Below, one piece after another: positions 1-64,000 of a stretch of 64,000 bases of DNA. Below the pieces are notes generated by a model. That model was not told where the DNA came from, did not search any database, and saw nothing but the letters and a program-made list of their open reading frames with translations. The stretch is taken from assembly GCA_964016885.1 (NCBI GenBank), contig OZ024742.1, positions 271,870,001 to 271,934,000 of the forward strand. Reading direction: 5' to 3'. The first letter of the stretch is position 1; the number at the start of each line of letters is the position of its first letter. Origin of the DNA: Eledone cirrhosa. Lineage: Eukaryota. Made by a program: the position numbers and the translations under genes.

Positions 1-147
1 GCTTGGAAGCTAGATTTCAAGATTTTACTGGGACACAGATCAAAGGTTACCGTCTCAATCCGCTTCGAAGCACACACGCACACACACGCACACACCCATA
101 TACACACACATACACACACATACATACGCACATAGACACAAATATAT

Positions 148-210
<63 letters not shown>

Positions 211-215
<5 letters not shown>

Positions 216-265
216 AATAGCCGTCGAAACGGCTTGATCTCTGCTGTCGGGGTCTTACCATTTCC
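211..265 (+). repeat. Short (TA)n-flanked repeat family 'GAAATAGCCGTCGAAACGGCTTGA..CTGCTGTCGGGGTC' (probable PLE terminal-repeat piece), copy 1
   Basis: Same motif recurs at ~7021-7080(-), 8290-8342(+), 24649-24764 (both strands) and 59267-59325(-). Usually abuts (TA)n. Confidence 0.75.
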
Positions 266-374
266 TATATATATATATATATATATAATTATGTATATAT
301 ATATATATATGTATGTGTGTGTATATATATGATTATGTGTGCGTTTGTGTGAGTATTTGTGTATATACATTCAA

Positions 375-405
<31 letters not shown>

Positions 406-892
406 CAGAGAAAGAAACAAATTATTTATGTGTTGTGTGTTTGTATGTCCTTGTAAAAGGTGCCCCATTCTATACACGTTAAGGGTATACATTTCAAGTA
501 ATTGTAGCATGGAATAATGTTGAGATAAATCATTGTATATTATGCCATAAAAGCTATATTTTATGTAAATAACAGATCAACTCCAATGAAGCATCATGAG
601 TATTCAGAGTTAGCTTCTTTTTAAGCTCTATCTACTCCATTGATCAAGTAGATGAAAATAACCGCAGGGCTTTACGGGGATCTATTATCTATTAGGACTG
701 CTAAATGTACAGTACAGGACGTGAATGGCATACTTGAGAATTTTTATAGCAGTAGCAATGGTGCTAAAGGGAATATATGTTCAATAAATCGATAATTTTG
801 GAACAGAGGTACACAGTGTAAATACGCGAGTGTGTCTGTCTGCATACATATTGTGCTAAATAAGAATTTTAACTACAAGAACATTGTTATCT

Positions 893-1024
893 GTCTTCTT
901 CTTCTTCTTCTTCTTCTTCTTCTTCTTCTTCTTCTTCTTCTTCTTCTTCTTCTTCTTCTTCTTCTTCTTCTTCTTCTCCCCCCTCTTCTTCTTCTTCCTC
1001 TTTTTCTCCCCTCTTCTTCTTCTT

Positions 1025-1095
<71 letters not shown>
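893..1095. repeat. Compound trinucleotide microsatellite (CTT)n-(ATT)n
   Basis: Directly visible; explains the poly-L/F/S/Y/K/R pseudo-ORFs. Confidence 0.97.
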
Positions 1096-1097
<2 letters not shown>

Positions 1098-1544
1098 CGA
1101 TTGCAGGTGCTGTTGTTTCAGTTATTGTCGTACTTGCTATCATTGCTGTTGCCTTTCTTGTTGTAGATGCTGCTGTCATTGTTGTTGTATTCACTGGTTT
1201 TCGTTTATATGTTGTCGTAGAGGTGGTGGAGGTTATTGCTACTTTTGTTATTGTAGTTCCTGAGATTTTTATTCGTTGTTGTTATTGGTCTTGTGGCTAT
1301 ACTTATTGCCATTGTTATCCAGTCTAGGGTAATAGCTGTAGTCAGTATTTAACGTTAAAAGACTGCCATATAAATGTTTATGACAACAATTGTTGCATTT
1401 TTTGTTTCCGTTATTTCAGTTTTTTATCGATATTACTACACACTTTCTTTGTGAATGATGTTACTTTGCCTGCCACTATTAATGTTGTTGCCACTGATTA
1501 TCATTCTACTGATACTTCCGAAGGTACGCACCCTATAATGCTGA

Positions 1545-1712
1545 CGATAATGTAGCGAATTGGTAAAGCAATTACAGCGTTGGATCAAGTGAAATCCGTG
1601 TTTTCCGGGTAACTACGTTCTGAGTTCAATTCATGCCGAGTTCAACATGATTTTCATTAATTCGAAGTCGATAAACATAGTACTAGTACAGTACTAGATT
1701 GGTTATTTCGCC
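1545..1712 (+). mobile_element. Degenerate tRNA-derived SINE copy
   Basis: ACGTTCTGAGTTCAA..GCCGAG..TTTCAT..GTCGATAAA..AGTAC matches the better copies (e.g. 57640-57830). Confidence 0.6.
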
Positions 1713-1937
1713 TTCACTCTTGAGCAATTTATCTCACTCTTTCTTCTTCTCTGAGAGGCGAAATATTGGCTCCAATAGTTTTTCAATGTGTACAAGACAT
1801 GTACCATGATAGCATCATCTCTAAACGTATGCCCATTACTTTCCTTTCTTGATTTTCGTAACGATATTCTTGAGGTTAATTCCGATGTTAAAGATCCGTT
1901 TGGCATTGACGATAACCATTATAAGGGTAGTGTCATT

Positions 1938-2192
1938 ATTTCTTCTTCTTCTTCTTCTTCTTCTTCTTCTTCTTCTTCTTCTTTTTCTCTTCTTCTTCTT
2001 CTTCTTTTTCTTTTATATTTTTTCTTTTTTCTTTTTTGCTTATTTTCTTTTTCTTTTTCTTTTATATTTTTTTTCTTTTTCTTTTTTTCTTTTTTTCTTT
2101 TTTCTTTTTTTCTTTTTTCTTTTTTCTTTTTTCTTTTTTCTTTTTTCTTTTTTCTTTTTCTTTTTCTTTTTCTTTTTCGTTTTCTTCTTCTT
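1938..2192. repeat. (TTC)n / T-rich polypyrimidine low-complexity tract
   Basis: Directly visible. Confidence 0.95.
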
Positions 2193-2193
2193 C

Positions 2194-2400
2194 ACGGTGT
2201 ATCGGTTGAGCGTCAAACAATATACATTGTGGCAAAGAGTTACGACCATTTACGTTCTGACTTCCAATCGCACCGAGGTTAGCTTTGTCTTTAATCTTTA
2301 CGGGCTCAATAAAAAAAAGTACCAGTAATATACTGGAGTCGATTTAATCGGATTTCCTGTACCACCAAAAATTGCAGCCTTCCTGGCTAAGGTAGACATA
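2194..2400 (+). mobile_element. tRNA-derived SINE (long 3' variant), diverged
   Basis: TTACGTTCTGA..CCGAGGTTAGCTTTG..AAGTACCAGTAATATACTGGAGTCGATTTAATCG similar to other copies. Confidence 0.75.
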
Positions 2401-2689
2401 TTTAATATTATTGTTGTTGTTTTCTTTTGTCAGCCAAGACGTATTTCGATATCGCTTCGTATGTTTTCTCAATTTTCAAGTGTTTACATTATATTCATCC
2501 TCTAATGTCTGTCACAAACTGTTGAAAAGGCGCCACACTTTGCATTGTGCTAAGGTGACCACATAACATTTCAGCTTTATTTTCTTGAAAAATATTTTTC
2601 CAAAAAAAAAAAATATGGACGCTGCACGCCCCCTCTCCAACATTCAGCCAGTTGTCATGTGACAGTGGCTTGAAAGTTGAGATGAATAA

Positions 2690-5590
2690 CGCCGCTCCTC
2701 CTACACCAATCATGTACAGCAAGAGCACATTATGCAATTACAACGACACCAAAAATAGTGAGAACACTGAAATGAACAAAAATGACAACAACAACAATAA
2801 CAGCAGCAAAAACGATAACCACACCACTAACAGTAAAAAGAGAAATGTGAACCAAAATCACAACACCAACAACAGCAACAACGACATCACCACCAACATG
2901 AATAACGATACCACTCTCAGCAGCAATGAAAAGCAGCAAAACAGCAGTATAAAAAACAACAACAAAAACAACACGATTAATTTCAGAGCCACAACGGCAA
3001 AGAGACAAACGCTTTACAATTTCGACTTAACAGAAAAGAAAAATGAACCTTTGGCCCAGGCGGAAAAAAATATATAACGAGAGAAAAGACCTGGGCCAAC
3101 TTAAACATCCCGGCAGATGTCATGGCACCAAAAGACATGAGAACATTAATATATCATTGCATTTCAGTGACATTTCAAAACGCCGAGACAGCCACAGAAG
3201 GACAGGATGAGGCGGCACTGATATGCATCAACAATAACATACCATTTTGGAGCATTTTGGTGCACTTCAAAACTGAGGCCCTTGCTATCAACCATTCCGT
3301 GGTCCCGTACAAAACAGACGAAATAATCATGTACCCGTCCTATATGGGGCAGAGGACAGAAAGAGTCCGTGTCCCCAGCATACTACCGGGAATGGACTTA
3401 TTGTGGTTCCTGGGATGCGTGGCGGCAGAGGGCCCTGACACACCTCTCCACGTCATGCGCTGGGCCTGGTTTCGATGTTCTTCTCCAAATCAAACCTGAA
3501 GACATAAACAATATACCGAACTACATTAATCTAGCAGACGAGTACGAGATCCAGGTATTCATGGAGGGCAAACGGTCGCACACTTTTGTTTGTCGTGAAG
3601 CCACAGACCAGCGTGTCTTTTGTCATCTGCTAAAATTTAAAATGGCCACAAATCTCCATAGCTGTCTAGAATGTTGCCGGTAGAAAAGACAACACCAACA
3701 CCAACAATATCACCAACAAGGACGATTAAATTCATCCAGTGAATCAACCAAACAAGCTATCCCTCTGCCCATCTTTCAAACTCACACGCACAGAACAACA
3801 TTCACGCACCTGCAAACACAAATCCACTCCCCAATCGCATAGAGTAGCCAGACACCAGATCCTCCACATATCTACATGAAGATGAGGGGGAAGCCCAACA
3901 TCCAAAATAGCAAAAAAGTCAATGCAAAATAGAAAAAAAGAAAAAAAATGGTCTCCACACACAGCAACAAGCACAAAAGACACAGCCACAAGACAAACAA
4001 CACAACCATAAAAAAACGCAACCACCACAAACAACACCGTCTCAACCACAAAACATGCCCACAATAGAAAACACACGCAGACACCAACAAAGACAGACTT
4101 ACGGAAAATCACGTTACTAAGAAGGGCCAATCAAAATAGTATGGCGTTCTAACACGAAGATAAGAAATTGAGAAAGAAGGGGATATTTTTGGCAACTGTA
4201 CCCTCAAAGTGCTCCAAACACTACTAATGATGCGGATGCCAACAAATATGCAATCATTCAGGTGGGGTGGCAGTTCTGTTTAAGGAAGGCCTGGATCTCG
4301 ACGTTAGGCTGTTCTTCCGGGACATGGACGTGATCTATAGAGAAGGTATTGCCTTTAGACTGGCGGCCGTGTATGCTGCGACTGCAGCCGGTCAGCCGTA
4401 CTTCTTTAAGCGCCTGGAACACTTTCTGAAACGTCTCGTCCATTACTGTTAATGAGCGACTAAAGAGGAATCTGAGACACTCGCTTCCATTGTGTGGGTG
4501 TAGTTGAAAGTTGGCAATGGTTGTCGTCGACAACAGATAGTGCGCTGATCTCAAAAGGGAAATTAAAGTAATTTCGATAGAAGTAGAATATGCAGTATAG
4601 CAGAGTTTGTTTGTTTGAAGCCTGTTTTACCATAAACGCGATTAGTCACTAAATGTGATGCAAATGAGATAAATGGTGACAAATATCGTCCTTACATCAG
4701 CATCAAAATATAACTCACATATATACATTATACATTCAAATAACACACATATATAACGAAAGCAGTAGCATTAGAGTAAATTAGAAAGTAGGGATAGCTG
4801 GTAGCTAAATTAAACGACGCTATTTTTATTTAAGTCTTCAGAGGGGGATCACTGCAATGCACAGTGGCATCTGCTAAGTGGTCAAAGTTATTGGCCATCT
4901 TTCCAAATGCTTTTGGAACTCCAGATAGCTCTTTCACTGGAATCATCTGTTCTGCCTTCTCTACATACTGACCTTTGGAAGATGGAGGAGTTTCAGGCCA
5001 TGCCACTGGAACCAGGACGAGATCACCGTGATGGTGGCGAATACATCGGAAATGAAGGTGCTCGAAAACTTTTTTGGATGAATATAAACCTATGACAGGG
5101 GCAGAACCAAACACGGAAATGTCGGTAGGTTTGCAGCTCGGCATCTCGATATGGAGATCCATGTCGTTCAACAGCGTTGTCGGGTGGAGGATGTAAAGAC
5201 TGTTAAAATTGCTCGGGGTTTGGTTCGGACCAAGCCTCCATGTGGATAATATTTGTCACGACGAAGAAATGGGCCAAAAGGAAGCTGTCTCAGAAATGTT
5301 GGAAGGAGATGGTGGACACGTACATTGCGTCTATCATCTACTACCGCCTGAAAAATTGTGCCTTGTCCCGTTCGCGCCTAACAGCTCAGATTCAAATTTT
5401 TGTGGTGGGGACATACTCCGTTGGTGAGGCGGTCCATCCGCCGCCATCCCCATCGCGGAAGGCTGGACATGTTGTAGCGACGTTGCCCAAACCTATGCTG
5501 AGTCTACAGCATCTCCAGATATTCTACTTAAACTATGTGGTCAACGTTTGTGAGACAGGTTTTTCCGCAGCTCATCACTCTATATTTTAG
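2690..5590 (+). mobile_element. Decayed, internally deleted Tx1/L1-like LINE (ORF1 plus endonuclease and RT fragments)
   Basis: ORF pieces parallel the 31.7-37.4 kb element: 'YPSYMGQRTERVRV', 'LLQIKPED..INLAD..EGKR' (ORF1), 'VAVLFKEGLDL..FRLAAVYA' (APE), 'LLGVWFGP', 'WAKRKLS..YIASIIYYRL' (RT C-terminus). Confidence 0.85.
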
Positions 5591-6438
5591 AAAATATATA
5601 TTTTTTCTAGCCCTGACATTTGGCAGGTGAACAGTATACTGCACAGATGAAGGGTAATCACCCTAAATAAACAAACAAGAGGGAGAACTTTGATTATATA
5701 TATAAGGTAAGTTTTTTTTAATATTTTATTATAATTATAGGGTTTTATGTGTATACTAGATTAAGTGTATCTAATTTTATGGGTGGTATTAACTATCTTT
5801 TTATTTAAACTAAAAATTATATAGCTCAGGGGAAAAGAATGTATTAGCGAGGCTAAGAATAAATAGGTATATAAATAAATCAGTGTTTTTAATTATATGG
5901 GTAATATAGAAAACCGATATGTATTATACATAATTATAGAAGAAACATGTATAAGTAGTTATTCATATTAAATTTAATTTATTTAGATTCAATATGAGGT
6001 TTTGGTAGTTGAGAGAATATTATGTAAGGGCTATAACGGATAAATCAGATAAACATATTGGAGAAGGAAAAACGGTTAACATTTGTTTTCTTATAGATTA
6101 AAATTGAAATATAGTATAAGGAATGACGGAGGGTAAAATAAATATGTGATTGGAAAAATAAAAGGTTGAGAGAATGTAAAGGAAAATAAAATATATATAT
6201 ATATAAAATAGCTTATGCCATAGAAACATTTTTTTAGAAAGATATAGTGCCATCTATTAAGTTATTACTATATACATATGTATATATTAAAAACACATAT
6301 ATATATATACACGCATATATATACATACATAAATATTGATACAACCATACCAATATATATATGTGATACGTTTAGCCAAATATTCCAAAAATTCTAGAGA
6401 ATGTGTGTAAACAGCTGCTAAAAATGTCCGAGTGTTTA

Positions 6439-6630
6439 TCTATATATCTAAAACAGAGAATGTATGTCTGTCTGTCTATCTATCTCCCTAAAACTCGAGA
6501 ACCACCCAACCGATCTTTTTCAAATTTTGCACATGTAATACATATGGTGGTGTGAGTGTTTTGAGCAAATACTATTTCAAAGTTTTAATGCCCTAGGGAC
6601 CGCATTAGGCGCTGAACATCGCGCCCTTAT
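6439..6630 (+). mobile_element. Probable non-autonomous Helitron 5' end
   Basis: Starts TCTATATATCTAAAA followed by (TGTC)n and CCGATCTTTTTCAAATTTT, the layout of invertebrate non-autonomous Helitrons. A matching 3' end may lie at ~10298-10326. Confidence 0.5.
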
Positions 6631-6729
6631 AATATATGTGTGTATGTTTGGCTGTCTGTATTACGACATAATGACGCCATATGTGTGTGTGTATATATGT
6701 ATATATATGTCGTCAGGGTCATACTTTCT

Positions 6730-6845
<116 letters not shown>

Positions 6846-6935
6846 TGTGTGTGTATATATATATAAATAAATATATATATATATATATATATATAGTGTA
6901 TAAAGTTTTTCTGCGTTCACAGATTGATTCTTTTT

Positions 6936-6984
6936 GTTTCAGAAGATCACGTTAAGGGTGAAAGCAGCGATTCTTTGCTTAAAC
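6936..6984 (+). ncRNA. Hammerhead-ribozyme-like motif, core variant CAGAAGA
   Basis: GTTT-CAGAAGA-tcacgttaagggt-GAAA-GCA gcgattctt TGC-TT-AAAC. Stems I and III pair; stem II is weak; U4 is changed to A. Confidence 0.4.
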
Positions 6985-7034
6985 TTTAATCTGTTATTTT
7001 AATATATATATATATATAGGAGAAAGTATGACCC

Positions 7035-8342
7035 CGACGGCAGAGCTCAAGCCGTTTCGGCGGCTATTTCAGGACTAAAGTAAGAGTTTTTTAGTCTGGT
7101 AAATAAATAGCCAAACTTTTCAAGGGGTACTTCCTTATATGGGAAGATTCTAGTTGTTAAGAGAATTGGTCAAAATTTGTAGCAGACAAAAGTATATCAT
7201 GGCAGTGGGTGCGGGGTGGGTGTGGCTGAACTTGCTTGTAGAACGATAGGTGAGTGGGTAGAGCCGGTCAAGCGTTGAAGGTGAAATCTACACGGCAAAT
7301 TCTAAGGAATGTGTATGAAAGTAGGCCAGAGGAGGTAGGCGAAAAAGGTTTCTTTAGAAAAAAGGAGGTGGGACGTTATAGAATTGCTAAATCAAATAGG
7401 ATTAGGGGACGATGAAAAAATATAATAAAAAAGAATATAATAATAAATGAGAGAAATATATATCAGAATGTAAGATTGGAAAGTGAGGAGTGAAATAAAA
7501 CAAAATATAAAGGAGCCCATTGTCTCAGCACAATCCACCGCCGAATGCGGGAAATATTTCGGTGAGTTTAAATAGTAGGAATAATCCTATAAGATCTGTG
7601 ACCTCGGACGAATCAGTCGCACCCATGCTGACGTCGAAGAGCTCGGGAGCTCTCTTTATCCACTTGGAGTTGTCGAAAAGTAGGACTGTCCTCCTGGCGT
7701 GGATAATGATGTTTCTTTCCTGGTCGGTGATGGGCGCGAGTGTTTCGGCAAAGTCCAAGGCGGCCGTAAGGAGCGGTAAGGTAAATGTTCAATAATTCTC
7801 ATCTAGCAACTCATTCTATAGCATTGGCAACTAAATATTCCAGTTGTTTTAGACTCCTTAGATTTTGGTTTTATTTCACTCCTCACTTTCCAATCTTACA
7901 TTCTGATATAATTTTATATTCTTTTTTATATTCTTTAATATTATAATTTTTCATTGTCCTCTAATCCCATTTGATTTACCAATTCTATAACGTCCCTCCT
8001 CCTTTTTTCTAAAGAAACCTTTTTTCGCCTACCTCCTCTGGCTTACTGTCATACACATTCCTTAGAATTTGCCCTGTAAGATTGGAAAGTGAGGAGTGAA
8101 ATTTGCACCTTCAACGCTTGACCGGCTCTACCCACTCCCCTATCGTTCTCCAGGCAAGTTCAGCCACCCCCACCCCACACCCGCTTTTCTGTGTCTGCTA
8201 CAAACTTTGACCAATCCCCTCGACAACTACAATCTTCCCATATAAGGAAGTACCCCTTGAAAAGTTCGGCTATTTATTTACCAGACTAAAAAAAACTCTT
8301 ACTTTAGTCCTGAAATAGCCGACGAAAAGGCTTGAGCTCTGC
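7035..8342. repeat. ~480-bp inverted repeats (~7035-7515 and ~7853-8342) flanking a PLE RT fragment
   Basis: E.g. GTAAGATTGGAAAGTGAGGAGTGAAATAAAA vs TTTTATTTCACTCCTCACTTTCCAATCTTAC, and AGAGCCGGTCAAGCGTTGAAGGTG vs CACCTTCAACGCTTGACCGGCTCT. Confidence 0.9.
7520..7790 (-). pseudogene. Penelope-like retroelement reverse transcriptase fragment
   Basis: 'LDFAET..ITDQERNIIIHARRTVLLFDNSKWIK...FDVSMGATDSSEVTDLIGLFLL' matches the PLE RT motif FDVtMGsxDgaEvcxLvGLxlL. Confidence 0.85.
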
Positions 8343-9640
8343 TCCAAAAAATATATCATAACCTTTTTTATATGACTACTGGAAATTCTTTTTAGAAAAG
8401 GTTTTGAAAATTCTAAAAATTTCCTTTGAAAAACTTTCTGAAAATTTTGGAAAAATTTTTGGTAACAATTTTGAAAGGCCTTTTGAAAGATACGAAAACT
8501 CATTACTTTCATATCTTCCAATATTTTTATATCTTCCAATATTTTTAAATATTTTTAATATTTATTTTCATATATATCCAAATATTTATATTATTTATAT
8601 ATATGTGGAATAATCTATGAGTTATGTTTTAATTATATGTTAAGATGAATGTTTATAACTTTTTATAACTTTTTATAACTTCTTATAACTTTTTTAAGAG
8701 ATTTTCATCTGTCCTTGGAGTCATTTGAGTTTTTTAAAAAATCCCTTTTAACTTCCTTTAAACTTCCTTATTGTTTTTATAATCTCAATTTTTATAGTAT
8801 TAATTTATAGTCTAAATGTTTAATATGTTTTAATATATACTTCTAATTAAGTACTTATTCCTTTGTAAACTCTCGTAAATATTCGTAATTTTTGGAATTA
8901 TATGGATGTTTAAGATTTGACTTACACTATTAATAAATTCTGGCTAAATATAATTTTGCCACACTTACTTTAATCAAATAAACTATACTAGATTTTTCCC
9001 AATGTAAAATACTATACATTTAAATAATTGATAATCTATAACATAACATTCCCATCTAAATCCATGTATTATTAATACATCTTAATATATTTTAAATACT
9101 TCTTTTTGCAATATATCTTATTTTAATTACATTTTTAATTAAATTCAAACAATATTTTTTTATCCTTAATTTAATTTTTTAACTTATCATTATAAATATT
9201 ATAAACATAGCATAACGAACGTTATATTTACGTTCTGAGTATTCATCCATGTAAAACTTATTTCTTCGTTCGCTTCGCTTCTCTTCACTATCACTATGCA
9301 TAATCTTGTATATCCTTCTTCTCTCTTTCTCTTTCTCTTTTCTTCGCTCTCAGTTTAACTATTCTTTCTCCCTCCCTTTCAATAATTTTTCTCTCTCCCT
9401 CTCAATATTCTTTCTGTCTCCCTCTCAATATTTTTCCATCTCGCTTTTACATCTCCTTTCTTCCAACTGTTTAATTTAAATAAACCGTTGTTTTTTCAAT
9501 TTTTCTGACACTCATTTGCATACTCACTCATGACTTTGTATCACCCTCAATAAAATATTATCTCCACTATCCATGGAACTTCAACCGTTAAGGTTGTCTT
9601 TTTCCGGGTATGTCAATATTTATTTATAAAACAAATCTGT

Positions 9641-9704
9641 ATTTTATTGGATGAAAGCGCACCATAATTTGCCTTGGTTGCTCTTGAAATATATATAATA
9701 AAAT
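9641..9704 (+). ncRNA. Degenerate hammerhead-like motif
   Basis: ATTTTAT-TGGATGA-[AAGCGCACCA..TGGTTGCTCTT]-GAAA-TATAT-ATA-ATAAAAT. 7-bp stem I and a paired stem II, but two core substitutions in an AT-rich context. Confidence 0.35.
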
Positions 9705-9743
9705 AATTATGGTTTTATAAATATAGTTTCCATTTATTAATAT

Positions 9744-9806
<63 letters not shown>

Positions 9807-10297
9807 GTATATTCGTGTACAGATATTTTTGCATACACAAAAAACAAAATATTAGCAGCACCAAAAACAACAACAAAAAAGAGAGGGAACGTATGTACAT
9901 GATTTTCAAAAATCGTAATAGAAAATGATTTGCCTATTCACCAAAGGCGACTTCACTTTTCTTTAGGACTTCTACATCAATTGGTGAACCTACGACGAAA
10001 CATTGAAAAGAATAAACAACACAACTCTCGACCACAGTAACTATTGCTTTCATTGTACCATAGCACAACAAATACATATTCGGTTTGTAGAATGCCTTTT
10101 TATTTAACCCTATTGTCTTGGCTTTCGTGGGTTGAACATTTTACTCTCAGGCAGCCAATTAAGTTAAACCCCTGGTAATCTACGTCAATTCTTTTTTATA
10201 AGAACAAAATGTAAACACCATCCCGAGGCCGAGGTATTCCGTACTTCTCTCTACTGATTCAGAAGGAGGAATAAACATGCCAATCTATGTTTAGAAT

Positions 10298-10326
10298 CCC
10301 GAGCAACGCCGGGCTATTCTGCTGGT
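10298..10326 (+). mobile_element. Helitron-type 3' terminus (GC hairpin followed by CTRR|T)
   Basis: CCCGAGCAACGCCGGG-ctattctg-CTGG|T. The same end occurs inverted at 22404 and 55781. Confidence 0.7.
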
Positions 10327-10339
10327 TAATAATAGATTT

Positions 10340-11290
10340 CGTATTACTAATAATATAAAGAATTCCAGTATTACACAAATTACAATTTTTATTAAATAGA
10401 AGAATGTGCATATGGTAGGGCATTACCCATGTTATGCCAAGGTAGGGAGTAATCTGTTTTTGTTTTATGAGACCATATTACCTATGACAAAGTAGTGGAT
10501 ACTTTCTTACCTATTCTCTTAAAAGTATGTGTTTGGTTGTACCATCTTTCCTTAAATTTGAAGTAGCACATATAATTATAAGACTTATTAGTTTTAACAA
10601 TGCATTTATACACTAGATTGCGGTAAAACAGTTATTATTTCGTCGGCAAGAATGTCTAATTTTACAATTACAATTATTTACGTTATTATTTGATGATTCT
10701 ACTATATGATCAAGGCGCGTGAGAATATTATACTATCGTTATTTCTATGGTAAGCGTGGTGGGTTAATTCTATCTCGTTAGTTGCAAGATTATTAATTTT
10801 TGCTATGTTTTGGGCAGTATTCATATTTGTTGAGTGGGAGCGTAACAAGTGATGTATCTGTTCTAGAATATTTACGAAACTTTACAATACGGATCCAGTT
10901 CATAGTTTGAAATATACCGCAGTATAAGAAGCACTGATACATGTAGATCAAAAGGCTTTTCATGAGTGAATTACTTAAAAAACATCTGTATGGATTAGTC
11001 AGGAAGCTGGATATTAAGTATTTTCTTTAGCAAACAGATACTATAATATTAAGGCCAAACAGATTGAGAGTAAAATTAAACTTTAACAATTAATAGAATA
11101 ATCGAATCCGTTATGCTAGGATATGCTTTAAGAAAATCATTATGAAAGAGTAAGCAGGCAAACTCATATGTATATTAAATTTAAATATTTAGAATATAAG
11201 TTTTAAAATCGATTGAAAATTTACACTGGCCATCTGGGTCTGTCGTAAACATGCCGGAATGAATTATCAATTGATTAACATTTTATGTAG
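10340..11290 (-). pseudogene. Highly decayed PLE fragment (GIY-YIG region)
   Basis: Minus-strand translation near 10470-10560 reads 'KFKERWYNQTHTFKR..STTLS*VIW', typical of the PLE endonuclease C-terminus. The upstream extent is uncertain. Confidence 0.55.
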
Positions 11291-12164
11291 CACACACTCA
11301 ATCAAATTCAATTGCGGATGCATATGTGTGGAGAACAACACGTTTTTAGTGAACGTTTCCTGGCTAGAATCACTAAGAATGTAGATCTACCATTTGTTCT
11401 CATGAAATGCTGCAGCGCGTGTAAAGCCCGTGTGATTCTGTCAGCCCCGACCATTCGTTCTCAATCCCCTGATACGCGATCAATGCTTCTGAGCGCTGTC
11501 TTTCTGATTCGGTGCCTACCGTTTGTCTAATGGGCCTTCGACTGTGCCTGCAGTATATGTGCGTTGTGCCCAGTTGCATCAGCCCAGACAGATGATTCTC
11601 TTGTTCCTGATACGCGTTCCTTGATTTTGCGTGCTGCCTAAATACGTCGGCCCGTACCATTTGTTCTCATGTTTATTCTGCTTATTAATTAAATCACAAC
11701 ACAACTGTGATTGTTGTTACGACCACAGGCTAAAACATGTTCTATTGTAAATATATTAAGAAACATACCGGAGAAAATGTATGTCAACAAGTCATTGATG
11801 TGGAGATTGCAGATCTCGTAATGAAATACACGTTCATTTTCATAATCAATATTAGTGATAGTGCGGTACATATATCAACCCGCTTGGACCAAAATATGAC
11901 TGAAATTGAATATTTTGAGAAAAAACGCATCTACACAATATATAAGTGACACATGGTCACGATATATGGAATGATGACCAATTCCAAAGCAGACGAGGTT
12001 AATTATTTCCTTTTCGGTCAAAATGAAACTAAAAGTTAATAGTAAGAGACAACATAGAGACATATATAAATATATCGACAGTCGATCGGCTTTCCTCAAA
12101 TCGGAGCGAAAAAACAATGTTTCTGTTGGTCTTTCTAAATGATAATACTATCTATCTCTCGCAA

Positions 12165-12215
12165 CTCTAGGTAGAAGGAGCAACGTGAAATAAAGTGTCT
12201 TGCTCAAGAACATCT
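12165..12215. repeat. Small fragment of a second SINE-like family
   Basis: GCAACGTGAAATAAAGTGTCTTGCTCAAGAACA resembles a common SINE core motif; recognised from memory only. Confidence 0.35.
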
Positions 12216-12261
12216 CTTGAAATACTGTTGATGCTGGCATTTTGTATATGATATACGATCG

Positions 12262-13830
12262 GCCATGGGGTCCAACAGGGCGATAATTTAGGCCCCCTCC
12301 TGTTTGCCCTTGGTATAGACCACATTGCCCGGAATATCACGGCCTATCTCAACGTTTGGTACTTGGATGGTGCTACGCTGGGTTGGCCAGTGGAGACTCT
12401 TTGTCATGACCTTCAATCGGTGGTCCCTGCCCTGGCGGGAATCGGCCTCCAGGTCAACTCGTCCAAGTCGGAGGTGGTGAATGTCAGCCATGATGCTGAG
12501 AGTATTACAGCCTCCGTCTCGGACGTGCAGTCTATTGCCCACCAGGTACAGGTGACCCCCAAAGAGGATGTCCTCATCCTCGGGTCACCGATCCACCGGC
12601 GGGCCATCCGCTCCACCATCAGGTCTAGACTCCCAAAACTCCAGACCCTCACGAGCCGACTGGGCTTGATCGAGGACCACCCAACTCTCTTCCTGTTGAG
12701 AAACTGCTTCGGTATACCGAGGCTCCTCTCCACCCTTTGCAGAGCTCCGTGCTACAGCCACGCATCTCTCCTCACTCGATACCTGTATCCGAGCGGCAGC
12801 TTAGGAGATATGCAACATCAGATTTAAGGACATTGGATAGCAACAGGCCACTTTACCTGTCAGATATGGCGGCTTGGCCTCCGGTCCTCGATCTTGCTGG
12901 CTTTGTCGGCGTTTCTTTATTCGGTAACCTCATGCCGCGTCCTCGTCAGCCGGGTTCTCCAAAACACAATAGAACCCTCTGTGTTCAGGGCACGTGAGGT
13001 CGCCTGTGAGACGTGGGACAGGCTGGGACTTAGCCCAGTAGACGTCCCTCATCCTTCTCCCACTGCTGACGTCAAGTCGCCCCTAAGCGTATAGGATGCC
13101 ATCTATTTCAGCCTGGCCTCAGACAGGATCAGGCGTCAGCTAGACCAGCACCGCGTTGCCTGTTTTCGCGCGGTCACCATACCCCACCATGGAGACTGAC
13201 CCCATGATTTTCCATCCTTCTCGACTGGCACACAGCTGGATAACCATAGCCTGCGCATCGGTGTTTTCTTTTAGGATTGGACTCCGGATCTGCGAGCCAC
13301 ATAAATGTCGCTGTGGGTCCAGCGTGGACACTTTTGGCCTCCACCCGCTTTCATGTCACCACAGTGCGGGCCACCTTCCACGCCATGCTGCCCTCAACGA
13401 GGTCATTAAGCATAGCTTGGACGCTGCAGCCCTCCCCTCCTAGTTCGAGCCGGTTGACCGAGGGGATGGCAAAAGGCCAGACGGTATGACTATCTTCCCG
13501 TTCAGCGTTGGCAACCCCTCGTCTAGGATGCCATTTGTAGCGACACTTTCTCCAGCCGCAATCTGCCGCAGTCTGCGACTAACCAGGTACTGCTGCACGT
13601 CGGGCTGAGGAGACCAAGCTCTCCAACTACCGGTCGCTCTCCTACATGTTTGCGGTCGTGTCTTTGGCAATGGAGACTTCTGGTGTCCTTGGTCCTATGG
13701 CTACCTCCCTATTCACCACCATAGGCACTGAGCTGGCCAGCCGCAGGTGTGAGCCTTGCGAGTTGGAATGGCTCTTCCAGCGCATCTCCATGAAAACGCC
13801 TTCTCCATCCTGTCTGCCGGGGCTGTGGGG
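12262..13830 (+). mobile_element. 5'-truncated CRE-like non-LTR retrotransposon (RT plus restriction-like endonuclease), frameshifted
   Basis: GVQQGDNLGPLLFAL, YLDGATLG, GIGLQVNSSKSE (RT); CRCG..D..GLHPLSC....RH..LN (CCHC finger); DGKRPDG and 'AMETSGVLGP' (RLE). GC-rich island. Confidence 0.9.
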
Positions 13831-14705
13831 ATGCCAGCAATTGGGATCTCATTTGCTCACCATACGGATTAATAAGCAAAATTATAAACTATTGTAAATG
13901 AACCTATTTACGTTTGAAAAGTGGACGATGGTGCGCGTCTATTTGAAATGGAAAAAAAATAGTTTTGTATATAGCGCCATACGTGCGGGTGAGCAAATGC
14001 GTACGTGTATGTGTGCGTGGTTGTGTGTGTGTGTGTGTGTGTATGTGTGTGTGCGTGTGTGTGTGCGTGCTTGTAAGTCCGAAGCTGTGAGCAAAATTAT
14101 GTTAATATAAGGAATTATGTGTGTATACAGAATGTGAAGGGAAGGGTAGAGATGTGTATCAGTATTTAGATGGTCTGTATCAGTTGTAAGACTATACGTT
14201 TCTGACCATAAGAGAGCAATAGAAATCTAGCGGTTAATGTACATGCTCGTGTGTGATAACGGACGGAGTAAATGTGACGGCGCCAAGGGTAGAAAATTAA
14301 GCGCAAACGTATAAGTGTAATATTAAAGAAATTGTGTAGGAGAGTTGAGTCCATGATGGAAACATGACCCAAGCTAGAAAATCAGCCTCTGTTCTATCTT
14401 GTGCGCTAGGTCTGTGATACTTGATCTAAAAGGACACTAAGAACTGAGACATGTAGTGAAGTGTGACCGGAGGAACGGAAATGACGGGTGACCGGAGTAT
14501 TCATACCGAGTTGTATGTCCCTCAAATGTTCACAAAAATGGTCCGCCAAACGGCGTCACATGTGTCCGATGTATGAGGAACAGCCAAGGGAAGACCGTAA
14601 TATATCAAAAACGTAGGTGGAGGTGTAGGTGTAGGTGAAGAGGTTGTTGATACGGAAAGAACGTTGGTGCATGTGAGAAAGAACAGGTGTTACAACGGGA
14701 ACGAG

Positions 14706-14759
<54 letters not shown>

Positions 14760-16140
14760 CGTGTGTGTGTGTGTGTGAGTGGGAGGGGGGCTGGAAATCA
14801 AATGGAAATAATTTGCCTCAGTTTATCTTATGTATATATGTTTATAATACACTTTTTTCGATGGTATGTAATAACATTTTTTCCATTAATTTTGAAGATT
14901 CATTAGACATCATTTAATATCACACAAATGTGGCTGCTAATGTTTTATCTTCTTTTGTTTATCGATGTTGTTAATAATAAGATACTAATAAATTGCCGAA
15001 TTCATGCGAACATATGAGAAGTCATATGAAACAATCGAAATATTATATACATAATTATATTTTTAGGTAGAATATAAAATATTCATTAACAATTAATGCT
15101 AACTCTATTGATATATTCAGAGTATGTCGCATACAATTTAACATAGAACAGTATATTAATATATGCTAACCTAATTGGGATATTATATGCGGAATTTATA
15201 TTGGTCGCAGCAGCAATTGATGTGCCATACATATATCGTTCTTATAGAGAGACAAAATATCTCAATGTGTAGTACCAAAATTCATAAAATTCATGGTGAT
15301 TGAGAATCATTTTGAAGAATAATCCAGTCCTGGAATTCGCAATGAAAAACAAACTATTTTCTAGTTTAATTGATAATATAGCTACAAAAGACGATCAACC
15401 AGGGCTTAGAAACTCACAAAGATGCCACGTAAATTATCATTATTAACCGGTAACACTGGCATTCCCTAAAAATGGCAATATAAATGTTTGTATTATAGCA
15501 GATGTTTAAAAGCTACAATATCAAATTTGAAGATGGTTTGAAAGAGGCCATTCCACAAAATGTACCGCATAGTACAACAACTGATCTTATGCCCAAAATA
15601 GCGAACTGTATGCGATTAGAACTATCAAATATCAGCTTGTGGAATACTATAATTAGTACTACTTATATTGCCGTACTTCTACGCAGTACTCAGAATAATA
15701 AACATAAAAAACAATGAAAAACTGCTCATAAATACGATTAACATTATCGGTAGTGGTTCGGACAATATGATTTGCAGCATAGAATTAGAGCCCTTTACGG
15801 TCTGAATTGAACTCCCACCGTAAGTTTTTCTGATGGGTAAGGGGATGCACTTGAGAGACATGGGTAACAGTTGATTCTCCAACACGATGGCAAATAAAAA
15901 GAAGTGCGCTACAAGAGGGGCACGGTAATAGAGTATTTAAGTATCGAGAGAGAGAAGAAGAGATAGGCGATACATATAGTTATTTGCCAATAGCATATGC
16001 AAATGTGCTCAATACTTGTTCCTGCATTGTTAAATATTGGAAGTGTTAATATCTAACGGGCGAGAAAATAAGCAGAGCGGATATACATGAATAAATATAT
16101 AAAGAAGAACAAACCGTTAAAACATGTTTATTTAAAAGAG

Positions 16141-16180
16141 TACCTACGTAGCTTTCGCCCGAATGGGCTTTCTCAAGGGA
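16141..16180 (-). ncRNA. Weak hammerhead-like motif (UUGAGAA variant)
   Basis: Minus strand reads TCCC-TTGAGAA-A-GCCC ATTC GGGC-GAAA-GCTAC-GTA-GGTA. Stem II is clean; stems I and III are imperfect. Confidence 0.3.
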
Positions 16181-16345
16181 ATAATAAACTAAAGAGTGTT
16201 CCTTACGTGACCCAGAAGGGGTTTTAAAGATAAATTCACATCACTGTTCATTCTTCTTAAAGTATTGAGCACATTTGCATATGCTATTGGTAAATAACTA
16301 TATGAATCGCCTACCTCTTCTTCTCTCTCTCTCGATACTTAAATA

Positions 16346-16473
<128 letters not shown>

Positions 16474-16510
16474 GTATATATATGTATATACATATATATG
16501 TATATATATA

Positions 16511-16914
16511 TATATATTGGCAAACGGAATAGAAAATGCTGACAAATTGTTCACAGTTGAAAAATGGTTTAATTAGGAATAAAAGAGTATTAGTGGTTGT
16601 ATGGGTTAGTATTCAGTTGTGGTTTTAAGTTTTTCAGTTTTTACCGGTTGCGCATTTCTAAATGCTTTTCAAAAATAATTTTGAGATAGAGTGTCCGTGC
16701 TGTTTGCTCTGATCTGAGCAGACAGCACGGACACTCTATCTCAAAATTATTTTTGAAAAGCATTTAGAACTGCGCAACCGGTAAAAACTTAAAAACTTAA
16801 AACCACAACTGAATACTAACCCATACAATTACTAATACTCTTTTATTCCTAATTAAACCATTTTTCAACTGTGAACAATTTGTCAGCATTTTCTATTCCG
16901 TTTACCAATATATA
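16511..16914. repeat. ~400-bp near-perfect fold-back palindrome
   Basis: ~200-bp arms around the 6-nt centre TGATCT (16710-16715); about six mismatches counted by eye. Confidence 0.97.
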
Positions 16915-16947
16915 ATAACTTGTGTGTTACACCTCTATTCTTTTAAC

Positions 16948-17075
<128 letters not shown>

Positions 17076-17291
17076 ATATATATATATATACTTACGGTAA
17101 ACATTATTACAATTCGATTCAAGCACTCAACGTACTTTTTTCCAAATAGGAGTGACGGAGCATATTTGGAATAAGAAAATGCAAAGTAGTTTCAGATGTG
17201 GAAGTCCTTTAATGATAATGCTCCAAAATGTAGAGACACCATTATCATTAAAGGACTTTAACATCTGTAACTACTTTGCATTTACTTATTC

Positions 17292-17341
<50 letters not shown>

Positions 17342-17894
17342 ACACACACACATAAATATATATATATATATATATATAGATTGGGAGGGGTGTCGAAACA
17401 CAACCACTTTTAAGGAACCTTAATTCCATGGTATGCACTCAATTTCAAATATTATTTTTTTATAATATATTAAAATTAGTGTTATGTTACATCCTGTACA
17501 TCTCACATGCAGCCCTACCCCACCCGTTCCATAATTAAATACCCTAATTTTCTATGACAAGCATAAAATCTCTGACACATATATACTAAATTGCTTATGG
17601 GTATGAAACATGTGATCATATTTCACTGTAGAAAGCTTGCTGAAAACATCTGATGAGTAAAGACAGCAAAAACATTGAGATATAAGGCAATTGGTAGGTA
17701 GGTACACCTCGAACATGGTCAAATTACGACTTTTCAATATGTATCTGATTATTTTCTTTTCAGAAAGTGTACACATATGTTAAATGATTTTACTTTGTTT
17801 ATCCGGTTATTTCAGAGCTACATTGTATTATAATTTTCCAAAAATAACTACATATATATAAACTGTAATAATTGAAATATATAAAATTGTAAAA

Positions 17895-17998
17895 TTGTTT
17901 CTACGTTAGGCACAAGGCTAGCAATTACCCAGTGTATTACTGGTACTTTATTTTATCGACCCCGTAAGGATGAAAGGCAAAGTTAACCTCGGCGGGAT
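17895..17998 (-). mobile_element. tRNA-derived SINE, 3' half (short variant)
   Basis: CTGGTACTTTATTTTATCGACCCCGTAAGGATGAAAGGCAAAGTTAACCTCGGCGGGAT is the reverse complement of the family sequence. Confidence 0.9.
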
Positions 17999-18019
17999 AT
18001 ATAATGGCAATGGGAAATA

Positions 18020-20120
18020 AAAGCCGTAATCCACCCTTTGGATTTCCTGCAGAATTTCCTACAACAATGAACCCATGAAAGTCTGATGTACCCCGACATT
18101 ATTTATACATAAGAAAACGTGAAGAACATATATCAAAAACTTCACCCACAGCGAAAGAATGTTACCGGATGTTTGCTGCAGATGTGCAAACAACATGGGA
18201 CACATTTTCTTTTCCTTATTATGGGTATGAGGGAATAGCTCTAAAAATTGAGAGATTGATTGAATCTGCTTAAAATGAAATACCAATCAAGCAAAGAGGA
18301 AATAGTCTTGATAAGAAATTAGTTAAATTCAATGAAATATTTGATATATGCGTCTGCATGTGCTATGATAAACAAATAAAAAGGTCGGATTGTAGGTGTG
18401 ACATAAGAATATCAATAATGGAATGGGAAACTTTTGTTGGACAGAAACACATTTTAAAAAAGGTTAGGGCGAGTAGATAGAAAAGTAACTTCAGGTAGAA
18501 AAAGAGTGCAGAAAGAGCGCAAAAATTTGAAAACAGGAAGGCAAAGATGCACTTAGACATGGATGTTGCTTCAACTAGTTATCAGTGCCTAAGTGATATT
18601 AATGAAGATAGTTGTGACTCATATGACAATGATGACGATGACATCGACTTTGTTCTTGACAATGAACTGAGAGAAAACCAACAAAACTGATTTACTTATG
18701 AGAATCCAACAGTCACAGAAGACAGATATCGGGTAAGTTGCAGAACTGCTACTGCCATTGTTAATGCAGCTTTGAGAGATATGGGAATTGTAAATAATAA
18801 AATATGCTAGATATGAAAAAGGTAGTAACAAAAAGAAAAAGTGTTAGGACAAACAATATTATAAAAATAAAAACAGAAAATACAAAGATAGACTGCATCG
18901 GTTTTGATGGCAGAAAGTGTAAAACTAAAACAGCAAGAGGGATGGAAAGTGAAGAGCACTATACAATTGTGAAAGAGCCCAGTGATGAGTATTTAGTTCA
19001 CGTTTCCCGAGATACTGGAACAGCTCGTAGCATTGCAGAAGAAATTATTTTTTTTTTAATAATTCCGACAGTCACGAAAGTTTAACGGACGTACTATGTG
19101 ATGGCACTCCAGTAAACAGTGGTGATTTAATATAATTGAAATATAATTAAGTAAATCATTTCCGTGACTGATATGCCTGCTACATAGAAATGAGCTTCCG
19201 TTTCGAGACGTATTTGAATCCATAGATCGGAACACAACAGGACCACGGACATGAAAATCTTAGTTGGCAATAAAATTAAAGAAGATGTGACAAACTTAAA
19301 GATAGTCAAGTTGTCTCCAGTAAAACTATAGTGAAGGAATTGCCATCAGAAGTTGTTGATACTTGAAGCTCAGATCAAAAATATCTGTAAGAAATGTGCC
19401 TCATTATTGAGACAGGCTTTGCTTTTAAGCAGTTTGTAGCAAGATCACCTGGTAAAAATCCATCATGCAAGGTGGTTAACACGTGAAAACAGAACTTTTC
19501 ACTTATATATTACGGAAAAAAGAACCCAAAAGAATATTATCTATCTTGTCAAAATCATAACGGTTTTGGATTAATTCACAACCAAAGTTACATGGAGAAG
19601 TAAATATGTTTTGCTATATGGCACATCTAATGCAAAATACGAACCAAGATCATAACGAAGTTAGGGAGAAATCGTTAAAAACTAATTCGTATGTTGCCCA
19701 TCCGGAAAATATTTTATTGACTATGCTGTATGATGGAAGAAGACAAATTAGCTAAGTAGCAATTCAGCGAATTATTAAAGCAAGAACTTTTCCCCGAATG
19801 CGCCGTGAAGAATTAAGAAATTTCAAATTACCAATCAAATTTAATTTTGAAGCACATGATTATGTTGATTGAATTAACTGGGAAAATGAAGTTATAACAT
19901 CCCTCCAGTTTTACGGGAGTTTACAAATGTTGATCTTCGTAAAGCTGGATCAGGACGATTAAGAACAATATCTCTTCTCTGTCATAGCCAAGGAGTCGAG
20001 CATGCTTTCAATTTAGTGACAAAAGCTTCTGAAGTTAGAATAGGCTACGAAAATAGTTACAAATTCATATTAAATGTTCATAAATCAAGACACGGGGACT
20101 GGAAAAGACAATGTTCATTT
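18020..20120 (+). mobile_element. Decayed DDE transposase, hAT-related (hATm-like) DNA transposon
   Basis: Collinear motifs across stops and frameshifts: CIGFDGRK, EEHYT, VLCDGTPVNSG, ICLLHRNELPFR (CxxH), HHARWLT, AHPENILL, CHSQGVEHAFNLVTKAS. Confidence 0.85.
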
Positions 20121-20238
20121 AATTAAATAGCAAATACTATTAATGCTTATTTTATGGAGTTCACTGTTCATATATTTCGTTTGAGGTTCGTGCATAGCTT
20201 TTTTCATTGCATACCATAATAATCATTTTTATAGCTTG

Positions 20239-20425
20239 AGGGCGGTGTATTGGCAGTATCTGTAGAAGGTTGGACGCCATGCTTTCTAGCATATTTACGT
20301 CCCTTTACGTTGTGTGTACAAATCCCGTCGAGGTTAACCTTGGCTTTCATCCTACGGGATCGATAAAATGAAGTACCAGCAATGTACTGAGTTATTGCTG
20401 GCTTTGTGCCAAAAGTAGAAACAAT
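20239..20425 (+). mobile_element. tRNA-derived SINE (short variant)
   Basis: GGCGGTGTATTGGCAGTATC..GGACGCCATGC..AAATCCCGTCGAGGTTAAC..GTACCAG..TTGTGCC..GAAACAA. Confidence 0.9.
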
Positions 20426-20826
20426 TATTTATACGTTAAAAAAGTGCTTTCTTTAATATAGGTTTTTTTTATAATAACATTAATAACATACTATATAAAA
20501 AATATATTCCAATCAATGTTTTTATCAGCTGGGGGGTGTTGCTTATAATTTATTTAAAAGTTATTTAGGTAATATATAACCAATATAAATTCAATAGCAT
20601 TAAAACAATTTTACAGTTCCTTAAATTTTATATATTCAAAACGCAGACTTAGGGGTGTGCTATGGAGGGGTAGGGGTGATCAAATACTTTTACATTTTTT
20701 TTAATTACTTACAACGTTTAAGATGATGCAGCCAAATAGAAAAATATGTGCAGAGAATTCCTATAAAATGCATATATGTGAGTCTAGATGAATGTGGGTA
20801 TTTATATATATATCTATAGATATATA

Positions 20827-21205
20827 TAGTATAAAAAAACGAAAAATCAGTGATGCATCTGGACTCAGTTTATTGCGTGTTACAATTGTTTCGCCGGCAG
20901 GTAGCCCGAGTCATGATCACTGTGTGGATCTGGCTGATTCTACGGCTGCAGGTTCCTTCGGACACAGGCGATTCGTCGGGGCAAATTTTCTCACTGGGGT
21001 GTTATCGCCAAAAAACAGCTTCAAAATACAGCTTCCACTCTTGTCATGCCATTGGCTCTTGTTATTCTACGTCATCATAAGTTCTGGTCACTATTTACTG
21101 CTACACGGGTCATCAGCCATTTTCCGTCCGACACACTTCAATGGAGCCATGCTGGGTTTGGTATCTCAGACGTATGTTCACACTCCAGAGTATGTACCCA
21201 CATAT
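20827..21205 (-). repeat. ~380-bp repeat with a split hammerhead core, copy A (inverted relative to 24085-24467)
   Basis: Collinear reverse-complement match to 24085-24467. On the minus strand, CTGATGA is at 21116-21110 and GAAAC-AATT-GTA at 20892-20881. Confidence 0.9.
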
Positions 21206-22299
21206 ACAGACACACGCGCAGGCACACACACATGCATGCATACACATATGTACGCATACATGTGTAGACACACATACCCCATGCACATATATACACACAC
21301 ACACACACACTCTCCCTCTCTTCCACAAACCAAGACACACCCACATCCACATACCGAAGACCACATGCCTATTGGCGCCTGTCTTAACAGCGCCATACAT
21401 CCGGTCTCACACGCACGCATACGCGCAGACACACACGTCCACGCATACAAAGACACATATCGGCGTTCGGGCACATCAGTACATATATACACAAACACTC
21501 TCAGACACATACATGGAAACACACGCACATACATGCATATCCTTATGGATAGGCATCACGGACAGACACACTTCCAAAAACATAAGCACACATACACACA
21601 CATACACACACCTGTACAATATCTACACACAAGTACATGTACCCGCATATACACACATAGACAAACCTTGCCTTATGTGGGTGTGCGTACGACACCCACA
21701 CCCACCCACACTGACAGATACACACAGCATATATATATATATATATGTGTGTACATACACACATACACATATACACACGCATGCAGATACACACGTATAC
21801 ACAAATACATATATGTATACGCACACATATATACACATACACATGTATATATGCACATACCCATACATACTTATACGCACATATGTCTATATGTGTACCA
21901 ACACCCACACAAACATACACATATACGTAAACATACGCGCGCACATATACCTACGCATAACCTTATATGCATATATATATATGCATACACATACATACAA
22001 AATACACATACGTACACATAACTGCATACACACATATATACACAGATATATATATAAAACTCTACATGCATACGCACACCCACATATGTACATGTATATA
22101 TATACATACATATATATATATACATACACACACGGACGGCCACATGCACATACATGTACATATCCATGTTTGCTTACACACACATGTGCTTCCACATATA
22201 AATATATAAATAAAACATGTGAAATAAATATACAATATACAATAAAAAATACAATATACAATAAAGTAACAATAAAATAACATTATAGTATACAATATA

Positions 22300-22375
<76 letters not shown>

Positions 22376-22403
22376 GTATATTCATACATACATATATATA
22401 TAT
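21200..22403. repeat. Cryptic (CA/TA)n low-complexity region ending in (TA)n
   Basis: Directly visible; explains the His/Thr/Tyr/Ile-rich 380-409 aa pseudo-ORFs. Confidence 0.9.
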
Positions 22404-22870
22404 ACTAGCATTAAAGTCCGGCGTTGCTCGGGGTCAGTAAGTTACCAAAGTTAGGTTGCACCACTTTTTTGTCTGCCAGGCACTGGGTGAATGAATTGCA
22501 GACCTGGACTGCCGAAGCAGGAGCTGCGCCAGCAGTGACAATTGTAGTTTCGCCTATGGATATTATATTTGTGCAAAGAAGTGTTGAAATGTATTGTTTC
22601 ACAGTACTTGCGCAACACGGGCGTAGACGATGCCAGCCGAACAACAGAGCTGTAATGGAGTTGTTCTGCGTGGTTGTCTAATGTGTGTTTTCTAAATTTA
22701 AGACAGTAGGGAGGGGCGTGATATGGGGGAGAGTTAGCTGCTGTTTCTAGCAGGTTTAGTGACCTCATAGGGGATATGTTTTCTAAATTTAAGACAGTAG
22801 GGAGTGGTGTGATATGGGAGAGAGTTAGCTGCTGTTTCTAGCAGGTTTACTGACATCATAGAGGATATTA
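22404..22870 (-). mobile_element. Helitron-like element 3' portion with an internal 91-bp tandem duplication
   Basis: Minus-strand end CCCGAGCAACGCCGGA-ctttaatg-CTAG|T. Two copies of TGTTTTCTAAATTTAAGACAGTAGGGAG... start at ~22686 and ~22777. Confidence 0.65.
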
Positions 22871-24084
22871 TTGTGTATAGTAAATGAACTGTTACTTCTT
22901 TCTTCCACGTTGGTTGATAGATGTTTTAAAAATGTTTTATCGCTATTTTGTTTTGTTGTTGAATAAATGTATCTGTTGCTTTTGAATAATTGTTGTTTTG
23001 TATGAAATCTAATAAGTTCTCTTTGTCATTGAAGTAAATAATTATTTGACAGTTCCAGACTCAAAAACAAACGCTCTCTCTCTCTCTCCTTCTCACACTC
23101 TCTCTCAAGTTTAAGTTTAAGGGGAGTAGAGAGAGGTAATCAGATTCTATCAGAGGGGTAAAGCGTCATGTATTTAGTTTTATCGAATATTTCCGTAATG
23201 GTGGTTGAGTTTACAACATTCTTACAGATTTTGAGTCGAATCGGTTTGAAATTGTGCAAATGTATAAACATGGAATATGCACACACACACACACAACAAC
23301 AACAATCTGCCTTTTATAGATAATGATAATGGATATATGATAAAATAATACATAATAAAATGAATATATAATCCATCCGTACACATTCCTGTGAGATGTA
23401 CACATATATATATATAAATACATATACATATAGAGACCCATATATACATACATACACACACACATATACATACGCACCCACATACACACACACACACTCA
23501 TACACAGCTATATATATATACATATATATATATATACATACACCCACATATGTACATACATGTACATGCATGCACACACGTATAAACTCATGCATATACT
23601 TACACATGCACGCATACACACCCTCATACACACACACGTATATATATATATATCTACATACACACACAAATACATATATATACACATACGCACAGGTCTA
23701 CACATAAAAACACACATATAAACACAATAAGTTAATAAAATAAACTAAATAAATGTACAATATGTTAAAATCATTAAAATATGTATATAACTTCACAAAG
23801 AGATAAATAAAAAAGGGGGAGGTAAAGGAGAAGATACGTTTATTCATGTGATATACTACACACAGGCAGTTTGAGGTGCAAACTTAGGTCCGTGTATGGA
23901 ACAAGTAACAGTAACAAAACAATAATAACAGTAATAATAATAGTTCCAAAATGGAACGCGTGGAGAGTATATATCCACGATTGACGGAGTATACATTCAA
24001 GGGGACGCTTGGCCCAGACACCTTGGTGTATGCCACCGTGGTTGGGGTGTGCTGTTCTATATGTTTGGGGTGTTTGTGTGTGTG

Positions 24085-24467
24085 TGTATATCTGGATACA
24101 TACTCTGGAGTGTGAACAGACGTGTGAGATACCAAACCCAGCATGGCTCCATTGAGTGTGCCGGACGGAAAATAGCTGATGACCCGTGTAGCAATAAATA
24201 GTGACCAGAACACATGATGACGTACAATAACAACAGCCAATGGCATGACAAGAGTGGAAGATGTTTTTCGAAGGGGTTTTTGGACGATAACACCCCAGTG
24301 AGTAAATTTGCTCAGAACGAATTGCCTGTGTTCAAAGGAACCTGCAGCCGTATAATCAGCAAAGAACCATACAGTGATCATGTCTCGAGCTACGTGCCGG
24401 CGAAACAATTGTAACACGCAATAAACTGAGTCCAGATGCCTCACTGATTTTTCGTTTTTCTATACTA
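24085..24467 (+). repeat. ~380-bp repeat with a split hammerhead core, copy B
   Basis: CTGATGA at 24176-24182, GAAAC-AATT-GTA at 24402-24413, AATAAA just downstream. Confidence 0.9.
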
Positions 24468-24549
24468 TTCACACTCTGCTTTGTATGAATATTGAGTGGT
24501 AATTTTGGCATACCGCCTATGGAAGCACCATAGCTACCATTATACAGAC

Positions 24550-24642
<93 letters not shown>

Positions 24643-24648
24643 ATATAT

Positions 24649-24764
24649 ATAGGAACCAGTTAGACCCCGACAGCTGAACTCAAGCCGTTTCGACGGCTAA
24701 TTCAGTCCAGAATTAGCCGTCGAAACGGCTTGAGCTCAGCTGTCGGGGTCTTACTGGTTCCTAT
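24649..24764. repeat. 116-bp palindrome made of two inverted copies of the short repeat family
   Basis: 55-bp arms around AGTCCA (24704-24709), about two mismatches. Confidence 0.95.
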
Positions 24765-24840
24765 TACCCACTCTACTACCTCAAGTATTGAGTACTTTGG
24801 TGCGTTATGGTCCACCTGGTTCCTTACCACATTTCCTTCG

Positions 24841-24892
<52 letters not shown>

Positions 24893-25009
24893 ATACTTGT
24901 GGAGGGTAATATTTGTAATATAACCAGTAATAATAACATAACACACTCACTGTTTGGTTGGTTTTCGCTTCTGTATCTTTTATATCTCTATAGTTATATT
25001 CATATGAAC

Positions 25010-25180
<171 letters not shown>

Positions 25181-25236
25181 GCAAATTATAAACGTAAACA
25201 TGTAAGTATATTTTTGAAACGGTGCGCGAGTTTGAA

Positions 25237-25455
25237 ATTAGAAATTAGAAATTATAAGCTTTCACCGTATTTTAGACTAAAGACATTTCTAGCCTGATAG
25301 TGGGGTTTATAACCCTCGGAGAAATGGAAAAAATGAGTGTTGCCGTACATGTACCGCAACGCTCATCTTTTTCCATTTCTCTGAGGGTTATAAACCCCAC
25401 TACCAGGCTAGAAATTCCTTTAGTCTAAAATACGGTGAAAGCTTATCATTTCTAA

Positions 25456-25463
<8 letters not shown>
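25237..25463. repeat. ~227-bp fold-back palindrome centred on GTACAT|GTAC
   Basis: AAGCTTTCACCGTATTTTAGACTAAAG ... CTTTAGTCTAAAATACGGTGAAAGCTT; no spacer. Confidence 0.95.
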
Positions 25464-25486
<23 letters not shown>

Positions 25487-25947
25487 GCAAAGAAATAAAT
25501 CACCAAATTTAACAGCTTATATATTATTTATTTGATAACCACGTGTATCAATACCCTTGGCTATTACATTCAATATCATTATAAACAAATCGTCAAGTCA
25601 ATTATATATACCACATAAAACGTGTCTCTCTTCCCATTTGTGTCCTCCTTAACCGCATGCTTTCGGGCGTATATTTGAAACAAAATGTTTTCTAAGGTTG
25701 TGGATGTGTAGAATTGCTAAATAAATAAACCTTACTTTTGACAATGCCTTTATTTACCACCAGTCCTATTCTGATGTTAATATAATCTATGTCTGTCATT
25801 AGTGCAACTATATAACTATTTATACACATTTTTTTCTCAGTACATAGACTTTTAGCGTTAATTTTATTACGTTAGCTATACATACCGGTTCATTTACTAA
25901 TACTTATTTTCACATGTAGCGGACCGTACATGTATGGAGCCTCACGT

Positions 25948-26047
<100 letters not shown>

Positions 26048-26049
26048 TA

Positions 26050-26414
26050 GTTAAGCAAAACAAGACCACACATTTCACAAGGAAGACAATATTAAAATAT
26101 TGTCAACATAGTTTTAGTTTAATGTAAGGAATGTAGGGAATAATAATAATAATAATAATATTAATAATGTCCGTTTATTAATAATGTCTTCCTTGTGAAA
26201 TGTGTGGTCTTGTTTTGCTTAATTAATGAATATTTCCAGCTCTGTGCAACTAACCTCTGCATGAACCCAGCCACCTAGCTTCCTTCCACTGCATATTGCA
26301 CATTGAGCACACGCCTTTACGCTTTGGCTTCTAACTAATTCAGAAATCTCTCTTCTCCTCTCCTATCTCCTCTCCTATCTCCATCTCTCTCTTTAAGATT
26401 GGTTACTCTTGAAC

Positions 26415-26420
<6 letters not shown>
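26050..26420. repeat. Dispersed repeat related to 31340-31600, with internal inversion
   Basis: 26050-26130 matches 31515-31600 directly; 26180-26400 is the reverse complement of ~31350-31555. Confidence 0.8.
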
Positions 26421-26508
<88 letters not shown>

Positions 26509-26809
26509 AATCGTTCTCTTAATTGTATAATAAATACCCGGGTTTATTCCTTAGGATCTTCTGCAGGTGATATGGTGGACGTTTGCGATTTTCATAGCAT
26601 GACATCTATATTTTTGTTAGTTATATAAATATGCTCCTAAATATTAATTTAATATATATCTTATATTATTTTCTGATATTGCTAGCTGTCGATAGACCTA
26701 TTCACGTCAGTGGGACAACTATAAAACACAGTAGTCTTTTTTTTCCAACTCCATATGATTTTTCGACAGTCCCTGATTCGTCTCAACTGTGTAAGTTCAT
26801 GAGTTCGAT

Positions 26810-27275
26810 GTCTCTCCTTCACTGATGATCAACAATTGACTATTGAACTTCCAAGTATGAATAATTATTGCCAGGTGTCTATATTTTAAGCTTGTGTTAA
26901 ATTTTAAGATGCTATCTTTTGTCACTATATGTTCTTATCTTCCTTACAAATTATCTTCTTTTAATATTTGATATATTTATTTATATATATGTCAATGGCT
27001 CTTTTAATTATTTATATATATATGATATTTTTTTTGTAAACGCTTGACATATATACATAAATATATCAAAGATTAACAGGAGATAATTTGTAATGAATGT
27101 AAGAACATACCATTCCAAATGTCGCGTATTTAAATTTAACAAAATTGTAAATACATGAAGTTTTGTAATTATTCATATCCTCTCAGACATATTCAATTAT
27201 TGCCTAAGAATATGTTTCAGCAATCAAATGGTGTAGGTCAATAACCAATTCATGCATGATCAGTGAGAGGTAGGT
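26810..27275. repeat. Old degenerate fold-back centred near 27015
   Basis: ATGTTCTTA..TTACAAATTATCT..TTTGATATATTTAT..ATATATGTCAA vs TTGACATATAT..ATAAATATATCAAA..AGATAATTTGTAA..TAAGAACAT; outer CACTGATGATC/GATCAGTG. Confidence 0.6.
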
Positions 27276-27739
27276 GGAAAAATGAATCACGCGACTAATA
27301 CAAACCGGTACTGAAGAAAAACGGCAAGCGTTTTTATTTTTTTTATTCATAATAAATGCTTAGAATATTCCTTAGAAACTCTCTTAAAGCTTTCCTTACA
27401 GGTGATATGAGGCTAGTCTGGATTTTTCTTTAGACATGAAATCCTTATTTTTGTTAGTAATATATATACCCCTAAATATTTTTTTAGAAGAGCATTATAT
27501 AGTTGAAATGTTTCTTCTATATCCTCTTTCTTCTAGCTATCACTATAACTTTTGCGTCAGCGAGAAAATGTTTGGACGTCGTGGTTTAAAACCACTTCCT
27601 TTAGAATAGATAACAGCAAAACAAATAAAATAATCCTCAGATAATAATATTAGTAACCAACTAATTGACACTATGAATAACATACAAATTACATCTAATT
27701 CTATAAACATTATTGGCACCCGTAGCAACAGTATTATTC

Positions 27740-28060
27740 CATTTAATAATATTATCATAAGATCTAAAATCCCTCATGCTAACTATATAATTAATCCAAA
27801 TTGTAACTGTATAAATAAACCACGTAGCCACAATTTCTTAACTGATAATATAGTATATGGTTGCACTATTATCACCTCTCGACAGTTTAAAATTTACATA
27901 GATTTAAATAAAGATTGAATTCCCATCTTTATTATTTTAAAAAACCTAATTTTAAATACATACCATCATTAGCTAGATTTATCTGGGAATTAAAAAGACT
28001 AAATAACACACTATATACATATACCCTTTTAAATAAGAAATCATAATTCTTTTCCACTGA
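27740..28060 (+). pseudogene. Decayed PLE GIY-YIG fragment
   Basis: 'NCNCINKP...LTDNIVYGCTI....KIYI' then 'FKK..F...SLARFIWELK'. Confidence 0.6.
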
Positions 28061-28526
28061 CCCCATAGAAACCTACAATTGTTTAACTTTTACAAACCCG
28101 GCAATGTCAATTTACAACATTTTACTTCAAATAATGCTTACCATTATACTGAATCCTTATGAATGTTTATATAGACTAGATGACACAATTTGTTTAATAA
28201 TAATAAATAATTACATAGCATTGCTGCTGGGGATGTTTCACACGATTCGGTGCCATATGTTCAATAAGTACATACGATAAATATATATTTCATAGCCATT
28301 TGACATTATAGCTTGTAAATTCAACTATGTATGTATACAACTTGTACTTACATTTATGTTAAGTACATTGTATTGTAATAATCTGTAGTTAGATTATACA
28401 TATATTGTAAAATTCACTAATATATTATTAACAAGATATTAATTAATTCAATATAATGGATTACCTTGTTTCATCCTACTTCCTTTGGGTTTGAACTTAA
28501 TACATTTTATATCATTATAACGTATT

Positions 28527-28712
28527 AAGTGGATTGGCAGTATCAGTAGAGAGTCGGACGCCATGCTTTTACGCCAAGAGTTACGTCCATTTACGATCTG
28601 ACTTAAAATCCCGCCGAGGTTAACTTTGCATTTCCTCCTTACGGGGTGGATAAAATAAAGTACCAGTAATGTACTGTGTAATTGCTGGCCTTGTGCCAAA
28701 TGTAGAAACAAT
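28527..28712 (+). mobile_element. tRNA-derived SINE (short variant)
   Basis: GTGGATTGGCAGTATC..GTCGGACGCCATGC..AAATCCCGCCGAGGTTAACTTTGC..GTACCAG..CTGGCCTTGTGCC. Confidence 0.9.
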
Positions 28713-29039
28713 AATAATGTATTAAGCTTCTTAAATATCTCACACACTTATATGGCTTTGCCATATACAAAATATTCTTTAGATAAATTTAAATGCTTAA
28801 CATATATTAATTCAAATATGTAGATAATGTAAAATTAATACTGACCATTGTAACTATAACATCGGTTAAACTCATGAAATTAACTCCCTGCTACATTGGA
28901 AATAATATTCTGAAAGACGTAAATATATATATTTTTGTAAATATCAATAGATTACATAATTCCTTGTGAGGCACCGTCAAACGACATGCCTAGGGCAATT
29001 TTAAACCTGACGGAATCCAACCATCTCCGTGTCTGAACA

Positions 29040-29200
29040 CAGTCGATTTTTTCTATAGAGGAGAATCGACCCCAGTACTGGACTGGTAGTTTTTTCAATC
29101 AAACTCGAAAGTTTGAACTGCAAAGTTGACTCTGGTGAGATTTGAACACAGATGGTCCAATGAGGTGGGACGAATACCATACCACTTTCTATCCGACGAA
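29040..29200 (-). mobile_element. Degenerate SINE copy
   Basis: ATCGACCCCAGTAC..CTGGTA..CAAAGTTGACTCTGG..GATTTGAAC. Confidence 0.6.
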
Positions 29201-29314
29201 TACCATACCACTTTTTTTTTCTCTCTCTTTTTCTTTTTTTCTTTTTCTTTGTTTATTACTCATGTTGTGATTTGAATTTTCCTAGTATGTTACAAACGCC
29301 GTCTATAATTTTAA

Positions 29315-29429
29315 ACAGTTTTTCTGATGATTTGATTAAGCATACTTTGTATTTAAAATTGAGTGACACAACTTCAAGTGAATAGAAATTTTTAGACAAC
29401 TCAATCAATGAAACAATAGTTAATACTGT
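29315..29429 (+). ncRNA. Type I hammerhead ribozyme with 79-nt stem II (long-stem family, copy 1)
   Basis: ACAGTTTTT-CTGATGA(29324-30)-T TTGATT...AATCAA T-GAAAC(29410-14)-AATA-GTT-AATACTGT. Core intact. Confidence 0.75.
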
Positions 29430-29653
29430 AAATAAAACTCTTTTTGTACTATTGACCATGGTATTATTCACTCTTTCACTATATATAAATATATATATAT
29501 ATACACGAGTGTGTATGATTGTGTATAGAAGATTATATTAATAAAAGGTATTACAACTTTGTCTGATTTACTCGTTTTATTTACAATCCTTTAAAATTTA
29601 TAATGGTATTAGAATGAAATAGTATGGTAGAATATTAAATGTTAATTGTTAAT

Positions 29654-29692
29654 TGAACAAGTACTTTCATGCTTTCGCAATCTTCAGGTTCA
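29654..29692 (-). ncRNA. Minimal type I hammerhead ribozyme in a PLE 3' region
   Basis: Minus strand reads TGAAC-CTGAAGA-T TGC GAAA GCA T-GAAA-GTAC-TT-GTTCA. Perfect 5-bp stem I, GAAA-capped stem II, palindromic stem III (AAGTACTT), CUU site. Confidence 0.85.
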
Positions 29693-29994
29693 TATTGTGT
29701 GGTGACAGTCAAGTTTGCAATTTTCAACTGTAATGATATTGGTAAAATGTGGGCCTTATATACAGTGAAAAGTGTCCCCAGAATGCTAAATCTTGCAAAC
29801 TGTATTTCGACCAATCGGTGTGTAGTTTCACTGGATTACTAAAGCTGATTGGTTTAGGCGTCACGGTTGGTTGGACATATCTAACGACTACTAATTGACC
29901 CTATCCAAAGCATCAATTGTTTTGCTATTTTTAGAAATGATGAAAATAGCATTTTCTAGTAGACATCACCATCAATATCACTTTTATTATTCTT

Positions 29995-30027
<33 letters not shown>

Positions 30028-30069
30028 AGTGGTCGTAGTCATAGTCAAAGTAGGATTAATACCCCATTA

Positions 30070-30265
30070 TTATTGTTCATTTAGCTTGGGTTTGAATTTA
30101 TCAATAAAATTATTTTCTTTGATTTTTCTCTTGATTTCATTTGGGCTGTGTAATTTGTAGAATGGGAATATTATAAAAATTCCCTGATCACATGTTGCTA
30201 GATGGTTACTTAGGGGTATCTGACGGATATTTGGTTCTCTGATTTTCTGTCGGTGTACCCGTACA
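30070..30265 (-). pseudogene. PLE GIY-YIG endonuclease C-terminal fragment
   Basis: 'RVHRQKIREP...PLSNHLATC..IIFPFYKL....RKIKENNFIDKFKPKLN*', similar to the C-terminus of the 60.4-62.6 kb element. Confidence 0.85.
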
Positions 30266-31164
30266 TCCATATCACCAAGATGGGGCAGAAATATCTACAA
30301 ACATTACCAATTATCATGTCAGCCCATAAATCAATCTAGCATTTGCTGTTATTTATTCTTTTGGACCAAAACAATTATATCTACATATCTCACATTAGCA
30401 CCCATGATCTCTAACAGATGCACTTAATTCTAAGTACATTAGCTTATTACCCTTACACTCCTTGAATCTCTTATTTTCTCATTATTACTATTATGATCAA
30501 TGTACCCTATCCCTAATTATATTCATAATGTTCTCTATCTATTTACCATGCATATTTTATTGTTGATTTATTGTCTTAATTATACGTTATTTGTCATCGA
30601 AGTTGTGAAAACTAAACATCCATGATTCGAACTAACAATCCCAACATTTAAAATAAGCCACCTAAACCTTAAAATACTGATTCTACAATTTCACTTAATA
30701 CTAACTAATAACCATATATCTTTATACACTCACTCGATCAATATAACTAAGTTAATACAACGAAAATACTTATCTGTCAGACGATAAATCAATCTCCGGT
30801 TTATTGCTAGCGTGCCTTTAGACCCACAGCACACTTGTATATAGATCACTCATAATTGCACTTAAAGGGGTAGATTAAAAAAATCTGACTCTGGGTACAT
30901 TTTATTAGTTATCTCTTCATCCCTCAAAAAACTACGTCTAAGTAACCTATAGTAGATTTCACATGTCAACTTCATATATCTATATCATATCACTTCGGTT
31001 ACTATGCTTGTTTTATTATGTTATCATTATATTCTATTTCTCACTTATATTGATGTGTAATTTAACTATTCAGTATCTAGTTATTTTCTTATTGATATTA
31101 TTGTTCTGGTCTAATACCACTCCTCTATAAAAGCCATGCTTGTAGATTATCCTCATATTCGCTC

Positions 31165-31271
31165 GCTCTGATGAATTAACTGGTTATAAACAAAGTATTG
31201 GAGTTCGATTGACGCAACAACTAGCGATTAGCGAACTCTAGACCTAACAGATCAAAGAAACAAATGTCAGC
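31165..31271 (+). ncRNA. Type I hammerhead ribozyme with 82-nt stem II (long-stem family, copy 2)
   Basis: GCT-CTGATGA(31168-74)-[..CTGGTTA..GAGTTCG..CGC loop GCG..CGAACTC..TAACAG..]-GAAAC(31257-61)-AAAT-GTC-AGC. Canonical core and GUC site. Confidence 0.8.
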
Positions 31272-31624
31272 ACTGTGAATAAGGCCCTTATTGTACAGAC
31301 AACCATGTAACTCTTATCTCTTGAATTATATATATATATATACAGTTCAGTAGTAAAATAGAGATGGAGATAAGAGAGGAGAAGATAGATTGGTGAATTT
31401 GTTAGAAGCCAAAAGCGTAAAGGCATGTGCTCAATGTGCAATATGCAGTGGAAGGCAGGGCGATGTCTGGGTTCATGCAGAGATTAGGGGCAAAGAGCTG
31501 GAAATATTCAGTATTTAAGCAAAACGAAATCACAAATTTCACAAGGAAGACATTGTTTAAAGATTGTAAACATAGTTGCAGTTTATTGTAAGGAATGACG
31601 AGTGTAAATATATTTTAATGTAAG

Positions 31625-31666
<42 letters not shown>

Positions 31667-31932
31667 TAATAATAATAATGTTTTCTTTATTAACCACAAG
31701 GGTTTACATAAAGTAGACATTAAGGACAGTACATGACAATACAGGACGGTACAAATGGGCATTTCTGCGTGTAAAAAACAAAAACAGAGGATGTAACAAA
31801 AAAAAAAAACAATGACAAATTCTCCAATAGGGGGCAGACTTTGGAGGGACATTTGTGGAGAAAGCCCAGTAAAAGGCCACAGTGACCCTGACCACCAGAG
31901 CAAGTGCCCTCTCCCAGTTTTCCACCTTTAAT

Positions 31933-34900
31933 TTACAGACACATACTCAGAGAAGGCCCATTCATTCGGGCCATACTTGCTTCTCTCACCCATCTTTCAA
32001 CAAAATGCTGGGAAAAGAGCACTTCCCTCTCTACCCTGATTTTCCTTTTCAAATGAAATTTGAAAAAGTTAATCAGGGCATCACCGAAGAGGTAAGTGTT
32101 CGTCTTCAGCCCTTTCAAACGTGTCCACCATACTATCTCTTTCGCCATGGCCACCAGATAGATAAAAACTGCCTGCCCTTCCCGGCTAAGGGAAGAGGGC
32201 GGGGCAATCCTCACGATGGACTAAGATGATAGCTGGATCTGTCCTACACGTGACAGCAGGTGTTCGACATAAACCCACAAGTCAGCAATGCTCGGACACT
32301 GGACGAGTGCGTGTAGGACGGTTTCGTCGCCCTGCGCGCATCTCGGACATAGTCGGCTGAAGGCAACTCCATGCCTGTAGAGGTTATCCCGAACTGGCAA
32401 AGCTCCCCGGTAGCACTGCCAGGCCAGGGATTTCTGGAAGTTGTCCATTGGCCCCGGCCCGAAAGTCCTTCCGAAGAGATTGGCTAGTTGATTTTCGTCG
32501 ACGCCTATTGTTTCCCCAAGTACGTCGTCGCTCTTCCCCTCCACTAATCTTCTATAGAACGCCAAGGTGGAGTTTCCACCGATCACATTGCCCGATTGGT
32601 CGAGGGCTGTGAGCGCCTGAAGACATTCCAGTCTCCAAGCGCTCCCTCTCGGTCTTCGCTTGACCCAAACTGCAGCTCCCTCAAGGAGACGAGCTGGGGA
32701 AAGACGTGTCTAGCAAACGGCGACCACACCTGATCACCGTCGAGGAAGAGGTGGAGATGTCGTAGCCTGATCGCGTGTCTGCGCATCATCAGCAACGGCA
32801 GGCCCAGCTCTCCACGTAGCGGGTGTTGACAGCAGATGGACCGCCTGACCATCGGAGCGCGTCCCTTCCACAAAAAGCGAAAGAGCAAACGCTCCAGCGC
32901 AGTTAGGCGGGGCTTAGGGCAAGGTAATACGCTCAGGCGGTAGTAGATGACGGACGTGATGTACGCGTTAGCCACCTCCGCTCGACCTTTCAGGGATAGC
33001 TTCCTCTCGGCCCATTTCTGGGTGAGAGAAGCCACCCATCTCGTCACCTCGTCCCAGTTATTGTCCGTCTGGAGGTCTGGACCGAACCAGACCCCGAGCA
33101 ATTTAACCGGTCCGTCCGCCCAGCGCCCCACGACGCTGTTGGACGGCATCGACCTGCCTCTCCAGGTGCCGAGCTGCAGGCTCACTGACTTTTCCTGGTT
33201 GATCATTGCTCCTGTCACCGCTTCGTATTCTCTTAGTGTAGTGCCGATCGCCTCGATGTGTTTGGCGTTCGACACCACTACGGTGACAGCGTCGGCATAT
33301 GCTGACACGGATCTTCCGCATCCTAGTTCGCGCGGGACCCTCCTCAACGTCTCCAGTTTGTGCAGTAATGGCTCGAGAGTCAATACGTACAAGAGGGACC
33401 AGAGGGGACATGCTTGGCGGACCGAGCGCATGATGTTGAACGGTTCCGAAAGGTGACCGTTCACTCTCACCACAGAGCAGATGTCGCTATGCATGGCAGC
33501 GATCCAGCCTCTGAAGACGGGCCCAACGCCAGCCGCCCTCAGGACTGCCGCTAGGTAACGATGGTCGATCCTATCGAAAGCTTTCGACTGATCTAAATTG
33601 ATCAATAACCCACCCGCGCCAGGTTCCCTAGCTACCCTCTCTACGATGTATCGCCAGAGGTGGAGGTTGTCGTGGATGGATCTGACGGGAATGAGGCATG
33701 CCTGCGCTTCTCGCACCAGACCACCAACGACAAGCGCCAACCTCTTTGCTAGCACCTTGGCCAAAATCTTAAACTCTGTGTTTAGCAGAGTTATGGGCCT
33801 AAAATTATCTATGTTATCCCCCTTGTTCGGATCCTTTCTCAGCAGAAATTGGTTCTTGACCAATTCTTCAATGCAAACACGAAGGCTGCGGAATTCTCCC
33901 GTTCTGTGGCCAGTTGCAGTAGACGTCAGCCAACAGGCCTCCGAACAAGTCTGGCATCTGTACGTGAAGTTCATAGGGCCGACCATCTAAACCAGACGAT
34001 TTACGTTTTGTGCAGCTAGTCATTGCCTCCCGTACTTCAGCGGCTGTTATCGGCTATTAACAATTCTCCGCCTCAGTGGCCGAGTGCCGCGGCAATCCAT
34101 CGAGGTAGACACTAAAGTCCATCCCACGACCGGCCCGCCGCTGCACCAGAACAACTGAGCGAAGTGTCGCTGAAAAGCTTCACGCATTTGCCCGGAATCG
34201 AGTAGCATGCTCCCGTCGTGGTACACCAAAGACCGGATCGTCGCTTTGTTGTCACGATGCGCCACCGCCACTCGGGCCCATTGAACGGCTTTCGTCCCCT
34301 CGTGTCTGAGAGCACGCACCCTAGCTCTGACAACGCAGCCTTCGTGTTTGCATTGAAGAATTGGTCAAGGGCCAATTTCGCCGCAAGCACGTCGGTTGCG
34401 ATGCCTTTGCTAAGCGCCTCGTCTAATTTTCTAACTAATTCTCCCTCTCCTTTATTTTTCTCTATTGCTAAAGCCTTACTAAACCTAATGGACTCTATTC
34501 TAATCGCTCACTTCAGAGCAAATCACCACTTGTTGTTGACGATGTCCCCCGTCAACGCCCGCTTAAGTAGTTCGCTAATCTGGTCTCTGTAGGCCTTGCA
34601 CGCTGGTAAGGACTCTTTTAGTTTCCATTCGCCGGATCCTCGTCTATGAAGCCTATCTAAGTCAAGCACACAGATCACGAATTTGTGGTCCGTGTAGCTG
34701 ACTATCTTGAATTGTGGACAGCCTATGCTAGACCTATCCATTTCCCTACAAAATACTCTATCTAGATATGATCTGGATGATCCTATGCGATTTGTCCAAT
34801 TCCTCATTGGCTCATTCGGGAAATCCAGTCGGTACCTGTCAGACAGTTCAAAACGCCTGAGCAGGTTGGTGAGGCTCTTGCACCCTCCTCCCCAATCCGC

Positions 34901-35364
34901 TAATCCCACACAGTCCCAGCGTTCATCTAAGATCCCGTTCCAGTCGCCCACTAACACTAAAGAGTGGGACGTTCCAAGAAAGTTCTCCAGAGGCCGGAAG
35001 AAATCAGGACGCCCTGATCCTGTAAGGGCATAGACAGCCACTAGCCTGAAAGCTTGCTCGTCTCCGCTGGTCACGTCCAGCACCACCAACTTACCCTCTG
35101 GGTCCAGGAAGATGGCCCGTATGGCGAGATCCAAACCTCTCCGAAAAAGCACAGCAACTCCTCCCCCCGATCCCGGACGGCTGGGAGATGCGTACACACG
35201 TAGCCGCCGAAGATCGGTGCGAAGGCCCGTGCTTCGGATATTCTGGTCTCGTTGATGGCCACTACATCTATGTTTAGTGACCTGAGGTCGTTGAGAAGGT
35301 GGCCCTGCTTCCATGACGACCCCAAGCCACGCGCATTTATGCTGCCTATTCTGAGTGAGGTCAT
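31933..35364 (-). pseudogene. LINE ORF2: AP endonuclease, reverse transcriptase and zinc finger, with several frameshifts
   Basis: SINARGL, INET, GGGVAVL, LVGDWN, SYLDRV, TDHK (APE); NFRPITLLNTEFKILAK, LDQSKAFDRI, VRQACPL, AYADAV (RT); CPRC....ET..HAL..C. Confidence 0.93.
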
Positions 35365-35500
35365 GTTGAAATGGAGTGTAAAAGATGGGAAAGACCACTT
35401 ACCTTACTTCTCGTAGAGGAAGGATGGTGTGTTCATCTTTTTCACTTCTTGTGGCCTCCTCCGGAAGGATCGCCTCATAAATCCTCCTGGAGAGTGTTTG

Positions 35501-37375
35501 TCAGAAGTCTCCGATGTCTTTGGGGAATTTTTGTTTTAGTGTCGTGTACGTTTTCTCTGTGATGCGAGTGATTTGTATGTGTGAAGGTGGTGTGAACTTT
35601 TGGGTTGTGTAGTCTTTTTCTGTGATGATGGTATTGTGTTGCATGTAGTGTAATAATTGGTTGTTGTTCAAATTTAATGCTGTGTAGTGTGTATCGCTTT
35701 GGTTGTTTTGCTTTGTTTGCGTTTGTTGTGGGTTTGTTTCTGTTACGATTTTTGGTGACTTTTGTGGTGTGTGTGATGCTGGTGTTGGGTTTAATGATGG
35801 TGATGGTGTTGGTGTTTGGGTTGATGGGGTTGGTGATGCTAGTGTGGATGGTGGCATAACTGTCTTAACTTTCTTGTTTGCTAATTTATTTGTTTCCCTC
35901 TGTATTTTGTTTTTGGAGGGGGAGGGAAGAGAATTTTTTCTTTTTTGGTTTATTCTTTTCTTTTTCCCTGATACCGTTTCCCACTCCTCGTCGTCACAAT
36001 CAGCCTCCAGTTGCAATGAGCCGGGGAGTGGAAAATCCTCCACAGGCGTTGGTTTTGGTTGTGGCGTGGTGGATGGTGTAGGCGCTGGCGCTAGTTCTGG
36101 CGCGTTGGGTGGTGGTCGTGTTGGTTTTGCTACTGTTGCTGGGGTTGTTGCTGCTACAGTTGCTTCTGCTGTTGCTGCTACATTTGTTGCTGCTATTTCT
36201 GCTGCTGGTGGTGTTGATGGTTGAGTCACTGGGGTGGGTAAGAGAGGTGGGCTCAACCTTTTAGCCTGCGGGCAAAAAGCCCTTAGGTGGGTTCCTTCAC
36301 CAACAACGTCACACCTAGGTCTTCTGCCTTCGACGATTAGGGTGAGGTGGCTGCCGTCAGTGAGGTCTATTACTTCTGGGATCTCTTGGATCAGGAGCTC
36401 CATCCCAGATCCGGACCAGTTCTCCTGCTTTTCTTTTGCTATTTCTATTATTTTGGTGGTGGCCTCGATGCCGGCGAGGACGGCAGCCATTAGCCAGGGA
36501 ATTTCGATGGCCGGTGGAACGTGGGTCACCCTGATCTTCACAAGTCTCTGGCCACAATAGCTTGGGATGAGTGTGAAGTCGTCACTTCTTAATGGGGCCA
36601 TAGAGTGTTCTCTGTCCTCCAGTGGTGTTTCAAAGAACACGTCCACGGTTCCCTACTTCTACCCACGTCTGATGTGGGTCTTTTTTGCCCACACATGTCC
36701 CAAAGCTTTTTGGATTTGGGACTCAGATGCCCGTTCCACTCGGCGTGATTTTATGTTTATTGTCCGATAAGACACGGTGCATAGGCGACATTGCTCCATT
36801 TTATTAGGTGTGGGGGGGGGGCTGACTCTGTACCCATCTTCCTTTACCATTCCTTTGGCTTCGTCTAATTCTTCCTGAGTTACCTGGATCGCTTCGCACG
36901 TTTTTGCTACTCTGGCAAAACTCAGGGTAGTTTTCTTAATTTCATTGTTGCTGCTGTTGTTATCGTTATTTTTGCTATTGTTAATTTTAGTTTCAGCTGT
37001 GGTCGTGCTGGCATTAGTTGTGTTCGGTGTGGAAGTGTTCATTTTGGTTGAATTGATTTCGATATCATGAGTTAATTTTTTTTCTTTTGTTTCTGTTGTC
37101 GTTGTGGTGGTGGTGGGGATGGTGGTTGTCGCGGTGGTGCTGGTGAGGGTGGTGGGAGTCGCGGTGGTGGTGGTGGTGGTGGCGGCTTTAACACTTGCAG
37201 TCATTGGTAATGGCGGGAAATGAACATATGCCTGAGACAAATTTAAAATATCGCTACCGCTTACAATTCCGGTGTTGGCAAACGTAGCAATATTTACAAT
37301 GTTGGTGTCGGTGTGAAGTGTTGGATTGTGAGGAAGGAGTGAATCTGAGTCATCCATTATTTTTAAAGAAAACAT
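35501..37375 (-). pseudogene. LINE ORF1, split by a frameshift near 36650
   Basis: Two consecutive ORFs (37375-36659, 36646-35501) upstream of ORF2. Degenerate knuckle 'GRRPRCDVVGEGTHLRAFCP', Thr/Pro-rich tracts; homologues at 3.1-3.6 kb and 41.4-42.8 kb. Confidence 0.8.
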
Positions 37376-37572
37376 TTTTTGATTGATAATTATAAAAAGT
37401 TAAATTTTGGGCTCAAGGCCCGAATATTTTTGAGTGTCCTTTTCAGAAATCATTGTATGTGCACTTATATATAGTTAACAATAACAATTTTCCATAAATG
37501 GCAATTTTAAATAACTGAAAATAACAAACCTTTGCGGAGCTCACGATGATACGATTTACTACGTAGGTCGCA

Positions 37573-37585
37573 AATAATAATAATG

Positions 37586-37645
<60 letters not shown>
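37573..37645. repeat. (TAA)n microsatellite
   Basis: Directly visible. Confidence 0.95.
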
Positions 37646-37646
<1 letters not shown>

Positions 37647-37649
37647 CAA

Positions 37650-38446
37650 TGAGAAAGAGCAGCCTCCATGAAAATTCCCTTCATAATAACTTCTTTGAGA
37701 AAACTGAATTCAGAGATCCGCAGACATGGAACTGGTTGAAAAGAGGAGACCTTAAAAAGGCTACAGAATGAATGCTAATGGCTGCGCAAGAGCAGGCCCT
37801 CAACACGAAGTGGTTGAAACACCATATTTACAAGGAGGAGGCTAGCCCACTGTGCAGGATCTGTGGAGACAGAGAGGAGACTGTGGCTCACATTGTATCC
37901 GAGTTTAAACACCTAGCCCAGACTCACTATAAAGGCTGGAGACATGATGTGACGAGCAGGGTGATCCACTGGCACCTATGCAAAGTAAACAATTTACCAC
38001 ATACTGAGAAGTGGTATCACCATTAGCCAGAGTCGGTGATAGAAAACGATCAGGTGGAGGTGCTTTGTGATTTTAGGATACAGACGGATAAGAAACTGGA
38101 ACACAATAGATCTGACCTGGTGGTTTCGGACAAGGAAAAAAGATCGTGCCTGATTGTGGATGTGGCCTGCCCATTCGACACGAGAGTGCAAGAGAAGGAG
38201 AGGGAGAAAATTAACCGATACCAGGACTTAAAGTGGGAGGTAAAAAGGATTTGCAACTGCCATGAAGTCAAAGTGCACTAGGTACTATCTCAAACGTTTC
38301 CAGAGATGGTTAAAGAAAATTGGCCCCACCACGATTTTTGGAACCCTCCGATACGTCCTGAATATCTGAGGCTGCAGGTAGTGGCTTGATATTCATTTCA
38401 ACAAACTTTCCAGTTAACTAACATCAATGACTGAGACTCAAACAAC

Positions 38447-38447
<1 letters not shown>
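37650..38447 (+). mobile_element. 3' fragment of an R4/Dong-like RLE LINE bounded by (TAA)n on both sides
   Basis: WLKRGDLKKATE, AAQEQALNT, CRICG..EETVAHIVS, RHD, DF.IQTDK..HNRSDLVV, IVDVACP, EKINRYQDL. Confidence 0.92.
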
Positions 38448-38477
<30 letters not shown>

Positions 38478-38478
<1 letters not shown>

Positions 38479-38575
38479 TTTCTTTATTGGCCACAAGGGC
38501 TGACTTCAAGAAAAACATTACAGACGGCACAGAACGGTACAGGACGGTACGATGTGGGTTTTGTGCGTGTAAATA
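38478..38575 (-). mobile_element. Isolated 3' UTR stub of the Tx1-like family
   Basis: TTTCTTTATTGGCCACAAGGG..TACAGGACGGTAC..GCGTGTAAA matches 31683-31775; also abuts (TAA)n. Confidence 0.75.
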
Positions 38576-38639
38576 TTTGTATTATTTATATAAGAAAAGA
38601 ACAAAAAGGACATAGAAACATATATATAAATGATAAAAG

Positions 38640-40620
38640 ATTAGATTACAAATATTAGCTTACAAAAAAAACATTCGATAGTTTTCCACACAATTGGATT
38701 GAAAAGTGTTTAGAGATTTTCAAAATGTCTCCCTTTGTCAGGAGGTTCCTGTCATTCAGTATGAAAACATGGAAAACAACACGCCTTTTAAATAGTGAAA
38801 ACAAATCACTGGAAGCTGTAGAAGATAATATTACTTGTGGAATATTTCAGGGTGACACATTATCACCGCTTTTATTCTGCGTCTCACTTATACCATTAAG
38901 TAAAATGTTCAATGAAACACATGTATATAATGTCTATGACAAAACCGTTAATCACTTGTTCTACATGGATGACCTGAAACTATTTGCAAAACATGATGAG
39001 CAATTGCAAGAGCTATTATCCACTCTGAAGCAGTTCAGTGATGATATTAAAATGGAGTTTGGACTAGATAAATGCGCCAAAGCCACGTTCACCAGAGGAA
39101 AGCTGCTGAGAAGTTCAGACATTATTATTGATCGGGGGAATGAAATACGAGAACTTAATCAAGAGGAAACATATAAATATCTATGTGTTTGTGAAGGAGA
39201 CGGAATCAGGCACTCGACAATGAGGGAAAAGATAAGGAAGGAATGTTACTGCAGTGTAAAAGCAATCTTAAGAACGGAGTTGAATGCAAGGAATAGGATC
39301 AATGCCATAAACACACTTGCCATACCAGTAGTAACTGAGAATTTCAATGTCGTCAACTGGTCAAGCACAGAGATCCGTAGCTTCGATACAAAATTTAGAA
39401 AATTCTTAACCATGCAGAGAATGCATCACTCTAAGCCAGATAGAGATAGAATATATATCCCTAAGAAAGACGGATGACATGGATTAATCCAATTAGATAT
39501 TTCTTTGAAGACTGCAACAATTGGATTATCTACATACCTAGGGGAGGCATATGATTGGATGATCAAACTCGTTTAGAAACATGAAATCATCAAAAGATTC
39601 TCCAAGATACAATAATGAACTACACATTTCAGAAGATCCCTTTACTGCTGAAATGAAATGGCAGAAAAAGTAAAGCATGTAAAAGTAACTGCAAAAGGAA
39701 ACACTGCTACAGAAACTGGCTAAGAAATGGCAAGAGAATCCTCTGTATGGAAAATACCAAGAAAGAGCTAACAATCCTGATGTTGTCAAAACTTTAACCC
39801 ATCAGTAGTTGGCATCCTATGGACTGAAAGCGGAGACTGAAGGATTGATTATGTCAGTACAAGATCAGTGTCTGCCAACAAACAATTATCAAGCCAACAT
39901 AATAAAAAGTGGATGCATCCCATTATGCCGTGTATGTAAAAAAACCCAGAGACCATTGATCATATAATTTCAATGTGCAGTCCTATAGCTCCAACCGAAT
40001 ACCTAAAGAGGCACGACAGTGCTGCACAATACAATCACTGGGTAATGTGTAAACATTTTGAGCTTCCCCATCAAAAGAATTGGTGGGACCATCAACCACC
40101 TCCCGTACTTGATAAAGATCACATCTCAATCTTGTGGAACGTTAGCATCGAATCAGATCGGAAAATAGATGCAAATAAACCTGATATAATACTGAAGGAC
40201 TTTAAAAAGCGGGCATGAATCCTAATTGATATGTCTGTTCCAATAGACAAGAATGTATCTATAAAAACATTTGAAAAATTGAGCAAGTATAAAGAACTGG
40301 AGATCGTTATTGGAAAATGTGGAAGTTGAGAACTAAAACAATACCAGTGGTTGTAGGCGCTCCTTGTATTACACCTAAGGGGTCTAATGAATACTTATCC
40401 ATAATCCCAGGAAACCATGTAAAGAAGAAAAACAAAACATCGCATTAATAGGAACTGCCCCTATACTAAGGAAGATTCTGTCAATATAATTACATCACAA
40501 GTCTAAGGATGCATGTCTGTGTATGTGTGTTCTTTCTTGAACATGGCGGATCTTGTTGTCTCTTGAGTTCATTGTATGTGACTTGCTCATAACTCGTATG
40601 AACATAAAGCAAGATCAATA
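38640..40620 (+). mobile_element. 5'-truncated R4/Dong-like LINE (second subfamily), RT plus RLE
   Basis: GIFQGDTLSPLLFC, NHLFYMDDLKLFA, MEFGLDKCAK, YKYL, AINTLAIPV, QDQCLPT, CRVC, RHD, NKPDIIL. Confidence 0.93.
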
Positions 40621-40631
40621 TACTAATACTA

Positions 40632-41242
40632 ATTGTTTCTAGTTTTATCGAGCAAATACCCAGTACATTACTGGTACTTTATTTTATCGACCCCGTAAGG
40701 ATGAAAGGCAAAGTTAACATCGGCGGGATTTGACTCAGATCGTAAAGGGCCGTAACTCTTTGCTAAACTCATGGCGACCAATCCTCTACCAATACTACCA
40801 ATCCACAAAATAAAATAATAATTGTTTCTACTTTTGGCACAAGGCCAGCAAATACCCAGTGCATTACTGGTACTTTCTTTTATCGACCCCGTAAGGATGA
40901 AAGACAAAGTTAACCTCGGCGGGATTTGAACTCAGAATGGCAAGGGCCGTAACTCTATGCATCAGCGCATGGCGTCCGACTGCCAATCTGCCGATACTAC
41001 CATCCACCGCCATAAAATAATAATAATGGTTTCTTATATAGGCACAAGGCCAGCAATTTGGGGCAAGAAGGAAGTCAATTAAATCGACACCAGTGTGTAA
41101 CTGGTACTTTATTTTATCGACCTCGTAAGGATGAAAGACAAAGTTAACCTCGGCGGAATATGAACTCAAATCATAAAGGGAAGTAACTCTATGATGCAAA
41201 GCATGGCGTCCGACCCTCTACCGGTAATGCCAATCCACCGCC
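40632..41242 (-). mobile_element. Three head-to-tail SINE copies (~40632-40807, 40820-41011, 41027-41242)
   Basis: The unit CTGGTACTTT..TATCGACC..GTAAGGATGAAAG..AAAGTTAAC occurs three times, separated by short AAT tracts. Confidence 0.93.
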
Positions 41243-41559
41243 ATAAAATAATAATAATAATAACTTTCTTTTTTAACCCCAAATGGTCCACATCAAGAGT
41301 TGAGGACGAACACATAGTGTGTGTGTGTAAGTGTGTGTGTTCGCGTGTTGGATTTGCGTGTAAACAAGTTTTAACAATGTTAAAAAGATAATCAAATTAA
41401 TAGAAATAAAGTTCCTCAATATGGAGGAGACGTTCCAGTTTCATTCGTGGAAAAAAACCCATAAATCCACGGATGCTCTGATCTTTAGGGCAAGTGTCCT
41501 GTCTCAATTGTGCTACCTCTGGCTTAGTGGGTGGATGGGGTGATCTTGCTACCATGCTA

Positions 41560-42770
41560 CTGCTTTTTCTGGTTGAGCCAGTGGAGTAGGCAGGAGAGGT
41601 GGCCTTAATTGTTTGCCCCTGAGGGCAGAAAGCATTTAGGTGGGTTCCATCACCACAAACGACACACTTTGCCCTTCTAACTTCGACAATTACGGGGAGG
41701 TGGCAGCCGTCATCAAGGTCTATCACCTCTCGAATTTCCTGGATGTTGTTCTGGTGTGTTTGGATCAGGAGCTCCATTCGATATCCGGACCAGTTCTCTT
41801 GTTTTATTCTTATGACCTCGATGACTTTTGTGTCGTCCTCAAGGTAGGCGAGGACGACTGCCATCAGCTAGGGAATTTCTATGGAAGGCAGAACCTGGGA
41901 TTCCCTCACTCTAAGGAGCCTTTGCCAGCAGTAACGTGGGACAAGTGTGAGCTCATCGCTTTTTAGTGAAGCCATGGAGAGTTCTCTGACTTCCTGTGTG
42001 GTTCCAATTAACAGATCATCGGTCCCATGTCTTTGTCCAAGTATCATGTGCGTTTTCTGAGCCTACACATGTCCCAAAGCTTTCTGGATCTGGGACTCGT
42101 ATGCCAGTTCCACTTGTACATAGCCGGTGATCTAACATGGTGGTTTATGTCGGAGTTAGACTGACCCTCTAGCCACTTTGCTTCCCCATTCTCATGGGCT
42201 CATTCAGTTGTTCTTGGCTTACATCAGACGGTTCGTTCTTGTTCGCCGCTTTCGCAAGAGACACATTTCGTTTCGCACTGCTGTTATTGTTGTTGTTTTT
42301 AGTCTCATTGTTGCTGCTGTTGCTGTCGTTGTTATTGATATTCTTGTTATTATTATGTTTTGTATCGGTGGTTGCTGTGGTGTTGATGGTGGTGGTGTTT
42401 GTGGTGGTGATATTTTTGTTATCATTTATGTCGTTGCTGTCGTGTGTGTTCGTTTTAGTTTTAGTTTCCGTCTTTTCAGTGGTGTGGGAGGGCGTTGCTT
42501 GTGGTGTTGGTCGTTGTGATGGGAGTGGTGGCATTGAGAGTGGTAAGTTGTCACCAAATGAATTATGGTAGCTCTTGTTGTGGCTTCCACTGTTTTTGCT
42601 CTTGCTGCTGCTGCTCTTATTGTTTTGACAATTTGGTTTGTTCCACTCTATGGACAGCCCACCATTCCGTTTAGCGAACGCAATATTATTGTCCAGCATC
42701 TTAATTTTCATAGAAAATTCAGGGGCCTGTTTAAAAAACAAACACTGATTTGGCCCTAAGGTCCTCAATT
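41560..42770 (-). mobile_element. 5' portion (ORF1 only) of another Tx1-like LINE copy
   Basis: 'QENWSGYRMELLIQ...EVIDL.DG.HL..IVE..R..CVVCGDGTHLNAFCP' and 'ESQIQKALGHV' match ORF1 of the 31.7-37.4 kb element; the CxxC knuckle is intact here. Confidence 0.88.
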
Positions 42771-42949
42771 GGAGCTAATTGAAGCGGTTCATAAGGATAC
42801 TGGCTTAGTTAGCTTCGAAACGATATTAAAATTCCAATGCAAAAGGAAGCTGGCAAGAGCCAACATGAGGAATGTATTGAATAAACTTACATTGTAATAT
42901 TACCTGGAAATGATTCCCCAAGTTACGTTATAGACAACGAATGCATAAT

Positions 42950-45815
42950 ACCTGGAACGATATCGGTATATTTCTATTGCGTGAAAAAAACTAGTGGGTC
43001 AGGCTCATGTAATGAGAACCAATTGATGGATAAATGAGTTAGAATCGGAGGAACTGAGTAAAGAGATTAAGCAAGAAATTGAAAGTGGAGTAGTCCATGT
43101 AGGCGAGCCTGTAGAAAACTAAGTGAATGAAGCAAATCAAGTAGAAAATGAAATTAAAGTGTATGGGAGACATGAAGATGTAACCGAAGACAATGATCTA
43201 AATGTTGAGATAAATAAGATCTGGAGTAAAGATACTTGAGAAAGTGAACGCTGACGGGCTAGAATAAGGTTCTGTTGATATTGTGAAATTAATGGGGAAT
43301 GAAATGATTAATGATAATGGAAAAAATATGTATTTAAGATCTGTAGACAGAAAAAAAAAACAACAGCTAAGGTAACAGGGTTACCCCATACATTGACGTG
43401 AATAATCATAATTAATGCAACATCTTTAAAGCAGCCGCAAATGTGGCGAAAAGATTGATTGGCACGAAACGAGAGAAAACAGACTTGGTTGAATGTTCAA
43501 ATCAATATCGGGAGATTTGAGACATCCTTAAAAGGGACATTGCAAAACATGTATACTAAGTTTAGCTTCACAAGTAAAAAGTGCAAAATTTAAAAGATAT
43601 AAGAGCAGAGTTAACCAGCACAGTCAAAACTGCTTGTGTTTTTATTTGAATAGCTTTATAGGAAAGAAAGAAGCAACGATACTTTCCCTGGGACTGAACA
43701 AATCAACACCTTTTGGAGTTGAATATTGGAGCAGGATGTTGATCATAATAGTGGGGCAGAGTGGATTGTCGCTGTTAAAAAGGAGGTTAATGAACAACAA
43801 TCTGATTTCAGTATTTCGGTTAAGACCCTTAAAAATAGGCTAATACATGAACTAGCTGGGCACCACCAGGCTCGTATTGTGTCCAAAGATATTGCATAAA
43901 TATATAATTTCTCGCCCACCCTAAGCTGATGGCTATGTGTAATGACTGTTTGGTGTCGGATGAAGTACCGGATTACTTCACAAGATGTACATCGGTTGTA
44001 AATATGAAAGACCAATCCTAGAGAAAGGACGTTACCAAATATAGGTATATTACATGTCTCTACTTGATCTGCAAAATGTTAACATGCAACGTATTACTGG
44101 ATGACCAGAAAGGATGCCGAAAGTAGTGCCGTTGCTTATTAACAAGATCGTAAATGGGATACACACTGGGAATAAAAACCTGACCATTAACTACCTCCAA
44201 ATTGTGGACCACAAAACTCTTCGGGAAGAGTTAGAAAGAGTTGGGTGTTCTTGTTACCATCGTTCATATTTTCGGTAATGATACATGTATGGAATTTGGT
44301 GTTAATAAGTTAGTATTCCTACTTTTGAGCAGAAGAAAATTCACGAGAACCAGAGAAATTGACATCCTACCTGGTGATGTGATCGAAACTGGAGGAGGTG
44401 ATAGGTTGTTTCGAAAGCAGATAATAGCAAGGGCAAAAAGTTGAAGCAGATAATAAGATCTGAATAATTAAGGAGATTAAGGAAAATGCTAAAATCACAT
44501 CTGAAAAGTAGGAAGGCTATAAGTGCAATACATTCCGAATTTGTGACTATCAATAGGGCGGTGGATTGGCAGTAGCCGTAGAGCATCAGAGACCCTGCTT
44601 CATGACATCGATTTAATGCCCTTTACGTTCAAATCCCACCAAGGTTAGTTTTGCCTTTCATTCTTACAGTGTCATAATATAAAGTCCCAGTTACGCACTG
44701 GGGTCGATGAAATTGACTTTCCCATCCCTCCAAATTGCTGGCCTTGTGCCTAAATCAGAAACCGTTATCAGCTACAATGCAAGAAGTATTAAATAAAATA
44801 TAAAGGAGAAAAACGAACTGTAGAGAAAGAGAAGGAAATTAATGACTACCTACAGTATGTTTCATAATGAGTGGATCTCGATTGACTGTACTTAAAGGTA
44901 TTAAAATATGATAGAGGTAATGTCAACGTAGGATAAACTGCTCAGATGGAGAAGCGTTGCTTTCATGAATACGTGTTTTGGGGTAGCGAACCAATGCTTT
45001 GTAAATGACTTTTTAAAAAGGGAACATAATAGTTCAGGGGATATCCAAGAAAGCTATAATGACAAACAGGATGAACAACTTCAATAGAAAAGGCCCTTAA
45101 TAGTATCTTGTTTAAGAAAATTGAATTCAGAGATTGTCATACAGACCTTATTAAAAAATTGGGACTTTATGTAAAGCGGTTATACCACTGGCTACACAGG
45201 ATAAGCCATTAGAACAAAATTGATAAAACATCATATTGAGAAGGAGGAAGGTAACCTGTTCTGTAGGATATGTTAAAAGAGAGAGGAAATTGTCTCACAT
45301 CGTATCCGGATGTAAGCACCAAGACTAGACACATTACAAAGTATGGAGGTATGTTATAATGGGAAAAGGAAACCACTGGATTTATGCAAATTAATAATCT
45401 ACTCCACCCAGGTAATCGTTAAGAGCATAAGCCAGAATAAGTGATAGAAAATAATCGGATGAAACTGCTGTGGGATTTCCTGATACAAACAGACAAATAA
45501 TTTGGGCACAATAGGACTGAGCTCATTGTTTTAGAAAAGGGAAAACAGATCTGACTTGATTTAAGACGTAGCTCGCCCATGTGACACAAGAGTTTAAGAA
45601 AAGAAAGAAATTAGCCAGTACCAGGAACTAAAGTGAGAACTAAAAAAGATTTGTGACTGTCATGTAACCAAGATCGTCACCATCGTCATAGGGAAACTAG
45701 GTACTATCTTGAATTGTTTCTAAGGCGGTTAAAGAATGTTATCCCGACATACGTTTTTGAACACTTACTGGGAACAGCACGAAATATTGAAATTCTGAAG
45801 CTGCATGTAGCATTT
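42950..45815 (+). mobile_element. Heavily decayed R4/Dong-like LINE
   Basis: Remnants DQKGCR, MEFGVNK, IRTKLIKHHI, CRIC, LLWDFLIQTD..HNR. The 3' part aligns by eye with 37700-38390. The 5' edge is uncertain. Confidence 0.75.
44555..44765 (+). mobile_element. tRNA-derived SINE (long variant) inserted in the LINE
   Basis: GGGCGGTGGATTGGCAGTA..GTTCAAATCC..CTGGGGTCGATG..CAAATTGCTGGCCTTGTGCC. Confidence 0.85.
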
Positions 45816-45914
45816 TCCTGGTTAAATAAAATATAGGATTGATATGAATTTTGACAATTGAAGATGTTTAATCATTATGTGCCTAGCTTGGCATAGGCAG
45901 CTACTGATATGAAG

Positions 45915-46310
45915 ACACGGGATTTGCTCTCGTCCAACATCCAGTACCAACAACATACCACCCGCATCGAGAAGGATCGTTCGGGACTTGAGATTGAAGT
46001 CTTTAAGGAAAAAGATTGCTACAACATATATTTTCACAGGATACAAATGGTTGTTGTCAAAAATAGTTGTGAAAGCAAGCTTTTCTGAAATTCTTTTCTT
46101 ACCACCAGCCACGACACTTATGTCCCGTGGTAATGTTCATCCAAATTGGTCCCAGAGAATGTCGGTTGATCTGATCGTCTCATTTATTATGTCAAAGTTC
46201 CCAATGTACCAAATGTCCAATTGCTCCAGTAGACTCGGTCTTTAGTGTTTGGTAGATGTGTGGATCCGTCAGTAATCCCTCCAGAAGATTTCCGCTGGTT
46301 TTTCAAGCCA
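45915..46310 (-). pseudogene. Small Tx1-like LINE fragment (APE region)
   Basis: 'VAIFFLKDFNLKSRTILLDAGGMLLVLDV' parallels 'VAVLFRRGLDLAIRAIFLDPEGKLVVLDV'. The extent beyond ~46110 is uncertain. Confidence 0.55.
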
Positions 46311-46329
46311 ATCGTTTGTGTATGTCTGT

Positions 46330-46466
46330 TATTATTTTGTCAACCTCGTAAGGATGAATGACAAAGCCAACCTCAGCGTGATTTGAACTCAGAGCGTAAA
46401 AAGATGTAACTCTCTATCGCGAAACAATGGTGTCCGAGACTCCACTGATACTACTAATCCACCAGC
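46330..46466 (-). mobile_element. tRNA-derived SINE, diverged
   Basis: GTAAGGATGAA..CAAAG..AACCTCAGCG..ATTTGAACTCAGA..AATCCACC. Confidence 0.8.
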
Positions 46467-49400
46467 CTCAATAATATGTTAATTCCGATAGTAACTGATA
46501 AGATTATGGCAATGGCGACAAGGACGGCAATAATTATGATAATAACGATGACGAATATAATGGTGATGATGATGATGATGACGAAAACAATCATCATCAT
46601 CATCATCATTATCATAATTGTCACCATCCTCGTTTTCATCAATATTATTCCTGTATATACTACAATTTAAACTTTCGATAATCAGAATATATTTAATTAA
46701 AGAAAACAGAAACATGCCTGTTCTTATTTTATCTTGTACATCGTTACTCCTCAATTTGGAAATATAACGCTATGAAGAATCAGGAAACAAGAATTATACG
46801 AAACTTCATATTAATATACAGCCTGGCAATTATGTTTTTACTGAAATCTGAATACCTGTATTGATATCCTGTAATGTAGCAAGCTATGCTATTCTTATAG
46901 GCGCTTAATAGATTCTGCGATTACTAATTTATACATGTGTAATCGACAGAAAATATATGAAAAGCCACATCAAACACCGCATTATTTGGAAACGAGATTT
47001 GATGCGTGAATAAATACATTAAAACATTTAAACCTCCCGGTCACTAAAACGTGCCTCTCGTTGCTCTTTATTTTCTAGCATTAATCCACTGTAATGCACC
47101 GTTTGTGGAAGGGCATCGTTGATACTTATCTCCAGAACATTTTATAGACCATGGGAGAAGATAGTGCAGATCTGGATACTGCATTGTTATTGTTCGTGAG
47201 ATAATCAGTGAATATTAATAAATTAAAAGTCATCGAAAACTCACGTTATAAGGAAGAATGTTATAACAAAACTCGCGTCTTTGATTGAATAATCGCAACA
47301 GAGGCGGATTCCAGTAAAGAAGCCTATCGTTCGAGGCAAACTGGGTGAAGGATGACGAGTGCCACCATATCTAAAATAAAAATTATATTTTGAAGATGTT
47401 CACTAGTATGGTGGGCTCCATTTCATGGTTTCTGCAACAATTTGCCTTTAGTAAATTATAAATATTAACTAGGTTACAGCAGTTATACCTAGTTAAAATG
47501 TGTCTTACAATATTATTATATCATTAAGAACAAATGTCTTTCTTTATGTATTTTTTAATATATTTATCCATTTCACCGGTGTTGGGCGGTTTCATGGACA
47601 AATTGTTCCTGCATACTGATCCCGTCTATATTTCATCTGTCTAGATCTGCATTATCGTTTAAAAGACGTTTAGCTATGATATAACAAGATTTGTCTGTTA
47701 TTTCCTGTCAATCAAGTACTCACACAAAGAAATGCTACCAGATATTTTTTCTGCTAAATTGTGAAGAGACAATTGTCGACGATATATAAGTAGAATTGTG
47801 AAAAGTGAAAGTATTATAATTAGATATGTCGAACACAACAAAGTATATGTGCTGTAAATTGCTATGAATGAGTGAGCGATAAGTCTTTAAATGTAAAGTA
47901 CTAATTAAATATTAATTACAATAACTTAATAATGATGCTTTTACTACTTAACAGGAGAGAGATATTCATGGGAAAAACTTTGATCCTAATTCTTTTCGTC
48001 ATAAGTTTTCATTCCACTTTTGTAAATATATAAACACCGATAAATTACTGATTTCTTTTTATGGAAACGGTGTTTCAGAAATATTTATTTTTTAATCAAT
48101 ACTGTTTCATGCGTCAACCAACGTTTACTTTTTGTTATTTTCTTACTAATGTAGCAACTATTGTGATGCGAATCGCGCCTTAGGTCAGATTAATATGTAC
48201 TGATTCGGATACGGAGTCACTTGTCAATGCTGCTAAAATAGTTTTTCGTCTACGTTTCATTTGATTTCCTGTTGGCTACTTACTGCAAATATTATAAACA
48301 TATTAAACCTAACTCATATTATTAGTCATAATATTATATATATACCTTTTTCTGGAAACAGTTTAACAGCTTACTAGATTGCTTTTTTTTTTAGCATTTT
48401 AAGATATTATTCAATCATAAATATAAATGTTTAAAGCAAACAAGAGAGCTTTTAATCAGAGAGAATTTTGATTGTACAATATTTGTTTCATGATATCGTA
48501 ACACAATCTTAAACATTTCCTCAAATAGATTTAGAAGATTATAACACACAGGTTAAGCCAAGTAGGCAGAATGTGTTGGAAACAAGAACCTGACGGAAAC
48601 GTTGTTTATATTATTAATAAAGAGCCAAACTATAATGGTATTAATACGGATGTTGGATTAGCTATGTCACGATAAGTCTAATAAATTGTCTTGTAGTATT
48701 ACCACCTGCTATTTAAATTATGGGTCCACCTTCGATGGCATTTGTGTTTATTTGCATCTTCTCTTGCCTTCAGCAAGACACCATGAGCAGAGAAGATTCT
48801 CTGTGCGGAATTGATGATCATCCACAAAGAATGAAAATATAGAAAAATTATCAAGTAAATATTTGTTTATGCATGCTCTTCAGAGATGAGTTTTCTTGTC
48901 GAGGAATCATGATCAAGACTGGAGAACGGAAGACAAGGAATCGAAACTACACCGACCAATAGTGTACAGACAATTCTCTGCTCAGTGGGAACATTTTGTA
49001 ACTACAATTGAATGAAGATTTATATGTGAAATAATAGTGTAAATGATATAAACAAATTCAAATTCAAGCAAACATCTATTATTGAAATATTGTCATTATT
49101 TTAGAGAGACCAAATGTAGGCAGAAAAGAGGTCGGCGTAGGCTGATGGCTGACACTCGACATATCAGTAACAAACAATAAATTATTAAAAAATGTATAGT
49201 CTACAGCAAAAGTATCATTATCATCATCATCATCATCATTATCACCACCACCACCACCACCGCCATTATCTTCATCACCATCCCCATCATCACCATCATC
49301 CTTATTATCAACAGCAACAACAAGGACACTATCAGCAACATTTTTCTTCACTAAAGCTGAAACACTAAACAACGTTCCGCAAATTCCCGGTTGTCCAGAA

Positions 49401-51469
49401 GGAGAATATTAAGTTAATAGAGTTCAGGGACAAGTATAATGAGATAAAAACAGCTAAGTGAATTCCTAAGGAAAGCAAAAGTAGACAGACTCCTAGTACA
49501 TCAAGCGGCCAAGCTAAGCTCTAGAAAATATTCCTATATGTAGGAAAATGCCCAAGTAAAAGAGTATTCAGACACGCACCTGGAACCCACCGAAGAAAGG
49601 ACTATAAAACTTCCCATTACTAAAACATAGTACCACAAAATCAGTTTAAGTGCCCACTCCCGTTCCTTCTCTCAATGACCATGCTATCTCCTCATTGTCA
49701 TATTAACCGACATACCATCAAACACTGACATACCAGGCTGGAATGCATATTCTTTCAGAAATTATGGAAAGGGAACTTATGGAAACATGCATCAACTACA
49801 TCCATCCATTCCATAGTGGCTTCGAGATTTAAACACTTTTGATGTACAAGCAGGCGCTGCGGTTAATACACCTGTACAAGTCCCTCAGTTAGGCAACGGC
49901 GATAACAACGAAAGAAAGCAAAGCCGAAAACGTCCGAGCAACTTACACCTGATATGTATTTCTAAATCTTGTCTCCTTGAACGAGCAATAATCATCGATC
50001 ACGTGCAGACACATTCTGTTCACGAGGCTTCTAAAATACTGCCAGGGCATCACAGCTTTTTACCAGGTAAACAACATGATGAGCAGATATAAAATAATGC
50101 TGGCCTCTTATAGAAGAGTTGTTGGAGGTATGAGTGAGGGTATCCCGCCAGTGGATCTGCGTGTTAATAAAGGCAGATATTAAGCATTGACTATATCTAG
50201 GAAAATAGACTGGCTTTAATATAGGTATATAGAATTTTGAGTTATATGTTTTGAAAGAGAATCAGAAAAACTCACATCTCCAGTTGTAAATACTGAACTT
50301 TGAACTATATACAAAGTCGAAACCATATAGAACATTGCGACAATAAGCCTAGGACGGATTGCCAAAGCGTCTAGACGAAATGAGAAACATAATGCACCAC
50401 CCGTTAAACACGAAACTAAGAAGGTATAAATAAATCAGCATATGGAACGAAACAGCTAAATAGAAAATAATAGATATGTAAGCAGTTCTATGATTAACAT
50501 TTTGTTTGTTTGCCAAAATTTAATGATTCCACACATTGAAAAAGAAAATAACTAAGTATTATAACAAAGTGTTATAGTTGACTGGCTTCCAGGATAAAAC
50601 TCATTACTTTCTCGACTTTATGTAGATGGAAACAAATTTGACCGTGAAAAGATTTTGGCTCAATATCGTAAAAATAAGTCACCGGTAAAATTACGTTCGA
50701 TTTTTAGTATTTATTCAGACTCCTCTTGTTTCATTCAATCCATCTTTCCTTCCAAAATAATAATAAAACAATAATGTTATATGAAAACCTAGATGGAGTA
50801 TATGTTCGTCCGAAACTACGGAAACATTGATATAACATTCCAAAACATAAATGCTTCATAAGAAAAACCTGTGATATATAATGTGTGATCAAATATATTT
50901 CAAGTTGAGTGACTTACATTTCTCTATCAACGTAGTTTAACTGTATGAAAATTGGGTTTACTTGTAATCTTTAAGAGCATTATGTACAAATTTAGCTGAA
51001 TTTAATTTCAACTTTTATGTGTGTGACCGCTGCAAATAGAAACAGATACATATAACTATTAATTTGATTACGGTTTCAGGTTCAATGGATATATAATATA
51101 ACATTATTGATGAACTCAGACAGGTGTGGATGATAAAGATGCACTACAAGTTACAAAGGCACACCTATATTTCCTTTAGTATTTGAAAGGCCAAGATTAA
51201 AACGAAAATTATGGCTGCCCTAGAGACAATCAGCTTTCATCAATATATACCTTTCTCTGAAGAATTTTATTAGTTACTGTGTAATACTGGAAATCAAATT
51301 GCCGCATTCACACTAATTAATTAAGTTTTCATATATAGAACTATAAGCTAAATATTATGTCCATTTGCTACTAATCCACATGGTCTAGAAACTGTCACGG
51401 TGACTTCGGACTGCAGGAATTTGTGTATTATGTATAAGTAAATATGTATCGTGTTCTCCACCTTCTTCT

Positions 51470-52990
51470 TCTTCATTCTGATTTTGCTGAAGCTGGGGCA
51501 TTACTGCATCAGCTCCTACAACTCTGGCATTTAATCCAGCATCCTGCCTCCCATCGCTCGGGATACTTGAAATTCTCCACCTGCTTCAGTGGAAATTCAT
51601 TCACATGCAGATTACAATGCGCAGAAGTCCTTGGGAGTTGTTCACGTTACTCAGCATTGATATTCATTCCAGCCATGCAGCACTCGGCATTAAACTTATC
51701 AATTGCAAGTCAGAGATCACCTTTTGTACAGTTAAGTAACGCCATGTCACCTGCAAATTCCAGCCGACTGATTGTACATGCGTCAGTCGTTATACCAATT
51801 CCAACCCGAGAACGCATGTCTATCCTTTTAAATGAAAATTATGAGTAGGAGAGGTGACAGTACGCATACTTGGTCGCATCCTATTCCTTTATTGAACAGT
51901 TTCAATTTGGCACCATTTATCAGAAATACTCGGACATTTGTATAGAGACGCCAGAACAACAAGCTCACCATCGATCCAATACTCTTGTAGAACTTTCCAT
52001 AGCATGTTCCGAGGAACGCGATTATATGCTTTTTCGATGTCTACCATAAAAAAAACTATGACTCTTTGCAATACACAAAAGATTTCTCGAATATCTGCTG
52101 CATTGTGAATAGCTGGTCGGTTGTGCTGTGAATGATGAGAAAACTGCACTGTTCATCAGCTAACGTGGACTCAACAATCTCCCTATTCTATTTGCCAGAT
52201 ACTTAGTGTATACGTTACCGGGGGGGGGGGGCTTAACAATGTGATCCCTGTAAGCTGTAAGTGAAACAATCTTTCTTGCCTCTCTTTTCGAAATTTTGGA
52301 TTATCACTCCCGATTGCCATTGCTTACGTGTCTTTTCAGAGATCCAAGCCGATTGGCAAACATCAGTCAGCCAAAGAATATCTTTTCTACGTAATGTTTT
52401 AACATTTCGGGCCGTATTTCATCTACCCTAGTTGCATTGCCACATTTGAGCTCGTTAAATACTTTTGTTACCTCAACCTCATAGAGATTAGTTACCACAC
52501 CCAGATGCGCCTCCTGCAAATCAGAAGATGCTGCTGTGATCGTTTTTACGCATCAGCAAAGTTTTCTCTGCATCTCATGAGATGTATCTCTCTGAAGAGA
52601 GGTGACCCTAAATGCATTTGTTTTAACAGGGATAGAAGATGACTTCTTATTACGATGTCGCTGGATGGTCTGGAAGAACACTACATTTCTTGACCTTAAG
52701 TCGGAATCCAACTAATCCCCAAACTCCTCTCATGTCTTAACTTTGGATGCTTTTACTCCCTCTACTGAGAATGTTCGTGCCTATATGTTCCGCAAATGCG
52801 AAAAAGTATAACTTACTTCCAAGCGAAGCTTTGTAGGCCTCTGTTTTTGCTTAAATGACATCTTTGACCACTTGATTGACCTAAGGAGTCATCTTGCGAC
52901 ATGGGGCCACACCAAGCCTATTTCGGTCGCAGCATTTAACATCTGAAGCAGAAACAGCGGAGCTGAAGAATACCAACCTGTCCCGACATC
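51470..52990 (-). mobile_element. Decayed RTE-clade LINE (RT region)
   Basis: 'FMVDIEKAYNRVPRNMLWKVLQEYWIDGEL..LASLY', upstream 'A.G.DEIRPEMLK', downstream 'RLEFAGDMALL..DLQ..DKF..EC..AGM' and 'QVENFKYP'. Confidence 0.85.
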
Positions 52991-54739
52991 CTCTGTTTTT
53001 GAATTTGAATGCAGTACGATATTAATTAGCACAATATGATATTTATTCGCAAGAACGAAGATTTATAAATCTGATATTTAAATCAGCATATGATTATGTG
53101 ACATTGATAATTTCAGTACTGTAACGTTTTCGTTGAAAGACACTCTATTAATACAAATGTGTGTTCATGAAATTTATGACTTCCTTTAAATGGATCACGT
53201 TACATTCTTAATTCGAGAATCTCAGTGAAATGACGAAAGAAAAAAAAAACAAAAAAAAACGTCACGTTTTTGGAGACGCTGATGTTAAAAACATTTTTTT
53301 AAATGTGTTTACCTATCATGAATTCCTGGCAAATTGAAGATTATTGAATTTCTCAAATTAAAGAAAAAAAAATGAATAATTGCCGTTTGACAAACGGGTG
53401 TTTATTTAAGGTAACATTAATCAAAAATGAAGCCCGAAAATAGCAAATAAAGATGGTCGCTTTGCCGTATCTGAACCTCTGGTAAATGCAGCCAAGTCAT
53501 AATCAAAATTCTCCATTTTTCATTAAAGATTATAGATTTCAAGTAGCGGGTTATATTCAATTTCTTTATGTATGCAGTGTGTGACAGTATTAAATACCAA
53601 GTTTAAAACTGGCGGTGATTCCTCAGATTTAATAAAGCACTGGGTGCAATATTTTTTTTAATTCATGGTATATATTTATATTTTGATATTACGTCCAACT
53701 GGATGCGACATGACCTTTGAAAAATCAATAATATACGAGAGGCGTATGTACTGGATTTTCTCGAATATTCCACTTACTCAAACGTTTCGATGTTTGTTTT
53801 AATTTATGCCAACTTAATTTTACTTAATAAATCATATGAATATATGAACACATATATGTCTACGTTCAGCTTTATTCATGGACAGATGTGTTATTAGTTA
53901 CCAAGGTGTTCAAGAAAGCATCAATTACAATGCCGCGTGGATTTACTGAAAGAGAGCTTATTTCGTCAGTCGTAATCATTTTTTTAATTTATATCTATAA
54001 TGTACTTTAGACAAATTAGAAACATACTCATATACTTCAACAAATATTACATTAGATTTAAAATGGAATATATTCCTTCAGTAATAGAGTACCACATTGA
54101 AGTGTATGATCTATTTTAGTTGATCTTCTGAAACATTTAATGTTTTCAGTTACTGTCAAGATGTATATTTAAATAGATAAAGCTCTTAATAAAGGTATGT
54201 GCATATTAATGGCTTTCTGTTGGCTCTTTCAGATGCCGGTTCTAAGAAATATCGGGGAAAACACCGTAAATTAGATATATGTTTAATTTAGTATAAATGT
54301 AACTTACATAAATCACTCTTCCACTTGACTCTATGTTGACACAAAACTATATGTCACTGCCCTTGACGATGCTGAAAAAATATCAGTATCAGCCGCAGCA
54401 ACTGGGGGCATCTTACGACGAATAGTGCTTTCAGTCGCTTAACGCCAGTGTGACAGATATAATCTCTGTCCTGATGATACTGTTGTCTCGAAAAATACTT
54501 TTATTATTTGATGTCCAGGTAGTGGATGACATGATCACTATAAAACTAGAAGAAATAATGCTCACTCTGAAATCCAATGCATATAGTGGTTATAACATTT
54601 TCCAATTCTGTAAATTGGTCGCCGTCATTGATAATAAAGATGAATGGATCTGGCAATTTTGCCAATAATAGAAATAAACGATACATATTTAAATGATATG
54701 TAATTAAAATAGTTGAAGCGAGAGATTGTGACACTGGTG

Positions 54740-55435
54740 GAGGTATATTTTACAATGTTTCCTTGGTAAATTCCCCAGCAAAGTATATGAACCAAGAAAT
54801 TGGGTAAAGGTACACTATGATGTAGTTTCTAGTACATATGTATGTATGTATTTTCTTCTGGTGTGTATGTATGTATGTTCTTCTGATGTTTGGTTTCGTC
54901 TGAATCTTTTATTAAGCACCTTTCTCTCATCTACCTTCTTCAGGTATCGCCGTTTTTCGCTAACAGCTCTCAATTCTTGCTTGAGGATGACCAGCTTATA
55001 TTGAAGAATTCTGGTTCTACTGATACCACACATCGTCTCCATTTCATCTTTCACTCTTTGTTGGTGAGGAGTGAGGTTTTTTTGTGTTTGTTTGCATATA
55101 AGGAGCATTGTAACATATCCTTTTGTTTTCGTAGGTCAGCAATCTTTTTTTCTATTTTAGTTATATATGATGGTATTTTTGGTCGTGTTTTCGTTCTTGT
55201 TAATATTTCTGCTATCACCAAAATAATGCTTCACTGTCGTTGCTAAGGCATATAATCACGCGTTGATTTGTCAAAATGTTAGGGTTTTTATCCGTCGTAA
55301 ATATTCACCCCCTATTTCGTCAATAACACGTAATATTTCATAATTTGTATTTTTATTAAATATGGTCGTTTTAATACGTTCAGCAAAAGAGATATTTGTA
55401 CATGAGTTAATTTCTCTCTGGAAGTTTACGTATGT
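54740..55435 (-). pseudogene. Fragment of an R4/Dong-like LINE N-terminal (pre-RT) region
   Basis: 'KLVILKQELRAVSEKRRYLKKVDERKVLNKRFRRNQ' resembles the K..L.A...R..RY......N..F..NQ segment of R4-clade ORFs. Confidence 0.6.
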
Positions 55436-55443
55436 AAGTATTT

Positions 55444-55630
55444 GTGTATGTATGTATGTATGTATGTATGTATGTATGTATGTATGTATGTATGTATGCA
55501 TGTATGTATGTATGTATGTATGTATGTATGTATGTAGGTATATATATAAATACATACATACATACATACATACATACATACATACATACATACATACATA
55601 CATACATACATACATACGTACATACATACA
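55444..55630. repeat. Inverted tetranucleotide arrays (TATG)n...(CATA)n
   Basis: Directly visible. Confidence 0.95.
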
Positions 55631-55780
55631 GGCATAATTCTAGGAGAAGGAAAACTCTGATCTAACACCTGCAACCCTGATGGTATCCAATACAATTGTG
55701 GCTTGTTTGCATAATTGCAACCGAAACGAATGTTATTATTTATGTTCGAAAAACTCAGATTACATGTATTATACATATAT

Positions 55781-56000
55781 ACTAGCAGTTTATCCCGGCG
55801 TTGCACGGGTAAAAAAACATTGGTAATAGCACCTCCAGTGTGAAACGTTTATTTGTGGCTGCCTGTTAAAAGCTCACGAAAATATATCGACAGGTGTATC
55901 CCGGTACTGCACGGGTAAGAACATTGGTAATAGCACCTCCAATGAGAAACGTTTATTTGGGGGTGCCTGGTAAAAACTAACGAAAATATACCGACAGGAA
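55781..56000 (-). mobile_element. Helitron-type 3' terminus with a ~106-bp tandem duplication that includes the hairpin
   Basis: ACTAGCAGTTTATCCCGGCGTTGCACGGG; a second CCCGGTACTGCACGGG..ACATTGGTAATAGCACCTCCA unit starts at ~55900. Confidence 0.7.
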
Positions 56001-56613
56001 ACTTGTTTTATTTGGAGAAAATTAAGAAGTTGAAAGTACAGTTTAGCTGTCTACATGTATTGTTTATAGAAATATTGTTGAGCCCCTCTTTTCATACTCC
56101 TCTGTTGTGGCCGTTTGGAGTAAATGGGAAAGAGAAAGTGACAGGTTTAGTTGGCAGAAGGTTCCAGTGTCAGAGCAGTAAGGCGTAGGCTACTTACCTC
56201 AAACGTTCATTCGCACTCTTTCCACCAAGTTACTCTTTCTCTCTATCCCTCTCAGTTGTTCGGTATTATTAAGAAAAGGTGTAGCAGAGAATCCCGCGTG
56301 AACTAACAGCTCGGGAGGAAACTACTTACCTCGAAGATTCATTCGCCATCGTTCTTGTCAATGCTCCGTTTACCTCGTATTTATTGGTCTACAGTTAGAT
56401 GAATGGCGCACAAAGGGTTAATGTTTATTGGCAAGCAGTTTTTTTTATTAATAAAAGACGGGTTAAAGTGACCTACAATGTATCTGTGTGTATATATATA
56501 TTAATCTTTTAAAGAATTACATCAGTTTTTTCTCCCTCTATTTTTATTATTAATATTATTATTGATGCTGTAATTTGAATTTGTAGATTTGCCGGTTATA
56601 TGTTTTTTGTAAT

Positions 56614-56719
56614 GTCTCTGATGTACTGATTGACCTAGCATCGTAACTAAAATTGAGTGGCACTGCTTCTAGTGTTCAGCAATTTTTAGACAACTTAATC
56701 AGAGAAACAATTGTTAGAC
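56614..56719 (+). ncRNA. Type I hammerhead with 79-nt stem II (long-stem family, copy 3; A9 changed to U)
   Basis: GTCT-CTGATGT(56618-24)-A CTGATTGA..AAAATTG..GCACT GCTTCT AGTGT..CAATTTT..TTAATCAG A-GAAAC(56704-08)-AATT-GTT-AGAC. Confidence 0.75.
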
Positions 56720-56778
56720 TGTAAATAAATTCCCCTTTTTTGTACAGTTGACCATGTTATTCTTCACTTTTTCAATTT

Positions 56779-56857
<79 letters not shown>

Positions 56858-56909
56858 ATGTATGTGTGTGTGGGTATGTATATATATGTATGTATATTTA
56901 TATATATGC

Positions 56910-56962
<53 letters not shown>

Positions 56963-57089
56963 AATGTGTTTGTATATGTATATATATAAATATATGAATA
57001 TATATTTATATATATATATATATTTTATACAACAGAACAAATACAAATAAGTAAGGAAAATATGTTCATTCAAAAATATTCCTACTAAA

Positions 57090-57117
57090 GGAATCATTTT
57101 CCTACACACACACACAC

Positions 57118-57168
<51 letters not shown>

Positions 57169-57424
57169 TCTTCATCTTAACATGCTAACCATACTCCCAC
57201 ACACATAACACCCATACACACACACAACAACCCCCACACCCACACATACAACTCCCTCCCCCATTTCTACTAATAGAATCACTTTCCTACACACATATAT
57301 ATACACACACACAAAATATATATTCTCTCCATCTTAACATACTCCCACACAATCACACATAACACCCATATACACACATACACAACTCTCTCCCCCATTT
57401 CTACTTATAGATTCATCTTCCAAT

Positions 57425-57425
<1 letters not shown>
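57090..57425. repeat. Imperfect ~185-bp tandem duplication in CA/TA-rich DNA
   Basis: GAATCA.TTTCCTACACACA..ATATTCTCT.CATCTTAACAT..CACACATAACACCCATA occurs twice. Confidence 0.7.
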
Positions 57426-57505
<80 letters not shown>

Positions 57506-57639
57506 AGCACATAAATAAACATACACATCTTTACTTCAACAGAAAATCTGAATTCTGACACCCCAGCGAACGAACCATATTCACTGAAGCAGAACATTTC
57601 TCGCACCCATTTCTCTTGACCATTATTTTTTTGCTGTTC

Positions 57640-57830
57640 AGGGGCGGTGGATTGGCCTTATCGGTAGAGGGTCGGACGCCATGCTTTGACGCATAGAGTT
57701 ACGGCCCTTGCCATTCTGAGTTCAAATCCCGCCGAGGTTAACTTTGCCTTTCATCCTTACAGGGTCGATAAAATAAAGTACCAGTAATGTACTGGGTAAT
57801 TTCTGGCCTTGTGCCAATAGTAGAAACAAT
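57640..57830 (+). mobile_element. tRNA-derived SINE, well-preserved copy (short variant)
   Basis: A-box-like TGGATTGG/TGGCCTTATCGG head, B-box GAGTTCAAATCC, body CCGAGGTTAACTTTGCCTTTCATCC..GGTCGATAAAATAAAGTACCAG. Confidence 0.92.
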
Positions 57831-58299
57831 TATCTTTTGCTGTTCAAAAAATTCTCTAAAAAGGCTACAGAATAGATTTCCAAATAAGGGCGCGAAAATT
57901 TAATGAAAACTTGTTCACGTGACAGCCATCATTTCATTTATAACCAATCAAATTACGTTTATAAAAAAAAGCCTTCGTGAGCCCCTTTTCTTTAAGTATT
58001 TCATTGTTTTAATATATATATATATTAAAACAATGAAATTAAACACAAAACGGTTAATTGATAGTAAAACTCATTATTTTACGATCGTTTCTGGGGGGTA
58101 GTTCCCCGTATGTCTATTCAATTATTGATCTATGTAAAATATTACAAAATATCATAGTAAGAAAAAATATATACGTCTTAACGACCCGCCGTCTTCCCGA
58201 AATAATGAGATTTGTTTATTGAAGAATACAAAAAAACATACATATGAATAAGTATCGTTTAATAACCAGGTTGAAGTTGACCAATAGCAATAATACGAA

Positions 58300-58625
58300 G
58301 GGACAGTATAGATCCCTTAGGTCGGAAGTGGTGGGTGTTTGCATAAAATCTCGATTTAAACGGATTAATCCGGTTAAAACGAGATTTTATACACACACCC
58401 ACAGTTTCCGAAACACAAAATTAGCTGAAAACAATTCTTTAGCAGAAGCAGTTAATCATTATAAAAAGAGGAATATTAAATATAACCTAACTTGGAAGAT
58501 TCTTAAGTGAGCTATTTCTTATCAGAGCAATAGAAGGGAGTGTGGACTGTGTTCCCAAGAATTTTTGAAATTACTAAATCGAAGGACACTTTATTAAATA
58601 AAAGACAAGAATTAATTATAGTATG
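58300..58625 (+). pseudogene. PLE GIY-YIG C-terminal fragment
   Basis: 'KTRFYTHTHSFRN..LA..NSLA......IKYNLTWKILK*AISY.S....CGLCSQE'. Confidence 0.75.
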
Positions 58626-59044
58626 TAACCATAAAATTAGAAGGGCATTCAAATATTATAAATACAACTAAGCAAATATAGAAAATAAAATAGGAGAAAA
58701 AATGTGTGAGTATATGTGTGTGCGTGAATATGTGTATATGTGGGTGTATATGTATGTGTATGCATAAGTGTAAGCCCATATATATACATGTATGAGAGTA
58801 CATGTATATGTGTATGTGTAAATAGTATGTGTATGTATATATATATGTGTACATATGTGTATGTATATACGTGTGTGTATATATATATATGTATATATAT
58901 GCGTGTATATCTATATATACGTATATATATATTTTTTGTTGTGCTACTAGAATTAATCCATGGATTAAATCCAATAACTCATCCCTATAACTGTTTTAAG
59001 TATTTAATTATAATTTACACACACACACAGACACACACACACAG

Positions 59045-59107
<63 letters not shown>

Positions 59108-59266
59108 CACACACACATATATATATACACATACATATACACGCATGCATACAGAGATAGGAACACACACACACCACACACATACAATACGTACGTCCTC
59201 ATATATACATAGATACGTACACATAAAATAATAACGTGTACATATATATATATATATATATACATA

Positions 59267-59386
59267 GGAAAATATTCAAGACCCCGACGGCAGAACTCAA
59301 GCCGCTTTGACGGCTATTTCTGGACCTAAGTATTGAGTACTCTGGTGCATATGGTTCACCTGGTTCCTTACCACACTTCCTTCGTT
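59267..59386 (-). repeat. Uninterrupted ~120-bp copy of the short repeat family, flanked by (TA)n
   Basis: The left part matches 24650-24703 and the right part matches 24779-24842. Confidence 0.85.
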
Positions 59387-59542
59387 ATATATATATATAT
59401 ATATATATATATACGTATCGTTTATCGTTTATCGTTTTCGGTGCACCCGGCCGATTAACGCACTCGATATTTAAATTGGGCTACTCAGCCGTTAATATGT
59501 TTAACGTAGGTATATACGTTCAACAATCTGGCAGGTAGGTAT

Positions 59543-59585
59543 ACGTTGCTGACGATAGCTAATAAGCTTAAAACTAGTACAGCGT
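59543..59585 (+). ncRNA. Minimal type I hammerhead with G12 changed to A (probably inactive)
   Basis: ACGTTG-CTGACGA-T AGCT AATA AGCT T-AAAAC-TA-GTA-CAGCGT. 6-bp stem I and palindromic stem III (ACTAGT). Confidence 0.7.
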
Positions 59586-59846
59586 TCCTTTGTCAGTGTT
59601 GAACAAACGAGCAACGATTGTTACTAGACACTACGGCTTAATACGGGATGTTTGTTTACAAACACACCGAGCATTATAATAAATGTTCGGTGAATCTATA
59701 CGTACATATATATATGTGTGTGCATGTATGTATATATATACATACTACTGCACGTCTGTATACATATATGGATGTACGTGTACATACTTATATTTAAGTA
59801 ACAGCCGTACTAAGTGTGGGAAATGAAATTTCGTTCCATGTTTTCC

Positions 59847-59905
<59 letters not shown>

Positions 59906-59932
59906 AAATGTGGAGAAGGAGCTCACGAGTTG

Positions 59933-60006
<74 letters not shown>

Positions 60007-60094
60007 AAATAGGGAGAAAAAGTCGATTATTAGGGAAAAAAAAATGTTTTCCCTTAATTGTTTCTCTTTTTTCTGGATTAGAAAATGTTTAAAA

Positions 60095-62710
60095 CAAAAT
60101 AAGTGAGCTTAGAAAAGTTGGTCCATGATCGAGCCAAATGGTAGTCTGGGGTTGGATATGTTTTCCCTTTTTATAGAGTTAATATACGAGGGGAGTTAAT
60201 TCAGAGTGTTCGGGCAGGGAAAAGAGATGAGATGGTGTAATTCATTTATATAAGAAAAAGAATTAGGTAGGTTTTAAGGGGGGTAATCTTTATAGACTGT
60301 ACGAATTGTAGGCTTTGGTTCATTGGTCGTTCCAGTTTTAGTTTTGTCCGAAGTTTAGTCCATTAAATATAGGTTAGACTTTGTTAATGAAGTACGGTTC
60401 CTTATTGGTACGATGGATGAAAGAAGCTTTATCCATACATTTGTAAATGGGGAAAATGTTAAAGTTTGGATGTTGGTTAGGTGCACAATTGGCGATATGT
60501 TCTCCAAAAGAAATCTTTCTGTATTCCTGTATTTTGATTTGTGATTTCTGGAAGGTCATACGTTGTCGGAGGCTTTTTTTTTGTCTGTCCTATCTAGTGC
60601 TCACGACAACCTGAGCAAGTCAAAACATAGATTAGGTTTTCAGATGCACATGTAAAGTTGTATTTAATTGTGAAATGTTGTCCTTGTTTAAAGTGGAATG
60701 AAATGTTGAACCTTCTATTAGATTTATGCATATACCACATTTGGGCCTTCAGCATGTTTTACTGTAGAGTTCATTGTGAGGGTTTGTTGGATTTTGGCTT
60801 GTGTGAGGATTTTTTTTATGGATTTAGATTGTATTTTTCTCTTTATGATGTTGTGTGTTTGGAGGATTTTGTTCATTCTTGGGTCTCTTTTTAGTAAAGA
60901 AATGTTCGGGAGGATGGTGTCGAATGCCTCATTGTTGAGGGGATTGTGTGTGGAGATGTATAGTAGAGTTTTCTGTTTCGGTTCATCCCTGGGTTTGGGT
61001 GTCTGAGTTCTTAGATGTTGAGATTTAGGGCACGTTGGAATCCATTGTTGATTAGGGATGTTGGGTAGTTTCTGCTGATAAGTGCGTTCTTTAATAATTC
61101 TAGTCGTGTGTAGCAAGTGTATGTATCTGAAACTATTGTGCAGATCCTTCTGGCTACGTTATAAGGAATTGCCATTTTGGTATGGCGAGGGTGGTACGAG
61201 TTAAATGGGAGATATTGTTTGGATTCTGTGGGTTTGTAGTATATGCCTGTTTCTATTTTGTTGTTTCATTTCTTGATGAGGATGTCAAGGAAAGGGAGTT
61301 GTTCATGGCTGTATTCCATTGTAAATTGTATGTTTGTGTTGAGTCCATTTAGAACTGTTTTAAACTCAATAAGTATTTCTATACTTTCATGCCAGAGGAT
61401 GAAGCTGTCGTTCAGGTATCTTCCAGTTTTTTTCTGTGTAGGGAGAAGTAGTTACTGTATTTGTCTAGAACTTTTCGGTAGAGAGTAGTTTGCAAATATC
61501 CCTTGACAATGTTGGCGTATGAGGGGGCTACTCTCGTGCCCATGGCAGTCCCAGATTTCTGTCTGTAGTATTTGGCATCGAATTCGAAGAAGTTATTTTC
61601 CAAGATGAATTTGAGGCCCTCCATCAAAAATATTTTAGGGATGCGTTGTAGAAGTTCATTAGGAAAATTGTCAAGCCATAATGTATTGCCTATATTGTTG
61701 TGTGGCATATTGGAATATAGATTGATTACATCAAAGGTATGCTCATTATTAAGTGTTGTTGGGAGGTCGTTGAGCATGTCAACGTCGTCCCTTATAAAGC
61801 TGTTTATGTGTTTTAGGAAACGTTTAAGCTGAATATCTAGGAAGTTGCTTAGGCGGTCGGTTTCACATGTGGTACCTGCTATTATGGGTCTTAATTTGAG
61901 GTCATCAGGAGGGGGGGATATTGATGAAAATGTCTGTGGATTCCTTGCAGGCCCTGCCTATTACTTCGCTTCTGTGTGTTTTGGGGATAACGTAGAAAAA
62001 GCTGGTTCTGCTTTTGAAATTGGTGATGAGTTGTATTCCTTGTCGGTTAGGCCTTCTCTGTAAAGGGTTGTTAGGGATTTTAGGTTTCTCATTATTTTCT
62101 GTTGTGTGTAGTGTTGGGTCTTTTGGTAATATCTTTGATTTTCTAGAGTTGAGAGTACTAGAGTCGTGTAGTAATCTATCTTCATGAGGACTACTGCACT
62201 CCCTTTATCCGCCTCTTTGATTGTTAGGGTTTTGACTTTTAAGACCATTCCATTCTTTTTTACTTAGGTTTGGTTTTTCTTTATGTCTGTGTAGGTGGTG
62301 GTATGGGTAATTAGAAATGTGTTTGCAGAATTGATCTAGCAATTTATTTTGTCTTTTGGTGGGGTGAAGTTGCTTCTATTTCTGGCTATTGAGTCATCCT
62401 CATTGTATTTGTCGTATAGTTGCTCGCTGAGTCTAATTTTCTCCAGAATTCTGCAATGTCTTCCTTCATTTCGGAGTAGTTTGATCGTTGGGCAGTTGGT
62501 GTAAATTTCAGACCTTTAGAGAGTATGTTGATTTGGTCTGTTATTAATTCTTTAGATGTTAAATTAACGATTTTTATTACATTTTGTGTCTTCTGTTTGT
62601 TTTGTGTTACCTCCCCCTGCATATTAACTTTCTAAAAAAGGAAAACATACCCAAACCCAGACTTCCATTTGCCTCCATCATGGATCAACTTTTCAAAGCG
62701 CTCTTGCTAT
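60095..62710 (-). mobile_element. Penelope-like retroelement relic (N-terminus, RT, GIY-YIG; coding ~62600-60374) with an inverted terminal-repeat segment
   Basis: IVNLTS..ILSKGLKFTPT, IKEADKGSAVV, FDVINLYSNMP, QKSGTAMGTRVAPSYANI, RYLNDSFILW, LPFLDILI, TCASENLIYVLTC.GC...IGQT. 62633-62705 is the reverse complement of ~60105-60172. Confidence 0.92.
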
Positions 62711-63154
62711 AATAACACTTTTTGAACTGCTTATCCTCAAGAACTATTCCTGTAATTAATATTATTCTTTCTTTTCGATTACCTTATGATGTTTCTCATC
62801 ACGCCCTTTTATTTCTTTTTCTTTATATTTCAAAACCTAGTTTGTGTATAATATTATTCTTTCTTTCGCATTTCCTTACCATGTTCAACATCACTCTATC
62901 TTCTCTCTACATTTTGTACCAATACAAATCCCCCACTTTGATAATGCATAAAATGCTAAAACCGGTAATTGACAATTATTAACTACATAAATAAATAAAT
63001 AAATGCTATTATTAATTAATAAATAAATTAACTAATACCTTAACACTTCACACAAAGTAAAATATTTGGTGTTAAACATTTTCTAACACAAACAAAAGTG
63101 AAAAAGATAAAGGAAACAAAAATTTGTCTTCCTGATAATCGTCTTTTTCTTCAT

Positions 63155-63249
<95 letters not shown>

Positions 63250-63250
63250 T

Positions 63251-63295
<45 letters not shown>

Positions 63296-63584
63296 TCATT
63301 TTCTTTTAGTCGTTTTGGAAGACTCAACAATGCAGATGGGTATTTCTCCGGGTAACAGGATCCGGTGGTGAAGAGAGAGATCTAATGGAATGTAGAATGA
63401 GATGTATAGTGTGTAGAGGAACGCAGGAAAGAGCGTAACAAATAAAAATAATAACAGGAGATATACTTACCTAACCTCCCTCTCGGACCCCCCCCCCCCC
63501 AGTTGACGGATGCGAATCCGAAATATAGGGACAATTAAATCTCTCCAAGGTAACTCTATCTCGTGTTATTATTTTTATTTTTTA

Positions 63585-63770
63585 CGGTGGATTGGCAGTA
63601 TCGGTAGAGGGTCTGACGCCATGCTTTCCAGCATAGTTACTTCCCTTTACGATCTGAGTTCAAATCCCGCCGAGGTTGACTTTGCCTTTCATGCTTACGG
63701 GGTCGATAAAATAAAGTACCAGTAATGTACTGGGTAATTGCTGGCCTTGTGCCTAAAGTAGAAACAATTA
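63585..63770 (+). mobile_element. tRNA-derived SINE (short variant)
   Basis: CGGTGGATTGGCAGTATCGGTAGAG..CTGAGTTCAAATCCCGCCGAGG..GTACCAGTAATGTACTGGGTAATTGCTGGCC. Confidence 0.92.
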
Positions 63771-63789
63771 TTTTTATTTTTTACGCTCT

Positions 63790-64000
63790 TTCCTACCTTG
63801 GCGTTCTATAGAAGATTAGTGGAGGGGAAGTGCGACGACGTACTTGGGGAAAATCTAGGCGTCGACGAAAATCAACTAGCCAATCTCTTCGGAAGAACTT
63901 TCGGGCCGGGTTCTATGGACAACTTCCATAAATCCCTCGACTGGCAGTGCTAACGAGGAGCTTTGCCAGTTCGGGATAAACTCTACAGGCATGAAAGTGC
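63790..64000 (+). mobile_element. 5'-truncated copy of the Tx1-like LINE ORF2 3' region (runs off the window)
   Basis: CCTTGGCGTTCTATAGAAGATTAGTGGAGGGGAAG.. is a close reverse complement of ~32370-32567. Confidence 0.9.

Follow-up and report, generated by a model that had tools for sequence, protein, structure and literature searches.

Hammerhead ribozymes (HHRs) of Penelope-like retrotransposons (PLEs) are already known, and the minimal form is reportedly the subject of a study by Lunse et al. in 2017. Minimal PLE hammerheads have a short palindromic helix III with predicted dimers, a 7-8 bp helix II, a short helix I and an additional base following position 9 (Cervera and de la Pena 2014, PMC4209133), and the hammerheads described here have all of these; the former close helix II with a small loop 2, whereas a 60-nt structured arm takes its place here. 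The HHRs of Hydra-clade PLEs (Craig et al. 2021, PMC8557442, File S2) agree with ours in clade, 3' position and type I topology, in the CUGANGAN core, where the base of stem II is often U.U, and in the palindromic stem III and (TA)n targeting. The difference lies in size: published Hydra inserts are 12-26 nt long in all 26 rows (about 23 nt in Hydra-1_oBim), whereas ours are 77-87 nt long, with three tiers, and are about three times longer than any of those 26. Similarly, Hydra elements are shorter than 3 kb (PMC8557442), in contrast to about 3.9 kb here, of which the 3'UTR makes up about 1 kb. Among the published PLE hammerheads considered, the longest stem II, of about 54 nt (9 bp and a 35-nt loop), is that of PLE-X1_sMoe of Selaginella (PMC8557442, File S2); this is one EN-minus family from a plant, marked as deviating, its stem is shorter than those described here, and no covariation was shown for it. 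The large structured stem II is a new structural variant of the PLE hammerhead.

The window considered in this work is a stretch of 64,000 nt from Eledone cirrhosa. Three hammerhead motifs with inserts of 79, 82 and 79 nt are present on its forward strand, all at the positions given in the first-pass annotation, and a loose scan of both strands finds these three alone. The family model scores the three copies, all of which belong to its training set, at 117-123 bits, against 16.7 for the next match in the window. Each copy comes from a separate high-copy subfamily (c1, c2 and c3) and not from the single three-copy family originally proposed.

The c1 copy (29213..29482) is a 5'-truncated 3' end that consists of the end of the 3'UTR, the HHR and about 60 nt beyond it, with (TA)n next, and it is 92.6% identical over 270 nt to a longer copy (L092) that has RT and EN upstream. 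Its hammerhead (29324..29421) contains CUGAUGA (29324-29330), a 79-nt stem II (29331-29409) with U.U closing, GAAAC (29410-29414) and GUU (29419-29421), with the predicted cut after 29421; the palindrome is disrupted by a private change. The c2 copy (30259..31329) retains about 0.9 kb of 3'UTR, the HHR and 60 nt before (TA)n, and is 92-93% identical to a full-length copy (L093). Its hammerhead (31168..31268) contains the core CTGATGA (31168-31174), an 82-nt stem II (31175-31256), GAAAC (31257-31261) and GUC (31266-31268), with the predicted cut after 31268. The segment 31150-31290, which had been suggested as a substrate for a cleavage assay, is a poor choice because both its palindrome and a basal pair are broken. 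The c3 copy (56526..56781), another 5'-truncated 3' end, runs into (TA)n/(TG)n and matches L096, a copy with a C-terminal EN upstream, at 92% identity over 258 nt. Its hammerhead (56618..56715) contains CUGAUGU, a 79-nt stem II (56625-56703), GAAAC (56704-56708) and GUU (56713-56715), with the predicted cut after 56715, and its palindrome ACAATTGT is undamaged. An AATAAA resembling a poly(A) signal lies just 3' of the predicted cut in c1 (29431..29436) and 3' of it in c3 (56724-56729); its A residues show little or no variation between lineages. The loops AATA and AAAT, which had been taken for family variation, are minority decay (found in 1/30 and 3/30 rows, respectively), and AATT is the majority in all three subfamilies. 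Pfam searches with two PLE-like pieces at 60724-61957 gave no match.

The window copies are decayed, 5'-truncated 3' ends of autonomous PLEs, not retrozymes. An ORF with RT and, at its C-terminus, a GIY-YIG EN lies upstream of the HHR in L093 (c2), L092 (c1) and L094-L096 (c3), and the identification as PLE terminal-repeat hammerheads with a palindromic stem III holds; each of the three subfamilies has EN upstream of its HHR. The ORFs of L092-L096 are all interrupted by stops or frameshifts. That of L093 spans the full length and has the motifs RWK, DKT, CxCx5C, CxxC, CxH and GIYRDD, which include those that define the Hydra clade (PMC8557442, section 11), namely RWK, DKT, the CxCx5C linker and CxxC/CxH in EN; (TA)n flanks are also present. 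The Hydra assignment is by motifs; the L093 protein resembles the published Hydra proteins (PMC8557442, supplement) by eye, and the EN tree comprises sequences from this genome only. Other hallmarks of PLEs, namely 5' truncation, a pLTR/tail and inverted partner copies, are present, and inverted 5' copies are frequent near c1-c3 elements.

It was also proposed that the copies represent a non-autonomous retrozyme-like element. Since all three are short and non-coding, and since a separate long-stem HHR, lineage B, forms non-coding tandems of about 990 nt in the same genome, a retrozyme or SINE-like family might be imagined, but this is very improbable: 5' truncation is staggered into the 3'UTR and the EN/RT ORF, coverage profiles contain no head-to-tail arrays of short HHR units for c1-c3, longer copies reach a full RT and GIY-YIG ORF, and the full-length copy L093 directly contradicts it. 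Non-LTR retrozymes (PMC7229834; bioRxiv 10.64898/2026.07.22.740005) resemble the present elements in having a type I HHR in animal repeats and in being related to PLE pLTRs; however, they are non-coding tandems, whereas c1-c3 terminate coding elements. A better fit to that description is lineage B, a non-coding tandem repeat with one HHR per unit. One lineage B repeat (L267) has an EN 0.9 kb upstream, but a long microsatellite lies between the two, and the link was rejected.

The type I core (C3 U4 G5 A6 N7 G8 A9 ... G12 A13 A14, A15.1-U16.1, H17) is intact in the majority of copies of all three subfamilies; it is surrounded by stems I, II and III, with the open end at stem I. Among copies found by BLAST, the nine key bases are intact in 27/30 (c1), 26/30 (c2) and 24/30 (c3). 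A9U occurs in 18/30 copies of c3 and U4C in 6/30 of c1, and position 10.1-11.1 is frequently mismatched. In stem I, the pair 15-120 covaries (CG19/UA12/UG3), and a conserved A-rich stretch follows this stem on its 3' side. Stem III has two invariant base pairs, and its palindrome ACAATTGT, with a computed self-duplex energy of -6.4 kcal/mol, is intact in 79/90 BLAST-found copies (27/30, 25/30 and 27/30 for c1, c2 and c3, respectively).

The 3.0-Gb genome contains 4,225 exact matches to the core with a 66-95-nt spacer; because the reversed control yields only 3, this pattern is not due to chance. Lineages with an 11-12-nt stem II are commoner (8,050 matches), and since they outnumber the long-stem ones, the arm is unnecessary for spread. 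Inserts of 37-125 nt account for up to about 7,800 matches, some of them double counts or chance. The prediction that size-limited searches miss this family stands in one respect: the insert exceeds the 7-17-nt spacer of the descriptor used for the core search in PMC8557442. Such a descriptor would skip up to all of these 37-125-nt matches, and therefore some PLEs scored as lacking an HHR may hide one. The Rfam results do not bear on it. A scan of the window gave 133 matches at E<=1, nearly all of them microsatellite noise and none to a hammerhead family, and the Rfam hammerhead models miss four long-stem loci and four short-stem control loci equally; because the short-stem controls are missed too, these misses say nothing about stem size.

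Based on the alignment and on pair counts, stem II of c2 (31176..31255) has three tiers: a basal helix P2a (about 31176-31183/31248-31255), a large internal loop, a middle helix P2b with an invariant bulged A (about 31195-31207/31232-31243), a small internal loop and an apical helix P2c (about 31212-31215/31224-31227). In c2-type rows, the pairing of P2a is one column out of register. The compensatory changes first cited for the basal, middle and apical helices and for stem I are genuine alignment columns. For example, pair 26-105 in the basal helix is UA18/AU6/CG5, pairs 53-86 and 56-83 in the middle helix are AU15/GC13/GU4 and CG17/UA13, and pair 64-75 in the apical helix is GC16/AU14/GU4. 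P2a is 84-90% paired, and both-side changes are found in 16 of the 24 stem II pairs. Paired cells amount to 85.6%; shuffles reach 77.5% (0/500), and slid pairings 29-41%.

In the untouched alignment, pairing is maintained across 32 lineages (0.842 against 0.628+-0.034 in a tree-aware null, 0/150), and same-branch compensatory events number 7.6 against 1.05 (0/150). Note that 20 of the 32 lineages are single decayed copies and that the structure was partly drawn from the alignment on which it was tested. For individual pairs, an R-scape-like all-pairs test with a tree null gives zero significant ones, the best E value being 3-6 over 8,256 pairs. G.U cells exceed A.C cells (91 vs 33), although the strand asymmetry per pair is weak (18 pairs with G.U vs 16 with A.C), and the sense strand folds better than the antisense strand in 25/32 lineages. 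Default RNAalifold predicts only 7 pairs, and only 14/32 inserts reach z<=-2.

A further proposal was that the arm makes a tertiary contact. If such an RNA-only contact, within the ribozyme or across a dimer, replaced the loop 1-loop 2 interaction, efficient protein-free cleavage would be expected. Loop-loop or pseudoknot contacts are used by natural HHRs (PMC3088659), and the large internal loop, about 8 bp from the core, lies beside the conserved A-rich segment that follows stem I on the 3' side. On the other hand, the 5' strand of this loop is the most variable part, and a scan for pseudoknots and alternative helices, to which non-canonical contacts are invisible, found no covarying candidate between arm and flank; P2b and P2c also fall below its threshold of four consecutive pairs at >=80%. 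We consider this explanation improbable.

The ends of the genomic copies can be compared with those of the Poseidon PAc element (Frangieh et al. 2024, PMC11167929), in which, as here, the HHR lies upstream of two preferred 3' ends, a tail signature, and inserted copies span the uncut site. That element belongs to another clade, its tail is 30-40 nt rather than about 190 nt, and its ORF begins within the HHR, whereas here about 290 nt separate the predicted cut from the beginning of the ORF. Relative to this cut, the 3' ends of 87 copies lie at +58 to +67 (41 copies), at +222 to +312 (43) or elsewhere (3), and both fixed ends, about 60 and 250 nt past the cut, run into (TA)n. The full-length L093 begins at about +56; this is the one such copy examined, L098 being a near-identical duplicate. 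There is no pile-up of 5' junctions at the predicted cut, starts at +1 being found at 2/22 loci. Searching for 5' ends at the cut gave 5 matches, against 740 with intact context, and these comprise two true +1 starts, two mutated whole motifs and one inversion junction; in an offset control, junctions are scattered from -18 to +7. The corresponding search for c1/c3 gave 0 matches with a pattern that was probably ill-chosen. Genomic junctions carry no mark of cleavage at the predicted site.

We regard it as probable that the window copies are dead c1-c3 ends of autonomous Hydra-clade PLEs with a paired stem II of about 80 nt, whose hammerheads would be linked through the palindrome and cleave as dimers with the help of protein. 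In this model, the extra arm likely serves the element's own protein as a handle to bind. Transcripts reading through a tandem or pLTR arrangement would fold P2a, of about 8 bp, into the longer helix II that is usual in PLEs, and the former loop 2 may have expanded into the P2b/P2c arm. The unpaired bases of this arm that do not vary (the bulged A in GUA/GAC and the A.G internal loop) would suit a protein or tertiary contact. The palindrome would then join two hammerheads, as in other PLEs, for which dimer activity via the palindrome (PMC4209133) and weak, protein-assisted activity, with RT starting internally on RNA left uncut (PMC11167929), are reported. After cleavage, the arm would lie at the very 3' terminus of the upstream RNA, and AAUAAA would be removed. 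Reverse transcription would start on uncut RNA, at +60 or +250 past the cut; in that case, the likely role of the ribozyme is to process or regulate transcripts and not to form element ends. PLE hammerheads cut poorly in vitro (PMC4209133, PMC11167929), and the hammerhead is dispensable for insertion in the sole reconstituted PLE system (PMC11167929). A folded 60-nt arm with invariant loop bases offers a deletable module, for which the short-stem relatives in the same genome are natural controls.

Alternatively, the arm might be a tolerated passenger with neither partner nor job, formed when fold-back or template-switch errors of PLE reverse transcription expanded loop 2; selection would then demand only self-folding of the insert, which lets helix II and the core form. 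The distal helix II of hammerheads tolerates insertions, as aptazyme engineering has shown, which favours this explanation, as do the abundance of inverted 5' copies near the elements and the success of short-stem lineages. Independent compensatory events also fall mostly in the basal helix (by tier, about 6-7 same-branch events in P2a, 1-2.6 in P2b and 1 in P2c), and inserts of other lineages (44-100 nt) lack likeness to the group A profile, which matched 0/16 of them. Unpaired arm positions (the bulged A, loop T/A, AGC and TAGAC), however, are invariant or >=90% conserved in 35 rows, and the arm retains numerous G.U pairs and asymmetric loops, both of which arm-to-arm copying would erase. 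The insert length also stays at 77-83 nt across the sampled lineages, which is partly forced by the choice of 76-84-nt inserts for the sample, and lineages C and G have TCG..AGCG..TAG in common with group A. On balance, we find the passenger explanation rather unlikely; if it is correct, the value of the arm is mainly for annotation.

A broader, speculative extension of the protein-handle model is that Hydra-clade PLEs repeatedly grew a structured stem II domain (44-100 nt; hairpins or a three-way junction) by binding which the RT/EN protein of the element would license cleavage or choose its RNA. This would amount to a natural protein-gated ribozyme, present also in the non-coding tandem element of about 990 nt.

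Inserts of 57-100 nt also occur in other lineages of the genome, with no detectable sequence likeness to group A. The full-motif model gives 48-49 bits for lineage C, 40-41 for lineage G and <=35 for short-stem motifs. Lineages C, G and group A also share one short motif, the TCG..AGCG..TAG mentioned above.

Three type I hammerhead ribozyme motifs (HHRs) are present on the plus strand of the window, as the first-pass annotation had claimed: c1 (core at 29324, predicted cut after 29421), c2 (31168, cut after 31268) and c3 (56618, cut after 56715). Their inserts, the stem II stretches between the core halves, are 79, 82 and 79 nt long, respectively. A looser scan of both window strands found no further hammerhead, and comparison with Rfam gave no hammerhead match in the window, four short-stem controls being likewise missed. 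Instead of the single three-copy family first proposed, the motifs represent three subfamilies, whose queries drew 2,207-2,552 first-look candidates each; 40 candidates were scored per query and gave 42-44 matches, neither figure being a copy number. Full-length matches are ~87-96% identical to the queries. The conserved core was borne out, with all nine key bases intact in 27/30, 26/30 and 24/30 copies (c1, c2 and c3), and the stem III palindrome ACAATTGT is intact in 27, 25 and 27 of 30 loci. The AATA and AAAT loops do occur in the window, but they recur in just 1 and 3 of 30 rows and therefore reflect decay rather than family variation. Within subfamilies, copies differ from the majority by 1-4%, alike in core, insert and tail, as expected for copies without selection since insertion; selection, if any, worked on the master elements.

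The genome (3.0 Gb) is rich in microsatellites and seems to be similar to those of octopuses. The window copies comprise 270 (c1), ~1,070 (c2) and 258 nt (c3) of Hydra-type Penelope-like retrotransposons (PLEs). The suggestion of a retrozyme-like element thus fails for c1-c3, since the PLEs of which they are parts bear an ORF. In coverage profiles the copies are truncated at staggered points on the 5' side and stop at either of two 3' positions. The 3' end lies at +58 to +67 relative to the predicted cut in 41 of 87 copies, between +222 and +312 in 43 and elsewhere in 3, and (TA)n nearly always follows. In the longer copies of all three subfamilies, a GIY-YIG endonuclease (EN) is found ~0.8-1.3 kb upstream of the HHR. 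One whole but decayed element (L093) carries its ~180-nt tail, from about +56, repeated at the 5' end, followed by an ORF with the motifs RWK, DKT, GIYRDD, CxCx5C, YIGST, CxxC and CxH, which define the Hydra clade (PMC8557442, section 11). This ORF can be aligned by eye with Hydra-1_Obim and Hydra-1_Ajap (supplement of PMC8557442). Judging from the motifs and this alignment, the parents of c1-c3 are almost certainly Hydra-clade PLEs.

To count such motifs in the genome, we used the exact pattern core-spacer-GAAACAATTGTH, which omits mutated and A9U copies and includes some double counts. It matched 8,050 times with spacers of 8-36 nt, 1,673 times with 37-65 nt, 4,225 times with 66-95 nt and 1,963 times with 96-125 nt, compared with 3-5 matches for the reversed pattern. 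Long-stem-II PLE hammerheads are real and abundant.

The 263 fetched loci yielded 186 distinct motifs in 40 clusters. Group A, the kin of the window copies, comprises 32 lineages (20 of them single copies) with 108 motifs of 76-84 nt in all, after exclusion of shorter variants with deletions and of one variant of 87 nt; the lineage representatives are 63% identical on average. Inserts of other lineages measure 57-63 nt (L232-L243), 82 nt (L206), 90 nt (L106/L109 and, on the minus strand, L264:2031-2173, with the palindrome ACATATGT), 94-98 nt (L244/L269/L271) and 100 nt (L258). The group A insert profile matched 0/16 inserts of other lineages, two metagenome inserts among them; lineages C and G have a short TCG..AGCG..TAG motif in common with group A, and the EN tree places C as sister of A (99/98). 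Hydra-type ENs are linked to lineages C and D, and no parent element of lineages E, F, G or H was found in the fetched stretches. Of 17 related metagenome loci, seven have an HHR in sense orientation; these inserts measure 13, 24, 25 (three identical), 44 and 46 nt. Two more matches are antisense, one doubtful. The 44-46-nt inserts belong to Hydra-like elements (L302:2004 and L303:1465) with a two-tier stem II, which is of intermediate size; expansion is therefore a tendency of the clade, beyond this genome.

Stem II consists of a basal helix P2a (8 bp), a large internal loop, a middle helix P2b (12 bp and a bulged A), a small loop and an apical helix P2c (4 bp), a layout that the three window copies by themselves had first suggested, with helices drawn partly from the alignment tested here. 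In 35 rows, 85.6% of cells pair, as against 77.5+-0.6% after shuffling (0/500) and only 29-41% with slid partners, and 16/24 stem II pairs show changes on both sides. Since shuffling ignores kinship, substitutions were also simulated along a tree with column rates kept. With the alignment untouched, pairing was 0.842 versus 0.628+-0.034 in this null (0/150), and same-branch compensatory events numbered 7.6 versus 1.05+-1.11 (0/150). Correcting the register by one column in 8 rows gave 0.861 and 10-11 events, also when stem II was left out of the tree building. Against this, no single pair is significant (0 of 8,256 in an all-pairs covariation test). RNAalifold at default kept only 7 pairs, and folding of z<=-2 was reached by 14/32 inserts. 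By tier, the events number 5.6-7.4 (P2a), 1-2.6 (P2b) and 1 (P2c). The support is good for P2a and moderate for the two distal tiers; that the basal and middle tiers, at least, have been under selection is quite likely. G.U cells exceed A.C cells (91 versus 33), so that sense RNA is favoured.

The Hydra rows of PMC8557442 File S2 have inserts of only 12-26 nt (26/26), and the longest PLE insert there, from Selaginella, is ~54 nt. In the portions of the literature compared, including PMC10085705, PMC3088659, PMC7229834, PMC6962438, PMC13725137 and bioRxiv 10.64898/2026.07.22.740005, PLE hammerheads with a structured stem II domain of 80-100 nt are not described; within that scope, such a domain is new to PLE hammerheads. 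Clec2 offers a precedent for a large insertion in a hammerhead stem, and the distal part of stem II is known to be tolerant.

Minimal PLE HHRs, with a helix II of 7-8 bp, are described in PMC4209133 as cleaving weakly and as dimers. P2a probably corresponds to a normal helix II and the arm (P2b/P2c) to an expanded loop 2, and two ribozymes would pair via ACAAUUGU. After cleavage, the upstream RNA would carry the arm at its extreme 3' terminus and would lack an AAUAAA lying ~8-15 nt downstream; the same loss of AAUAAA is described for the Clec2 ribozyme in PMC6765202. Because inserted copies span the cut site, the template of the reverse transcriptase (RT) is uncut or re-ligated RNA. For the Poseidon element PAc, PMC11167929 describes an HHR that cuts only with protein present and is dispensable for insertion, and an RT that begins internally on uncut RNA, at either of two sites. 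The 5' junctions show no pile-up at the predicted cut (+1 in 2/22 loci), and a search for 5' ends there gave true +1 starts in 2/5 matches. Two ~60-nt insertions between (TA)n (L313 and L314) begin exactly at the predicted cut and extend to the main 3' end; insertions starting there are not commoner than at adjacent offsets. At several unpaired positions the arm shows no variation, or conservation of 90% or more, and this speaks for a specific contact; no pseudoknot with covariation turned up. We hold only tentatively that the arm has a specific partner, and the reading favoured here, that it serves as a protein handle for the element's ORF product, is a guess.

Lineage B comprises non-coding partial tandems of a ~990-nt unit, with one hammerhead per unit (L264:4276, 5267 and 6255; also L260, L262, L246 and L266-L268), and accounts for most of the listed 96-125-nt matches. 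Its stem II (94-97 nt) is predicted to form a three-way junction (z -7.9 and -3.8), with 96% of cells paired and both-side change in 2/30 pairs. An EN was linked in 0/19 upstream stretches, and lineage B looks like a large retrozyme.

Elsewhere in the window, broken PLE-like RT/linker pieces with FDVINLY and GTAMG motifs lie at 60724-61957 (minus strand) and had no match to Hydra queries. Other Hydra-type EN and RT fragments, of 36-39% identity, are at 58376-58576 (plus), 10407-10616 (minus) and 7510-7770 (minus). A decayed LINE with APE endonuclease and RT occupies 32221-36652 (minus), and a second RT fragment 38659-39477 (plus). A near-perfect, spacerless 202-bp fold-back with (TA)n flanks (16511-16914) is probably a 5'-inverted retroelement end; similar sequence also occurs in another fetched locus (L228). 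A high-copy short repeat of ~100 nt, found at 63679-63772, 57739-57833, 40816-40912, 28621-28715, 17889-17985 and 20335-20429, also sits at ATT-rich sites in many PLE 3'UTRs.
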